This document shows positions 1 to 64,000 of a DNA stretch of 64,000 bases, piece by piece. The translations under genes were made by a program, and so were the position numbers. The stretch lies in assembly GCA_963693095.2 (NCBI GenBank), contig OY843768.1, positions 1,280,001 to 1,344,000 on the forward strand, read 5' to 3'. The notes below the pieces were generated by a model. That model saw nothing but the letters and a program-made list of their open reading frames with translations. It had not been told where the DNA came from and ran no database searches. The stretch comes from Cenarchaeum sp. (GTDB lineage Archaea; Thermoproteota; Nitrososphaeria; Nitrososphaerales; Nitrosopumilaceae). The first letter of the stretch is position 1; the number at the start of each line of letters is the position of its first letter.

Positions 1-3000
1 GCCGGTCGCAGAGTCATGCAGCGTAAAGGCCGAGGCCGGAGGCGTGTTGACCGGCTCGCTAAAGGCGACTATGAGCGTGTCGGCATCAACAAAGCGCGCG
101 TGCAGGATTTCCGGACCGAGGCCGTCGGCGGCGACATCAGTCCAGTCTGCAGCCTCGCCTGCGTACACTATGCGCGGCGTCGCATCAGTCGCCAGTGGCG
201 CATCAATGTGCGCGCGGACCGTCTGCGCGCCTGATATATCGACGCTCGAGGAGGGCAGCGCGCCGCCAATGGAGACGCCAGAGGCCACGACACCGTCGAC
301 GCGTATGTCTGATGCTGCCACGGTCGCTGTCCCCGTGAACGTGAACGCCATGTCCACTGCAGTAGTGCTCGCCGTCGTGGCCTCAAAGAGCGGCGTATAG
401 GTGGCGCTCAGCGCAGGGCCAGAGTACGGCACAAACGCGGCGTTGGAGACGCTCGGGACGATGGTGTATGACCATCCGGCCACGGCGTCACCGGCGAGGG
501 TGAGCGTGACGGCGCTCGTGTCGGCATTGTACGAGACGCCGGCCAGCTCCACGCCAGACGTGATCACGCCATCTGTGACACTGACTGCAAAGTTGTCCGG
601 CCCGAGCGAGGCGCCGCCGGCCAGCGCGTCATCAAAGTCCACCAGTATCGCCCTTGTGCCCACAAATATCGTGGACTCGGCGACAGGTGCTGACGCGTCG
701 CGCGTGATTGCGATCCTGACATCGCCGTACGCCACTGGCACAGACGCCTGGTCCGTGAGCGCACTAGTGGCCGCCAGGTGGTACACGCCCTCTGCGCTCA
801 CCTGCGCGTTGAGATCAAGCGTGATGACTGACTCGGCTATGCCGCCGGCCGGAGACGAGCGCTCAGGCGTGCCCGTGGCCGCGGCGAGCTGCATCCCGCC
901 CGTGGCCGCATCATGCAGCGCAAAGGCCGAGGCCGGAGGCGTGACTACTGCCTCGCTAAATGCGAGCTCTATCGTGTCATCATCAACAAAGCGCGCCGAG
1001 AGTACAGTCGGCGGCGCGCCGTCAGTCGCCGTGGCCGCGCTCGTCAGTACCGCCGCACCGGCAGTCAGGCCCGTGCCGTCATAGGTGACGCGCGGCGTCG
1101 CAGCAGTCGTGGGGAGCTCCCCGTGCGTGATGACTAGCTGCGTGGCCGCCGGACTCGACGGTATGGCCGGCGTGGCCGCATCACCGGCGCCCGTGGCAGT
1201 CTCTGGCGTCGCAGTCACAGAGCCGGCTGTTGCCACCGTGGAGACTGACGCCGTGCGCACAACGTCATCGCCGTCGGCCACGGTCCAGGCACCGGCATCA
1301 AGCGTGCCGCCAAGGGACTGCGTGAACGTGACGCGCGTCTGCGTCGCGCCTATCGTCTCGGCCGTAAACGCGGGGTCGCTGTACGTGACTGTGAGCCTCG
1401 ATGCGTCAAAGGCGTTTGGCGGGACTGCCAGGTCAGCCAGCGTGGATGGCACAAAGACTGTGTACGGGACCCCGGAGATCGTGTTGGCGATGCCTAGGCG
1501 AACCACCGAGGCCGACGCGCCGGCTGCCACCGAGGTGATCTCGAGCTCGTGGCCGGTGAACGGATCGGGCCTGACCTCCCAGCCAGTCGCCGGCCTCGTG
1601 ACTGGCTCGCTGAACGCAATGTCAATGTGCGTCGAGCCGACAAAGGCCGCCGAGACCAGGCTCGGGGGAGTGGTGTCATAGGCAACTCCCGTCGTGAGCG
1701 GAATCACGGCCCGTCCGGTGCTATCGACGTACAGCCTGTACTCGTCAGAGGCCCTGCTCACCGAGGTCTCTGGCGAGTAGCGGATCACGTGCGCCGTGTC
1801 TGAGCCGAGCGCATCAGAGTCCCGCAGGGTCAGCCGCATGGTCGTGGCGCCTTCGTCGGCACGCTCGCCGAACACGAGATCGGCGCCCTCAAAGCGCACC
1901 GTGCCCAAGGTGCCCGAAGAGCCCACCCTGGGCAGGTCGTCTGGCGTGTTGTCAACGATCCAGTGCTTGCCCGTGGCCACAAACGGCACAAACACGTTCG
2001 TGCTGTCGACAAGACTGCTCACGCCGTGATACTCCCCGTCGCCCGAGACGACAGCCTCGGTGAACGTGAGCTCGACTTGCGTGGGTGAGACGATGCGTGC
2101 CGTAAAGACCGGCTGCTCGTCAGTCGTGAACGTAAAGGGTATTGTCACGAGCGGATTGTTGTCGTCTAGTGACGCGTCGCCAACCGAAAAGAACTTTTTG
2201 AGTGATGTGGGAATCTCGACTGCATACGACGGCGGTGTCGCAAGGGCAGAGTGCGAGCCATCGACGTGTAGCGTTATCGTCGAGCCATCAGGCGTGCCGA
2301 CGTATGTCGTGACCCTTGCGTCAAAGGCCTCGCCGAGTGCCACGCCGCCGGGCAGGCCAGCGCGCACGGGCGCGACGCGCAGCGTGCCCCACCCGTCAAG
2401 CTGGCTCATGCTCGCCATGCCGGCAAGCGTTCGCATGTCCGGCACGTTGTTCCCGCCAAAGTGCAGGATTATCTGCGATGCCTCGCCGGTGCCGTCACGG
2501 CGCACAATGTCCACCGGCGGGCGAACGCTCTCAGTCGAGCCGGCAAACAGTCCGCCGTTGACGTTTGCTATCGTGGCGGGCAGCACGACAGAGTACCTGC
2601 GCACGTCTGCCCTGTCGGCAAGGTCCACTATGATCGTCATTGCGTCAGCGGGGTCGATGCGTGCTGCGTGTGCCGTCGTACCGCCTATGGCCGGCGTTAT
2701 CTCGAGTGTGGACGGGACTGAGGAGGCGAGAAGGTCGTCATCAAATGTCACGCGGAGCTCCTCGTACGCCGAAAAGTCCACGCCAGAGAGCCCGATGATG
2801 CCGTCAGTTGCTACCACCGAGGCCGCCGCCACGGGGTTGTTCGTGGGCACGTCGCCTGTGCCGGCAGTCAGCGCGTCGGCGAGATAGTTGGAGCTCGGCC
2901 GCACATAGCTGACCGTCGGCGTGGCATCCTCGCCAAATGGAGTGTCGACTGTGAGCGTATAGACCGTGCGCACAAGCTCGCCTGCCGGCGTCGTCGCGCC

Positions 3001-6000
3001 AGTGAGCGTCCTGTCAGTCGCGCTCACGGCGCCCGGCTTTGTGCCGTCGACTGTCCAGTGATCCACGTTCTGGTACGCGGCCTGGCCCGAGTTGTGGATG
3101 AGCTCGCTGAACGTGACGTCGATGCTAGTCGTGCTCATCGTGCGGGCCGTGAACGTCGGAGGCGCCTTGTCCTCGAGTGACACGGGCGTGGAGGTGCCGC
3201 CGAGCTGCGCCAGCGGGTTGCCATCACGATCAGTAAGAACGCGGTAATCGGCCAACGGCATGTGCACAACGCTTGACGCCGTGAGTCCCATGAGCGGGCC
3301 GCTGCCGTCAGGGTCGTCCAGGCTAGTCAGCGTGCGCGTCGCGCCAAGGCCAATGTTCGCCACTTGAGCAAAGTTGGTAAAGACATAGTCTCTATAGACA
3401 GGGTCGTCACGGATCCACCCGAAAGCAATCGAGGTCGAAGAGACGCCGTCGACCGACCAGTCGGGTGCAAGTGTGACATCACCCACTCTCTCGCTAAAGA
3501 TGACACGCACCGTGTCCGCAGACGTGAGCTGGGCACGGAACTCGGGCGGAGTCAAGCCCTCCACTGGAATCTGGACCCTCGAGCCGGCCGGATAGCTGTT
3601 GTTGCCGTCTGTGTCAGTCACGAGCGGCAAGATGACTTCATAGTCCACCCCCACTGCTGCCAGGATTTGCGTCTTTAGCGTGACTGTTGCGGTGTTTGCC
3701 GTCATGTCATTGATCCGCGAGGGTGTGACTGTGCCGAGGGCCTGGGCGTTCTGGCCCAGGAGCGTCACGGTAAAGTCGAGGCCCACGACGTCGTTGATCT
3801 GGTCGTCGTACACGATGGATATGCTGCGGGACGGGCCAAACCCTATGTACGTGATGATCGGTGCGGTCGTGTCAGCCGGTCCGACTCCGATCGCCGTGGT
3901 ACTGCTGGTGCCCCGCCCGGGGCCGCCGCCGGCAGCATCCAGTTGCGGGGACCTGATGGTGTATGTGGTGCCCTCTGTGGCATCATTCTCGGTAACTAGC
4001 GTGATCGTGAACGTGGACGTGTCGGCGTCCGCCGAGTATGTCGCAGTGACCGTGCCGAGGGAGGGGCTGACGGAGAACCCTGTGGAGCCGGGATCCTCCA
4101 CATCTATGTTGAGGGTGAGCACAATGCGCTTGGACGTCACAAAGTGCGCCCCGAGGATCTCTGGGAACACAATGACTGTCGAAACCGGAGAGATCGTGCC
4201 GGCAGCAGAGGAGACGCCGGCAAGGTTGGTTATTGGCGGGTATGACACCTCGTATGCGTCCCCTGTCCCGGCATTCTCCGTGGTGAGCAGGATAGTCGCG
4301 GCGTCTGTCATCTCGTCGTTGACTCTGATCGCCGAGACTGCGCCAAAGGCCTGCGCAGTGCCGCCCGGCAGCGACACGGTAAAGGCGAGTGTGGAGACGT
4401 CTGTGATGCGGTCGTCCACGTCGATCGTTATCGTGTATGGCGTGGTGCGCTCCACGTCAGAGAGAACCGGCGCCGTCGTGTCCATATATGTCGCCGAGAG
4501 CGTCACGGGGCTTTCGCTTCGCTCTTGGAGATCCCTTACGACAGGGTATCGGATCGTATAGGTCTGGCCAGCCGTCGCCGACGTGACCGTGGTGATGGTG
4601 AACGTGTCAGCCGCAGCCGAGTACGCCGCCGTGAGGCCGCCTAGGGCAGGCGTGACTATAAACGCCTGGATACTTGTGGGATCCCCGGCGACCGTTGCCG
4701 TTCTGACAAATCCGACGTCTCGTTCGATGAGATCCTCATTCACGTCGATCACTATCGTGTTGGCGTCAGTAAAGCGCGCGTTGGACGCACGCGCCGGCGT
4801 CGTGTCAGAGGCCAATGCGTCAGTGCGGCCAGCTGTCGCCGCATTGCCGTCCGTGTCAGTTATTGCCGGATATGACACATAGTACATGGGCGGGTCATCA
4901 AAGGAGACGGCGCTGGCGAGCTTGAGGGTGATCGTCGCCGTGTCTGTAGCGATGTCGTTCACGCGCGAGGCCGTGATCGTGTTGACTTGCACTAGCGGCA
5001 TGGCCGGTGAGCCCGGCGTGTTGTGCTCTAGCTGGAACGTTAGGCTCGCGACGTCCTCGATCCGGTCATCGACGTCTATCTCTATGAGATCCTGCGAGAT
5101 GAACCTCGCGTTTGATAGGACAGGCGGCACGGTGTCTGCCCTCGTGACCCCGAGATTGACGCCGCCGCGGTCGTGCGTGTTGCCGAGGAGGTCAGGCACT
5201 CGGGGGAAGAGAATCCGGTAGGGCGTGCCCTCGGCGGCTGCGATCGCAGTCACCAGCGTGATCGTCGCCGTGTCCGCGTCGCTGTCGTTCACGCGCGAGG
5301 CCGTGACTGTGCCAAGAGTGGTCGAGCCCGAGCGCACCCTGAACTCACTGCCCTCGACGGGGCCGATCTGCTCGTTGACGTCGATGACTATCGTGTTGGC
5401 GTCAGTAAAGCGCGCATTGTGGAATATCGGCGGTGACGTGTCACGCGAGGTCGCGGTGAGCTCGCCGGCGGCAAGCGTGTTGCCCACAACGTCAGAGATC
5501 GACGGGTACTCTATGACATAGGCAGTCTCACTAGTCGCAGCATCAGTCGTCCTCAGTATGATCTTGTCCCTGGCCGGATAATAGACGTATGACACGTCGC
5601 CGAGGCTGGTTGCGCGATCCGAGGCGAGCTCGACGGCAAAGACGAGCGCTCCCGTGTCGGCAATCTCCTCGCTCACGTCGATCTCGATCGTGCGCGAGTT
5701 GACAAATGTCGCGCCTGAGAGCGCAGGCAGCGTCGTGTCATACCTTGCGTCGATGCTAGCCGAATGGTCGTCGTCCTCTCCGTCCTCGGTGATGTCAGCA
5801 GACGCTATCCGATACGTCGTGCTCTCTGTCGCCGCAGCCACCGTGAGCGTTATCGTGTTGGTCGTGGCGTCAAATGACGGCAGCGTGCCAGTGCTCACGG
5901 TGAGCGTGTCTGTGAGGTCAGGCAGCGCGCTGACTGTGAACGTGCCTACCGGCGAGGCCGAGATCGCCTCGCTCGTCGTGATCTCTATGATCGTTGGGGA

Positions 6001-9000
6001 CGTGAATTGTGCCCCTGTGAACGTCGGCGGCGCCTCGTCAGTCAGCGTGGACGGCGAGGTCGGAATCGTGTTACCTGCCTCGTCCCTAAACGGTGAGCTC
6101 GCCGGCGGCGTGTAGACGATCGAGGCCGGCGTGAGCGCCGGTGATGACGTGAGGTCAGTGGCGCGCGAGGCACCAAGTGTGAGCACAATGCCGGAGGTAG
6201 ACGACACCGAGCCTATTGCCTGGCCTCCCACCGTCCAGTTCGCACTAGAGATCGAGCCGGTCACGGTTTCGCTAAAGTCCAGCGCTATGGTCGACGAGCT
6301 TGTGAGGCGCGCGCCAAAGATAAGCGGCGCGCCGTCAGTGGCCGCAGTGTCGCGCGTGGCGACATCCGAGGTGCCCTCGGCGAGGAACCCGCCGGCCGGC
6401 CTGTCGGCAGGCTTTGCGTACGCGACTTGCGGCGTGGCCGCCGTCGAGGAGAGCGCAGGGTGCGTGATGAGCAGGTGCTTGGCAGTCGAGGCGTCCGGTA
6501 TGGCAATCGGGGTGTCTGCCGTGGCCGCAGTCGTCGTCGCGGTGCCGTCGGCCTCAGCAGTCGCCACGCTCGACGGCGTGTGCTCCACGTTCATCGAGTC
6601 GGCCGTGTCGTTGTCCGTGACCGTCCAGTCGTCCACGTCGAGCGTGCCCTCGAGCGCGGCGCCGGTAAACGTGACGAGCGTAGTCGTGAGGCTCCTCGTG
6701 GCTGCCGTGAAGGGGCTCACCACGACGGGCGCCGTGTACGCCACCGTCTCGGCCACGGCCACAAGCGCGTTGCCGGCTAGGTCGAGGACCGTGGCAGGTA
6801 TGCTTACTGCATAGTCCCCGTCCGTGTCGGCGTTAACGTCGACGCTGATAGTCATGCCGCTCGCCGTCGCACCGTACGGCGTCGGGACTCCAGACGGCGG
6901 CGTGACCGATATGTCGCCGGTGACCGTGACGTTCTCGCTGAACGTGAGGACGATGTCATTGCCGTCAAACGCCGAGCTCACAAACGTCGGCGCAACCTTG
7001 TCCACGATGGGCACGTCATCGGCCGTGCTGCCCGTCGCAAAGCCCGACTCGGCCACCGCGCCTGACGCCGTCGTTATCGTGCCGGCCACCGTGCCGTCGG
7101 TGACCGATATCGAGAGGGCCATCGTGCCCTCGGGCGCCGAGACGCCCACGGACAGGTCGTACGTCCACTCATTCGGCTCCCCTGTGACGGCGTTCATGTC
7201 GATGTTCGTGACCCCGGCCCCGTTGAGGACGGGCCTCGCGGTGATCGCCTCGTTGAGCGTGAGCCGTATGCTCACGTCGTCGTTGAGCTTTGCGTAGAGC
7301 TCCGAGGCGCCGGACTTTGCCATGTCGGCAGTCACGAAGCCGTCGTACACCGTAAAGGACATCGCAGTCGCCAGCGGCGGCGCGTCATAGGTCGCCGTGG
7401 CCGCCGCGCCGGCGTACGCGTTGCCGGCCCTGTCGGTGACGGCCGCCAGCGCGACAGAGTACGACCCGCCCTCGACTGGGAGCGCCGTGACGGTGAGGAC
7501 TGCGTCCTGCGCGTCTGCGTCCCTCGGGCCGGGCGTGCCCGGCGCCGGCGGCGTGAGCTGCAGCGTGGCCGGAGAGACCACGTTCTCGCTGAACGTGATG
7601 ACAAGCGAGCGGCCCGAGAAGGCCGCGGACACTAGCGTCGGCGCCGTGCTGTCAATGGTGGGCAGCGCCGTAGGCGCGGCGCCCACGTGGCCGGCCGTCG
7701 GCGTTATAGGCATCGACGCGCCGGCGGCGTTGGCCGCAGTTATCGTAAAGTCCAGCTCGCCCTCGGGCGTCGTGTCCGAGACGGCGAGGTCATAGTGCCA
7801 CGTGCTCGCGTTGCCGTCTCCCCTGTCGTCCATCGAGGCGCCAGTCGTGCCGGCCACGTCTATGGTCGGCGTGTCCGAGACGTCCTCGTCGAGCGTGAGC
7901 AGGAGGCGGACCGTCTCGCCCTCTTTTGCGTGCAGCGCATAGTCGCCGCCCTTTAGCGTGTTGGTGCCCGGGGCCGACGTGTGGACCTCAAAGGAGATCG
8001 AGGCGGCCCTCGGCGGCGCGCCGAACTCGGCGCCTCCCGGCACGGCCGTGTTGGCAGTCAGGCCGTTCCCCCCCTCGTCGTCTATCCCGCTCAGGATCAG
8101 GGCGTACGTGCCCTCGGCCACACTGTCGCGCAGCTCGAAGCGCAGGCCGGTGTTCGGCCCGTGCTCGTCACCGGGCGGATCAAAGGGGTTGGGGGCCGCA
8201 TCCGTGGACACTGGCGCCGTGCCCGTGGTGACCTCGGCGCCGTTGGCGGTGACCGACAGGGGGAGGGTGGTGGGCCTCACGACTGCCTCGCTAAAGATGA
8301 CCTCTACGGCGTTGGCCGCCGTAAAGCTGCCCTCCACAGGGGCCGGCGGCGCGCCGTCGGTGGCGGTGACGGGGCTCATGCCAGTCGAGTCCACCGCGTT
8401 GCCGACCCTGTCGGCCAGGAGCGCCTGCCCCGTGGCCAGATCGCCCTCGGCCGGCCGCACGTACGAGACCTCCGGCGTCGAGGCCGTCGAGGGGAGATCG
8501 CCGTGGTGGAGGATCACCGTGAGCTCCCCGCGCGGCCCTGTCGTGTCTGCGCCCATTGGCGCCTCGCCGGGCAGGTTCACGCCCGTGACGGTGGGCGTGG
8601 AGCCCCCGTCCGAGACTGACCAGTCGGCCGCGCGCGCCGTGCCCACGATCGGCTCGGCGAATGTGAGCGCCGTGCGCCCCGGAGCCTGCGTCCTGGCCGT
8701 GAACGCCGGCGGCGTGGTGTCCTCCACGGCAGACGAGGTCCCGTCGGCCAGCGCGTTGCCGGCCGCGTCGACTAGCGAGCCGGCCCTGTCCGTCTCGCCG
8801 TCCGACGGGACGTCGAGCGTGAGCGTGATCGGCCTGTCCGCGTGGAAGATGTTATAGCTGGGGTCGAACCGTCCAACGCCCGCCGCGGGCACGACCGTGG
8901 CGGTGCCGGCGGCCAGGTCAACGGTGGCCGTCACGGCGCCCAGCGTGGCGTCGGCGGTGTCCCCGAGGTTCCTCCCGCTGAACGTCCAGTCGTCCTCATT

Positions 9001-12000
9001 CGGCAGCGTCTTGCCGGTGGCCATCGAGACGGTCTCGGAGAAGGTCACGGTGTGGACTGGGCTAGCGGTGCCGGTCAGCGGCCTCTCTACCGTAAACGTC
9101 GGCGGCGCGCCGTCAGTCACTGTCTCGGCCGTGGCCGTGTCGCCAGCAGAGGCCGCAAGGTGGAGCGTTGCAGAGTTTTGGATCGTGTTGGTGCCACTAG
9201 ACGGGCGCGTATAGACCACGTTCGCCGTGGTGATCGCAGTCAGGCCGCCGGTGCCGTCGGGGTCCTCCAGGCCCGTGGAGGGGCGCTCGATGAGCTCGAG
9301 GACGATCTCTGTGTCGCCAAAGGGCGAGGACGGCGTGACTGTGCTGACCACAGAGCCGCCGACGCGCCACTCAGTTGCCGCCGTCGCGCCAACGACTGGA
9401 TCGCTAAACGTGATCGTCACGGTGTCCGCCGAGGTCAGCTCGGCGTCAAACGTCGGCGCAGTCGTGTCCACCGCGAACGTTGCCGTCACGGAGGCGGTGG
9501 CAAGCGCGTTACCCGAGACGTCCTCTATATCCGTGGAGAGCTCAACAGAGTAGGTGCCGGCAGCCGGCGAGGAGATCGGGACTGTCACCCTAAATTCGCC
9601 GTCATTGTGGTTCACGGTCACGCCGCTAGTGGTGGACGCAGGCGTCGTGACCTGCAGGCTCGAGGGCATGTCGTTGACCGGCTCGCTGAACAGGATAAAG
9701 ATCTCGCTGCCAAAGAAGACGGCCCTGGCCGTCGGCGCGGTCAGGTCTATGGTCGGCACGGTGACGGTGACCCCAGTGTCCAGGCCGGAGGACTGCGTTA
9801 TGGTCGCATCGTTGCTCGCCGCGTCGGCGGCCATGATCGTGAACTCAAAGGCCGCCTCGCCCGAGGAGGACGTCACGGCCAGGTCGTGGCGCCATGTCGT
9901 GGCGGCGCTGTCGCCGGCGTCGCCCATCGGCGTCGCCGTCGGCGTCCTGCCCGCGCCGGGCACCACTATCGTCGGCGCGCCGGCGGCGTCCTCGTTGAGC
10001 GTCAGTATCAGGCGGATCGTGTCCCCGTCGCTGGCGAGCAGCCTGCTGTCGCCGGACTTTAGCGTGCCGGCATCCGGCGTGCCGTCGTACACCTCGAAGG
10101 CTATCGAGCTTGCGACTGGCGCCGTCGTGTCTGACGTCGAGCGCGTCGCAGTCACAGTCGCGCCGGACACGGTATTGCCATGAAGGTCACTGACTTGCGG
10201 GTCGGGGGTGACCGTGTACTCCCTGGCGGCGACGGCGTCAGCGGCCAGCGTGAGCGTGTACGCGTCGGGAGCCGTTTGCGCGACGGATGCCACGTCCACG
10301 TTGCCCATAGGCGATGTCACCGTCCACCCGTCGTCTGTCGCGTACCCCAGACCGGCAGGAGCCATGGTGAACACGACAACCTCGCTAAACATGACTGTGA
10401 TCATGCGGGCGCCCGCAAACGCGGCGGACGCGGCTGTCGGGCCCGTTTGGTCATTGGCGGAGGCGACCACGGTGGCGCTCTGCAGGCTGTTGGCCGTGCC
10501 GCCGGGCACCACGTCAGAGAGCCCGTCAGACGGCATCGTAAACCTCACCGTGGGGGTCTCCGTTATCGCCCACTTGAGATTATCGTTGTGGAGTTGCGTA
10601 AGCCCGACATACAGCAGGCCGGTGAACGGTGGGTCAGGCGGTATCGTGACGTCTCCCCTAGTACCACTAGTCGCTCCATTGTCCGTGGTCGCCGCCGCTG
10701 CCGCAGTCAGGGTCGTTTGGTCGGCGTCAAGCACGCCCACTGCCCACTCGGCGGCCATTGTCGTGCCCTGTATGGGCTCGTCGAACTTTACCACGACATG
10801 CGTGGTGTTGAACACGCGCGCCGTGAACGTCGGCGCCGTGGTGTCAGTCTGCGTCGATGCCGTGTACGTCGCCATCACCGTGGCGCCGTCGCCTATCTCG
10901 TTGGCCGGCACGGCAAGGTCGGCGATGTCGTCGGCCAGGTTGATCGTGTACTCCGTGCCGGACGTGGCCGCCGAGACGGTGAGCGTGTACTCGTCGTCTG
11001 TGTGGTCCACGCCTGACACGGCCAGGCCGGTCACAGACCAGTCGCCTGATGCCGAGGAGAAGCCGGTCTCGCCGGTCACGGTCTCGCTGAACTCCACGAT
11101 GATCGTCGTGGCGCCGTCGAACTCGGCCTCAAACGTCGGCGTCGCCCCGTCGGCTATCGCCGTGGCCTGCAGGGCGGTGCCGGAGGTGCCAAGGTCGTTG
11201 TCCGCGTTGTCCTCTATTGCCCCCTGGGACGGCGCCGTGTACGTGACGCCCGCGGCAGTCAGTCCGCCGAGGTCGGTGCTTGGGCGCGATGCGGCGAGCG
11301 TGATGTAGAGATCCTCGGTGTCGGCGAGCGTCACGGTGCTCACGCCCGTCGCGCCTTCAGTCAGCGAGAGCGACGCGGGGGCAGAGCCGGCCACTGCCCA
11401 CTCGCCAAACGCCGTCGAGCCGTCAACGTCCTCGCTAAAGGTGATCTTTACCGTGTCCGCAGACATTAGCTCTGCGCTAAACGTCGGCACAATGCCGTCA
11501 GCAGCACGCACGCCAGTCGTGATGAGCGGCGCGCCATTGGCGCCCTCAAGGTCGGCTGCGTCGCCGGGCACGTACGTTATGATCGGCGCCTGTGTCACCG
11601 TCAGCGGCGCGTGCGTGAGCGTGACTGTGGGCGCAGTGCCAGCCGCCGTGACTGCCGCAAGCGAGACGAGCCTCTGCGAGGCAGAGACGAACGGCTCTCC
11701 GTCGGCCCTCGCCGAGTCCTCGACGCGCCACTCCACCTCGTCGAGGTCAGTCGACGTCGTGACTGACGAGGCCAGCGCGCCGCCAAACGCGAGGACAGTG
11801 GTCATCGTCGACGTCGCGCGCGCCGTGTAGGCCAGCGGCGCAACGACCGTGTGCGTCTCAGAGGCGGCGGTGCCGGCGTACGCGTTGCCCACGGTGTCAG
11901 TCACCGTGGTAGCCGGCGTGACCGTGTACGTCGTGCCCTCGACGAGCGGGGAGTCAAGCGTGATGACGACCTGCGTGCGAGGCGCGTCAGTCCTCGACCT

Positions 12001-15000
12001 CAACGGAGCCTGGCCAATGAGCACGCCATCGTCTATGCCAGGCGTGCTCGTGTCGTCTGCGATGACACTTGCCGTTCCGGGCGACAGCATCACGGGGAGC
12101 GATGTCCTGGTGAGCGTCTGGCGATTCATGAATTCGTTGAACGTCAGCGTTATCGTCGAGCGCGTTGTCGACTCGTTCGTTTCGGTCGTTACAGGGTTGT
12201 CAAGAGGCGTGCCGAGCACGATGGTCTCAACAGTCGGCGCCGTCGTGTCGACTGTCACTGCCAGGGGCCGCGGCGCCTGGCTCGGCAGGCCCGTCGTGAC
12301 ATGCTCTATCCTCTCAGTCGGCATGCCCTGGTCAACTGTCGTCGCGACGTGCGAGACGACTGTGTCTGCGCCCACGTCTATCCAGAGCGACAGGAGGCCG
12401 TCGGGGTCTGTGGCCGCCACGGTGTGCGTGTTCGTGTACGTGTTGGGCAGCACGCCCAGGCTGCTACTGTCCAGGGCCATGGCAGTTGCCGTCGCGCCTG
12501 TCGTAAAGAGCCTGATCTGCGGCGCCGAGGCCGGCGTTGAGTCAAGCGTGATGCTGAACGTGACCTTGTAGCCCGGACCGACAAGAGTCGGCGGGATCGC
12601 GGGGGTGTCGCCGGCGGCGAGCGTGCGCAGCGTGAGTGACGTGGCGGACGGCACGATGGAGCCCATTATGCCGTCAGTTGCCATAACCGTCGCAACCCCC
12701 AGCTCGTTGGACGTGGGCGTCTCCGTGTCGCGCAGGCCCCTTGCCGGCGATGACGGGGGCGGGAGCGGAGCCGCATCAGATGCCGGTGCCGTGTATATCA
12801 CGCTCGGCGTATCATCAGCCCCGAGGGTTGGGCTGAGCTGCAGTGTCATCGAGGTGATCGGGTCGGCGATTCTCACGATCATCGGGCCCAGGACCAGCGG
12901 CGGTGGCTGTGCAATGCCTCCGACAAATCTCGGAATCATCGACGTCCTGGCGGGCACGCCGTCGACTGTCGTCGCCGTGATTCCCGTGGGCGTGGTGCCG
13001 CCGACGCTCCAGTCGACTGTAGCCGTTGCGCCATAGACCTGCTCGTCGAACGTTATCGTGACGTGGCCGGGCCTGACGGTCTCGGCGGTGAACGTTGGCG
13101 CCGTCATGTCAGCGGCGACCTTTGGCGTGACTAGCAGTGCATTGCCCGAGTATGCGTTGGAGTTTGCGTCCATTATCGTAGCCGGTGTCGCCACGGAGAG
13201 CTCGACTTCGGCAGTCGCGTCCCCGGCGAGCGTGATGGTGACTGTCGAGAAGGGCGCCGACGTGGCGTACATTGGAGTGGTTGTCTCGTGCAGTGGGACT
13301 GTCGCGCCGCCCTGTTCGTTCACCGTGATCGTGTACGTGCTCGGCAATGTGTCCTCATCGAGCGGCTCGCTGAACGTGATGACGATCACGTTGAGGCCAT
13401 CAATCGTGATCCGCGCAGTCGGCGGCGCCTTGTCCTCCGCCAATACCGTGACTGGCGTGCCGACGGTGCCCCGATCGGCGCTGCCGTCGTTCAGGACGGC
13501 GGTGCCAGACGGCCTGGTATACGACACTGTGGGCGTGGCCGCAGTGTGGGCCAGCGCGTCATCGCGGGCCAGGTGCAGCGTGATCGTTGCGGCATCCGTC
13601 AGCTCCTGCATGCCCGCAAGCGGGCTGCCGTCCCCGACTGTGATGCGATCAGGCGTCGCGGTGCCCACGCGCCACTCGGCCGGCGCAGTCATGCCCGTGA
13701 CCGCAGGCACAAACGTGACCAGTACATCCCTGTTTGATCTCGTCTCGGCCGTAAAGAAGACTGACGGGTCTGACACCATGGTAGACTCGGCGGCGAGAAC
13801 ATCGTTTGCCGGCGTGGCGAGATCGTCGATCGTGTCGGCGACATTGACGGTGTACGACGTGCCGGGTGCGGCACCCGAGCCCAGCGTGAGCGTGTACGTC
13901 GCCGGAGACGCAAAGGCGACGCCGGTCACGTCAAGGTCGCCTCCTGAGGCAGTCACGGTCCAGCCGGCAGTCCCTGAGGGGGAGACGTCAGTCACGGCCT
14001 CGCTAAAGGTCACAGTTATCATATTGTACTCGGTGAACGTGGCGCTCATTATCTCCGGCCCTAGGGCGTCAGTCGCAGCCACCGTGACCGCAGACGTCGC
14101 GGAGTCAAGCGCTATGGCGTTGCGGGCAGCGTCGACTATGTCCGTGCCCGTGTACTCTACTGTCGGCGCAAATGACGTGTCGGCGATCGTCGCGTAAGTG
14201 AGCGTCACCGTGCTGCCCGAAACGTCGACGCCGGAGATCATAGCCTCCGTCGCGCCGTCCTCTGCAGACCACTCGGTGGCGACGCCGGCTCCCGTGACGG
14301 CTTCTGAGAGCGTGACAGTCAGCATGCCCGTCGTCGCCGTGGCCGCCGAGGAGAGCGTCGGCGCGTCCGAGTCGACTGTCACGTTCGTGCCCTCCAGGTC
14401 AGCCTGCGTGTACGTCGCCTCGTTGCCCGCAGTGTCGCGTATCGTCAGGGTGAACATGAGCAGGCCGCCGGCATCCGAGTCGAGTATTTTGCGCGAGTAG
14501 AAGTAATCGCTGAGCGTGCCGTCGACCACCGGGCCGGTGATGAACACAAGGTCGGCGGCAGTCGTCGTCCCAAAGAGCGCAATGTCGCTGGATGCCGCGA
14601 CGAGCGGCTCGCTGGCATCCGCGTTGACGATGACGAAGTCATCGATGCCGGCAAGGGTGACAGTGGACGAGGCTGACTGATCGCCCTCGAGCCTCACGCT
14701 CGCAGTCAGCATCGCCGTCGGCGCGACGCGGTCGATCGTCGGCGGCGCCGTAGCCGACAGGGTCGCCTCGTCCACAGGGCGCGTCGAGCCCGAGGCGGCC
14801 GTCACCGTCGCGTCAAACGTGAACGCGCCGTCGATGGTGCCTGCAGACTCTACGACATACGTCGCGCGCCACTCGTTCGTGCTCCCGACGCGCGCCATGG
14901 CCACCGTGTTGGCGTCGTCTGCCATCGTGGCCGGATCGTCAGTCTTGCCCACAAAGAGCACGCTCACCGAGGTCGCCTCGCCGTCAAGCGTGATCGAGAG

Positions 15001-18000
15001 CCTGATCGTGTCGCCGGCGCGCGCGTGGTATGCGTACGGGTCAGGCCTCGCGTTGGCCGTGCTCCCGTCAAGGACCGTGTACGCCACGGCAGTCACCATC
15101 GGCGCGGGAGCCGCCGTGTACGTCGCGCTCGCCGTGGCGCCGTCGGCTATCGCGTTGGCCGTAGGCGTGGCCTTGTCCTTGATCGTGCCAGGCGCGCTGA
15201 CCGTGTACTCTACGCCGTCAGTCGCGGCAGAGACAGTGAGCGTGTACGTGTCGTCGTCGTCGTCGTCAAAGTCCACGGTCGACACCGAAAGGCCGCCGTC
15301 GACCGACCAGCCCGTGACAACCCTGGTCACGTCCTCCCTGAACTTCACGGTGATCGTCGTGGCGCCGTCGAACTCGGCGGTGAACGTCGGCGGCGCCTTG
15401 TCGGCGACTGCCGTGGCCGCAACCTCGTCGTTGACTGTCACAAACGCGTTGTTCGCCGTGTCGGCAAGCGCGCCCGTGCCGCGCGGGGTGTACGTGACGT
15501 CCGAGGCAGTCAGGCCGCCAAGGTCGGTGCTCGCGCGCGCCGAGTCGAGCGTGATGTAGAGCTCGCCGGTGGCCGTGGTGGTCTGCAGGTCGCCCGTCAC
15601 GGCCATCCCGTCCTCTGTCAGCGAGAGCGAATCGGCAGTCGAGCCGGCGACTGCCCACTCGCCAAACGCCGTCGTGCCGAGGACGTTCTCGGTAAAGGTG
15701 ATCCTTACGGTGCTAGCCGACGTGAGGCTTGCGCTGAACGTCGGCGCGTCAGAGTCGACCACGACGTTCGTGCCCGTCACGTCGGCCTGCGTGAGCGTCG
15801 TCTCGTTGCCTTCACTGTCGCTTATCGTCAGGGCAAACGCGAGTGGGCCGTTGGCGTCCGAGGCAGCTATCGTGCGCACGTACGAGTACATGTTGTTGCC
15901 CGCCGCAGTGTCCACCGAGTCGGCGTCAGTGGACGTCCCAAAGAGCGCAATGTCGCCGACGGCCGTGACTAGCGGCTCGCTGGCCACGACGTTGACGCGG
16001 ACGTCGTCGTCGATTCCGGCCGTTGTGACTGTCGCATGGTCAGCACCATCGCCCTCGAGCCTCACAGTCGCAGTCACCGTCGCCGTCGGGGCGATCTTGT
16101 CAGTAACGTGCTCTGCTGTCACCGTGTCGCCCGCATTGGTGGCGAGGTGGTTGTCCGCGCCGTCCTGGATCGTGTTGGTGCCCACCGTCGGGCGCGTGTA
16201 CGTGACGCCCGAGGCGTCCAGGCCGCCGAGGTCGGTGCCCGCGCGCGCCGAGGCGAGCGCGAGGACGACCTCCGTGGCCCTGGAGGGCGATGCCGGCACA
16301 ACCGAGTTGACAGTCGAGCCGGCCACTGCCCACTCGCCCTGCGCCGTCGTGCCGTCGACACGCTCGCTAAAGATGATCCTCACTGTGCTCGCCGAGGCCA
16401 GCTCGGCCTCAAACGTCGGCGGCGCGCCGTCGGCTGCCACCGCGTCGCCGAGCGTCACGGCGGTCCCGCCCTCGGTCAGGCCCGTCCCCCTGTACGAGAC
16501 CGTCGGCGTCGCCGCCGTCGAGATCTGCGTGTGCGTGATGAGGACCTGCGTGACTGCCGGCGACGCCCCGACCGTCACCGAGGCCACCGCCGCGCCGTGG
16601 GGCGTGCCGACCGTGTTCGACCTGACAGAGTCGGCGGGGTCAGTCGTGACGGTCTCCACGACCAGCGCGACCAGGCGCGTCCCCACGCCACCGCTCTCCA
16701 TGATGGACCAGTCGGCGACTGCGAGCGCGCCGCCCAGGTCGCCGCCGTCAAAGGTCACGAGCGTCGTAGTCGCGCTGCGCGTCTCGGCGGCAAACGGCGG
16801 CACGGCTGGCGCCGGCGTGACCGCCGCGCTCGTCGGCGAGGCCATCGGCACGCCGGCCGCGTCGTCCAGCGCGAGGGCGTCGGAGGCCATCGTGTACGTC
16901 AGCGTCGGGGCGCCCTGCGGGATCGGGATCGGGAACGGCGTCGTGAACGTCTGGCCGCCCTGCAGGGTCGGCGGCGTGAACGCCGAGGACGACCTGATGA
17001 CGACCCTGTCGGGCAGCGCGCCGTCCGCGGCGTCGCGGTAGACCATGTCGACTGCCGCCGTGGCCGTCCCCGTGTTCGTCTCGGCCGTCACGGCCCACTG
17101 CCCGTCTGCGCCGGCCGGCGTGGATGCAAAGTCCGCCATGTCCATCGCCTCGGACATGCGGGCCGTGTAGACGGTGTACAGCGCGCGCTCGTCGTTGTCT
17201 GTGACGCCGACGAGTGCCTCCTCGGCCTCTGTCGCGTCGTGGATCGTGAACGTCGGCGGCGCGCCGTCAGTCGCCTCGGCGCCGCCGTCGTCGACGCTGG
17301 TGCCGCTGGCGCCGCCCTCCCTGAGGTCGCCGCCGGCGTACGCGACGCTCGGCGTGGCCGCCGTCGAGGAGAGCGCGGGGTGCGTGATGAGCAGGTGCAT
17401 GGCAGTCGGGGAGCCCGGTATGGCAATCGGGGAGCCCGCCGTGGCCGCAGTCGCCGTCGCGGTGCCGTCGGCCGCAGCAGTCGCCACGCTCGATGGCGTG
17501 TGCGCCACGTCCGCCGAGCCGGTGTCGTTGTCCGTGACCGTCCAGTCCGTCACGTCGAGCGTGCCGGCCAGGTCGCCGCCGTCAAAGGCCACTAGCGTCG
17601 TAGTCAGGCTCCTCGTGGCGGCCTCGAAGGGCGCCGTGTACGTCGCGCTCGCCGTGGCGTCGTCGGCTATCTCGTTGGCCGTCAGCGTGGCCTTGTCCAT
17701 GATCCCGTCGGCCGCGTTTATCGTGTACTCTACGCCGTCAGTCGCGCCAGAGACGGTGAGCGTGTACGTCGCCGGAGCATCATAGTCGACGTCGGTCACG
17801 CTGAGGTTGCCATCCGTGGCAGTCACGGTCCAGCCTGTCGTCGCTGGCGAGACGTCAGTCACGTCCTCGCTGAACTCCACGGTGATCGTGGTGGCGTCAT
17901 CGAACGTGGCGGTGAACGTCGGCGGCGCACTGTCGGTGACTGCCGTGGCCGCAACCTCGTCGTTGACTGTCACAAACGCATTGTCCGCCGTGTCAACCAG

Positions 18001-21000
18001 CGCGCCCGTGCTGCGGGGGGTGTACGTGACGCCCGAGGCAGTCAGGCCGCCAAGGTCGGTGCTTGCGCGCTCCGAGGCGAGCGTGATGTAGAGCACGTTG
18101 GTGGCCGTGGTGGTCGACAGGTCTCCGGTCTCGTCCCCGCCGGTGGCCATCAGCGAGAGCGACTCGGGGGCAGAGCCGGCGACTTCCCACTCGCCAAACG
18201 CCGTCGTGCCCTCGACGTTCTCGGTAAAGGTGATCTCTACCGTGCTAGCCGACGTGAGGCTTGCGCTGAACGTCGGCGCGTCAGAGTCGACTGTCACGTT
18301 CGGGGTCACGTCGGCCTGCGTGAACGTTGCCGTGTTGCCCGCAGTGTCGCGTATAGTCAGGCTGAACGCGAGCGCGCCGCTGGCGTCCGAGGCGGCTATT
18401 GTGCGCACGTACGAGTACATATTGTTGCCCGCGGCCGTGTCCACCGAGTCGGCGGGAGTCGACTCCCCAAAGAGCGCAATGTCGCCGGCGGCCGTGGTGA
18501 GCGCCTCGCTGGCCGCCACGTTGACGCGGACTTCATCGTCGATTCCGGCCAGCCTGACAGTGGTCGAGTCTGCCGTCGCGTCCTCGAGCCTCACGCTCGC
18601 AGTCACTGTCGCCGTCGGCGCGACGCCGTCAGCAGCCGTCACCTGCCCTGCGCCCAGCGCGTTGCCGGCCGAGTCGGCCAGGGCCGTGCCCGAGTACGTG
18701 ACTATCGGCGCGAATGACGTGTCCGCGGTATCCGTGTACGTGAGCATGATCGTCGTCGTGCTGCCCGTGAAGGGGCTAACTGCGACGCCGGTGGCGTCGG
18801 CGACTGCCCAGTCGCCGTCGACGCTCGTTCCCGTGACGGCCTCTGACAGCGTGACCACCAGGGCCGCAGTCGACGTCGTCGCAGCGGACATGAGGGTCGG
18901 CGCGGCCCTGTCAATTATGGGCCGTGTCGGTGCGTCGTATGAGGGCACATGGCCCGCAGAGCCCGTCACGACTGTCATGTTTGGCGTGGGCATTGCCTCA
19001 TCAAACACGCTCATCATGAACTCAAACGGGCCGTCGGCAGGCTCGCCGGCTCCTGAGAGCACGAGATAGTCGACGGTCCAGCGCGTCTCGTCTCCGGCGG
19101 CCACGCGCGTCATTGTCACGGTGTTGGCGTCATCGGCCGTGGTGCCAGGATCGTCGGTCTTGCCGTCGAGGAGGATCGTCGGCGGCTCTACGGCATCCTG
19201 GTCGAGCGTGACTGTGAGGCGTATCGTGTCACCGGCGCGCGCATGGTTCGAGTACGGCGCTGCGCGCGCCGAGAGCGCCCCCATCGAGTCGGCCTCGAGG
19301 ACAGTGTACGAGATCGCCGTCGCGAGCGGAACCATCGTGTCGACTGTCACGGTGTCCACGAGGTCAGCTGCGGGGCTGTTGGATGCCGGTGAGGCATCAC
19401 CAATATCCGTGGTGGCCCTGAGCGTGTACTGCGCGTCAGCGGCGGCGAGCGGAAGCGTGAGCGCGACTGTCTCGGGGGAGCCGGCGACCGGGGCCACGGT
19501 GACGCCGGCCACGGGCGTCGTCCTGCCAGTAGACGTCGTGTCGCCGGCCTCCAGGTAGACTGTCGTGCCAGAGACCGTGGAGGCGTCAAGCGCCTCGCTG
19601 AACGTGGCGTGTATCGTTCGCGTCGGCAACTGCTGAAGCACGGACACTAGCGTCGGCGGCACGCTGTCGGCTACCATGACGGGGCTCTGCGGCGTGATTT
19701 CCGCAAGCTCGCGGGCGATCCTGTCAACCACGCGTCCGGCCGCAGAGGTGCCCGGGGCGTACTCTAGTGTCGGCTTTGCGCCAGTCGGAAGCGTCGCGTG
19801 CGACATTGTCATCACTTTGCCAGATATGGAGACAGAGCCTGTCGCCGCCTGCACACCGGCATTCTTTATGGCCCAGTGGCCTGCGCGCTCGGAGGCGGTC
19901 CCGCCGTTAAACCTCACTATCTCGCTGAATGTCACCGTTGTCGTAGTCGTCGACGTCATTGTGGCCGAGACGACTGTTGGGGGGTCGTGGTCCACTATTG
20001 GCCACAGTGCGGCAAAGCGCGCCTCATTAATGTCATCATTCCCACTGTCACCGACACATGCGTGAGCTCGCGTGTTTAGGTCCCTGGTGCAGTCGGTGCC
20101 TCGCGTGAACGTTACCTCGTTGCCCACCGGAATGTCAATCGTCGTAAACACTGGCACTAGCCGGCCCTCCGGGATGCCCGTGGTCACAGTCAGCGTGTGT
20201 GACCAGTTGTCGTTATCAGCATCATAAGAGAGTGGACGTGATGTGTCAGTACCAAAGTATTTGACCGTCGCAGACTCCATGGCGTATGGCTGATCAGCGC
20301 ACTGTGGATCTGGTAGACGGCAATTCGGAGCATCTGGGCCATTCGGCGTGTATGACAGTATCTCCGGCCGCACTAGCACAGTGTCTCCGGCCTTTACCAG
20401 CAGTGTGCCATAACCCACTGTCGGGTCTGCGTCCGCAAGGCGCGCCCTGCTCACGTCAAGATTGACGGTGTTTGCCTCAGGCGCAGCCCTGTCGAGCATG
20501 CGCTCACGTGGCACCTTTAGCTCCTCTGCGCCCACCCGCAGCGCATTGCCGGCCACGTCAGTCAGCGCAGTGCCCGTGTACTCGAGGGTGGCGCCATAGT
20601 CGACTTCGCGCTTGCCCTCATAGTAGCCGATCTGCGTGGAGGAGAGCTGCTTGGTTACAAGGGCAATCTCACTCAACGGGGATGACGGTGGTATAGAGAG
20701 CCTCAGCACGGGGTCGCTATCAGGCAGCAAGAATTCCCTGACATCCTTAAGACTATCTCCGCTCGGATCCTCCTCGTCACCGACAATCCACGAGCCAGCT
20801 CTCGTCGAGCCCGCCATGGGCTCGCTAAACTGCACGACCATCGAGGTCAGGCCCGTTATGTGAACCACGTCGATGACCGGCCGCACCCCGTCAGTCGCCT
20901 CGGCGCCGCCGGAGGCGACGTCAGAGGTGACCTCTGCGAGGAACCCGCCGGTCGGCTCGGTGCCGGGCTTTGCGTACGCGACTTGGGGCGTGGCGCCAGT

Positions 21001-24000
21001 CGAGGAGAGATCGTCGTGCGTGATGAGCAGGTGCGTGGCAGTCGGGGAGTCCGGTATGGTCGCAGTCGAGCCCACCGTGGCCACAGTCGCCGTCGCCGTG
21101 CCGTCGGCTCCGGCAGTCGCCACGCGCAATGTCGTCAGCGCCCCGTTGTCTGCCATGTCAGTCGCGTCGTTCTCGGTGACGGTCCAGTCACCCACGTCGA
21201 GCGTGCCGGCCAGGTCGCCGCCGTCAAAGGTGACGAGCGTCGTAGTCAGGCTCCTCGTGGCGGCCTCGAAGGGCGCAAGCGTGTACGTCGCGCTCGCAAT
21301 GCTTAAGGCAAGCGCGTTGCCGGCCAGGTCGGTGATCGTTATCGGCAGCTGCACGGCCCACGATCCTGCCAAGTTTGCCATGGCCTCCACGGTGAGGACG
21401 GCGCCCTCGGCGCTAGCGTCCCTAGACGCAGGGTTGCCGAGCCCAGTCGGCGGGGCGACAGTCACGGTGAACGTGTCCGGCGTCACGATCACCTCGTTGA
21501 ACGTGATCACAATCGAGGTGCCCCTAAAGAACGCCGGCGTCGCCGCATCAAGCGTCGGCGCAGTCCGGTCAACGGTGGGCAGCTCGACTGTGATGTCTCC
21601 GGCGTGACCGTCCGAAGCCGTTATCTGTCCGTCGATGCCGGCGGCATCCTCGACATCTATGGTAAAGTCAAACGGCGCAGCAGGCGACGTCTCGGGAGTC
21701 GTGGCCGACACGGCGAGGTCATAGTGCCACGTGCTCGCGTCGCTGCCGCCCGTGTTCACCATGGACTCGCCCGTGAGCCCGCCGACGTCGATCTCTGGCG
21801 TGCCAGAGGCATCCTCGCCGAGCGTGAGCAGGAGGCGGATCGTGTCGCCGGCCGCAGCATGGAGCCTCGAGGCGCCGGACTTTAGCGTTAACAGGTTCAG
21901 CGCGTCAGCGCCGCCCGTGTTGGTGTCATCGTACACCTCAAAGGATATCGCAGTAGCCCTCGGCGGCGCGTCATAGGTGCCCGTGGCGGCCGCGCCGGCG
22001 TACGCGTTGCCGGCCAGGTCAGTCAGCGTGGTCGGCAGCGCCACAGAGTACGCCCCCGACGCGCGTGTGGCATCGAGCACGGTGACGACCGCGCCGGCAG
22101 GCATGGTGTTCCTGTCCATCGCATCAGACGCGCCTGACGGCGGCGTGACTCGCAGCATGGCCGGAGAGACGACTGGCTCGCTGAACGTGAGGACGATCGA
22201 GTAGCCCGAGAAGGCAGTCGTCGTGAGCGTCGGCGCCGTGCGGTCTATGGTCGGCACGTCCGCCGTGCTGCCGCTGGCCATCGGGGTCTCCTGCGTTATG
22301 GGCTCAGGGTTGCCCTCCACTGTGATCGAGAACGTGAACGGCGCAGTGGGCGAAGTCTCGACTGTCGTGGTGCCCACGATGATGTCGTGGTGCCACGTCG
22401 TGTCCAGCGCGTCGCCATTGTTGCCCATCGTCGTCGCCGTCGGCGTCCTGCCCGTGCCGGGCACCGTCACTGACGGCGCGGCGGTGACGCCCTTGTCGAG
22501 CGTGAGCACGAGGCGGATCGTGTTGTCTGCCATCGCGTGGAGCTCCGAGGCGCCGGACTTTATCGTGGACAGGTTCAGCGTGTCGGCCGTTCCGGAGCCG
22601 TCAGTGTCGGTGTCGCCGTACACCGCAAAGGATATCACAGTCGCCATCGGCGGCGTGCTGAACTCGGCGCCTCCCGGCACGGCCGTGTTGGTGGCCAAGG
22701 GGTTGCCCACGCCCACCACGTCTTTTATCCCGCTCACGGCCAGGGCGTACGTGCCCTCGGCCACATGGGCGTCCAGCGTGAAGCGCAGGCCGGTGTTCGG
22801 CCCATAGCCCTCGTCGGCTGGGTCAAAGAGGTCGGCGTCGTCATCGACGCTGCCCGTGGTGACCTTTGTGCCGGCCATGGTGGAGACCGTCAGGCGCTCG
22901 ATGCCGCGGCCGGGATGCGCGACGGCCTCGTCAAAGAGGACCTCGACGGTGTCTGACGCCGTAAAGCGGCCCACCGCCGGAACCGGCGGCGCGCCGTCGG
23001 CGGCCGCGACTGGGCTGCCGACAGTGGAGCCCACGGGGTTGCCGGCCCTGTCGGCCAGGCGCTCCTGCTCCCCCACGAGCGTCGCCGAGTCGTCGTACAG
23101 GACGCCCGGCGTCGAGGCCGCCGACGGGAGGGCGTCGTGGTGGAGGATTATCCTGTCCGTCCCGGCCTGCGGGATCTCGACTGTGGCCGACGGCCCGTCG
23201 GAGCCCACGGTCACGTCATTGACTGTGATGCTGCCCCCGTCCGAGAGCGACCAGTCGTCCGCGCGCGCCGTGCCCACGAGCCGCTCGGCGAAGCGGATAT
23301 CCGTATGTGTCAGGCTCTGCGTCTCGGCCGTGAACGCCGGAGGCGTGGTGTCCTCCACGGCAGACGAGGTCCCGTCGGCCAGCGCGTTGGCCGCCGGCGA
23401 GGTGTCGGCTATCGAGTTCGCCCTGGCGTCCTCGCCGTCCGGCACGTTTAGCGTGAGCGTGATCGTGGCGAGGTCGAACGAGGTGGAGTAGCCGCCCCTG
23501 CTATCTGGCGCCGTGATCGTGGCGGTCTGCGCGCCCAGGTTATAGGCGACATTCGAGGCGGCCAGCGTGGCGTCGGCCGTGTCGGCGGCGTTCCTCCCCG
23601 AGAACGTCCAGTCGGCGGCCGTCGGGAGCGTCTTGCCTGTGGCCTGCGAGACGGGCTCGGAGAAGGTCACCGTGTGGACGGCGGTGAACAAGCTGTCCGT
23701 GGAGTCAGTCAGCGGCCTCTCTACCGTAAACGTCGGAGGCGCGCCGTCAGTGGCCGCAGTGTCGCGCGTGGCCACCTCGGATGTGCCCTCGGCGAGGAAC
23801 CCGCCAGTCGGCCTGTCGTCAGGCTTTGTGTACGCGACGTTCGGCGTGGCCGCCGTCGAGGAGAGCGCGTCGTGCGTGATGAGGAGCTGCTTTGCAGTCG
23901 AGGCGTCCGGTATCTCGGCCGCGGAGCCCACCGTGGCCGCAGTCGTCGTCGCGACGCCGCTGAGCGCAGTCGCCACTCTCGACGTCGTCAGCGCCACGTT

Positions 24001-27000
24001 GTCCGCCATGCTGGCCGCGTCGTTCTCGGTGACCGTCCAGTTCGTCACGTCAAGCGTGCCCGAGAGATCGCCGCCGGTAAAGGTCACGAGCGTCGTCGTG
24101 AGGCTCGCAGTGGCGGCCGTGAAGGGGCCAGCCGTGGCGGCGATGCCATCTGTTGCGATCGCCGACGCGCCGTCCGGAATCGGGTTGTTATTGGCATTGT
24201 CGAGTGACATTCTGCTGCCAAACAGCGCATCGGCGAGATAGTTGGAGGCGGGGCGGCTATAGGTGACCGTGGGCATGTCGTCCACGCCAAAGGTCGCCAC
24301 GGTGAGCGTAAAGACCGTGCGTATAACGCCGGCCTGCGTAACGTTGGCCGTGGTCAGGGCGCTTGGCGTGGCGCCGTCCACGTCCCAGTTCCCCACGACT
24401 CGCCAGGGGGCGTGATTATTGTGTGAACTCGTGTTGTGTATCGCCTCGGTGAACGTGACAGCTATCGTCGCCGTCGTCAACGTGCGCGCCGTGAACGTCG
24501 GCGGGGCCTTGTCGGTGACGGCCGTGGCAGATGTCGGGCTGCCGGCGGCGGCCGCAAGGCGGAGCTCTGCCGAGTTTCGGAGCGTGTCATCGCCCGTCGA
24601 CGGGCGCGTGTAGACCACGCTCGCCGCGGTGATCTCCGCCAGGTCGCCGTCACCGTCGGGGTCGGCCAGGCTGGTGTAGGGGCGCGCCGGGTCTAGCGTG
24701 AGGACGATCTCTGTGGCGTCAAAGGGCGAGGACGGCACCGCAGTCCTGACTGTCGAGCCGGCGACTGCCCACTCGGAGCCGGCAGTCACGCCAAAGACGG
24801 CCTCGTTGAACGTGATCCTCACGGTCTCCGCCGAGGTCAGCTCGGCGCTGAACGTCGGCGCAGTCGTGTCCGCCGCGTACGTGGCAGTCACCGGGGCGGC
24901 GGCGAGCCCGTTGTCCGAGGCGTCGTCTATGCCCGTGGGCAGCGCGACAGAGTACTCGCCGGCAGCCGGCGAGGAGATTGTGACTGTCGCCCTGTCGGTG
25001 CCGTCGGTGTGGTCTGCGTTCAGCGCGCCGCCGGGCGTGACGGCCAGCGTGGCCGGCACTCCGTTGACCGGCTCGCTGAACAGGATGACGATCGCGCTGC
25101 CCAAAAAGGCCGCCCTGGCCGTCGGCGGCGCGCCGTCGGCCACTGCCGTGGCCGTGGCCGTCATCCCGGCTGCGGCAAGGTCGTTGCCGGCGCCGTCGGC
25201 GAGCGTGTTGGACGCAGTCGCCGAGTCCGCCGCGGGGCGCGCATAGACCACGCTCGCCGTCGTGATCTCCTCGAGCGGGCCTGCACCGTCCGGGTCGGCC
25301 AGTGCCGTGCCCGCGCGCGAGGCCGACAGCGTGAGGACGATCTCGCCGGCCGAGGACGGCGAGGAGGGCGTGACCGCGCTGACTGTCGAGCCGGCGACTG
25401 TCCACTCGGCAGGCGCCGTCGTGCCGTCGACATCCTCGGTAAACGTGATCGTCACGGTGGTCGCAGACGTGAGGCTTGCGCTGAACGTCGGCGGAGTCGT
25501 GTCCGCCGGCGCCGCGTACGTCGTCATCACCGTGGCGCCCGAGGCGAACGCGTTGCCGGCGAGGTCGGCCAGGCCCGCCGGCAGCGTGACGGTGTGCTCG
25601 GCGGCGGCCGCGTCGGCGGCCAGCGTGAGGGTGATCGTGCGGGCCGCCGCGTCATAGACGATGGGCCTCACCGGCGTGTCGGCTGCCAGGTCCTCCGTGG
25701 CCAGCGAGACGGGGCTGCCGCCGGCGCTCACGGCGAACGTGTAGCCCTCCACCTGCGTCGGCGTGTTGAGGAGCGCCTCGCCCGCCGTGATGACGAGCGT
25801 CCTGGCCGCCGTGAACGCCGCAGTCGCCGTCGGCGCGGTCAGGTCTATGGCCGGCAGGGTGAACGTGAGGGCGGCGGACTCCGTTATGGTGCCCGTGTTG
25901 GGCGGCGTCGCCGCATCGGCCACGGCGATCGAGAACGTGAACGCCACGTCGTCCGTCTCGGCAGTCATGCTCGTCACTGCCATGTCGTGCACCCACGTCA
26001 GGCCGTTGGCCTCCGAGCCGGCCACCATCGGGGCAGCAACAGGCGTCCTGCCCGCGCCGGGCACCGTCACCATCGGCGCGCCGGGAACCGTCTCGTCGAG
26101 CGTGAGCTTTAGGCGGATCGTGTCCCCGTCGCTTGCGCGCAGCGCGCTCTCGCCGGACTTTAGCGTGCCGGTGCTCGCCGTGCCGTCGCCGTACACCTCG
26201 AAGGCTATCGAGGTTGCGGCCGGCGCGGCCGCGTCGTACGTCGCGGCCACCGTGGCGCCCGAGGCGAACGCGTTGCCGGCGAGGTCTTCCAGGCCCGCCG
26301 GCAGCGTGACTGTGTGCTCGGCGGCGGCCGCGTCGGCGGCCAGCGTGAGGGTGATCGTGCGGGCCGCCGCGTCATAGACGATGGGCCTCACCGGCGTGTC
26401 GGCTGCCAGGTCCTCCGTGGCCAGCGAGACGGCGCTGCCGCCGGCGCTCACGGCGAACGCATAGCCCTCCACCTGCGTCGGCGTGTTGAGGAGCGCCTCG
26501 CCCGCCGTGATGACGAGCGTCCTGGCCGCCGTGAACGCCGCCTCGGCCGTCGGCGCGGTCAGGTCTATGGTCGGCACGTCCGCCGTGCTGCCGCCGGCCA
26601 GCGGGGTCTCCTGCGTTATGGCCGCAGGGTTGCCCTCCACTGTGATCGAGAACGTGAACGGCGCAGTGGACGAAGTCTCGACAGTCGTGGAGCCCACGAT
26701 GATGTCGTGGTGCCACGTCGTGGTCAGCGCGTCGCCTGCGTTGCCCATCGGCGTCTCCGTAGGCGTCCTGCCCGTGCCGGGCACCGTCACTGACGGCGCG
26801 GCGGTGACGCCCTTGTCGAGCGTGAGCACGAGGCGGATCGTGTTGTCGGCCATCGCGTGGAGTTTCGAGTCGCCGGACTTTATCGTGGACAGCTCCAGCG
26901 TGTCACCCGTGCCAGAGCCGTCCGTGTCTGTGTCGCCGTACACCGCAAAGGATATCGCAGTCGCCATCGGCGGCGCAGCCGGCGTGTACGTCGCAGTGCC

Positions 27001-30000
27001 AGCCTCGCCGAAGAGAACCCTGTTTGCCGTCGGCGTGGCGAGGTCGTCGATCGTGTTGTCGACATTGACGGTGTATGTCCTGCCAGGCTCAGCGTTTGCG
27101 CCCAGCTCTAGCATGTACGTCGCTGGAGCCTCATAGTCGACGCCGGTCACGCCGAGGTTGCCCTCCGTGGCAGTCACGGTCCAGCCGGTCGTCCCTGAGG
27201 AGGAGACGTCAGTCACGGCCTCGCCAAAGGTCACAGATAACATGTTGGCCGCCGTGAACGTGGCGAGCTCTATCGTCGGCCTTAGGCCGTCAGTGGCGCG
27301 GACGTGGGGCTCAAGCGTCGAGAGCATGGCGTTGCCAAGCCCGTCGCCCAGGCGCACCTGTTCCGAAGCTAGCATAGTCGAGGCGTCGTACGAAAAGACC
27401 GGCGTCGAGCCCGTGGAGGCGAGCGTGGGGTGGAGGACATCGACGGAGGGAAGAGACGTCAGGGTGCGTATGGTCGCGGTGGTCGAGACGATGCTGCTGA
27501 TTGTCGCCGTGTTGCCGTTATCCGTGAGCGACCAGTCGGCCACGCGCATCGTGCCGCTGACGGGCTCGCTAAAGGTGATCCTCGAGCCATCCAGTCGCAC
27601 CGTCTCGACCGTGAACGTCGGCGGCGCCTTGTCGACAAGTGCCGTGGCCGTCCCCATGCCGCCTGCCGTCGAGGCAAGGTGGTTGTCCGCGCCGTCCTGG
27701 ATCGTGTTGGTGCCAGTCAACGGGCGCGTGTACGTGACGGCCGAGGCGTCCAGGGTGCCCAGGGCGGTGCTCCCACGAGCGGCGGCGAGCGTGATAAAGA
27801 GCTCGTCGGTGGCCGTGGTGATCGACAGGTCGCCGGTCTCGGCCCCGTCGGTAGCCGTCAGCGAGAGCGAGGCCGGCTGGACGCCGTCAAAGCTCCACTC
27901 GCCACGCGCCGTCGTGCCGTCGATGCGCTCGTCAAAGACGATCCTCACGGTGCTCGCAGACGTGAGCTCGGCGCTGAACGTTGGCGCCGTGTTGTCTACC
28001 ATCACGTAGCTCGCATTGGCGTCTATCGTGTTGGCCGTCGGCGTGACCTTGTCCATGATCCCGTCGGCGGCGTTTACCGTGTACTCGACGCCGAAAGTCG
28101 CGGTGGAGACGGTGAGCGTGTACGTGTCGTCGTCATCAAAGTCCACCATCGACACCGTGAGGCTGGCAGAGTCGGCCACCACTGACCAGCCGGTTCCAGC
28201 CATCGTCGACGTGTCCCTGCTCACAGGCTCGGTGAACGTGACAGATATCGTCGTCGCGTCGGTGAACGAGGCCGACTCGATGGACGGGGAGACCCCGTCG
28301 GCGGCCACGACGGGGCTGGCGCCCGTCGGGCGCAGGTCGACTCTGTCGGAGTCGAGCAGCTCGCCGGCGGCGGCCGTGTACGCCACGTTCGGCGTCGCGT
28401 CGTCGTCCTGCGCGTTGGCAGACGTCAGCGTGAGCGTGATCGTCTCGACTGCCGTCGTTATCGTGACCGTGCCGCCTGCCTCCGTCGCGCCGACGGCAGA
28501 GACGGACTCGACTGGCATGCCGTCGACTGTCCACTCGGAGGCCGCCGTGCTGCCGTCGAGCGCCTCGGAGAACCTGACGATGACTGACGTTGCCGTGTCG
28601 AGCGTCGCCGTGAACGTCGGCGCCGCGTTGTACGTCGCCATCTCGGTCTCGCCGGCGTCTATCGTGTTGGCCGTCGGCGTGACCTTGTCCATGATCCCGT
28701 TGGCCACGTTTATCGTGTACTCTACGCCGTCAGTCGCGGCTGAGACGGTGAGCGTGTACGTCGCCGGAGCCTCATAGCCGACGCCGGTCACGCCAAGGTT
28801 GCCCTCCGTGGCAGTCACGGTCCATTCGGCCGTCCCTGACGAGGAGACGTCAGTCACGTCCTCGGCGAACGTGACAGATATCGTCGTCGCGTCGGTGAAC
28901 GAGGCTGACTCTATGGACGGGGAGACCCCGTCGGTGGCCACGACGGGGCTGGCGCCCGTCGGGCGCAGGTCGACGTCATCGGAGTCGAGCAGCTCGCCGG
29001 CGGCGGCCGTGTACACCACGTTCGGCGTCGCGTCATCGTCCTGCGCGTTGGCAGACGCGAGTGTGAGCGTGATCGTCTCGACTGCAGTCGTTATCGTGAT
29101 CGCCGCGTCGTCGACCGTCGTGGACGTGCCGTCCGTGATGGACTCGGGCGCCTCGCCGGCGACGCTCCACTCCGTGCGCGCCGTGCTGCCGTCGAGCGCC
29201 TCGGAGAACCTGACTATGACTGACGTCGGCGTGTCAAGCGTAGCCGTGAACGTCGGCGGCGCGTTGTACGTCGCCGTCTCGGTCTCGCCGGCCGCTATCG
29301 TGTTGGGTGAATCGGCCTCGTCCATGATCGTGCCAGGCGCGCTGACCGTGTACTCTACACCATCAGTCGCGGCGGAGACGGTGAGCGTGTACGTGTCGCT
29401 GTCATCAAAGTCCGCCATCGACACCGAAAGGCCGCCGTTCACCGACCAGCCCGTGGTAACCTCGGTCACGTCCTCGGCGAACGTGACAGATATCGTCGTC
29501 GCGTCGGTGAACGAGGCTGACTCTATGGACGGCTTGATCTTGTCGGTGGCCACGACGGGGCTGGCGCCCGTCGGGCGCAGGTCGACGTCATTGGAGTCGA
29601 GCAGCTCGCCGGCGGCGGCCGTGTACGCCACGTTCGGCGTCGCGTCGTCGTCCTGCTCGTTGGCAGACGCGAGCGTGAGCGTGATCGTCTCGACTGCCGT
29701 CTCTATCGTGATCGCGCCGTCGCCGATCGTCGTCGACGTGCCGGCCGTGACGGACTCGGGCTCCTCACCGGCGACGGCCCACTCTGTGCGCGCCGTGCTG
29801 CCGTCGAGCGCCTCGGAGAACCTGACGGTTACTGACGTCGCCGTGTCAAGTGTCGCCGTGAACGTCGGCGCCGCGTTGTACGTCGCCATCTCGGTCTCGC
29901 CTGTGTCTATCGTGTTGGGCGTCGTGGCTCTGTCCATGATCCCGTTGGCCGCGTTTATCGTGTACTCTACGCCGTCAGTCGCGCCAGAGACGGTGAGCGT

Positions 30001-33000
30001 GTACGTCGCCGGAGCCTCATAGTCGACGTCGGTCACGCCAAGGTTGCCCTCCGTAGCAGTCACGGTCCATTCGGTCGTCCCTGACGAGGAGACGTCAGTC
30101 ACGTCCTCGCCAAAGGTCACCGATATCGTCGTCGCGTCGGTGAACGAGGCCGACTCGATGGACGGGGAGACCTCGTCGGCGGCCACGACTGGGCTGGCGC
30201 CCGTGGAGGCCAGCACGGCGCTATCAGCGTCGGCGATTAGCGGGGTTGCAGCCGGCACCGTGTACGCCACGTCCGGCGTCGCGTCGTCGTCCTGCGCGTT
30301 GGCAGACGCGAGTGTGAGCGTGATCGTCTCGACTGCAGTCGTTATCGTGATCGCCGCGTCGTCGACCGTCGTGGACGTGCCGTCCGTGATGGACTCGGGC
30401 GCCTCGCCGGCGACGCTCCACTCCATGCGCGCCGTGCTGCCCTTTAGATCCTCCGAAAAGGTCACAGTCACTGACGTCGGCGTGTCAAGCGTCGCCGACG
30501 CCACTGTCGGCACCACGCCGAGCGTCGCGCCACCAGGCACCCCCGTGGTCAGGCGCAGGCGGACGTCGCCATGGTCCACTATCCCGCTCACGGCAAAGAC
30601 ATAGTCGCCCCTGGGCACCGACGCGTTCAGCGTGAAGCGCAGGCCTGTGCCTGCGGCATAGCCCGCGTCGACTGGGTCAAAGACGTCAGCGGCGTTATCG
30701 ACGCTGCCCGTGGCGATCGCATTGGCCGAGAGCTGCCGAATCCCCGGCACGAAGACATGCAGGCGCTCGCCTGTAGGCTGCATGGCGGGATCGTCAAAGA
30801 GAACCTCGACGGTTCGCGCGTCAACAAAGCGAGCCTCATCGGGATGCGGTCCGAGGCCGTCAGCGGCGCGGACGGGCTCATCGCCCGTCGAGAGCATGAC
30901 GTTGCCAGACGCGTCGGCCAGGCGCACCTGCCCGGCAACGAGCATAGTAGAGGCGTCGTACGCAAAGTCCGGCGTCGAGGCCGACGAGGCAACCCTGGGG
31001 TGGACGATGTCTATGCTGGCCAGAGCCGATGCGATGAATAGGCGCTGGGTGGGCGAGGCAATGCCTATGGCCTGCATCTTGGTGCCGTCCGCGCCCTCCT
31101 TGAACGACCAGTCAACTGCGCGTATCGTGCCGGTGACAGGCTCGCTAAAGGTGAACCGCGAGGCTTCCAGTGCCAGCGTCCGGACCGTGAACGTCGGCGG
31201 CGCCTTGTCAGAGACTGCCGTGGCCGTGGCCATCCCGCCGGCAGTGGCGACGAGGTCGTTGCCAGAGGCGTCTGTGATCGTGTTGGCCGCAGTCGGCGTG
31301 CCGGCCGCGGGGCGCGTATAGACCACGTTCGCCGGCGTGATCGCCACGAGTGGGCCGGTGCCATCAGGGTCGGCCAGTGCCGTGCCCACGCGCGAGGCTG
31401 ACAGCGTGAGGGTGATCTCCTCGACTGAGGACGGCGAGGACGGCGTTACTGTGCTGACTGTCAAGCCGGCGACTCTCCACTCATCAGGTGCTGTCACGCC
31501 GTTGACAGGCTCGCCAAAGTCGATCGTAACGGTGCTCGCAGACGTGAGCGTCGCGGTGAACGCCGGTCCGGCCGTGTCCACCAGCGGGAGCGTGGCCGCA
31601 ACGCCGCCGGCGGCGTACGGCAGGTATGCGGCGTTGGCCAGCAGCGACGTCGGCGTGATCGTGTGGGCTACGCCGCGCGTCGCATCACCGGCAAGCAGAA
31701 GCGTGACTGTGAGCGCATCTGCGTCATAGGTGACAGCGCCAGTCGAGGCCAGCGCGACGCCGACTGGGTCTCCGCCAGGCGTAGAGTTGGGCACCGTCAC
31801 GCCAAAGTTGCCTGCCACGACTGTCCTCTGCGCGAGCAGCTCGTTAAAGGTGAGCACGATGGTGCGATCGCCAGAGAATGCCGCGCGGAACGTCGGCGGC
31901 GTCGTGTCGTACGTCACGCCCACCGAATCCTCAAACTCGTTGCCGTTCACGTCCTCTATGGTGCCCCCGCCGATCGTCAGCGCATAGAGCGTCCCGTCAG
32001 CAGCAGTCGAGACGCCAGGCGACAGCGGGAGCGTTATCGTGCTGCCCGAGGAGCTCACCACGCCAGCTGTGGGAATCGGCGCCGTTAACACCATGCTTGT
32101 GAACGCAAACGTGAGCCCCGAGGGCAGCGTGGCGAGCGTCTCGGTAAAGGTCAACGTCATGCCGTTGCCGTCAGTCGCAAAGACTGCGCGATCCAGCCTT
32201 GGGTTGGCCTCGTCGGTCACTGCCGTGGACATGGCCCTCGAGCCGGCGGCAGCAAGGTCGTTGCCGGTGAGGTCCGTGATCGTGTTCGACGCAGTCGGCG
32301 TGCCGGCCGCCGGGCGCGTATAGACCACGCTCGCCGCGCTGAGCGCAGTCAGGCCGCTGGCGCCATCGGGGTCAGTCAGGTCTGTCGTCGCGCGCTCTTC
32401 GGCTAGCGTGAGGGTGATCTCCCTGACCGAGGAGGGCGAGGACGTCGAGGACGGCTCGACTGCGCTGACTGCCGAGCCGGCGACGATCCACTCTCCGGGC
32501 GCCGTCGTGCCGCGAACGTCCTCGTCAAACCTGATCGTCACGGTGCTCGCAGACGTGAGGGCCGCCGTGAACGTCGGCGCAGTCGTGTCTGGCGTGTAGT
32601 CCGTCTCCGACACGACGGCGACGAGCGCGTTGCCGGCAAGGTCGGTGATTGTTATCGGCAGCTGCACGGCCCACGACCCCTGACTGTTGGCCCCCACTGC
32701 CACGGTGAGCATCGTGCCGTCGGCCTCGGCGGCGGCGTCCGTGAATGCGCTGGACGGCGAGGCGACGCGCACGGTGAACGGGGCGTCTGGCGTCACGATC
32801 ACCTCGTTGAACGTGATCACCATCGAGGTGCCCCTAAAGAACGCCGGCGTCGCCGCATCAAGCGTCGGTGCGGTTCGGTCCACGGTGGGCAGCTCGACTG
32901 TGATGTCTCCGGTGTGGCCGTCCGCAGCCGTTATCTGTCCGTCGATGCCGGCGGCATCCTCGACATCTATGGTAAAGTCAAACGGCGAGGCCGCCGCCGT

Positions 33001-36000
33001 CTCGGGAGTCGTGGCCGACACGGCGAGGTCATAGTGCCACGTGCTCGCGTCGCTGCCGCCCGTGTTCACCATGGACTCGCCCGTGAGCCCGCCGACGTCG
33101 ATCTCTGGCGTGCCAGAGGCATCCTCGCCGAGCGTGAGCAGGAGGCGGATCGTGTCGCCGGCCGCAGCATGGAGCCTCGAGGCGCCGGACTTTAGCGTTA
33201 ACAGGTTCAGCGCGTCAGCGCCGCCCGTGTTGGTGTCATCGTACACCTCAAAGGATATCGCAGTAGCCCTCGGCGGCGCGTCATAGGTGCCCGTGGCGGC
33301 CGCGCCGGCGTACGCGTTGCCGGCCAGGTCAGTCAGCGTGGTCGGCAGCGCCACAGAGTACGCCCCCGACGCGCGTGTGGCATCGAGCACGGTGACGACC
33401 GCGCCGGCAGGCATGGTGTTCCTGTCCATCGCATCAGACGCGCCTGACGGCGGCGTGACTCGCAGCATGGCCGGAGAGACGACTGGCTCGCTGAACGTGA
33501 GGACGATCGAGTAGCCCGAGAAGGCAGTCGTCGTGAGCGTCGGCGCCGTGCGGTCTATGGTCGGCACGTCCGCCGTGCTGCCGCCGGCTAGCGCAGTCTC
33601 CTGCGTTATGGGCTCAGGGTTGCCCTCCACTGTGATCGAGAACGTGAACGGCGCAGTGGGCGAAGTCTCGACTGTCGTGGTGCCCACGATGATGTCGTGG
33701 TGCCACGTCGTGTCCAGCGCGTCGCCATTGTTGCCCATCGTCGTCGCCGTCGGCGTCCTGCCCGTGCCGGGCACCGTCACTGACGGCGCGGCGGTGACGC
33801 CCTTGTCGAGCGTGAGCACGAGGCGGATCGTGTTGTCTGCCATCGCGTGGAGCTCCGAGGCGCCGGACTTTATCGTGGACAGGTTCAGCGTGTCGGCCGT
33901 TCCGGAGCCGTCAGTGTCGGTGTCGCCGTACACCGCAAAGGATATCACAGTCGCCATCGGCGGCGTGCTGAACTCGGCGCCTCCCGGCACGGCCGTGTTG
34001 GTGGCCAAGGGGTTGCCCACGCCCACCACGTCTTTTATCCCGCTCACGGCCAGGGCGTACGTGCCCTCGGCCACATGGGCGTCCAGCGTGAAGCGCAGGC
34101 CGGTGTTCGGCCCATAGCCCTCGTCGGCTGGGTCAAAGAGGTCGGCGTCGTCATCGACGCTGCCCGTGGTGACCTTTGTGCCGGCCATGGTGGAGACCGT
34201 CAGGCGCTCGATGCCGCGGCCGGGATGCGCGACGGCCTCGTCAAAGAGGACCTCGACGGTGTCTGACGCCGTAAAGCGGCCCACCGCCGGAACCGGCGGC
34301 GCGCCGTCGGCGGCCGCGACTGGGCTGCCGACAGTGGAGCCCACGGGGTTGCCGGCCCTGTCGGCCAGGCGCTCCTGCTCCCCCACGAGCGTCGCCGAGT
34401 CGTCGTACAGGACGCCCGGCGTCGAGGCCGCCGACGGGAGGGCGTCGTGGTGGAGGATTATCCTGTCCGTCCCGGCCTGCGGGATCTCGACTGTGGCCGA
34501 CGGCCCGTCGGAGCCCACGGTCACGTCATTGACTGTGATGCTGCCCCCGTCCGAGAGCGACCAGTCGTCCGCGCGCGCCGTGCCCACGAGCCGCTCGGCG
34601 AAGCGGATATCCGTGTGTGTCAGGCTCTGCGTCTCGGCCGTGAACGCCGGAGGCGTGGTGTCCTCCACGGCAGACGAGGTCCCGTCGGCCAGCGCGTTGG
34701 CCGCCGGCGAGGTGTCGGCTATCGAGTTCGCCCTGGCGTCCTCGCCGTCCGGCACGTTTAGCGTGAGCGTGATCGTGGCGAGGTCGAACGAGGTGGAGTA
34801 GCCGCCCCTGCTATCTGGCGCCGTGATCGTGGCGGTCTGCGCGCCCAGGTTATAGGCGACATTCGAGGCGGCCAGCGTGGCGTCGGCCGTGTCGGCGGCG
34901 TTCCTCCCCGAGAACGTCCAGTCGGCGGCCGTCGGGAGCGTCTTGCCTGTGGCCTGCGAGACGGGCTCGGAGAAGGTCACCGTGTGGACGGCGGTGAACA
35001 AGCTGTCCGTGGAGTCAGTCAGCGGCCTCTCTACCGTAAACGTCGGCGGCGCGCCGTCAGTCACTGTCGAAGCCGTGGCCGTGCCGCCAGAGGCAGTCGC
35101 AAGGTGGAGCGTTGCAGAGTTTTGGATCGTGTTGGTGCCAGTGGGCGGGCGCGTATAGACCACGTTTGCCGTGGTGATCGCAGTCAGGCCGCCGGTGCCG
35201 TCGGGGTCCTCCAGGCCCGTGGAGGGGCGCTCGATGAGCTCGAGGACGATCTCTGTGTCGCCAAAGGGCGAGGACGGCGTGACCGTGCTGACCACAGAGC
35301 CGCCGACGCGCCACTCAGTCGCCGCCGTCGCGCCAACGACTGGATCGCTAAACGTGATCGTCATGGTGTCCGCAGACGTGAGCTCGGCATCAAACGTCGG
35401 CGCAGTCGTGTCCACCGCGTACGTGGCCATCACGGAGGCGGTGGCAAGCTCGTTGTCCGAGACGTCCGTTATGTCCGTGGAGAGCGCAACAGAATACTCG
35501 CCGGCAGTCGGCGCGGGGATCGGGACTGCCACCCTAGGTTCGCCGTCATTGTGGTTCACGGTCACGCCGCTAGTGGTGGACGTAGGCGTCGTGACCTGCA
35601 GGCTCGAGGGCATGTCGTTGACCGGCTCGCTGAACAAGATGGCTATCGCGTTGCCAAAGAAGACGGCCCTGGCCGTCGGCGCCACACTGTCGGTGACTGC
35701 AGTGGCAGTGGCCGTCCCGCCGGCGGTGGCGAGGTCGTTCCCAGAGCCGTCGGCGAGCGTGTTGGACGCAGTCGCCGAGTCGGCCGCAGGGCGCGCATAG
35801 GCCACGCTCGTCGTGCTGATCGCAGTCAGGGCGCCGGTGCCGTCGGGGTCCTCCAGGCCAGTGGAGGGGCGCGCCGCATCAAGCGTGAGGACGATCTCGT
35901 CGACTGAGGATGGCGAGGACGGCGTGACGGTGCGGACAGTCGAGCCGGCCACTGTCCACTCTTCAGGCGCCGTCGTGCCGCTGACATTCTCGTCAAACAT

Positions 36001-39000
36001 GATCGTCACGGTCTGCGCAGACGTGAGCGTCGCAGTGAACGTCGGCGCAGTCGTGTCTGGCGCGTACGTCGCAGTCACCCTGGCAGGCGAGGCAAACGCG
36101 TTGCCGGCAAGGTCGGCCAGGCCCGCCGGCAGCGTGACGGTGTGCTCGACCTCGTCCGCGTCGCCGGCCAGCGTGATGGTGATCGTGAGTGCCGTGGCGT
36201 CATAGTCGACTGGGTTTGTGGTTGCGAGCATGACTGTGTCGGGGAGGTTGTCGTCGTCATCTGGCGTGACCGTGCCGTCAGGCACCGTCACTCCGTACGT
36301 GTAGTCCTCTATGGTCGAGTCGGTGCCGGCGAGTGCCTCATCAAGCGTGATGACGAGCGTTCTGACTGCCGTAAAGTCCGCTTCGGCCGTGGGTGCCGTG
36401 AGGTCTATGGTCGGCAGGGTTTCGATGGTGCTGTCATCCTGCGTTATCGTCGCCATGTTGTTCGCCGCGTCGGCGGCCGTGATCGTGAACGCAAAGGCCG
36501 CCTCGGTTGAGGCCCCTGACACTGCCAGGTCGTAGCTCCACGTCGTGGCCAGCTCGTCGCCATTGTCGTCCATATCAGTCCCCCCTGCTGCCGTCCGACC
36601 GGTCACCACTATCGTCGGCGTGCCGGCTGCGTCCTCGTTGAGCGTCAGGACGAGGCGGATCGTGTCGCCGGCGCTGGCGTGCAGCGCGCTGTTGCCGGAC
36701 TTTAGCGTGTTCGTGTCCAGCGTGTCAGTGCCGTCGCCGTCCGTGTCGGTGTCGTCATACACCGTAAAGACGATCGTGCTCGCAGCCGGCGCCATCGTGT
36801 CTGACGATGTGCGCATCGCGCTCGCCGTGGCGCCTGCTGCGATCGTGTTGTCGCTATCGTCCTGTATGCCATCGGGCAGCTCGACTACATAGGGTGTGTT
36901 GGGGGCCGAGTTCGACGCCAGCGTCAGCGTGACTGTCGAGGTGACGTCCTGCTCGGCATAAACTGCCGTGCCTGTGAGGCCCACAGCCGAGCCGCCGGAG
37001 GTCATGGAGTACGACGAGGTCGCAGAGGGCACCGTGCCGTCCTTTAGGTGCTCGCGGAACGTGATGACAAACGTGTTGGGCGCGGTAAACGCCGAGGAGA
37101 GAACCTCGGGGTTGCGCACCTCGACGCGCACGCGATAGCCCCCGTCATCGATCAGGGCGCCTGTGGTTCCCAGGTCGACGTCAGTCGAGTCCTCAGTCAG
37201 GTCCGCGTGCGTGAACATTGACTCGTTGCCGACGGCGTCGCGCACGGTGAGCGTGAACGGGATGTTGCCCTCTGGCGAGGAGGCCGTGACGGCGTGCGAA
37301 TAGTTGTACACCGTCGATAGGCGCGCACTAGTGCCCGCACCTGAGGCAGTAGTCGACGAGGTCGTGTCGGGGAAGAACGTAATGTCAGCAGAGGCGGCAG
37401 AGGGAGTGTAGCCTCCTGATGCTCTAGTATTGCTGCCATCATGCGTTATGGCCGAGCCGCCGACATAAAGATCCTCGGTGGGCTTTATGAACACCCATGC
37501 AGTATGGCCTGCGCTGGCAGGATTCGAGCTGTAAACGGGAGGCTCTCCAGGGACAGCCCTGAGCATGAACAGCGAGCCGGTGTCGGCCAGCTCGGGTGCC
37601 GCCTCGTCAGTAAAGGTCGCGCTAGTCGCCGTCGCCGCCAGCGCGTTGGACGAGGCGTCAATTATCGACGAGCCGCCCGTGTGGGCGAGGGCTGCGCCGG
37701 TGGCGACTGCAGTCGAGGCTAGCCTGTTCGTGGTATCCCTCGTGAGCGTGACTGTGGTGCCCGAGACCGTGCCAGAGTCAAAGGTGATGCCGGTGCCGAT
37801 ATTCCACTCCGAGCCGGTGATCGTGCCAGTCACGGTCTCGGACATTGTCGCCGTCACCTGCGTCGAGGAGTCAAGCGTCGCCGAGAGTATCGTGGGGGCT
37901 ATCCTGTCAAGGGCCGTGATGTGGGGCGCGCTTGTCGACTCCAGGGCGACGTCGACTGCGCTGTAAAGCGAGTTGGCATTCGGGTTTATCGGCGGTGTGA
38001 ACGCATCTGTCGGCCGCGTGTACGTCACTGTCGGCGTCGCGTCGACGGCCTGCGCGTTGGCAGACGCGAGCGTGAGCGTGAGCGTCGTGCTCGCCGTCCC
38101 TATCGTGAGCGTCGAGCCAGCGTCTACTGGCGAGCCGCCTGCGGCCACCGAGGTCGGCACCGTGCCGGCGACTCTCCACTCGTTGGCATCAGTCGTGCCG
38201 TCGAGCGTCCCGGAGAACGTGACGGTGACTGTCGTCGGCGCGTCAAGCGTCGCGCCCGTTATCGTCGGCGGCGCATTGTACGTCGCCGTCGTCGACGCAG
38301 AGGCGACGATATTGTTGGCCGTCGGCGTGGCCCTGTCCTTGATCGCATTAGCCGCGTTGATCGTGTAAGTCAGGCCGGCCTGCGCGGCGTCGTCGAGCTC
38401 TATCGTGTATGTAGAGTCGGCCGTGCGCGAGGCTGACTCTAGGTCGAGGGATGTGACACCGCGTACCACCGACCAGCCGTCGTCTCCCTCAATGTCAGTC
38501 ACGTTAGTCACGTCCTCGCTGAACGTCACGGTGATCGTGTCAGCATCGACAAACAAGGCCGACTCGATGGACGGGGGTATCCCGTCGGCGGCTGCGATGC
38601 CGGCCGGCAGCGTCGAGAACAGCGGGAGATCGGCGGCGTTCTCTAGCGAGTTGGCGTCAGATCCCGTAGGCCTCGTGTACGTCACGATCGGCGTCGCGTC
38701 ATCCTCTTGCGCGTCATCGTCTTCCAGCGTGAGCGTGATCGAGCGCACCGCCGTGGTTATCGTGATCGAGCCGTCATCAATCGTCGTCTGCGAGCCGGCC
38801 ATGACGGACTCGGGCTCCTCATCGGCGACTCTCCACTCGCCGCGCGCAGTCTCGCCGTCTAGCGCATCTGTAAAGCCCACCGTGACTGACGTCGAGGAGG
38901 TGAGCCTGACAGAGGATATCGTGGGCGCCACGCTAACGGCAGCCAGCGTGCCATCGCTCACGGCATTGCCCTGCGTGTCGGCGATCGAGAGCTCCCTGGC

Positions 39001-42000
39001 CGTTGCAACGGCGTCAAACTCTATGCTGATGGGCGTGTCTGCCTTGAAATCGTCATACCCGTCATCGCCTGTCGCCCGCGGGCTCAGCGTGACTGTGTCA
39101 GTCGTGTCAAGGTCGATCGCATACCCCGCGCTCAGCGCAGGAACCCTGATGGTCGCATCCAAGCTGTTCAAGCCGACGAACTGCCAGTCCTCGTGTGTGG
39201 GCAGCGTCTTTGTTTCGACAAGCTCTGCCCCCTCGGTGAACGTTATCGTGTGCGCAAGGTCGGCTCCCGTGCCGGTCCGCACGGCGATATAGCCCGGAGG
39301 CGCCCCGTCAGTCGCAGTAGCAGTCGCCGCGCTCACGGTGCGGCCAGTCGCAGGCGAGAGGCCGCCCGCAGTGGCAGCATACGTAATGGTCGGCAGCGAG
39401 GCCGTAGAGATGGGCTCGTGGAGGAGCGTTATCTTGTCAGAGGTGATCTCCACGGCAGCCGCGCCGGCCGTGACCGCATCGACCTCACCGGCGGCGATTC
39501 CAGTGGCCGGACCGGCCGGCTCGCCATCAAGGCTGCCATCCACAATCCACTCGGACGGCGCACTAGAGCCGCTCACAGCAGAGCTGAACGTGATGACGGT
39601 GAGAGTCGAGGAGCTAGTCACGGCAGTTATCGTGGGCGTCGCCGGTATGCTAATCGTGCCGGCAGTCACGCGAGTCTCATCGGCGGTGACATTTACACTA
39701 GGTGCTGCGCCGTCGCGCGCGACAATGTCAAACTCTACTGTGCCTGACATGTCATCAACGCCGACGGTGTGCGTGTGCGTCCAGACGGTCCGGTGGGCCG
39801 AACCCGCGGCGGCGACCATGTCTACTGTGGAGCCAAAGATCGTTATCATGGGTTCTGTGGCCGCCGAGGCCGGCTCGGTTAGCGTCACCGTTATGACAAT
39901 GTCCTCGCCCACATTGGCCACGCGCGAAGACTGGCCCATCTTTGCAGTCTTTGGCGTGCTATCATTATCATCCTCATCGACAAAGACGCCGGCCGTGGCC
40001 GTTATGGTCAGATCAGTGGTGTCATCAAAGTCCGCAACCCCGACTGCGCTAGTCAGGACGCGCAGCGCGCCGGCACTCGATGAGAGGCCTGACGTGCGTG
40101 GCGTGCCGTCCGCGCCTAGATAGCGCACGACGGGCGTCGCGTCTGCCGGAAGGGCAGAGGCCGCCCCAAGGGTGATCGCAAGCGAGGCCCCGCCGGCTTC
40201 AAGCGTCGCGCCCGAGGGCACTATGTGGCTCGCCGTGTCACCAAGCCCGCCGGGGAACGTCGAGGGCGTGAGGTCGAGTATCCATTGACCGGGCGTGGTC
40301 GTGCCTGACATCGAGTCAGAGAATGTCACGGTTATGGCCGTAGGCGAGGTGAGCGTCGCGCCAAACGTCGGTATCGCGCCGGTCATCACGTCATAGTCGC
40401 CGCCAAGCAGCAGAACATTGTCAGACGGGTCAGGATCAGAGGCGACGTACGTTCTAACCGTGGAGGGTATCGTGATCGTCTGCGAGGACGGCGTGCTCGC
40501 ATCGGCCCGCAGCGCGACTGTGAGCGTCGAGCCGTCAGCGGCGGCCGCTATCACGTCGGCCCTGTACGACTCGCCGTCAGCAGTAACCACCGCAAGGTCG
40601 CCAAACGGCGGCGTAGTCGCCGGCCTGTTTGGCAGCGTTGTCGGGTCTGGGGTGCTGCCCGCAAAGGCGAGGCTCACCTCTGATGCCCCGCGGCCGGCGA
40701 CCTCGCCGACAGTCACCGTGACTGTCGGCGTGAGCGAGACCGAGCCCGGACCGGCCACGCCGTTGGCATCAGTAATGCCCGCAGTGGCCACGACATGTGA
40801 CACGCGCGCAGCCGCACTGGGCAACGTAATGAGAATCGTGTCTGGTGCGACAAACTCGGCCGCAATGTCCACAGAGGCTGCCGTGCCGATCGTGACGCCG
40901 AGTGCGGACGGAACCGTCTCCTCGGCGATAGCCTCGCTGTACTTTAGGCGCAGCGTGTCCTGTGAGGCCAGCGTGAGTGTCACAGTCGGCGCAGTCGTGT
41001 CACGGACTACTGGTGCCGTAATGTCAGCGGTGGTTCCGTTATCGTGCGCATCTACAATCGCGGGCATACTACCGCTCTGGGTGGCAAGGGTGATCGTGAA
41101 CAAGGTTCCCTCGGCGACACCACTGATGCCGGGAGACTGATAGTTTATGAACAGCGTGTCCGCAGGAACGGGATCGCCTGCAAAGGTGTCGCCGGGAATC
41201 GAGGTGCCTGAGGGAAGCGGAGGCGACGCGTCGGCGCTTGAGAGTCCTGGAGATAGGCGTGAGAGATGCACGGTGATAGGCTCGCTAAAGAGGAGTCGCA
41301 GGGCAAGGCCATTAGACTCAAACGTCGCGCGAACGAGCGTCGGATCCAGGCCGTCAGCGGCAGTGACGGGCTCATCACCCGTAACTTCGAGGTCGTTGTC
41401 GTTCACGTCGGCCAGGCTCGTTGCGGCATCAGTTATCTCGTATGCCACAGAAGGCCTCGAGGCAGTAGAGTCCAGCGTGTCGTGGACCAAAAAGAGCGTC
41501 CGCGCGCTCGTGAGAACCTGCGTTGCGGCGCCATCAGAGTCCACGGCAGTCGCGACGCCCGTGACGGTCACGCCGTCGACTGTCCAGTCAGCCACGCGGG
41601 CCGTGCCCGTGACAAGCTCGCTGAACGTGATCTCGGTGCGGTCGAGCCTCGCCGTCTCGGCAGTAAAGCTCGGCATCATGGTGTCAATCACCTCTGCAGA
41701 TGACGTGTCGGCCACGGGGTTGCCGGCGGTGTCGACGATAGAGTTGGCCCTGTCAGACTCGCCATCACTGGGCACGTCGAGCGTGAGCGTGATCGCCTTG
41801 GACTGGTCAAAGGCCGGATAACCGCTAGTCGCGTCATTGCTGGCCACGACGGCAAGCGTGCCGGCCGTGGCAAGCGCCGTGTTGACCGCCGACGTAGCCG
41901 AGACCGTAATGTCCGCATCAGCAGAGTCCTTGCCGGTGAACTTCCAGTCAGCTATCGTCGGCAGCGTCTTGCCGGTGGCCATCTCGACAGGCTCAGAAAA

Positions 42001-44268: not shown

Positions 44269-44284
44269 TCGGGCGCGCGCTAGG

Positions 44285-44291
44285 TTATAAG
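44285..44291 (-). promoter_or_regulatory. Probable TATA box of the giant gene
   Basis: TTATAA lies 17-22 nt upstream of ATG 44268. The spacing is short, so the Met at 44235 may be the true start. Confidence 0.5.
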
Positions 44292-44302
44292 CATAATGGC
44301 AA

Positions 44303-44471
44303 AAAATAGCACGATCAGGCCCTGATCGCGCCCCCCCCCCCCCCCCCCATTTTTGGGGGGGTGAACGTCGGACCGCAAGACGCCAGACTGCCAAGTCGGC
44401 ACAGGTGGGCATTGGGCCGGCGCAGGCCGACAGGCCAGCAGAAGAGTCCCGTGTCGCACTTTGCGCAGGGC
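44303..44471. repeat. Intergenic direct repeat copy 1 (palindrome + C18 tract + conserved core)
   Basis: CGATCAGG-C-CCTGATCG inverted repeat, C18 (44331-44348), ATTTTT-G7, and a 46 bp core (44414-44459) identical to 48219-48264. Confidence 0.92.
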
Positions 44472-44529
44472 AGGCGGACAAGTCAATCATCGATCGCAAA
44501 AAAGCAGCGGCCGTGCCGGCGCAGAAATC

Positions 44530-45477
44530 CTATTTGGCGCGAACTGTAAACCCTGGGAGTGAGTTTGCCGAGCCGCTCTCGGCTGTGGCGCAATAGCGCG
44601 CAACAGTCAGCTCGCCATCCTCACAGTGAACTGCAGTGGGGCCACTGATGAACAGCGGCCCGCCGCGCATAGATGTAACATAGGCCATGTCATCAGGAAT
44701 ATTGTCATTTTGCAGAACCGTCAGTCCGGGGAATCGAAAGACATTGCTGTACGGCGAGTCTGCGGCATCGTCATGCTCTACTGTTATGGACGGATTCACA
44801 AACATCGTGTCGAGCCGGTATGGCAAGTCACCACCAAGGCTCTTGACAAGGTTCAGTGCAAGACTTGAGGATATTGGGCGGTCGATATTTAGGGTCGGCT
44901 CGTGTTCGGGGAGCTCGGCAAGCCGTTCCAGGCAAAGTGCGTCCTCAAAGGACCAGATTTTTGGCATGATATCGTTGAGAAGTCCTGACGGGCCGGGATT
45001 GTCAAGCAGGCGTTTGGAGACGGAGAATATTCCAGGACGCATGCCAATTGATCTATCAGGTAAAGGAAATCGCATAACTCCATAAGGATCTGACGACAAT
45101 TGGAATGCCATATCGTCAAGAGATAGCGCCTCAGGGCGGATTGTGTGAAACCCATATGGTAGGGGAGCTGGCATCGGATATTCAAAAAAAGACTCAATTT
45201 GAGGCTTGGGATCCTGTGAAGGGTATGTAAGCAGGCTATGATCATTTGACGTATATTTCACACGAGTATATTCCGGATCATCATAGTCAATATTGTCAGA
45301 GACACCAACATGGTACACGCAATCGAGATGCTTATTCGCGTTGTACAAGATGATTGCAGAGCTACCAGGAGAAAGAGGGCAGCATTGGACACGGCCACTC
45401 GCAGTCGATCGATTTGACCCATGATGCAATTCGTGTATATGGACTAGTGCTAGCGGCAACTCTTCGGGCACATACAT
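44530..45477 (-). CDS. Hypothetical protein, putative divergent HK97-fold capsid-like protein (paralogue A)
   Basis: The ORF extends to 45663; the likely start is MYVPEE at 45477. Paralogous to 46876-47988. Motifs FSVSKRLLDNPG...IWSFEDALCL, LDTMFVNP and PGLTVLQNDNIPDDMAY resemble HK97 major capsid spine-helix and A-domain motifs. The CDS is likely; the fold call is tentative. Confidence 0.6.
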   Translation of the reverse strand: MYVPEELPLALVHIHELHHGSNRSTASGRVQCCPLSPGSSAIILYNANKHLDCVYHVGVSDNIDYDDPEYTRVKYTSNDHSLLTYPSQDPKPQIESFFEYPMPAPLPYGFHTIRPEALSLDDMAFQLSSDPYGVMRFPLPDRSIGMRPGIFSVSKRLLDNPGPSGLLNDIMPKIWSFEDALCLERLAELPEHEPTLNIDRPISSSLALNLVKSLGGDLPYRLDTMFVNPSITVEHDDAADSPYSNVFRFPGLTVLQNDNIPDDMAYVTSMRGGPLFISGPTAVHCEDGELTVARYCATAESGSANSLPGFTVRAK

Positions 45478-45763
45478 GTCAAGGCTCACACGCCAGGGCA
45501 ACAGACGGAAAGATATACGTGTTTGAGCAGAAATGGCACAAGTCCTGCAATATATGCGGCAAGGATCAGTGCGCGCGCATCGCCCTGAGGAGATGGCATG
45601 GTGTGAGACTTGGATAAACGGCCTTGCCGATACCCGCACTCCTGAACAGTCTCCCCTAGGCACGCTCTTTGACCAGCATGTGACAAAAGGCTGTCAGTCA
45701 TTTGTGGCCAGGCACGGGATCGCGCACCCAAACCCCCAAATCGCCATCGGATCACATGGCGCA

Positions 45764-46780
45764 CTACCAGTGTCCAAGCCTATGCCCCTCCCTTAGCATC
45801 CAGGTAAGCCGCCCAGAGTTGACGCGCAGCTGGCCCACCCTGTATGGAATGTCAACGAGCACGCAAAACAGCACGTGGTCAGCATGGGACTCGTACATGT
45901 CAACCGTGATGTCGCGGCCGAGCCTGTCAGGATACCGGCCAGTGGAATTGTGCAAGAACAGCGGCATGTAATGTGGTGCGTGCGAGATCAAGATCTGAAA
46001 TCCAAACTCCATGACCAGGCGGCGAAGAAACCTGCCATATGGAAAGTCCCCCCCAAGGCGTGACCTTGCGCCATCAGAAAGGAATGCCTGACACTCGCGA
46101 AAATGGCGCGCAAAGAGGGCACGTTCGGCAAGATTCTCCGCAAGCGCCAGATGGCCCGCACGGCATTTTGAGAGGGCGGCATAGTCCAGGGTTTTGTGGG
46201 AGAGCAGCGGTGCCTCCAGGGTGCGGTTGGATATTTTAGGCAAGGCCATGCCAGTCCGTCCGGTGAGGGAGAGGATTGAGGAGATGTGCTTTTTTTGCTG
46301 CGAGTTGAGAATGGCAATGGCGTTTTCTTTTACCTGAAATCCCATATGGCTCTTCCATGTGCGAGACTTCCACGACGAGTCACCTAGCCAAACTTTCCAA
46401 GCATGGGCCATGAACTGGGCAGCGTTCTCATCACGGGCCGCATCTGGCCCTGGTGCGGCATTGATATACGAGGCGAGCAGGTCGCCAGACGGCACAGTGG
46501 GCAGCCCCATTCCGGCAATGTGGTCGGCATATAGCCGGTATATGTGGGGATAGAACTGGTGTCCAAGTGAGCCCAGGATAGACGTGCCGATGCCCCGGTC
46601 AACCTCCTCGCAAAGCCTGAGAACAACGGCCTTTAGCTGTTTTTCAATGGACTGCTGGCCAAGATACATGGCAGGCCCCAGGGCGTATCCGGACCGGCAG
46701 AACCTTGCGATGAGCTGGGCCTGCCTCAGCTCAGAGGTGGACTGCTGCTCAAAATGCCCCGACATTTGGCGCATGGGCAA
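45764..46780 (-). CDS. HEPN-domain-like protein with a large internal insertion
   Basis: AMYLGQQSIEKQLKAVVL...SLGHQF matches the HEPN N-terminal QQxxEKxLKA...H signature, and C-terminal GRYPD matches the HEPN RYP motif. About 200 aa lie between the two. Confidence 0.65.
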   Translation of the reverse strand: MPMRQMSGHFEQQSTSELRQAQLIARFCRSGYALGPAMYLGQQSIEKQLKAVVLRLCEEVDRGIGTSILGSLGHQFYPHIYRLYADHIAGMGLPTVPSGDLLASYINAAPGPDAARDENAAQFMAHAWKVWLGDSSWKSRTWKSHMGFQVKENAIAILNSQQKKHISSILSLTGRTGMALPKISNRTLEAPLLSHKTLDYAALSKCRAGHLALAENLAERALFARHFRECQAFLSDGARSRLGGDFPYGRFLRRLVMEFGFQILISHAPHYMPLFLHNSTGRYPDRLGRDITVDMYESHADHVLFCVLVDIPYRVGQLRVNSGRLTWMLREGHRLGHW

Positions 46781-46875
46781 TCACGTGACATGTCCCGTGC
46801 CATCCATTGTCAGTAGGGTCATGCGCGCGCACGGGCAGCCGTGCCGCAGGCGAGCAGGGACAGATCCGTGCGCAG

Positions 46876-47988
46876 TCATCTAGTGCCCTCCCCAGACTGT
46901 CTCTTGCCTTTTCTCCACTCCATTGTGGAGTCAAACTTTACGCCCCACGGAACGCTTGGCGCGCCAGGGGTCGGAGGAAATGCCAGATCACAATAGCGCT
47001 CGACTTTGATCTCAGAGTCCGTGCTGTGCAGTATTGACGGGCCGTGGACAAACACCGGGCCCTGCGCAGACGACGTGGCAAATGAGGAGTCAGGGGGCAT
47101 CGAGGATGAGTGCAGGAACGTAATGCCGTTCAGGCGAACCATGTTTCTATAGTCTGGATATCCCTCAGACCAGTCAAGTGTTCTCAGATCACGGCCAAAG
47201 AGCAAGAGATACAGGCCATAGTCCACAAATACCGTGTCAAGGCGCATGTCGTCCGGACGCGAGCGGTTTAGCCTGCCGACAAAGTCCTCGAGATCGGCCA
47301 GGGTAGAGTCCCAGTGGCACGCAAACGTCTCTTCGCCGTCTAGTGCCATCAGCTGCTCAAGGCACATGGCATCCTCGCGCCACCATATGCTGTCAGCCAT
47401 GCTATAGTAAAAGTCATTGGCACCAGGACGCATAAAGTCAGACCTCTTGACCTTGAGCGCAAAGTGCGGCATGTCTGCCATGCCCGTGCGCCCGTGATCG
47501 CACACAGCCTTGCCGTTGGCAGGAGACGGAACCCTGGATTCTGCACATTCCTGCCTGTCAAGACATGTCCGTTGCACCCTAAATCCGGCGGCAAGGGGCG
47601 CAGACGGCGCATTGCCGTCCGGATCCATAACGCGCGCATCGGAGAGCTGCGGCACGTCAGGGGACCCTATGAGGCGCCGGTCAAGCTGGAGCATTGCCTG
47701 GCCCCGGGAGCCGGCCTGGCGGACAGACGCTGCCCTAGAGTACGTGATCCTGCCGTGCGCGCTGACCTCAACTGTAGAACCGGGCTCAAGCGCGCAGCAC
47801 GGCACGCTGTCGACTAGGAATCTCCTCGAGTTGGGGCCTTGCGGGCATGTCGGGGGGACCGCATCGGAGAGCTGCGCCTCGCGATGGCAGTCACAGTGCC
47901 CAAGGAACAGGTCGACTGCCCTGCTCAGCGAGGTCTGATCCGCATAGGAATAGTGGTCTGCATACCCGGCGCGCCCGTCGTTTGTCAT
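46876..47988 (-). CDS. Hypothetical protein, putative divergent HK97-fold capsid-like protein (paralogue B)
   Basis: 370 aa, with TATA-like ATTATAAT upstream at 48009-48016. Shares CCxLxPGS, APLxxGF, IWxxEDAxCLExL, RLDTxFV, YxNxxRxxGxTxL, GPxFxxGP and VxRYC with paralogue A. Confidence 0.62.
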   Translation of the reverse strand: MTNDGRAGYADHYSYADQTSLSRAVDLFLGHCDCHREAQLSDAVPPTCPQGPNSRRFLVDSVPCCALEPGSTVEVSAHGRITYSRAASVRQAGSRGQAMLQLDRRLIGSPDVPQLSDARVMDPDGNAPSAPLAAGFRVQRTCLDRQECAESRVPSPANGKAVCDHGRTGMADMPHFALKVKRSDFMRPGANDFYYSMADSIWWREDAMCLEQLMALDGEETFACHWDSTLADLEDFVGRLNRSRPDDMRLDTVFVDYGLYLLLFGRDLRTLDWSEGYPDYRNMVRLNGITFLHSSSMPPDSSFATSSAQGPVFVHGPSILHSTDSEIKVERYCDLAFPPTPGAPSVPWGVKFDSTMEWRKGKRQSGEGTR

Positions 47989-48094
47989 GCAGATGATTAA
48001 TGGGCGGCATTATAATAATGTGATGGCGTGTGCTAGGTATGAGGTCAGCACCCCTGTGGCCCATTTGGTCAGATAGGCGCGCTGACCTCATACG

Positions 48095-48277
48095 AAAATG
48101 GCGCGATCAGGCCCTGATCTCGCCCCCCCCCCCCCTCCCCAATTTTGGGGGATGAACGTCGAGCCGCAAGACGCCAAACTGTCAAAGTCGGCCCAGGGCT
48201 GGGCATCGGGCGGGCATCGGGCCGGCGCAGGCCGACAGGCCAGCAGAAGAGTCCCGTGTCGCACGTGTGCGCAGGGC
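48095..48277. repeat. Intergenic direct repeat copy 2
   Basis: Same orientation as 44303-44471. GATCAGG-C-CCTGATC, C13-T-C4, AATTTT-G5, and the identical 46 bp core. It carries an extra gggcatcggg duplication. Confidence 0.92.
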
Positions 48278-48845
48278 TGCGACGTGCGAGAACTAGTCGC
48301 AGCAGCAGATCGTGTAAACAGTCCGCGCAGTATCGTCTTTGCGCGCGCGCACAGGTTGTGCGGCCGCATCACGCAGCAGAGAGACACGGCATGAAAGACG
48401 CGGGCGGATCAAGTCAGCCATGCCGCACTGCCATGTCTTGCGTCATGCCTACAGTCTGGCAAGAGATAGCGCGAGGGTGGGGCGTGTCGGCAAGCCACGG
48501 CGTGTGGTGAGCATGATACTGGCGCAATGATTTTCGGTGACCTGAATCGCTCGCGTCACGCGCGCAGGCACAATCCTGTGTCATGAACATGGCGCGCAAA
48601 GAACTGTGCAGCACAAAGCCTGCACACAGTTCCGTCGGCACAAGATGGCACAAGATCGGCAATCACGCACAGGGCGTTCCAGAGAACGCGTGTCCTGATC
48701 AGGGATCGTCTGGAGCCATGCGCGCAAGCCAGGCGACTGACATTGTGGGCGTGTGTGCAGCCGATCAGGAGAACAGGGCATTGCGCGAGGTGGCCACATC
48801 ACACAACGGCCAGAGATAGGCGAGCCGGCACGGTGGCGCCACTAA

Positions 48846-49043
48846 CTATGGCATTGCATACGCGCAGAACAGCGTGCGGTTCACCTTTACGTTGGCAATG
48901 GTTCTGTGCACTATGGGGACGTTGTGGTATGTGGCGGCCTTGCTGCTGCAGATCGCCGCAGTGTATGGAAGACGCGCCCTATCCGCACATTTTGCCGTTA
49001 CCGTGGATATCATCTGCCCACAGGACAAAACTTGAAACATCAT
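48846..49043 (-). pseudogene. Duplicated C-terminal fragment of the prephenate dehydratase-like gene
   Basis: YTAAICSSKAATYHNVPIVHRTIANVKVNRTLFCAYAMP aligns with YIAAICSREAAEHYGVPIVRDDIANVKDNKTEFHVYARP of the upstream gene. An in-frame TGA lies two codons upstream of its ATG. Confidence 0.7.
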
Positions 49044-49096
49044 GCCTCAGGAGATCAGAGCACAGCACATCCCAGAGCCGCACACATGTGAAAATT

Positions 49097-49729
49097 CTAG
49101 GTGTGGATATGTGCGGCAAAGTCGCGCTTGTCATCAGGACGCGCATAGACGTGAAACTCTGTCTTGTTGTCCTTTACGTTTGCAATGTCGTCGCGCACTA
49201 TGGGGACGCCATAGTGTTCTGCGGCCTCGCGGCTGCAGATTGCCGCAATGTATGAAATCTTGTAATCACGCACGTGTTTTATCGCAGCCTCTGTGTCCGT
49301 TATAATCGAGGAGCCAGGAAGTTGTGACATGGAACGCATCCTGTGGCGCCTGAGAAACCGGCTGCATTGGGCAAGGGGCTCGGATTTTGAATAGACAATG
49401 GTGATTTCCCCAAGATCTCCATATGAGGCCAGCACGTGATCTATGGCAAACATGAGCGTATGGACGTTCTGCAGTCCCAGCCTGTCGGCTATTTCAGTGA
49501 CAGGCGTGACCTTGTCACTGCCACGGATCAGTTTGTTCACGGTGTTGTGAACCGGAACCACGGCAATGTCGGCCTTTGTGTCATGCACATTTTGAAGGCA
49601 TTCATCAAACGTGTCAAATGGCATCACGGTCCCCGAGGAGCCAAACAGAGCTCGTGTCGCAAGGCCACTATAGCTCAGCTCTCCACCGATGCGCGCGATC
49701 ACTGGCCGCGCCGCCGATCTTTTCTTCAA
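49097..49729 (-). CDS. Prephenate dehydratase (PDT)-domain protein, degenerate, no ACT domain
   Basis: ADIAVVPVHNT, IDHVL, VYSKSEPLAQCSRFL and AAICSREAAEHYG...IANVKDNKTEF follow the PDT pattern. The likely start is TTG at 49729, about 30 nt below a TTATA box; the ORF extends to 49747. Confidence 0.82.
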   Translation of the reverse strand: MKKRSAARPVIARIGGELSYSGLATRALFGSSGTVMPFDTFDECLQNVHDTKADIAVVPVHNTVNKLIRGSDKVTPVTEIADRLGLQNVHTLMFAIDHVLASYGDLGEITIVYSKSEPLAQCSRFLRRHRMRSMSQLPGSSIITDTEAAIKHVRDYKISYIAAICSREAAEHYGVPIVRDDIANVKDNKTEFHVYARPDDKRDFAAHIHT

Positions 49730-49900
49730 CGCGCCGACATGGCACACGAGCCCTATAAGAGCTTAACAGGATTCGCCACACCCATTAAATGCGGCGTTCG
49801 ATCAGCCCCCACGGCCTCTACACTAGCCTGCCAAGTCGCCCACGGTGGATATCGCCTGCAATGCGCGCATTGGCCAGATGGCAGTTCCACGCGTGCACGC

Positions 49901-50242
49901 TCAATAATCCTGAGCAGGATTGATGACGTCTTCCAGGGATTGCGCCATCTTTACGACAATGTCGCGCACATTGTCATCAGAGAGCGTGTCGAGGACCAGG
50001 GCATCCATCACCTGTTTTGTCGGGATTGCCCCAGTAAAGCCCACGATTCCGGCGAGGTACCCTTGCATATAGCATAGCGCCTCGGGTACCCCGTTGTGCT
50101 CGGTGACAAGCGGAAACATTGGGCAGCCCTTTGGGTCGTCCACTATGCGCGCCGCGTATCGCTTTGTCTCCTCTACGGCGACGTCGAGTGCGAGCTCGTT
50201 GGTCTCCTCGGCCACTTTTCCCCTGACCCTCTGCAGGCTCAT
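49901..50242 (-). CDS. Small hypothetical protein, paralogue 1 of 3 (TKRYAA-CPMFP family)
   Basis: 113 aa; homologous over its full length to 50459-50800 and 54116-54463; own TATA box at 50267-50274. Confidence 0.88.
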   Translation of the reverse strand: MSLQRVRGKVAEETNELALDVAVEETKRYAARIVDDPKGCPMFPLVTEHNGVPEALCYMQGYLAGIVGFTGAIPTKQVMDALVLDTLSDDNVRDIVVKMAQSLEDVINPAQDY

Positions 50243-50458
50243 GCGAACCGAGGCGTGGTGGGCGTAATATTAAAGATTGCGCGATGGGCGGCTCTTACGG
50301 CCTAGCAGAACGACAGGATCGTGCCCACATTTGGCCAAATGGACAGAAATGGTGCTGACCCCACGCAACCCACAAAATTCCCAGAGGCGCTCCGGCCGAA
50401 CCCATTCAGGATGACTGCCTCAAATGGCCTGCCGGGGCACGCTGTCTGCAGCGCGCGC

Positions 50459-50800
50459 TCAATAGTCCTGCGGTGGGTTGATGCACTCGTCCAGGGACGG
50501 CGTCATTTTTAAGACAATGTCGCGCACATTGTCATCAGAGAGCGCATCGCGAACCATCGAGTTCATCACATCCCTAGTTGGGGTAGCCCCGGCAAAGTCC
50601 GCGATTCCGGCGAGGTAGCCGTGCAGATAGCAGAGCGTCTCGAGTGCCCCGCCGTGACTGGTGAGCACAGGAAACATTGGACAGGCCTTTGGGTTGGCAA
50701 CTATGCTCGCCGCGTATCTCTTTGTCTCGCTCACGGCGACATCGAGTGCCAGGGGGTTGGGCGCCGGGGTTCCTTTTTTCGTGGCCGTCTGCTGGCTCAT
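50459..50800 (-). CDS. Small hypothetical protein, paralogue 2 of 3
   Basis: 113 aa; LALDVAVSETKRYAA...CPMFP...CYLHGYLAG...LSDDNVRDIV...INPPQDY; TATA at 50824-50831. Confidence 0.88.
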   Translation of the reverse strand: MSQQTATKKGTPAPNPLALDVAVSETKRYAASIVANPKACPMFPVLTSHGGALETLCYLHGYLAGIADFAGATPTRDVMNSMVRDALSDDNVRDIVLKMTPSLDECINPPQDY

Positions 50801-51408
50801 GCTGCATCCGACAGGTGTGCGCTATATTAAATATTCTAATGATCGTGGATTTTGGGGCTCAAGCACGGGCTATCGCCGATTCTGGCCACGGACTCTACAC
50901 AGGACAGGCAATGGCACCCCATGACACATGAGCTAGCGCTGTGGCTCAATCACCACTGCGCCAAAGTTATAGTTCAATTTCGTGCCAGAGCCATCATCTG
51001 TTAGTATCTCCACCAGTCTGCCCAAGAGTGCCTTGCCCGTCACGGGGTCTGACATCTCTTCAGCAGACATTGCGCGCACCCGCGCCACGGATTGGCATAG
51101 ATCTGTGGGGGATCTTGGGGTTCAAGCCAGCAAAGACTTATCAAAGCGCATGAGTACGGATCGGGGTGAAAATTCGGATCAAGGGTGCGAGGCAGAGGGT
51201 AGATCTCAAGAGTGTCACAGACCACGAGTCCAGCGCGTACAGGCAGGCCAGCGTAGGCATGCACAGATCAATGATTGTGCCGATCCGAAACGAGTGCCTT
51301 GTAGGGGGCGGAACGGATGCGCCACATGCGTCAGAACCACAATTGGCCGCCACGAGGCAAGAGGGCGCAGGCGCGCACGTGAACCATACGGGCACCGAGA
51401 TTGAGCGG

Positions 51409-51885
51409 ATGGAGCGCATCGGAACCCTGTTCAGGTTTTTCAACTATCTGCATATGAAAGGTGTTTTGGCCGACGGTGACACGCTCGACAAACTAGAGGT
51501 ACAGCGCAAGCTGCAAAGGTGCGCTTATATCGCAAAAAAGCTGGGGACAGACATGGGATACGAGTTTGGCTTTTTGGACAGTGGGGCGTTCTCAACGGAC
51601 ATTGCAATAGACATCTATGATCGCGGATGTGGAGAGGGGGGCACAGAGCCATTTGTGCGCGATCCCGATGCCTCGCGGATGTTTGTTCAGATGGTGCAGG
51701 GACGCAATGTGGAATGGTTGGATGTTGCGACGTTTGCCCTTCGCGAGAACCATGGAAATGAGACACTAGACGAGTTCGTCAAGCGCATGAAGCGCGAAAA
51801 TATCGAATATGGCAAAAAGCTGGTTATGGACGTGTTTGGCCATGTTCGCGCATGCATGAATGGGGAGGTCACGGGGCAGGCATGA
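51409..51885 (+). CDS. YwgA/Panacea (DUF4065)-like winged-helix protein
   Basis: RKLQRCAYIAKKLGTDMGYEFGFLDSGAFSTDIAIDIY resembles the KLQKLxYl..xG..lgY.F...yGPyS.dl signature. The ORF extends to 51166, but the homologous-looking part begins near Met 51409. Confidence 0.6.
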   Translation: MERIGTLFRFFNYLHMKGVLADGDTLDKLEVQRKLQRCAYIAKKLGTDMGYEFGFLDSGAFSTDIAIDIYDRGCGEGGTEPFVRDPDASRMFVQMVQGRNVEWLDVATFALRENHGNETLDEFVKRMKRENIEYGKKLVMDVFGHVRACMNGEVTGQA

Positions 51886-52406
51886 GCTCGACTCCGCGGT
51901 GGCTAGGCTGGTTAGGTACCCTAGCAGGAATCGTCTCCATAATGGTTCTCGTTCCGGACATCAGGGAGCATGCCATGATCGTGCTGGGAATCTTTTCTGC
52001 AACATTGGCAGTAAACGTGATATGGGTGGCCGTAAAATCTGAAAAAGCGCAAAGGAGGGAGGATTACAGCATGATCATGGACGTGCAGTTTGTGGCAAGG
52101 CAGTGCGAGCACGCTTTAGAGATGTTGGGCAGAACTGCAGGAACGCATGATGGGAGCACATATCGTGCGCTTGACCAGCTTGCCACAAGAATTAGCCTTT
52201 GCATTACTAGGTATAGACGCTATCTCAACCCCGCAACTATAGAATCCCTAAAGGGCGTCGAGATGGTCATCATGAAAGCCCAGATCAACAGGGACACACG
52301 GATGACACTCACCATCTTTCCCATCAATAAGGCCATCATGGGAATAAAGTACGGCATACGCGAGATCGATGACGCTGACCTCCAAGCCGCACGTCGCAGG
52401 ATATAG
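51882..52406 (+). CDS. Membrane protein with two N-terminal TM helices and a helical soluble domain
   Basis: ATGA overlap with the upstream stop (51882-51885). Hydrophobic segments WLGWLGTLAGIVSIMVLV and AMIVLGIFSATLAVNVIWVAV. Confidence 0.75.
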   Translation: MSSTPRWLGWLGTLAGIVSIMVLVPDIREHAMIVLGIFSATLAVNVIWVAVKSEKAQRREDYSMIMDVQFVARQCEHALEMLGRTAGTHDGSTYRALDQLATRISLCITRYRRYLNPATIESLKGVEMVIMKAQINRDTRMTLTIFPINKAIMGIKYGIREIDDADLQAARRRI

Positions 52407-52451
52407 GCCAGCTTTGGCATGTCACATGTAACATACGCCGACTGTAGTGCG

Positions 52452-53513
52452 TCACTTTGAAATGGGCGGGACTTTTAGTGTCGGAGCCATGGCAGCCGCA
52501 AGATCCAGCTCTTCGAGAGCCTCGTCGTAGCGACCGAGCGATCGTAGCGCGTAGCCGCGGCAGATGTGCGTGCAGGCGTTGTCCGAATCCAGCGCTAGCG
52601 CGCGATCAAGATCCTTGAGCGCCGCGGCGTAATGGCCAAGTTCAAGGAGCGCATGACCGTGGCCAAGATGCGCATCGGCGCTGTCAGGATCCAGCTCGAG
52701 CGCATGATTCAACGCAAGACGAGCCTCATCGTAGCGACCGAGTCCTAGGAGCGCATGACCTCTCCCAATATACGCGTCGACGCTGTCCGGATCAAGCCCT
52801 ATCGCAGAGTCCATCGCGATGAGAGCCTCACCGTAGCGACCGAGCGAGTGGAGCGCCCTGCCGCGACAAAGGTGCGCATCAGAGTTGTCAGGCCTGATGT
52901 GAATTGCGCGATCAAAGGCAGCAAGGGCGTCAATGGTGCGATCAAGCTGGAGCAGTGTGTCACCCCTGCCGATGTGGGCCACAATATTGCCAGAATCAAG
53001 CTCGAGGGCACGGTCTAGTTCCACGAGGGCATCTTTATGCCTTCCAAGACTGGCAAGTATGGCGCCTTTTTTAACGCACACATCAATATTCTTGTGATCA
53101 ATGCTTTCGATACGATCGAATTCTTTTAATGCCTCATGAAATTTGCCATGAGCGGCAAAAATCAAACTTTTGTTTGTCGGCTCTATGGAGAACACAGGAT
53201 CAATCCTATTAACACATTCAAAAACTGTGAATGGACGCGAGTCGTCAGCATGAGTGGACAATGTGGGTTCGGAACCTAGGCGTGGTCTGTCCACGGAAAA
53301 ATGCTCGCGAAATATGATATGACGCATGGACGTCAGGCTATCGAGAGAATCAACGACATCTTTCCGGTTTTGCAAAGTCGGCAATTGTTTTTGATATTTG
53401 AGGCGCACCCCCGTGCCATATGCGCTTATGGCATCATCATAGCGTCCGTTCATATACAGATCTTCTCCACGGCTCATGCAGAGCTGGGAATCCTGTCGGG
53501 TGTTTGAATCCAT
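52452..53513 (-). CDS. Tetratricopeptide repeat protein
   Basis: About seven tandem 34 aa repeats (e.g. AYIGRGHALLGLGRYDEARLALNHALELDPDS) plus one N-terminal TPR. The ORF extends to 53693; the likely start is Met 53513. Confidence 0.88.
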   Translation of the reverse strand: MDSNTRQDSQLCMSRGEDLYMNGRYDDAISAYGTGVRLKYQKQLPTLQNRKDVVDSLDSLTSMRHIIFREHFSVDRPRLGSEPTLSTHADDSRPFTVFECVNRIDPVFSIEPTNKSLIFAAHGKFHEALKEFDRIESIDHKNIDVCVKKGAILASLGRHKDALVELDRALELDSGNIVAHIGRGDTLLQLDRTIDALAAFDRAIHIRPDNSDAHLCRGRALHSLGRYGEALIAMDSAIGLDPDSVDAYIGRGHALLGLGRYDEARLALNHALELDPDSADAHLGHGHALLELGHYAAALKDLDRALALDSDNACTHICRGYALRSLGRYDEALEELDLAAAMAPTLKVPPISK

Positions 53514-53707
53514 GCCGTTTCCGTCCTCAGGGCAAGCGGAGACTACTTTTAACCGTTTATTGGTCGCGTCGTTTGCCTCACGCCTGTATTCTCCACAACA
53601 TCTCAGGGGGGCCGTTTTGCACCTGCCATGCAAAACAGGCTCGCCCGCGTTCTGGCGCACCGCAGGCAATATCAAGTCTTTAAATAGAACCACGAGTATA
53701 CGAGTGC

Positions 53708-53875
53708 GTGAAATGGCACGAGGCAGTCATAATTGGCGGCGCACTTGTGGGACTTTACGCCACTCTCTCATCCAAGAGTGACGCTGCAGGCAGGGCAGAC
53801 GCAGACGAGATAGACGCAGACGATGAACATGATGCAGACGATGAACATGATGAAGGCGACTCCGACGCCAACTAG
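53708..53875 (+). CDS. Small 55 aa protein: hydrophobic N-terminal anchor plus Asp/Glu/His-rich tail (below ORF-track cutoff)
   Basis: GTG 53708 to TAG 53875: MKWHEAVIIGGALVGLYATLSSKSDAAGRADADEIDADDEHDADDEHDEGDSDAN. TTTAAATA box at 53679-53686, 29 nt upstream. Confidence 0.65.
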   Translation: MKWHEAVIIGGALVGLYATLSSKSDAAGRADADEIDADDEHDADDEHDEGDSDAN

Positions 53876-54115
53876 TACGGCAGAACAAACAAACGGTTCC
53901 ATGCCCACATCAAACTGGGCAGGTTTTCTCGCAGCCCACAAGGATGTAAAACGCCATTTCGACAAGCGATGCAATGACTGTGGAGTCAAAGTCACAATAT
54001 GCAAATGACCCCCCAACGAGAACGCGTGCGGGGGGAACAGCTTGTCGTGGTGCACGTGCGCATATCCTGCATATGCCTAGATCGTGAACACGCCCATTGC
54101 CACTGCAGGCGCGCA

Positions 54116-54463
54116 CTAGTACTCGCGTGGCGGGTTTACGCAGTCAATCGGCAGCTCAGAGGTCTGCATGGCGACTGCGATGTCGCGCACGTTGTGGTCA
54201 CAGAGCGTCTCGTAGACTAGGGCGTCCATCTTTTCCTTTGTCGGCTTTTCTTCCATGGACGAGACAAAGCCGACGAGGTAGCCCTGCATGTAGCTGAGCG
54301 ACTGGAGAATGCCGTGATACTCGTTGATGACCGGAAACATTGGGCACGCCTGTGGGTCGTTGCGTATGCTCGCCGCATACCTCTTTGTCGCGTCCACTGC
54401 GATTTTAAGGGACAGATCGTTGTCTGGCTCTTGCATATTGCGCAAACTCGTCTTGCGTTTCAT
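54116..54463 (-). CDS. Small hypothetical protein, paralogue 3 of 3
   Basis: 115 aa; TKRYAASIRNDPQACPMFP...YMQGYLVG...LCDHNVRDIA...VNPPREY; TATA at 54488-54495. Confidence 0.88.
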   Translation of the reverse strand: MKRKTSLRNMQEPDNDLSLKIAVDATKRYAASIRNDPQACPMFPVINEYHGILQSLSYMQGYLVGFVSSMEEKPTKEKMDALVYETLCDHNVRDIAVAMQTSELPIDCVNPPREY

Positions 54464-54867
54464 GTGACGCGCCTCAAGGTGGGCGCATTATTAATCATTC
54501 GCGGCATTCAGCGCACGAGCGCAGCGCAGCACCCGCTAACAAGACAGGCACGAACCGACCGACGTGTCTAGCCACAGCAACTCCACTAGGCAAGAGACGG
54601 GCAAGCCGTGGGCGCAAAGTCCGTCGACTCTGCAGGAACTCGCGCCATGGCAAGACAGCAGGACATTGGCGTATATCGAGCGGCATGCGCACAGGAGTCC
54701 CGTGTTTGAAGAGTGGCACAAGAACATCACGGGTATGAGATGAGAGGCGGACGGACGGATCCATTACGGATGCCGCCCGCCCTAAAGGCGAATCAATCGC
54801 GCGCCTCTGGGCAGGCAGGCAGGCGGCACACATTATTAGCGTTGCCCAAAAACGGACATGTCATCCC

Positions 54868-56160
54868 TCATGCGGTGATCTCTGACCTAATCACGTCAGC
54901 TAGGCCATCACGATCCCTGACGTATGCGCCCACCCCGTCATCAAGTATGGCACTCGCAAGGGCACCCATCTCCATTGTGCTGACCCGCAGCTCGTGCAGC
55001 CTCAGGAGCGAGTTTATCCTGTCATATGCGCCATGATCGCCGGACGCTCCGTCCAGCTCGCCGAGAATTTCGCGTGCCGTGACACTATCGCCCATGCCGG
55101 CCTCCATGGCGATTGTGTGCGCGAGGCCATCATGGTCGGAGACGGGGCGCAGTCCGACGGTGCGGCGGTCAAGAGCCTGCAGCTTGCGCGTGTCGTTCCT
55201 TCTTTCAGGATAGGCAAACCCGCGCGTTGTGGACAGCGCCACAAGGTCAGCGCCCCTAAACGGCATGCAATGGATCGTCGAGGCCATGTGATCCGCAAGG
55301 TTGGCGTACGGTATGTTGGTGGCAAGAAACGCGACATCCCTGTGCGCATACTTCCGAAGGCACTCATAGGCGGCCGGAGCCGACTCGGGCGGCCGGTACA
55401 GTATGTTCACCATGTTCAATCCAAGCTCGTCCACAATATACTCCAGCACGTCGGCAAAGGCAAAATATCCCATGTCAATTGAGGGAAGTGTATGCTTGCG
55501 GCAGCTCTCAATCTCGCCGTGCGTGCGCCAGAGCTTTTTTTGCAGCCAGTCAGGTGCCGTGCGGCTCTCGATGTTGGATTGCGGCACCTCTTCAACGTGT
55601 GGTGCCCTCCTTGCCTGCTCGGGGTTTAGGCCCAGGTGCGGCACGGACACAATGTCATAGCCAGCGGCCATCTGCGAGTTAACGAGTGTGTCAAGGAGCC
55701 GATCCTGCGCATCTCCGTACTCTAGCATTGCGTTTGGCGCGCCCATCGCAATGTCGCCAATCTGGAGCGAGCACACACGGAATGGAAAACGCTGCGCGTT
55801 GAACTTCTTAAGCTCGTCCACAAATCGTCGTGACGTGTCAGGGTCTGACATTAGAAAAAGCGCGTCACGGCGATAGATTGCCCTCGCATGCACGGCCACA
55901 TGGTTTTCGATCTTGATCCCTAGTTCATTGCGGGAGTTCATGTCCATCTCGTATCCCGTTGCGCATCTCGCCGGAGTCACGATCACCTCGTCGCCGGCGC
56001 GAATCTCGAGTGAGCGCAGTGCGGGCATGTTGTGTGTTGCCTCCACAACGCGCCTCACACGCACGTCTAGCAACGCAGGGTCACGCCCCCGCACGCGAGG
56101 CGCACGTGCCATACGCGGAATCCCCGCCACCTGCCATGCCGGACAGGCCGTTGCGCACAC
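54868..56160 (-). CDS. Hypothetical protein (~400 aa), possibly alpha/beta barrel
   Basis: Long ORF with normal globular composition and alternating beta/alpha-like segments (YDIVSVP, TLPSIDM, MVNILYR, GADLVAL). Start uncertain, probably downstream of 56160. Confidence 0.7.
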   Translation of the reverse strand: MCATACPAWQVAGIPRMARAPRVRGRDPALLDVRVRRVVEATHNMPALRSLEIRAGDEVIVTPARCATGYEMDMNSRNELGIKIENHVAVHARAIYRRDALFLMSDPDTSRRFVDELKKFNAQRFPFRVCSLQIGDIAMGAPNAMLEYGDAQDRLLDTLVNSQMAAGYDIVSVPHLGLNPEQARRAPHVEEVPQSNIESRTAPDWLQKKLWRTHGEIESCRKHTLPSIDMGYFAFADVLEYIVDELGLNMVNILYRPPESAPAAYECLRKYAHRDVAFLATNIPYANLADHMASTIHCMPFRGADLVALSTTRGFAYPERRNDTRKLQALDRRTVGLRPVSDHDGLAHTIAMEAGMGDSVTAREILGELDGASGDHGAYDRINSLLRLHELRVSTMEMGALASAILDDGVGAYVRDRDGLADVIRSEITA

Positions 56161-56489
56161 GAGTCAGGATATTTTTGCGCGTGTCGTTGCGCGGGTGATC
56201 CCGCAGCGGTGGCTTGACGGATGGCGCACCGGGGCCACGTTCCGAGCCTGTAGGCCGTCCTGCGCGCCGTGTCCCGTCTGCCATGCCTCCGCGGGCAGGC
56301 CGGCCCCCGCTTAAGTCTATTTCTGCGAGCCCACACGGGCAGACATCACAAAAAACAGAAATTTGTGATGAGCCGAAACGATCAGTGCGAACAGCAGATC
56401 TTTGTTCAGTTAGAGCGGGGAGTGCGCGAGTCTGAGTCTCTCGGGGTTTGTCCCTACACCATGTGTGCTATATGTACTCTTGCCACGCA

Positions 56490-56954
56490 TCATGCCGCAT
56501 CCTCTTTCTTCTCACAGCACTCGCCGGCCGGAATGTCAAGGTTGTGCGGGCACTTGCGCGGGTGGTGCAGCATCGTGCACAGCGCGTCGGTGAACTGTTT
56601 GCTCATGTGGTGCTCTGTCCCGCACACGAGCTCCTCATCAATGTCTATCTTTAGGGCCTCGTCCATGAGAACCTCAAGGAGGCGGCTGTTGCGGATCATC
56701 TTTGTCGCAATCTCGCGGCCCCTGGCAGTCGGCGCCACGTCGAGCTTGTCATATGTCACAAGGCCCTGCCTGTCGAGCTTTTTGAGCATCTGGACGACGC
56801 TTGGCTGGCGTATGTGGAGCATGCGCGCAATCGTGCTAATCTTTACCTCCTCGCCGCGCTCGCGTATGTGCCATATCGCCTTTAGGTACATCTCCATATG
56901 CTCGGCATCAGCCGTCCCCACAAATAACGTCTCCTCGCCGTGCTCGCCCATCAC
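56490..56954 (-). CDS. DtxR/MntR family metal-dependent transcriptional regulator
   Basis: EMYLKAIW...IARMLHIRQPSVVQMLKKL HTH, RLLEVL, EHHMS and HPRKCPH motifs. Overlaps the upstream stop. Confidence 0.93.
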   Translation of the reverse strand: MMGEHGEETLFVGTADAEHMEMYLKAIWHIRERGEEVKISTIARMLHIRQPSVVQMLKKLDRQGLVTYDKLDVAPTARGREIATKMIRNSRLLEVLMDEALKIDIDEELVCGTEHHMSKQFTDALCTMLHHPRKCPHNLDIPAGECCEKKEDAA

Positions 56955-57715
56955 TGCGCGACCTCGTCGTTTATGAGGTATTCAAAGTATTCGCGGGCCA
57001 GGCTCGCAAGGCCCACGTGGTCTGCCCATATGGCGACCATCTCGGGGCTCGCCGTGCCCGATTCCGGACCCAGCAGTATGACGACGTGGCGCCGGTCAGA
57101 GATGATCCCGCCGCCAAACAGGTTTGGGCGCACCTTTACGTCGGCCACGCGAGATATGGAGCGAACCGTCGCCGAGCTCGTCCCGTCAGACACGAGAACC
57201 GTGATCTTTACGCCGCGGTCATGGAGGAGGCGCAGCTTTGGCAGCGCGGCAGTCAGCATCTCGCGGCCGACGTGCGGCATGGCGATCATGACCTCGGTCC
57301 GGCAAGAGTCGATCATCTCGAGTATCCGCGAGGCAATGTTCGCGAGGCCAGAGAGGACCAGAATGTCGGGCTTTTCGCTGGTCCCGCTCTTTTCATAGAC
57401 AGGCCCGAGCTCCGAGACGATCGCGCGGCTGTCAGCCGAAAGGCGCTCCTCGGCGGCCCTGCGCGTGGCCTCGAGTCCAGTCGACGGCGAGTGAGGCGCG
57501 TACACTGTCGGCCTCGAGTCATCCGAGGAGACCCACCCCTTCTCCTCGAGTGAGGCGAGTGTCTCGTATATCTTTGAGTGGGGCACGCCAGAGCCCGTGC
57601 TCAGCGCACCGGCGCTCTGCGGGCCGCCCGAGAGGAGCGACGAGTATACGCGGATCTCGTATCCGGTCAGGCCAACACGCTCGAGGGCCTTGCGCACCCT
57701 GCCCGAGACGCTCAT
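56951..57715 (-). CDS. TrmB family transcriptional regulator
   Basis: GLTGYEIRVYSSLL...SGVPHSKIYETLASLEEKGWV...RPTVY HTH plus a PLD-like effector domain. ATG 57715 with TTTAAATA at 57739-57746. Confidence 0.93.
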   Translation of the reverse strand: MSVSGRVRKALERVGLTGYEIRVYSSLLSGGPQSAGALSTGSGVPHSKIYETLASLEEKGWVSSDDSRPTVYAPHSPSTGLEATRRAAEERLSADSRAIVSELGPVYEKSGTSEKPDILVLSGLANIASRILEMIDSCRTEVMIAMPHVGREMLTAALPKLRLLHDRGVKITVLVSDGTSSATVRSISRVADVKVRPNLFGGGIISDRRHVVILLGPESGTASPEMVAIWADHVGLASLAREYFEYLINDEVAQ

Positions 57716-57738
57716 AGGGTCTCTTTGAGCCCCGAGGG

Positions 57739-57799
57739 TATTTAAATCAGGCACGAAAACCCCCAAAACACCGTGAATTTGGTGACAAATCCGTTATAA
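57739..57799. promoter_or_regulatory. Divergent trmB/tes promoter region
   Basis: TTTAAATA (minus, 57739-57746) and TTATAA (plus, 57794-57799), each ~25-31 nt from its ATG. The palindrome ATTTG-N4-CAAAT (57777-57790) lies between them. Confidence 0.65.
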
Positions 57800-57824
57800 G
57801 GCCCAAGATTTCCCCTGTGGCAGG

Positions 57825-59489
57825 ATGTCACTGATACAGATCGCCGGACAGAGCCCCAAGACACAGGGCGCAAAGTCCTCGATCCGCTTTACGCAGAGCA
57901 TATGCCCGGACTGCAACATGATACTCGACGCCGAGGTCTTTGAGCGCGGCGGCCGCGTATACATGACAAAGACGTGCCCCGAGCACGGCGAGTGCGAGGA
58001 GCTCTACTTTGGGTCCTACGAGATGTACAAAAAGTTCAGCACGTACTGGGTCGACGGCAAGGGGGCCCATGCGCCAAACGTTCGCGTGGACACGTGCTCT
58101 TGCCCCAACAACTGCGGACTCTGCACGAGCCACCTCTCGCACAGTGGCCTGGCAAACATGATAGTCACGAACAGGTGCGACCTGACATGCTGGTACTGCT
58201 TTTTCTATGTGAAAAAGGGCCTAGAGGGCGCATACATGTACGAGCCAGACCACGCTCAGATACGCGCAATGATGAAGACGCTGCGCGCCGAGAGGCCAAT
58301 ACCGGGCAACTCGATGCAGATTACCGGCGGCGAGCCGATGCTCCGCGAGGACATTACCGATGTCATCAGCATAATGAAGGAGGAGGGCGTCGACCACATA
58401 CAGATGAACACGAATGGCATCCGCCACGCCATGGATCCAGAGGCCGCGCGCGAGGTCAGGCTAGCCGGCTGCAACAACCTCTATCTCAGCTTTGACGGCG
58501 TGACTGCGCGCACAAACCCAAAGAACCACTGGGAGATACCGCACGCCCTTGACAGTTGCCGCAAGACCGGCACGACCGTCGTCTTTGTTCCCACCGTCAT
58601 AAAGTCGATAAACGACCACGAGCTCGGCGGAATCATCCGCTATGCGCAAAAGAACATGGACGTCGTCCACGCCGTCAACTTTCAGCCAGTGTCACTCACG
58701 GGTCGCATGGGCAAGCAAGAGCGTGAAAAGTACAGGATTACGATACCGGACTGCATACAGAGGATAGAGGAGCAGACTGCCGGCGAGGTCACGATCGACG
58801 ACTGGTTCCCCGTCCCGAGCTGCATGCCGCTGACGAACGTCATCGAGGCGTTCTCTAGCAAGCCAAAGTACGAGCTCTCGATACACTTTGCGTGCGGGGC
58901 CGGCACGTATGTCTTTGAGGACGAGGACACGCGCAAGTTTGTCCCGATAACGAAATTCTGCGACATACAGGGAATGCTCGAGCTCTTTGAGGACAAGTCA
59001 GAAGAGATTCGCTCCGGCAAGAACAAGTACTTTACAATGCTAGAGGTCGTGCGCAAGCTCTCCTCGTTCATCGACAAGAAAAAGCAGCCCGCCGGCCTCG
59101 ACCTCGCAAAGATGTTTGGCAACATACTCATGAAGCGCACGTTTGACTCAGTCGGCTCTTGGCACGTAAAGGGTCTCTTTTTGGGCATGATGCACTTTCA
59201 GGACAAGTACAATGAGGATCTCGAGCGCCTCCAGCGCTGTGACATACACTATCTCACGCCTGACCTCAGGATTGTGCCGTTCTGCGCGTTCAACGTCATA
59301 CCCGAGTGGTATCGTGATCGCATCCAGAAAAAATACTCAATAAGCGTCGAGGAGTGGGAGGAGCGCGAGGGCACAAAGCTCGAGGACGGCCTCTATCGCG
59401 GCCTCATGAGGCGCGGTGCCGGAGACGAGCTTGCAGCAGGCTGCGCAAAGTCGCAGATGATGCACGAGGCCTCGCAGGCCACAGTCTAG
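57825..59489 (+). CDS. tes: Tetraether lipid synthase (GDGT macrocyclase), radical SAM
   Basis: N-terminal CPDC...CPEHG metal site, CPNNCGLC cluster motif, radical SAM CDLTCWYC, HFACG, and MHFQDKYN...RCDIHY...VPFC C-terminus; 554 aa. This is the MJ0619/Tes architecture. Confidence 0.93.
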   Translation: MSLIQIAGQSPKTQGAKSSIRFTQSICPDCNMILDAEVFERGGRVYMTKTCPEHGECEELYFGSYEMYKKFSTYWVDGKGAHAPNVRVDTCSCPNNCGLCTSHLSHSGLANMIVTNRCDLTCWYCFFYVKKGLEGAYMYEPDHAQIRAMMKTLRAERPIPGNSMQITGGEPMLREDITDVISIMKEEGVDHIQMNTNGIRHAMDPEAAREVRLAGCNNLYLSFDGVTARTNPKNHWEIPHALDSCRKTGTTVVFVPTVIKSINDHELGGIIRYAQKNMDVVHAVNFQPVSLTGRMGKQEREKYRITIPDCIQRIEEQTAGEVTIDDWFPVPSCMPLTNVIEAFSSKPKYELSIHFACGAGTYVFEDEDTRKFVPITKFCDIQGMLELFEDKSEEIRSGKNKYFTMLEVVRKLSSFIDKKKQPAGLDLAKMFGNILMKRTFDSVGSWHVKGLFLGMMHFQDKYNEDLERLQRCDIHYLTPDLRIVPFCAFNVIPEWYRDRIQKKYSISVEEWEEREGTKLEDGLYRGLMRRGAGDELAAGCAKSQMMHEASQATV

Positions 59490-59553
59490 GGCACTTCCCG
59501 GCACACAGCACTGCACACCAGGATTTACATTTCACGGCAGGCGATCGGCTCGC

Positions 59554-60501
59554 CTATGCGGCAATGCGCGCGTAAAACTCGTCATATGCCGGACCGAGCG
59601 CCTCACTAGAGAATCGCTCGATGACGCGCCGGCGCGCAGTCTCGGCTAGGCGTTTGGCCATCTCGGGGTCATCAAGCAGCGAGTTGACCGCATCGGCCAG
59701 TGCGGGAGCATCGCCGGGCGGCACGAGAAGGCCGGTCTTGCCATGCTCTATTATCTCGGGGATGCCGCCGACGTTCGAGCCGACTGCGGGTATGCCGAGG
59801 TACTGGGCCTCCTTTGTCGCGTTTGGTATGCTCTCGGCGAGTGACGGCTGCACAAAGACGTCCGAGGAGGCCAGCGTCCCCATGGCATCGCTCCACGGCA
59901 GTGACACACAGTACTTCACCGTGGCCCTGATCGACTTTTCGGCTGCGCGCAGCGTGGCGATCCCCTTTTCGGGACTGTCGCGCCCGACATACGAGACAGT
60001 CGGGCCGCTGTGCTCTGATCGCGCGATCTGGCCAAACCTCGACGTGTCTAGCGGACCGAGGAGAACCTCGAGGTTCACGCCAAGCCTCCTTGCGTACCTT
60101 TGGCGCACGTCCTCAGAGTCAGTCGTGAGCGCGTCTGCCCACGAGAGGGCGCGAGGCTCGACGGCAGTGACTGCCGAGTGCGCAACGCCGGGGTGTATCA
60201 TGCCAAACTGCTCCGAGTACACGCCGCCTAGCGTGAGCACGCGGCGGCGCGCGTGCGCGAGTCGCATCGCGAGCGCGGCCGGCATGCCAAACGCGTGAAC
60301 GATGTCATGGCGCCGTCTTGTGAGCGCGGCCTTTAGGGCAGAGGCCACGGCAAATGACGGCTGGGCCGCGTTTCTTGCGTGAATGTACGGCGCGCGCAAG
60401 AGCTCGACATCATGTCCGCGCGCGCGCATCATCTCAGAGACCTGGACCGCATACATGCCGGTTCCGCCCGTGTATCGCGAGGCGACATAGAGGATCTTCA
60501 T
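59554..60501 (-). CDS. Glycosyltransferase family 4
   Basis: DIVHAF, VGRDSPEKG, SDVFVQPSLAESIPNATKEA (EX7E) and NVGGIPEIIEHGKTGLLVPPGD. Confidence 0.93.
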   Translation of the reverse strand: MKILYVASRYTGGTGMYAVQVSEMMRARGHDVELLRAPYIHARNAAQPSFAVASALKAALTRRRHDIVHAFGMPAALAMRLAHARRRVLTLGGVYSEQFGMIHPGVAHSAVTAVEPRALSWADALTTDSEDVRQRYARRLGVNLEVLLGPLDTSRFGQIARSEHSGPTVSYVGRDSPEKGIATLRAAEKSIRATVKYCVSLPWSDAMGTLASSDVFVQPSLAESIPNATKEAQYLGIPAVGSNVGGIPEIIEHGKTGLLVPPGDAPALADAVNSLLDDPEMAKRLAETARRRVIERFSSEALGPAYDEFYARIAA

Positions 60502-61991
60502 CGGCGCCCTGCCCCCAGCTCGCGCACGACGGCGCCGACGAGGGCGCGCGTCCTCGAGTCAGCCGCATATGTCAGCGCGCCATATGCGCCAATGCCGATT
60601 AGGGCGAGGGCCATTATGTGCGGCGCAAGCTCCAGTGCGCCATCAAGGCCGTAGAGAAGCTGCCCAGAGACCGCATAGACTGCCCCAAACGAGGCTGCCG
60701 CACACAGTGCGTGCGCTGCGGCACGGCGCGCGCGCACGAGGGAGAACTCCCCGCGTGCGATCACGCAGACGTGCGCAAAGTGCGGAACCTGCATTGCGAG
60801 CGCAAGGGCCGCCCAATAGACCACGAGCGTTGGCTCGTCGATGCCGAGCGGCACGAGGGCGACTAGCATGACGGCGAGTGCGACGAGGTATGCGCCGCGC
60901 TGCATGACTATGAGTGACGGGATCGAGAAGAGGCGGCTGCGCGCATGCTCGACGGCAGTAGCGTCACCGGCATCAACGTCCTCTATTCCGGTGAGCGCGC
61001 GCGCAAGCACGTTGGTCACCATGCGCATCGAGACTAGGGCTGCGAGTATTGGCACTGCCGGTGCGGCGGCCGCATATGAGGGCCCGAGGGCGCGGAGGGC
61101 CGGCTCGGCGAGCGCAGAGGCCATCGCGGCGAGCGGAAAGACCATGTAGAGCACGAGTGCGAGGTTTTCGCGCAGGCCTTCCCGTGCGCCTCCGGCAAGG
61201 AGGCTCGGGTAGAGCGCCGTGTTGACGCGCTCGGCATGCGCTGCGATGAGGGCGATCGTGCGGGCCGCAATCCAGTACGCAACGCCGACGAGCGAGCCGG
61301 TGATCACGGTAAAGACGACAATGTCTGACTTTGAGAGGAGCGGCACGAGGTTGCGCCATGCGGGTATCCACGAGAGGCGCAGCCATCGTCTTATGCGCGA
61401 CGGCTCCAGTGCGCCGGCGAGCCTAGAGCGCGACATTGCGGCAAGAATTGCGGCATTGAGGGCAGAGCCTGCCAGGGCCGCGGCGATAACGCCGTCGATT
61501 CCCATCGAGAGGCCCATGACCAGGCCTAGTGCGAGGGCAGTCTTTGCTGCCGAGCCTACCAGGAGCGCATACTCTACGCCATGCGGGCGGTGGGTCAGCG
61601 TTATTGACGCCAGGGCGCGGCGGACCATCTCGGAGGGAACAATGACTGCGGCGAGCGCAAGAATGCCGACATCAACGCCTCCGGCAGGCGCCAGAACGTA
61701 TGCCATTGCCACATACGCCAAGGTGGCAGCACCAGAGAGCGCCGCACTAGAGGCCACTGCCGTGCGCGCAACTGCAAGGCCGCGCGCCGCATCGCGCGTG
61801 GCCCAGTACGAGACGACTGGGTCAAGGAGGAGCGCATACGTCAAGAGGACCCATATCGCGCCCCACGCGCCATACTCCTCGATGGGCAGGCCGCGCGCGA
61901 TGACTAGCGTAAAGGCCAGGCCGAGGACCAGCGTCATCGTGCCGGCCGCAAAGGAGGCGAGCCCAGAGTACGTCACGCGGATGCCAGGCAT
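60498..61991 (-). CDS. Polysaccharide/oligosaccharide flippase (Wzx/MOP-like membrane protein)
   Basis: About 12-14 hydrophobic segments; start MPGIRVTYSGL at 61991 with TTATA ~30 nt upstream; overlaps the GT4 start. Confidence 0.85.
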   Translation of the reverse strand: MPGIRVTYSGLASFAAGTMTLVLGLAFTLVIARGLPIEEYGAWGAIWVLLTYALLLDPVVSYWATRDAARGLAVARTAVASSAALSGAATLAYVAMAYVLAPAGGVDVGILALAAVIVPSEMVRRALASITLTHRPHGVEYALLVGSAAKTALALGLVMGLSMGIDGVIAAALAGSALNAAILAAMSRSRLAGALEPSRIRRWLRLSWIPAWRNLVPLLSKSDIVVFTVITGSLVGVAYWIAARTIALIAAHAERVNTALYPSLLAGGAREGLRENLALVLYMVFPLAAMASALAEPALRALGPSYAAAAPAVPILAALVSMRMVTNVLARALTGIEDVDAGDATAVEHARSRLFSIPSLIVMQRGAYLVALAVMLVALVPLGIDEPTLVVYWAALALAMQVPHFAHVCVIARGEFSLVRARRAAAHALCAAASFGAVYAVSGQLLYGLDGALELAPHIMALALIGIGAYGALTYAADSRTRALVGAVVRELGAGRR

Positions 61992-62102
61992 TGCCGGAGC
62001 AGCAGAAGCGCCGAGGCTATAAGTGAGCTCGCCGTGCCGTGCGCGCACGCGCGCACGCAGACCACGGCACACTTTAAAGGATCACACCACGCAACATGGC
62101 CC

Positions 62103-63074
62103 ATGGGCGCAGATGACCCGCTCATTGTCGGGAGCGCCGCGCAGCGCAGGGACCTCATGGGGCGTGGTGGCCGGATCAGCCTCGCAAAGATGCGCGTTCA
62201 GGGCAGGCTAGCGCCGCACAGGCGCGCATATCGCATTGCGCGCTCGCTGCACATCACGTACGGCCGGATCGTCGGCCCGCTCCACACGCTTCCCAACGTC
62301 TACATCATCGGCTTTCCAAAGTGCGGCACGACGTCACTCCACGCGTACCTCGCCGAGCACCCCGATGTCCACGTTGGCCTCCTAAAGGAGGTCAGGTACT
62401 TTGCGCATGACGAGCGATACAGGCGCGGCCTCAACTGGTACAGGGCAAACTTTCCGCTAAAGGCCCAAAAGGCGCTCCACGAGCGCAGGACGGGGCACAG
62501 GTCCATAGTCATCGACGCCTCAGTCAGGTACGTCAACCACCCGCACGCAATGAGCCGCATAGCCGACGTCACGCCAGACGCCAAGTTCATAGTGCTAGTG
62601 CGAGACCCCATCGAGCGCGCATACTCGCACTATCGCATGAACGTGCGCGTATCTCCGGAGGTGAGCGAGGAGCTCTCCTTTGCCGAGGCCATAGGGAGCG
62701 AGGAGTCGAGGATCGCCGGCGAGTATGAAAGGATGGAGCGTGACGGATCATACTATAGCAGGGCATACTTTGGGTACGGGTACGCGCGCAATGGCTGCTA
62801 TGCGAGGTGGCTTGGCACGTGGCTCGAGGCGTTTCCCGACAGGGTTCTGGTCCTTGACAGCAATGACCTAAAGGCCGACGCGCAGGGCACAACTGACCGC
62901 GTGACTGACTTTGTCGGGATTCGGCGCCGCAGGCTGCACGACACAAGAAAGCGCAACATTGGCGATGGCGGCGATGGCATTGATGCGCAGACTAGGGCGC
63001 GCCTCTCCGAGTACTATCGCCGGCCCAATGCCGAGCTCTACAGGCTCATCGGACGCGATCTCGCGTGGGACTAG
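62103..63074 (+). CDS. PAPS-dependent sulfotransferase
   Basis: 5'-PSB loop IIGFPKCGTTSL, KEVRYF, 3'-PB motif LVRDPIERAYSHY. ATG 62103 lies 30 nt from TTTAAA (62073). Confidence 0.93.
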   Translation: MGADDPLIVGSAAQRRDLMGRGGRISLAKMRVQGRLAPHRRAYRIARSLHITYGRIVGPLHTLPNVYIIGFPKCGTTSLHAYLAEHPDVHVGLLKEVRYFAHDERYRRGLNWYRANFPLKAQKALHERRTGHRSIVIDASVRYVNHPHAMSRIADVTPDAKFIVLVRDPIERAYSHYRMNVRVSPEVSEELSFAEAIGSEESRIAGEYERMERDGSYYSRAYFGYGYARNGCYARWLGTWLEAFPDRVLVLDSNDLKADAQGTTDRVTDFVGIRRRRLHDTRKRNIGDGGDGIDAQTRARLSEYYRRPNAELYRLIGRDLAWD

Positions 63075-63112
63075 CGCACGGCCCACACGGTTAATTAACG
63101 GGAGAGGCACGC

Positions 63113-63922
63113 ATGGATCGCACGAAGCACAACATTGTCGCCGGCCTCGGCGAGATTGGCGGACCTATATCGCGCATACTGCGAAAGGGGTCCCCCACAA
63201 TGGGCTACGACATTGACTCGCAAAAGATGAGGCGCGCAGACTGTCCGGGCGACGTCGAGTGCTCGATGCTCCACGTCTGCATACCGTTCACGCCGTCGTT
63301 TGCGCGCGACGTCACGCGCCTCGTGGGAATGTTCTCCCCCACGTGCGTCGCCATACACAGCACGGTCAGCGCCGGCACGACACGCTCGATGCAGGCCTCC
63401 ATGGGCATACCCATAGTGTATAGCGCGACTAGCGGGATTCACCGCAGGATGGTCCAGGACATAAAACGATACACAAAATTCTACTCTATAGAGCGATCCG
63501 CGCCACGGCGCGAGTGGGCAGCATCACTCTATCGCCGCACGATGCGAAAGTGCGGCATCAGGACAAGGCGCATGTCAAGCCCGCTAACGCTAGAGCTCGC
63601 AAAGGTCCTCTGCGACACGTCATATTACGGGTGGCTCATCAACTATGCGCAGCTCACAAACCTAATCGCGCGCGAGCACGGGGTTGACTATGACGAGATG
63701 TGGCAGTACGCCGAGCCCATACACAAGTTTTTGAAAAACCGCCCAAAGATGTTCCCCGGATACATTGGCGGCCACTGCGTCATACCAAACCTGGATCTGG
63801 TCGGCAACAGGCGGATCAGGCAGGTAAGGGAGATAAATGACGCATATCTCAAAAAGATCCCAAACGCGCGCGCGATAAACCGCAAGTACGAGGGAGACGT
63901 CAGGCGCTCGCGCGAGGGCTAG
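63113..63922 (+). CDS. UDP-glucose/GDP-mannose dehydrogenase family protein (short form)
   Basis: GLGEIG Rossmann motif, IHSTV..GTT, ELAK and catalytic PGYIGGHCV. Confidence 0.85.
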   Translation: MDRTKHNIVAGLGEIGGPISRILRKGSPTMGYDIDSQKMRRADCPGDVECSMLHVCIPFTPSFARDVTRLVGMFSPTCVAIHSTVSAGTTRSMQASMGIPIVYSATSGIHRRMVQDIKRYTKFYSIERSAPRREWAASLYRRTMRKCGIRTRRMSSPLTLELAKVLCDTSYYGWLINYAQLTNLIAREHGVDYDEMWQYAEPIHKFLKNRPKMFPGYIGGHCVIPNLDLVGNRRIRQVREINDAYLKKIPNARAINRKYEGDVRRSREG

Positions 63923-63999
63923 GGCGAGAGGCGTCCCTTGACGTACTCGATAGGCCCGACTGGCGTGGGATCCACCCCAAGCATCACTGCCCTGTATAT
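63919..63999 (-). CDS. C-terminal end of probable bifunctional phosphoglucose/phosphomannose isomerase (partial)
   Basis: Reads IYRAVMLGVDPTPVGPIEYVKGRLSP*, resembling the conserved G.DPTPV..I..K C-terminus of PGI/PMI. Its stop overlaps the convergent stop in CTAG 63919-63922. Confidence 0.65.
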   Translation of the reverse strand: MYRAVMLGVDPTPVGPIEYVKGRLSP

Positions 64000-64000
64000 T

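Follow-up and report, generated by a model that had tools for sequence, protein, structure and literature searches.

A gene of about 25,600 codons for a predicted giant Ig-like-domain surface protein in the ammonia-oxidising archaeon Cenarchaeum

Can a reading frame that stays open for more than 44 kb be one archaeal gene, and what would a protein of such a size do for the cell? The question is raised by the minus strand of a 64,000-nucleotide stretch of Cenarchaeum DNA (the window), in which the list of open reading frames contains a frame open over positions 1 to 44499 (14,833 codons) that runs off the left edge. The longest competing frame across these positions is a plus-strand shadow of 519 amino acids. 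A sequence-only reading had proposed a hidden single gene from a signal-peptide start at position 44268 to the window edge, and translation from this ATG to window base 1 indeed gives exactly 14,756 codons without a stop. The host genome contains archaeal rRNAs and AmoA, which identify an ammonia-oxidising archaeon. These markers agree with the placement in Nitrosopumilaceae, as does the GC content of 60%, which fits sponge-associated members. A GC content of 60 to 66% had been considered as an objection to this placement, which is removed by the archaeal rRNAs, by AmoA, and by the high GC content reported for sponge-associated Thaumarchaeota (PMC6697440).

Leftward of the window, the frame continues for 29.4 kb to genome position C1:1250628. 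The main frame comprises 24,633 codons from stop to stop and 24,546 from the signal-peptide ATG, and 1,061 further codons (stop to stop, 3.2 kb) lie beyond a 1-nt frameshift, ending at C1:1247710. The size of at least 14,756 residues given by the earlier reading stands as a lower bound but is an underestimate by about 10,800 residues. At 66% GC, simple arithmetic puts stops at about 2.4% of random codons, so an open run of this length is not due to chance, and the GC contents of 0.60, 0.57, and 0.82 at codon positions 1, 2, and 3 of the main frame constitute a strong coding signature. The locus is a real coding gene that spans about 25,600 codons (77 kb) and is carried by an ammonia-oxidising member of the archaeal genus Cenarchaeum. 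The coordinates of its features are collected in Table 1.

Table 1. Positions of the giant gene and its features (window coordinates unless preceded by C1).
Feature	Position	Strand	Basis
Giant gene, N-terminal 14,756 codons	1..44268	-	ORF list; GC3 0.82; 122 of 202 mapped domains
Giant gene, whole main frame, 24,546 codons	C1:1324268 down to 1250631	-	Genome extension
Giant gene, 1,061-codon tail in the -1 frame	down to C1:1247710, beyond the window	-	Genome extension
Signal peptide, residues 1-34 (basic n-region, hydrophobic core, AAA-Q end)	44167..44268	-	Kyte-Doolittle; conserved in the G004 ortholog
Putative archaeal promoter: TATA-like, AT-rich stretch 17-40 nt before the ATG	44285..44308	-	Sequence; conserved in G004
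Palindrome of 15 nt, flanked by the G tract and the TATA-like stretch	44313..44327	-	Sequence
Homopolymer of 18 G (sense strand), 63-80 nt upstream of the ATG	44331..44348	-	Sequence
First copy of the 2.45 kb duplication (97% identity between copies)	32624..35061	-	Self-blastn; gene nt 9208-11645
Second copy of the 2.45 kb duplication	21311..23751	-	Self-blastn; gene nt 20518-22958
A-B-A domain triplet, residues 7333-7664, modelled	21277..22272	-	Alignment A2

The frame is free of frameshifts within the window, where the earlier reading had asked for such breaks to be sought, but in this assembly the gene is interrupted by the 1-nt frameshift to its left. In a single-contig genome of the same genus (G004), the syntenic ortholog stays open as a single frame through 25,697 codons, or 25,609 when counted from the same ATG, and the two proteins are collinear at 80 to 100% identity over ~4,500 residues at the N terminus and ~4,000 at the C terminus. 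Relative to G004, the break is a 1-nt deletion, at about C1:1250834, within DNA that is about 99% identical. The missing base is present at full depth in all four public runs aligned, which come from three studies, and the 12 indels listed of the 36 in public contigs are the frame-restoring base, compensated +1/-1 pairs, or a 3-nt insertion. At L010:4728, near the frameshift, the G004 base is also seen in public runs. The four runs thus seem to carry a G004-like allele near the deletion, and for this reason they are no proof of an assembly error at the deletion. A programmed frameshift was rejected, as there is no slippery heptamer at the junction and the ortholog has one base more.

The product, of about 2.6 MDa and with a pI of 4.05, is almost without cysteine and has a single signal peptide, which is its only hydrophobic segment; the main frame encodes 2,959 acidic and 954 basic residues. 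Profiles built from the protein itself map at least 202 beta-sandwich domains of two unrelated families, comprising 147 Big_5-like A domains, 15 C domains, which are tryptophan-bearing variants of A, and 40 B domains, which are unrelated to A. The part in the window holds 122 of them (95 A, 19 B, and 8 C), in line with the 120 to 135 predicted from the letters. Pfam recognises 24 individually significant stretches as Big_5 (PF13205) among the at least 202 domains. Scanned in six pieces, the main frame scores 53.9, 74.8, 104.3, 98.2, 39.8, and 118.9 bits against Big_5, each above the gathering score of 23.6 bits, and the tail piece scores 21.8 bits, under this cut-off. The Ig-like repeats of about 100 to 130 residues that had been proposed are therefore confirmed in all six main-frame pieces, and the repeat consensus quoted with them agrees with that of the A profile. 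The suggested kinship with SWM_repeat or Big_13 did not hold, neither family being matched in Pfam at an E value of ≤0.01 in any of the seven pieces that cover the whole protein, and an SbsA-type kinship found nothing in Foldseek past the generic tandem-Ig fold.

An A-B-A triplet was modelled with AlphaFold2 from an alignment of 20 natural triplets (A2), which gave an all-beta structure of three sandwiches (pLDDT 86.5, pTM 0.76). The best Foldseek matches of the model are titin Ig81-83, SiiE (2yn5 and 2yn3), SbsB/SbsC, GhpA, and the ice-binding adhesin MpIBP (5irb), with an E value of 9.4e-7 and a TMq of 0.31 for 2yn5 and an E value of 1.6e-4 for 5irb, which is a likeness of architecture only; measured against solved tandem-Ig rods, the model has global TM scores of only 0.2 to 0.3. 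In alignment A2, the domains are acidic, and their ends bear conserved Asp/Asn. Pfam scans of all pieces found no RTX/haemolysin-type calcium-binding, ligand-binding, or lectin domain, and no domain indicating a function was found by Pfam, NCBIfam, PDB sequence profile, or fold searches, which gave generic beta-sandwiches only.

The two ends of the protein are distinct from this array. The signal peptide, as read from the sequence, has a hydrophobic core of 15 residues and a cleavage-type AAA-Q end; it contains the sole 19-residue window with a Kyte-Doolittle mean of ≥1.9 in the main frame and tail, and the paralogs begin with similar peptides ending in A-x-A-Q. The protein would be exported by the Sec route, with the signal peptide cleaved. 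The earlier reading had asked for the stop and any anchor to be sought to the left of the window. The stop was reached, and an anchor was not found: there is no C-terminal transmembrane helix, and in a search for an archaeosortase-type signal (PGF-CTERM or PEF-CTERM), the tail shows no hydrophobic window and no NCBIfam match, with an acidic protein end. Attachment to the cell is therefore assumed, and the protein could be released.

The protein ends in a module of ~630 residues that consists of two more beta-rich domains and two terminal helices. The module core has a Cys-x-x-Cys-T-[PH]-P-T-L-G start, an NF[FY]NHG motif, an SHG-x-x-R...F motif, and a terminal helix, and an alignment of 30 module copies (A1) contains invariant and near-invariant columns. 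The module is common to 9 or 10 paralogs in this genome and is found in 16 of 41 related genomes, with 53 loci in species-representative genomes. It is matched at an E value of ≤0.001 by 1,194 cluster representatives, mostly of 400 to 700 amino acids with the module at the C terminus; the longest among the 150 representatives listed has 6,000 amino acids, and the search for longer homologous proteins spanned 1,102 to 3,145 amino acids, so that giants were beyond its reach. The last ~350 residues also form the end of small secreted proteins (480 to 609 amino acids) of free-living Nitrosopumilaceae, for example, a 609-residue ORF of Ca. Nitrosotenuis chungbukensis MY2 (L085) and a 480-residue ORF of Nitrosopumilus sp. 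b1 (L066), all of which are unannotated or "hypothetical." Like the giant, these proteins have a signal peptide, Ig-like domains, the cysteine-pair/PTLG beta-sandwich, both further motifs, and the terminal helix, but where the giant has more than 200 Ig-like domains they carry one or two, and the additional sub-domain that lies ahead of the core in the Cenarchaeum paralogs, with its conserved HFT motif, is missing from them. Judged by these shared motifs, the small secreted proteins are true homologs of the terminal ~350 residues, and because of this shared end, the giant is an extreme stalk expansion of a family that is widespread in Nitrosopumilaceae.

The module defines an undescribed Nitrosopumilaceae family. 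None of its 30 copies matched any Pfam family at an E value of ≤0.01, the tail had no NCBIfam match, and the best match in a PDB profile search had an E value of 0.21. Several folds were considered and set aside: an scFv-like fold rested on generic Foldseek matches (TMq of about 0.12), a V-set/CBM-like sandwich from a wide fold search reached a Z score of about 8 over residues 285 to 454 only, and an atlas lead to DUF7034/DUF7035/DUF7743 (0.79) was below the trust level and unsupported by Pfam. The sequence IWT-x-HFT-x-FG is conserved between the last strands of the first sub-domain, and the fold searches were dominated by the other sub-domain. Cis-autoproteolytic domains (Nup98, ZU5 of PIDD, and GPS of GAIN) have an HFS/HLT-type site in a tight turn between their last two strands.

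The giant gene belongs to a family of 16 genes (18 frames) that occupies 356 kb, or 17.8%, of this genome, and a second member probably has about 30,700 codons. Matches to the A domain are numerous in all four other genomes of the genus and are sparse or not found in most other genera. The 2.45 kb duplication in Table 1 is the only recent one inside the gene, with no other DNA duplication exceeding 93% identity; protein windows 6901 to 7500 are 99 to 100% identical to residues 3131 to 3730, and the longest exact repeat is 1,019 bp. The A copies are mutually 16 to 30% identical, indicating old, diverged repeats. The interior is mosaic: when it was divided into 81 windows of 300 amino acids, the best match was the ortholog for 49, a paralog for 18, and another place in the same gene for 14. 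Duplication within the gene and the exchange of blocks with its 15 paralogs may be how it grows and diversifies. The dN/dS ratio against G004 is about 0.6 (up to 0.62) in the repeat blocks and 0.35 in the module, with 0.23 to 0.72 in flanking genes; as the ratio of the gene is not lower than that of several flanking genes, selection on the protein sequence is weak or mixed, and purifying selection was dropped as a proof of function (0.35 to 0.62, not under the flanks). Conserved partner genes were also rejected, since neither the downstream membrane/coiled-coil ORFs d1 to d4 nor the upstream ORFs u1 to u3 recur beside paralogs.

Upstream of the ATG, the TATA-like stretch is a putative promoter of a near-leaderless transcript. 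The palindrome beside it has a near-identical copy upstream of ORF u3, at about window positions 48105 to 48122, and the homopolymer of 18 G is preceded by C7-A5-T (44349 to 44361), which can pair with it. Only 15 G/C tracts of ≥9 nt are present on the 1.98 Mb contig, and 6 of them lie on the sense strand just upstream of family genes. With flanks conserved, tract lengths differ between this genome and G004, being 18 versus 19 at the giant gene and 13 versus 16 at another site. We know of no poly-G phase switch in archaea, and a literature search for such phase variation gave general papers on homopolymeric tracts only.

The best explanation overall is probably that the gene is real and that its product is a secreted Ig-domain rod, held at its C terminus, that makes contact with the sponge or host and that has grown by duplication and paralog exchange. 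The figure of 3.3 to 4.4 nm per Ig domain comes from SiiE and titin, and if it is assumed here, the protein would form a rod or fibre of roughly 0.7 to 0.9 micrometre. The fibre may be kept at or near the cell through the conserved C-terminal module rather than a membrane anchor, and it may mediate adhesion or other contact with the sponge matrix or with host cells; the adhesin, stand-off, or host-interaction role of the earlier reading is likewise a putative one. It could also be supposed that the locus is a decaying or artefactual gene, either a pseudogene or a misassembled repeat region without a functional product, as the frameshift, a second giant pair in the same genome that is also frameshifted, the 1,019-bp exact repeat, and the record of RNA for none of the eight public runs holding the stretch might suggest. 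However, the frame is broken only once in ~77 kb, the ortholog is intact over its whole length in an independent single-contig assembly with conserved synteny, the intact base occurs in all four runs, and GC3 is 0.82; in addition, the repeats are mostly <90% identical at the DNA level, and the listed public-contig indels keep the frame. This explanation is already largely refuted and is extremely improbable.

Two further explanations accept the gene and differ in the role of its product. The fibres may form a polyanionic coat instead of an adhesin, that is, an acidic canopy that concentrates ammonium or other cations or shields the cell, as proposed for halomucin, which would extend the proposed role of the acidic thaumarchaeal S-layer. 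The low pI and the excess of acidic residues are consistent with such a coat, as are the absence of ligand-binding and lectin domains in the Pfam scans and the pI of 3.4 to 4.08 of thaumarchaeal S-layer proteins, discussed in connection with the acquisition of charged solutes (Moeller et al. 2019, PMC6790972). However, a cation trap would not obviously need 200 distinct, diverged domains and rapid mosaic change, the expansion is mainly a feature of the genus Cenarchaeum and not of ammonia oxidisers in general, and no sequence relation to a solved S-layer protein appears at an E value of ≤0.1 (A2) or ≤1 (A1). A coat is unlikely. The thaumarchaeal S-layer chain is absent from the PDB matches of both profiles at these thresholds and from the fold matches listed, the presence of that structure in the library being unconfirmed. 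Alternatively, the family may serve variable surface display, with contingency genes switched by the upstream poly-G tracts and reshuffled among paralogs so as to avoid viruses or recognition by host phagocytes, and with adhesion being secondary. The position of 6 of the 15 tracts, their variable lengths, the blocks shared with paralogs at 70 to 96% identity in the mosaic interior, and the dN/dS of about 0.6 all point in this direction, but any influence on transcription is putative for tracts placed before the TATA-like stretch, the dN/dS is not above that of the flanking genes, and the tract lengths compared are those of two genomes. Evasion as the main role is quite improbable. A more far-reaching and unlikely proposal is that the 16 genes form an archaeal contingency system of giant mosaic fibres, turned on and off by hypermutable poly-G tracts (14 to 21 nt) before their promoters, diversified as paralogs exchange blocks, and perhaps self-cleaved at the conserved HFT site, with the fibre held non-covalently on the C-terminal anchor module. 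If true, no phase- and antigen-variable surface system would have been described in Archaea before this one, which would have evolved in an animal symbiont and would include what may be the largest archaeal protein.

With the secreted, host-contacting rod as the preferred explanation, the family is a concrete candidate for how an archaeon keeps its place in an animal host, and it offers a tractable case of giant-gene growth by domain duplication and paralog exchange. An archaeal symbiont with a genome of 2.0 Mb puts about 18% of its DNA into one giant-gene family, which probably makes up much of the 0.36 Mb size gap between two sister genomes. A C-terminal module that is widespread in Nitrosopumilaceae is now defined, without an assigned function. 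Giant genes of >30 kb are seen mainly in complete or long-read genomes and are fragmented in short-read assemblies (West-Roberts et al. 2023, bioRxiv 10.1101/2023.11.21.568195; PMC8813620), and the present family accounts for much of the sequence missing from short-read MAGs of sponge Thaumarchaeota. No printed account of giant proteins in Thaumarchaeota or Cenarchaeum was found, and supplementary lists may hold some.

Among known systems, SiiE of Salmonella, MpIBP, and LapA/LapF are likewise single chains with tens to hundreds of tandem bacterial-Ig-like domains that form long extracellular rods. These proteins are exported by type I secretion, MpIBP being an ice-binding adhesin of 1.5 MDa. 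They differ from the archaeal giant in having a C-terminal type I secretion signal instead of an N-terminal Sec-type signal, and unlike the RTX adhesins among such proteins, the giant has no RTX repeat family in the Pfam scans and no outer membrane for its retention. In addition, SiiE (5,559 amino acids) is 4 to 5 times shorter, with a TM score of only about 0.3, and the C-terminal module of the giant has no relative among solved structures. In bacteria, giant adhesins with Ig repeats are familiar, and halomucin is the classic giant archaeal protein. Halomucin (Haloquadratum, 9,159 amino acids) and SwmB (Synechococcus, 10,791 amino acids) resemble the giant as very large, repetitive, secreted surface proteins of marine or halophilic microbes, but the giant is about 2.4 to 2.8 times longer and has no SWM_repeat at an E value of ≤0.01, the comparison with halomucin being one of size and not of sequence. 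The giant proteins of Omnitrophota carry many enzymatic domains, whereas the Cenarchaeum giant has none; the same study describes few archaeal proteins of >10,000 amino acids, mostly from Asgard archaea, in a main text without Thaumarchaeota, and its supplementary tables might list the family (bioRxiv 10.1101/2023.11.21.568195). The "giant" genes described for Asgard archaea encode 3,000 to 6,000 amino acids (PMC8813620), in contrast to the ~25,600 codons of the gene in Cenarchaeum.

From window position 44499 to the left edge, the minus strand forms one ORF of 14,833 codons without a stop, and the remaining ORFs across this span are all plus-strand shadows no longer than 519 aa. The ATG at 44268 starts a typical signal peptide and lies exactly 14,756 codons from window base 1, which bears out both the open frame of at least 14,756 aa and the signal-peptide start proposed in the sequence-only reading. 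The GC content is 0.62 to 0.71 within the giant gene versus 0.52 to 0.66 in its flanks, and the values of 0.60/0.57/0.82 at codon positions 1/2/3 are a strong coding signature. In the genome (G000; 2,003,945 bp, two contigs, 99.55% complete, with the window at C1:1280001-1344000), the leftward extension that the same reading called for reaches the stop far outside the window, with the main frame running from C1:1324529 to 1250628 and comprising 24,633 codons from stop to stop and 24,546 from the ATG. The final ~65 residues of this frame are arginine-rich nonsense, and a tail frame (−1 shift) opens at C1:1250895, resumes the interrupted domain, and continues for 1,061 codons down to 1247710. 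The giant-gene observation is confirmed and extended by this structure.

The frameshift, which the sequence-only reading had counted as potential evidence against the gene, is a single 1-nt break in G000, but the ortholog in G004, a single-contig genome of the same genus, reads through without a break for 25,697 codons, or 25,609 counted from the corresponding ATG of the signal peptide. The flanks of the two genes are syntenic on both sides, with 90 to 96% nucleotide identity, and in the alignment G000 is short by exactly one G in a GG pair, within surrounding DNA that is ~99% identical. Contigs over the deletion site from four public runs (three studies) all carry the extra base at full depth, showing that the intact frame is the common form. 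At the neighboring variant L010:4728 (L010 being a stretch used for coordinates), the public runs carry the G004 allele and thus may hold G004-like strains, so they do not prove that an assembly error caused the G000 deletion. The remaining 11 listed indels (24 are beyond the list) are compensated +1/−1 pairs or a 3-nt insertion, which preserve the frame. A pseudogene or artefact is largely excluded as an explanation of the giant gene. Within each such pair in the public contigs, the +1 and −1 indels relative to G000 are 2 to 5 nt apart inside the gene and change one or two residues. Between the G004 stop and the conserved downstream flank lie ~3.5 kb without a counterpart in G000 (G004:C1:1042375-1045958, L022), adjoined by a second copy of the C-terminal module's final 40 residues (90% identical); this is possibly an insertion with target duplication.

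Of the Pfam families expected from the sequence alone (SWM_repeat, Big_5, and Big_13), Big_5 exceeded its cutoff in each of the six main-frame pieces, where 24 stretches were significant individually, and it was the sole family seen apart from weak CopC-like signals; scans of the whole protein found no enzymatic domains. Profiles built from the giant protein itself resolved families A and B and a tryptophan-bearing type C, and the consensus of family A reproduces the repeat motif described earlier. Together, the 202 domains cover 88.5% of the main frame, leaving nine gaps of 68 to 285 residues. Type C is a variant of family A (hhalign probability, 88.7%), and a relationship between B and A was not detectable by hhalign (4.5%). 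Pairwise identity among the A copies is only 16 to 30%. At the DNA level, there is one 2.45-kb duplication (97% identical), the longest exact repeat is 1,019 bp, the remaining repeats of at least 1 kb are at most 90% identical, and a few ~430-bp segments reach ~93%. An A-B-A triplet model, for which 20 natural triplets were the input, consists of three beta-sandwiches (pLDDT, 86.5; pTM, 0.76), and its best solved-structure matches are titin Ig81-83, SiiE, FMG1B, SbsB/SbsC, GhpA, and an ice-binding adhesin, at low global TM scores of 0.2 to 0.3. The main frame has a mass of 2,489 kDa and 13 cysteines, the tail has a mass of 112 kDa, and the signal peptide is the only hydrophobic window in either.

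In place of repeats, the last ~630 residues form a module that also ends 9 to 10 paralogs in G000 and was found in 16 of 41 related genomes, among them all four others of the genus. A profile of 30 module copies (alignment A1) matched 1,194 cluster representatives (E ≤ 0.001) among 1.84 billion proteins, and most of the best 150 are 400 to 700 aa long with the module at the C terminus. In homologs from a cultured Nitrosotenuis (609 aa) and a Nitrosopumilus genome (480 aa), a signal peptide and one or two Ig-like domains precede the same ~350-residue end. The module has no sequence match in Pfam, NCBIfam, or the PDB. It is modeled (mean pLDDT, 76.8) as two beta-rich subdomains plus two terminal helices, and its conserved core (residues 285 to 454) is a V-set/CBM-like sandwich at a Z score of ~8, a likeness at the level of a common fold. 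The first subdomain occurs only in Cenarchaeum paralogs and ends with a conserved IWT-x-HFT-x-FG motif, located at tail residues ~683 to 692 (~C1:1248830). Main-frame residues ~19,476 to 19,760 hold a partial internal copy, in which the motif reads HMT (residues ~19,745 to 19,760, L011), inside a block common to a paralog. HFS/HLT motifs are self-cleavage sites in Nup98, ZU5, and GPS domains, and the conserved motif of the module resembles them. The module core was also seen on two short contigs (L073 and L081, 5.4 and 2.8 kb) assigned to one Gammaproteobacteria and one Nanoarchaeota MAG, probably through misbinning and not through gene transfer.

The G000 genome contains 18 A/B-domain frames totaling 356,016 nt (17.8% of the genome), corresponding to 16 family genes, since two of the genes are each divided into a pair of frames by a frameshift. 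The second pair (+515953-564453 and +564210-608168; 16,166 and 14,652 codons) overlaps by 243 nt with a −1 shift mid-domain, and as one gene it would exceed the giant gene in size, at ~30,700 codons (92 kb). First-look A-domain candidates number 575 in G000 (2.00 Mb) versus 240 in G004 (1.64 Mb), the 14.6k- and 16.1k-codon frames have no module-bearing counterpart in G004, and the family may be behind much of the genome-size difference. A-domain matches were obtained in 12 of the 41 genomes; all four other same-genus genomes and a further genus have many, and the remainder have few or gave none. At its two ends (~4,500 residues at the N terminus and ~4,000 at the C terminus), the giant protein is collinear with the ortholog at 80 to 100% identity, and the middle is rearranged in blocks. 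The best match of 81 windows of 300 aa was the ortholog for 49, a same-genome paralog for 18, and elsewhere in the same gene for 14; residues ~17,700 to 19,900 are collinear with a paralog (70 to 86% identity) and absent from the ortholog. During this restructuring, the flanks diverged by a dS of only 0.03 to 0.2. The dN/dS ratio against G004 is ~0.6 for the repeat blocks and 0.35 for the module, not below the flanks (0.23 to 0.72), and so is not counted as evidence of function.

Six family genes are closely preceded by sense-strand G homopolymers of 13 to 21 nt, and a seventh such tract stands before u3, where the upstream element is duplicated. The tracts at family genes represent 6 of the 15 G/C tracts of at least 9 nt on the 1.98-Mb contig, against a chance expectation of ~0.1 by simple arithmetic, and tract lengths in G000 and G004 differ at both orthologous sites (18 versus 19 and 13 versus 16). 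They are a possible phase-variation or G-quadruplex switch. Neither Pfam nor NCBIfam matched the upstream ORFs u1, u2, and u3, of which u1 and u3 are paralogs (31% identical), with further copies of this type at C1:1.90-1.95 Mb that do not adjoin giant genes. Identity to the G004 orthologs is only 75% for u1 and 95% for u2 and u3. Downstream, a 421-aa ORF (C1:1242738-1244003, minus) consists mostly of near-perfect ~21-residue tandem repeats of coiled-coil character.

Domain families of the giant protein and coordinates of associated features
Feature	Location	Strand	Size or copies	Remark
Family A			147 copies	103 positions
Family B			40 copies	100 positions
Type C			15 copies	tryptophan-bearing
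Paired +1/−1 indels	L010:6400-6403, 7656-7658, 9108-9113, 9566-9568, 12402-12404			public contigs versus G000
G tract	window 44331-44348			upstream of giant gene
G tract	window 48123-48135			upstream of u3
G tracts	C1:337054, 493170, 515985, 766200, 776010			upstream of other five family genes
u1, u2, u3	window 44530-47988	minus	377, 338, 370 aa	directly upstream of giant gene
TPR-repeat protein	window 52452-53693			ordinary flanking gene
Radical-SAM protein with HMPTM-type zinc ribbon	window 57825-59489			ordinary flanking gene
GT4 glycosyltransferase	window 59554-60501			ordinary flanking gene

The placement of the organism in the Nitrosopumilaceae is supported by the rRNA locus, with archaeal SSU (1,457.6 bits) and LSU as the best Rfam models, by an archaeal AmoA (389 bits), and by its relatives. 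Module matches in species-representative genomes include Cenarchaeum sp. and Thaumarchaeota archaeon S13 of the same genus and, more distantly, Nitrosopumilus, Nitrosarchaeum, Nitrosotenuis, and Nitrosopumilaceae. The placement also agrees with the high GC content reported for sponge-associated Thaumarchaeota (PMC6697440).

These analyses show that the giant gene is real and conserved and that its product is a secreted, very long array of beta-sandwiches ending in a conserved module. The protein is predicted to be exported by the Sec route with cleavage of its signal peptide. An Ig domain is 3.3 to 4.4 nm long, and ~205 to 215 such domains would form a fibre of ~0.7 to 0.9 micrometre, which may be retained by its C-terminal module instead of by a membrane anchor. 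The earlier interpretation is partly supported, as regards a giant Ig-repeat protein, and the fibre may, as also suggested there, act in contact with the host matrix. With its pI of 4.05, the protein could alternatively be a polyanionic coat, cation-trapping or protective, and the gene could be read as a variable display system for evasion.

According to the available part of a preprint, archaeal proteins of >10,000 aa are few and mostly from Asgard archaea, and its main text, to that extent, does not mention Thaumarchaeota (West-Roberts et al., bioRxiv 10.1101/2023.11.21.568195). The "giant" genes of Asgard archaea encode 3,000 to 6,000 aa (PMC8813620), whereas the gene described here has a main frame of 24,546 codons plus a tail. 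Sponge-thaumarchaeote genome papers (PMC6790972, PMC7848895, and PMC6697440) report expanded S-layer-like or surface proteins and, in their available portions, say nothing of genes this large; no published description of the gene was found in the literature, supplements aside, on giant proteins in Thaumarchaeota or Cenarchaeum. Giant Ig-repeat surface fibres are a known kind; this one is new in being archaeal, in its size, in its terminal module, and in how much of the genome is given over to such genes.

What the first reader, a model, noticed from the sequence alone, without database searches (positions are those of the whole stretch)
44303..48277. Candidate new system: repeat-bounded cassette of capsid-like / HEPN / capsid-like genes directly upstream of the giant gene
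Seen: three co-oriented genes (two clear paralogues sandwiching a HEPN-motif protein) lie between two direct repeats, with no terminase, portal, protease or integrase nearby. Knowledge: HEPN domains are commonly RNase effectors of toxin-antitoxin and antiviral systems, and HK97 folds occur in viruses and encapsulins. Inference: this may be a domesticated-capsid module, for example a decoy or sensor that co-assembles with viral capsid and releases a HEPN effector, or an atypical two-component nanocompartment with HEPN cargo. I do not recognise this architecture from described systems.
Basis: partly seen in the sequence, partly recalled or inferred. Interest (0 to 1): 0.85.

Follow-up and report, generated by a model that had tools for sequence, protein, structure and literature searches.

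The report
Capsid-like genes paired with HEPN protein
A sponge-associated ammonia-oxidising archaeon carries, outside any recognisable virus, a small operon of two virus-capsid-like proteins flanking an enlarged HEPN-domain protein, a pairing that recurs in its defence islands and has not been described before.

Summary
Three co-oriented minus-strand genes (370, 338 and 377 aa) lie between two ~175-nt direct repeats, just upstream of a gene of about 24,500 codons, in a Cenarchaeum-like archaeon. The outer two are true paralogues (hhalign 99.9%). The modelled one has an HK97 capsid fold (pLDDT 78; 201 Foldseek PDB hits at E<=0.001; 41 chains at Z>=8). The middle protein is a PF05168-type HEPN domain split by a ~200-aa insert (hhalign 97.7%). 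It has no conserved Rx4-6H nuclease motif, so the "RNase effector" reading is unsupported. No terminase, portal or canonical capsid family matches anywhere in the genome.

The conserved unit is capsid-like gene followed by HEPN gene. It recurs at five loci in three genomes, and once more with a different, Rx4H-bearing HEPN family. The other copies sit among Old, PD-T7-4-like, AbiJ and GmrSD genes. Predicted binding has only weak support. The repeats look like a duplicated terminator-bearing intergenic element, not proven att sites.

Best reading: a virus-derived capsid-like/HEPN conflict module. An encapsulin-like compartment and a mobile-element remnant remain open. It is a new variant of a known kind. 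Interest is moderate to high.

The parts
46876..47988 (-). A2: HK97-fold (capsid-like) protein, 370 aa, with a Cys/His-rich N-terminal extension of about 125 aa
   Evidence: ORF. AF2 model with pLDDT 78.3 and pTM 0.81. Foldseek PDB: 201 hits at E<=0.001, the listed rows being HK97-fold capsids and encapsulins. VIA-align: 41 chains at Z>=8, top T4 gp24 at Z 12.2. BFVD: 194 hits at E<=0.001. dN/dS 0.23 against the G004 orthologue.
45764..46780 (-). H: enlarged PF05168-type HEPN-domain protein, 336-338 aa. The HEPN helices are split by an insert of about 200 aa, and the C-terminal tail G-x3-G-x-W is conserved.
   Evidence: 19 of 29 family members hit PF05168 at E<=1 (best 1.5e-6); the window's own copy does not. 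PDB profile hits 1wol_A at E 0.0021. hhalign against small HEPNs gives 97.7%, E 2.1e-12, over 53 columns. The AF2 model failed at pLDDT 38.8.
44530..45663 (-). A1: diverged paralogue of A2, 377 aa if read from the GTG; the true start is uncertain
   Evidence: The orthologue in G004 is 75% identical. The Met at codon 63 is Ala in G004, so that start is not conserved. The first 62 codons have dN/dS 0.96.
48095..48277 (-). Direct repeat, copy 2. It lies upstream of the A2 promoter and on the minus strand ends in a G-run, a hairpin and a short T-run.
44303..44476 (-). Direct repeat, copy 1. It lies between the A1 stop and the giant-gene promoter.
44301..44332 (-). Terminator-like hairpin (11 pairs) followed by T6, at the 3' end of repeat copy 1. 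It is the probable end of the A2-H-A1 transcript.
   Evidence: Its function as a terminator is inferred.
48010..48019 (-). TATA-like A/T box 22 nt upstream of the A2 ATG, the probable promoter of the operon. I saw no comparable box before H or A1.
   Evidence: My reading of the sequences; inferred
44331..44348 (-). G18 tract (minus strand) inside repeat copy 1. The matching G13 tract of copy 2 is at 48123-48135.
1..44268 (-). 5' part of the giant gene (about 24,546 codons, signal-peptide-like N-terminus). This is context, not shown to belong to the module.

Best explanation
What it is (shown).
- The cassette is a three-gene unit, A2-H-A1, in a Cenarchaeum-like archaeon.
- A2 and A1 are diverged paralogues of a genus-restricted family of HK97-fold, virus-capsid-like proteins.
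- H is a PF05168-type HEPN-domain protein enlarged by a helical insert of about 200 aa.
- The evolutionarily conserved unit is the ordered pair 'capsid-like gene, then HEPN gene'.

How it is built (inferred).
- The three genes are probably one transcript. It would start at a TATA-like box 22 nt before the A2 ATG and end at the hairpin plus T-run inside repeat copy 1.
- The two repeats are a duplicated intergenic element that carries a poly-G tract and this terminator-like hairpin.

How it most likely works (inferred).
- It is a virus-derived conflict module. The capsid-like protein oligomerises and physically holds the HEPN-domain protein.
- The holding may run through the HEPN protein's conserved C-terminal tail or through its insert.
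- The pair acts in virus/mobile-element conflict, in defence or as part of a selfish element, and not in metabolism.
- Because the catalytic Rx4-6H motif is missing, H is more likely a binding or regulatory partner, or a nucleotide-binding protein, than an RNase.
For: HK97 fold of A2.
- The AF2 model has pLDDT 78.3 and pTM 0.81.
- Foldseek PDB gives 201 hits at E<=0.001, and the listed rows are capsids or encapsulins.
- VIA-align against 48,161 chains gives 41 at Z>=8. The top is T4 gp24, Z 12.2, 233 residues aligned, rmsd 4.4.
- BFVD gives 194 hits at E<=0.001, named major capsid proteins.
- A1 is homologous across the whole fold.

HEPN identity of H.

Real genes: dN/dS is 0.23 for A2, 0.59 for H and 0.68 for A1 against G004, and 0.30-0.40 between paralogues.

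The pairing recurs.
- Of 7 full-length A2-type genes in the loci I hold, 4 have an H gene immediately downstream: the window, G000 at 1.92 Mb, and G004 twice.
- A diverged A in G001 also has one.
- A truncated A-like gene in G000 is followed 106 nt later by a different HEPN-superfamily protein. It matches Hypoth_Ymh and PD-Lambda-3_B (E 1.4e-26) and carries Rx4H.

Conflict context of the other copies.
- Old nucleases (PADLOC E 2e-57 and 1e-52).
- A PD-T7-4-like DUF4145 protein, AbiJ_NTD4 and GmrSD.
- IS630-type transposases.

Copy number and range.
- Five A and three H copies lie in a 2-Mb genome.
- The A family was found in 3 of 4 other same-genus genomes and in 0 of 36 genomes of other genera.

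No provirus: 0 matches to two terminase families, Phage_portal and Phage_capsid in the genome.

Binding (complex prediction, verdict 'weak support').
- Median ipSAE is 0.49 (runs 0.01, 0.49, 0.65). The best of 3 controls is 0.00.
- The mark was reached by 58 of 80 solved complexes and by 2 of 110 mismatched pairs.
- At 0.60 or under it was reached by only 7 of those 80 and by both mismatches that passed.
- The runs agree in at least 84% of contacts, and the partner's pLDDT is at least 78.
- My own alignments were used, so these counts hold only roughly.
Against: - None of the three proteins hits PADLOC, PHROGs, Pfam or NCBIfam.
- H lacks a conserved Rx4-6H, so no effector activity is evident.
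- The pairing is not obligate. 3 of 7 full-length A2-type genes have no H next to them. At least 5 H-family genes stand alone: G000 at 1923656, three in G004, and one in G339 of another genus.
- The window copy itself sits between a housekeeping gene (PDT) and a giant surface-protein gene, not in a defence island.
- 'Guilt by association' with defence genes is weak evidence.
- Shell formation and binding are untested, and the complex prediction is weak by the tool's own calibration.
- H could not be modelled (pLDDT 38.8).
Confidence: 0.42

Rival explanations
1. Structural module of an unrecognised virus, satellite or other mobile element of Cenarchaeum, or its decaying remnant. A2 and A1 would be major capsid proteins. 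The all-helical H would act as a scaffold-like or accessory protein. The direct repeats would be the scars of a Campbell-type insertion.
For: - ESM-Atlas nearest clusters for A2 are viral capsid families, not encapsulins. Scores are 0.89-0.91, which makes this a lead only.
- The top structural matches are phage capsids.
- The family is multi-copy, fast-diverging and flanked by IS elements in other loci.
- The cassette is bounded by 175-nt direct repeats.
- A2 and H are 95-96% identical between G000 and G004, while the neighbouring PDT is 63% identical (dS 0.03-0.11 against 0.57). That fits recent exchange.
- A 2026 paper reports small HK97 elements with only a capsid protein and a scaffold, and no terminase or portal (PMC13669383; I read passages only).
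Against: - The genome has no terminase, portal or canonical capsid family.
- No relative was found in IMG/VR: 42 pattern matches, 0 confirmed.
- The right flank I scanned has no integrase or replication gene.
- The genes are intact and under purifying selection in two species.
- H is a HEPN domain, and it also occurs alone in another genus.
- Both repeat copies are conserved in both genomes, and no empty site was found.
Confidence: 0.25
2. An encapsulin-like nanocompartment of a new family. A2 and A1 would co-assemble into a two-component shell, and H, encoded between them, would be the cargo, targeted by its conserved C-terminal tail.
For: - HK97-fold proteins occur here without viral packaging genes.
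- The gene order shell-cargo-shell has a precedent. Some Family 2B two-component encapsulin operons have a terpene cyclase between Enc1 and Enc2 (PMC12407261; I read passages only).
- H carries an invariant-position C-terminal motif.
- The A2-H interface prediction has weak support: 0.49 against a best control of 0.00, with the calibration counts as given in the best explanation.
- Encapsulins are among the structural matches: Z 9.8, 9.2 and 8.6.
Against: - No hit to any Pfam or NCBIfam family, encapsulin families included, at E<=1 and E<=10.
- H is not an enzyme class known as cargo.
- There are five diverged A copies, several without H and one truncated, lying in IS- and defence-rich regions. 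That is unlike the usually single-copy metabolic encapsulin operons; this last point is recalled, not tested.
- A1 accompanies A2 only at this one orthologous locus.
Confidence: 0.15
3. Accessory genes of the giant surface-protein gene, for example for its folding, export or regulation, co-regulated through the shared upstream repeat.
For: - The adjacency and the repeat are conserved in G000 and G004.
- The repeat carries a poly-G tract of the kind found just upstream of 6 giant or large genes in this genome.
Against: - None of the other A or H copies lies next to a giant gene.
- The other five giant genes with poly-G tracts have no A/H neighbours.
- The A2 promoter lies downstream of the repeat. 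In A2 the tract is 134 nt from the ATG, against about 60 nt in the giant genes.
Confidence: 0.05

Closest known systems
Encapsulins, especially Family 2B two-component systems (PMC12407261, PMC8346489)
   Same: Both are cell-encoded HK97-fold proteins without packaging genes. Two paralogous shell-type genes sit in one cluster, sometimes with a third gene between them. The shell protein has an N-terminal extension.
   Different: There is no sequence membership in any encapsulin family and no cNMP-binding insert. The middle gene is a HEPN-domain protein, not an enzyme. The genes are multi-copy and lie in islands. The system is archaeal and restricted to one genus. Assembly has not been shown.
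Major capsid proteins of tailed viruses (Caudoviricetes) and of capsid-forming satellites (PICI, GTA)
   Same: The fold is the same, with the best structural matches Z 12.2 to 8. The nearest language-model clusters are viral capsid families.
   Different: The genome has no terminase, portal or canonical capsid Pfam. IMG/VR holds no relatives. The genes are conserved under purifying selection in two host species.
Classical small HEPN-domain proteins (Pfam PF05168; solved examples 1wol, 1ufb, 1o3u), usually partners of minimal nucleotidyltransferases (the partnership is recalled)
   Same: The motifs QQxxEKxxK, GH and RYP occur in the same order. hhalign gives 97.7%.
   Different: H is about 2.5 times longer, with an insert of about 200 aa between the GH and RYP motifs. 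No nucleotidyltransferase gene lies beside it. Its partner is a capsid-like protein. It has a conserved C-terminal G-x3-G-x-W tail.
PD-Lambda-3 and other HEPN-bearing defence systems in PADLOC (Tha, AbiJ, Argonaute-associated HEPN)
   Same: A truncated A-like gene in the same genome is followed by a PD-Lambda-3_B / Aga_HEPN-like protein with Rx4H. HEPN effectors triggered by phage structural proteins are known, for example Tha (PMC11087260; I saw only the abstract in the search listing).
   Different: No A-family protein matches any PADLOC model. In known systems the structural protein is the invader's, not host-encoded. The window's H lacks the catalytic motif.

Membership tests
HK97-fold capsid/encapsulin superfamily | HK97 (Johnson) fold: E-loop hairpin, spine helix, P- and A-domains | tested here: met
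   Shown for A2 by the model and three structure searches. For A1 it rests on homology over 275 columns only; A1 was not modelled.
HK97-fold capsid/encapsulin superfamily | Self-assembly into closed shells | not testable with these tools
   It needs expression plus EM or SEC.
Encapsulin (Families 1-4) | Shell protein belongs to a curated encapsulin sequence family | tested here: not met
   No Pfam family at E<=1 and no NCBIfam family at E<=10 for A1 or A2.
Encapsulin (Families 1-4) | Adjacent cargo protein with a targeting peptide or domain that binds the shell interior | tested here: inconclusive
   H is adjacent and has a conserved C-terminal tail. Complex prediction gave weak support: 0.49 against a best control of 0.00. 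No interface was reported.
Encapsulin (Families 1-4) | No viral packaging or tail genes in the neighbourhood | tested here: met
Caudoviricetes provirus | Large terminase and portal genes together with the capsid gene | tested here: not met
   0 matches in the 99.55%-complete genome to PF03237, PF03354 and PF04860. Very divergent versions cannot be excluded.
HEPN superfamily (PF05168 type) | Sequence homology to the HEPN domain | tested here: met
   19 of 29 family members hit PF05168 at E<=1. hhalign against 18 small HEPNs gives 97.7%, E 2.1e-12, over the N-terminal 53 columns. Local HMM matches of the RYP region occur in 3 small HEPNs. The window's own protein alone gives no Pfam hit.
HEPN superfamily (nuclease-type) | Conserved Rx4-6H catalytic motif | tested here: not met
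   The invariant or near-invariant residues are H74, G281, R282, Y283, P284, Q42, Q43, E46, K50 and Y296. No conserved His lies 4-6 residues after a conserved Arg.
HEPN superfamily | Four-helix up-and-down bundle | tested here: inconclusive
   The AF2 model had pLDDT 38.8. It is predicted all-helical. The complex run gave partner pLDDT 78-86, but that model could not be searched.
HEPN-MNT toxin-antitoxin pair | Adjacent minimal nucleotidyltransferase gene | tested here: not met
   The neighbours of H are A2 and A1, and neither has a nucleotidyltransferase family hit.
Known anti-phage defence systems (PADLOC 2.0) | Match to a system's protein models | tested here: not met
   0 families at E<=1 for A1, H, A2 and four other A-like proteins.

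The most novel reading that the evidence does not exclude
Archaea have domesticated a viral HK97 capsid protein as the sensing or sequestering half of an immune module. The host capsid-like protein pairs with interchangeable HEPN-superfamily partners: the enlarged PF05168-type H, or an Rx4H Ymh-type nuclease. It either co-assembles with an invading virus's capsomers and releases or activates the HEPN partner, or it cages the partner until infection. This would be a capsid-derived defence system of a kind not yet described in any domain.
Probability: 0.2. Interest if true: 0.88.

Novelty: new variant of a known kind. Interest (0 to 1): 0.62.

Why it matters
Cell-encoded HK97-fold proteins are so far known as encapsulins, gene-transfer agents and satellite capsids. 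A family that is recurrently coupled to HEPN-domain proteins, multi-copy in defence islands, and free of packaging genes would add a further route of capsid domestication, and it would be in Nitrososphaerota. In that phylum little is known about virus-host conflict, and no virus of sponge symbionts has been cultivated (both statements are recalled, not searched).

The module is small, three genes of about 3.5 kb, so assembly, binding and toxicity are directly testable in a heterologous host.

The work also exposes an unusual promoter-proximal poly-G element. It is shared by the giant surface-protein genes and by this operon.

Tried and rejected
- Rfam scan of 43.5-50.5 kb. There was only a chance-level snoRNA hit (E 0.99). 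The repeat as a structured RNA is rejected for lack of support: 0 of 47 predicted pairs covary among the 4 copies, and folding z-scores are -0.73 and -1.42.
- AF2 of H with 9 sequences failed (pLDDT 38.8).
- IMG/VR scan with the A alignment: 42 pattern matches, 0 confirmed.
- JGI metagenome contigs were scanned twice, with alignment A2 and then with P0009. There were 595 and 111 pattern matches and 0 confirmed.
- Search for longer or fused forms of A2: none among 3,865 candidates. The tool itself calls this weak evidence.
- Empty site or excision. The repeat is absent from G001-G003, which are 72-91% complete, so no cassette-free allele could be examined.
- Contigs of 4 DNA runs were laid on 43-50 kb. 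They showed a 'joint' from 44357 to 48166 in X1 and X2. Its sides are only 24-27 letters and 16 letters are replaced. I read it as a strain variant of the repeat aligning half to each copy, not as a deletion.
- No RNA holder was listed among 14 runs, so nothing can be said on expression.
- M63 as the start of A1 is rejected, because the orthologue has Ala there.
- The cassette as foreign by composition is rejected. Its GC is 56-59% against a genome mean of 60%.
- Supplements of papers were closed. The supplementary tables of PMC6563490 (integrated elements of Thaumarchaeota, including C. symbiosum) and of PMC4158269 (dark-matter islands) might list this region, and I could not see them.
- Claim 'not in print'. 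It rests on searches (HK97/HEPN/encapsulin; 128 papers with at least 2 terms, 20 listed, none with HEPN; Cenarchaeum and capsid; 10 papers, 9 listed; HK97 and HEPN; 14 papers, 11 listed, none on such a pair by title or abstract). It also rests on passages read in PMC6563490, PMC4158269, PMC12407261 and PMC13669383.

Full report
**Organism and setting**

The window is G000:C1:1280001-1344000 of a 2.0-Mb, 2-contig genome that is 99.55% complete and has 60% GC. Its SSU rRNA scores 1457.6 bits with the archaeal model and 1098.5 bits with the bacterial one. The only GTDB record that the search for related loci returned for the capsid-like family is titled 'MAG: Cenarchaeum sp.' (OY843584.1, 1,644,826 bp).

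The genome is rich in giant ORFs. 21 stop-to-stop frames have 1,500 or more codons, and five have more than 11,000. The largest has 24,633 codons. It fills window 1-44499 on the minus strand and most likely starts at the ATG at 44268, which gives 24,546 codons with a hydrophobic, signal-like N-terminus.

**The observation**

Three minus-strand ORFs lie directly upstream of that gene:
- A2 at 46876-47988 (370 aa).
- H at 45764-46780 (338 aa).
- A1 at 44530-45663 (377 aa from a GTG).

A1 and A2 are paralogues. BLASTP gives 31% identity over 160 aa, E 1e-17. hhalign of an A1-type alignment (4 sequences) against an A2-type alignment (20 sequences, A1 excluded) gives 99.9%, E 9.9e-33, over 275 columns.

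The direct repeats are real. They lie at 44303-44476 and 48095-48277, in three collinear pieces of 84-96% identity. They are the only two long copies in the genome; the second copy scores E 1.5e-50, and a third hit is only the 22-nt G-run of another giant gene. Both copies are present at the same two positions in G004 and absent from G001-G003.

**Are the genes real?**

The whole region from the giant gene through A2 is collinear with G004 at 77-99% nucleotide identity in 300-column windows. Against the G004 orthologues the values are:
- A2: 95% aa identity, dN/dS 0.23.
- H: 96% aa identity, dN/dS 0.59, on very few changes (dS 0.034).
- A1: 75% aa identity, dN/dS 0.68.

Paralogue pairs inside G000 give dN/dS 0.30-0.40. 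The family is therefore coding and constrained, with A1 the least constrained.

The start of A1 is uncertain. The Met at codon 63 is Ala in G004, and the first 62 codons have dN/dS 0.96.

**The capsid-like proteins**

None of the three proteins hits Pfam (E<=1), PADLOC (E<=1), PHROGs (only one hit at E 0.067) or NCBIfam (E<=10).

The AF2 model of A2, built with a 21-row alignment, has mean pLDDT 78.3 and pTM 0.81. Its secondary-structure order is a long hairpin, a 24-residue helix, alpha/beta elements and a second long hairpin, as expected for HK97. The structure searches agree:
- Foldseek against PDB: 201 matches at E<=0.001. The 50 ranks shown are HK97-fold phage capsids, encapsulins and the P. 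furiosus particle. TM-scores are 0.29-0.40 by query length.
- VIA-align against all 48,161 representatives: 41 chains at Z>=8. The top is T4 gp24 at Z 12.2 with 233 residues aligned at rmsd 4.4. Every one of the 50 listed rows is a capsid, encapsulin, GTA or satellite capsid.
- BFVD: 194 matches at E<=0.001.

The HK97 part spans about residues 125-358. Residues 1-125 form an extra region with conserved Cys and His positions, which the fold searches did not test. The refutation condition 'no HK97 fold' is therefore not met.

**The middle protein**

Alone it hits nothing. The family does:
- 43 representatives at E<=0.001 among 1.84 billion proteins.
- Of the 29 aligned members, 19 match Pfam PF05168 (HEPN) at E<=1, best 1.5e-6.
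- Its profile finds the solved HEPN proteins 1wol_A (E 0.0021), 1ufb_A (0.37) and 1o3u_A (0.67).
- The three nearest ESM-Atlas clusters are archaeal proteins of 318-344 aa, with PF05168 on 11%, 25% and 92% of members.

A search of 401 genomes of the phylum found matches in 85. In the rows listed, full-length matches occur only in G000 and G004. Partial matches occur in two genomes of another genus of the family (G339, a stand-alone 295-aa copy, and G315, which is broken). Nearly all other listed rows cover only the first 50-100 profile positions, in ORFs mostly of 130-170 aa. These are the classical small HEPN proteins.

I aligned 18 of those small proteins. They share with H, in the same order, the motifs QQxxEKxxK, GH and RYP. 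hhalign of H family against small HEPNs gives 97.7%, E 2.1e-12, over 53 columns. In 3 small HEPNs the RYP region also aligns locally to profile positions 265-300. H is thus a HEPN domain split by an insert of about 200 residues.

There is no conserved R-x4-6-H. The invariant or near-invariant residues are H74, G281, R282, Y283, P284, Q42, Q43, E46, K50 and Y296. The R-x4-6-H strings visible in the window's own sequence are not kept in relatives. Calling H an RNase effector is therefore not justified. The family ends in a conserved G-x3-G-x-W tail.

**Co-occurrence**

G000 holds five A-family and three H-family genes. G004 holds five matches of each family, some of them fragments. In the loci I hold:
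- 4 of 7 full-length A2-type genes are followed within about 100 nt by an H gene: the window, G000 at 1,920,593, G004 at 1,125,422 and G004 at 616,580.
- A diverged A in G001 (contig C105) is also followed by H.
- Three have no H: G000 at 1,897,864 between two IS copies, G001 C116 and G002 C84.
- H genes also stand alone: G000 at 1,923,656, three in G004 of which one is split in two frames, and G339.

So the refutation condition 'never co-occur' is not met, but the pair is not obligate.

A truncated A-like gene (G000 1,949,907-1,950,530; 207 aa, matching profile positions 143-353) is followed 106 nt later by a 287-aa protein of another HEPN-superfamily branch. That protein matches Hypoth_Ymh (E 7e-32), PADLOC PD-Lambda-3_B (E 1.4e-26) and Aga_HEPN (E 4.9e-17), and it contains an R-x4-H string. 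That Hypoth_Ymh belongs to the HEPN clan is recalled. The Aga_HEPN hit is a call result.

**Genomic context of the other copies**

They lie in regions with:
- Old-family ATPase-TOPRIM nucleases, two in G000 and one in G004.
- A DUF4145 / PD-T7-4-like protein.
- An AbiJ_NTD4 protein and a GmrSD endonuclease.
- IS630-type DDE_3 transposases.

The window copy is different. Its neighbours are prephenate dehydratase, TPR, TrmB, radical-SAM, glycosyltransferase and sulfotransferase genes on one side and the giant gene on the other.

The genome has no match to Terminase_6N, TerL_ATPase, Phage_portal or Phage_capsid. The A family is not found in IMG/VR. Among 41 related genomes it occurs in 3 of 4 other genomes of the genus and in 0 of 36 from other genera.

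**Binding**

Complex prediction with A2 and H, each given as an alignment, returned 'weak support'.
- Scores were 0.01, 0.49 and 0.65 (median 0.49), and the best of three controls was 0.00.
- The mark was reached by 58 of 80 solved complexes and by 2 of 110 mismatched pairs.
- At 0.60 or under it was reached by only 7 of those 80 and by both passing mismatches.
- The runs agree in at least 84% of contacts, and the partner's pLDDT is at least 78.
- My own alignments were used, so the counts hold only roughly. No interface was reported.

I treat this as a small upward nudge only.

**The repeats and transcription**

Read on the minus strand, each repeat ends with a short C-run, an A-run, a long G-run (18 and 13 G) and a perfect 9-10-bp hairpin followed by Ts. 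The scan tool lists the copy-1 hairpin as terminator-like, with 11 pairs and the tail ATTTTTT.

A TATA-like box follows about 20 nt later, and the ATG of the giant gene follows about 20 nt after that. Copy 2 is followed by about 70 extra bases, an A/T box at 48010-48019, and the A2 ATG 22 nt further on. I saw no comparable A/T box in the roughly 100-nt spacers before H and A1.

From this I infer, without transcript data, one leaderless-type transcript A2-H-A1 that ends at the hairpin of repeat copy 1. On this reading the repeats are a duplicated intergenic element lying upstream of promoters, not part of the mRNAs.

There is no sign that the repeat is a structured RNA. Whether the duplication records a Campbell-type insertion of the cassette cannot be decided, because no cassette-free allele was available and the apparent joint in public contigs is best explained by repeat variants.

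**Poly-G tracts**

Of 10 G/C homopolymers of 13 nt or more in the genome, 6 lie on the sense strand just upstream of genes of 3,058 to 24,546 codons. In four of them the tract ends 59-62 nt before an ATG. One lies before A2, at 134 nt. So the repeat shares a promoter-proximal feature of the giant genes. That may mean common regulation, or simply that the giant gene's upstream region was copied.

**Interpretation**

The shown facts are:
- An HK97-fold family outside any recognisable virus.
- A recurrent ordered pairing with HEPN-superfamily proteins of two kinds.
- Residence of most copies in defence and IS islands.
- Purifying selection.
- A narrow taxonomic range with many diverged copies.

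These fit a conflict-related module better than a metabolic compartment, so I commit to that reading at 0.42. A mobile-element or viral structural remnant (0.25) and a novel encapsulin-like compartment with H as cargo (0.15) are the main rivals. A role tied to the giant gene is unlikely (0.05).

The mechanism is inference: oligomeric capsid-like protein holding a non-catalytic HEPN partner through its tail or insert. No activity, assembly or expression has been shown.

**Comparison with known systems**

It works most like an encapsulin or a capsid-derived particle in its building block, but it is not a member of any encapsulin sequence family. It resembles HEPN-based defence systems in its partner and context, but it matches no PADLOC model and lacks the nuclease motif.

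My literature searches found no description of an HK97-fold/HEPN pair (passages read).

I rate it a new variant of a known kind (cell-encoded, virus-derived HK97-fold modules), with a 0.2 chance of being a categorically new capsid-derived immune system.

Noticed in passing
window 44331-44348 and 48123-48135; G000:C1 337054, 493170, 515985, 766200, 776010: Long G-tracts (13-21 nt, sense strand) sit just upstream of the promoters of giant or large secreted-protein genes. This holds for 6 of the 10 tracts of 13 nt or more in the genome. In four of them the tract ends 59-62 nt before the ATG. They may be phase-variable or G-quadruplex promoter elements.
   Followed up: partly
window 1-44268 (minus strand) and the whole genome: The 2.0-Mb genome holds 21 stop-to-stop frames of 1,500 codons or more, five of them above 11,000. 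The one in the window has about 24,546 codons.
   Followed up: no
L059 5908-7501 (G000:C1:1949907-1951500): A truncated capsid-like gene (207 aa) is followed 106 nt later by a Hypoth_Ymh / PD-Lambda-3_B-like protein with an R-x4-H string. This is a second kind of capsid-like/HEPN pair.
   Followed up: partly
window 44530-49747 against L018: Divergence from the sister genome is very uneven. A2 and H are 95-96% aa identical (dS 0.11 and 0.03), A1 is 75% (dS 0.21) and the adjacent PDT is 63% (dS 0.57). This may reflect recent exchange or gene conversion of the A2-H segment.
   Followed up: partly
window 48856-48970 and 49143-49257: A 115-nt direct repeat at 71% identity. One copy lies inside the 3' part of the prephenate dehydratase gene, the other in the intergenic region upstream of repeat copy 2.
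   Followed up: no
L054 4111-5146 (G004): One stand-alone H-family copy is split over two overlapping frames and is probably a frameshifted pseudogene. G315 holds another broken copy with internal stops.
   Followed up: no
protein P0030: A 692-aa representative matches the H profile in two stretches. It may be a tandem H-H fusion or two merged genes.
   Followed up: no
L058 11114-15331 and L054 1-1320, 11995-18005: Stand-alone H copies in G000 and G004 lie near a recurring set: an Old nuclease, a protein of about 446 aa without any family hit, and (in G000) a 164-aa protein. This may be another conserved island module.
   Followed up: no
G000 contig C2 (27,705 bp): The second, small contig of the assembly was not examined. 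It has no A, H, terminase or portal match in the genome-wide searches.
   Followed up: no
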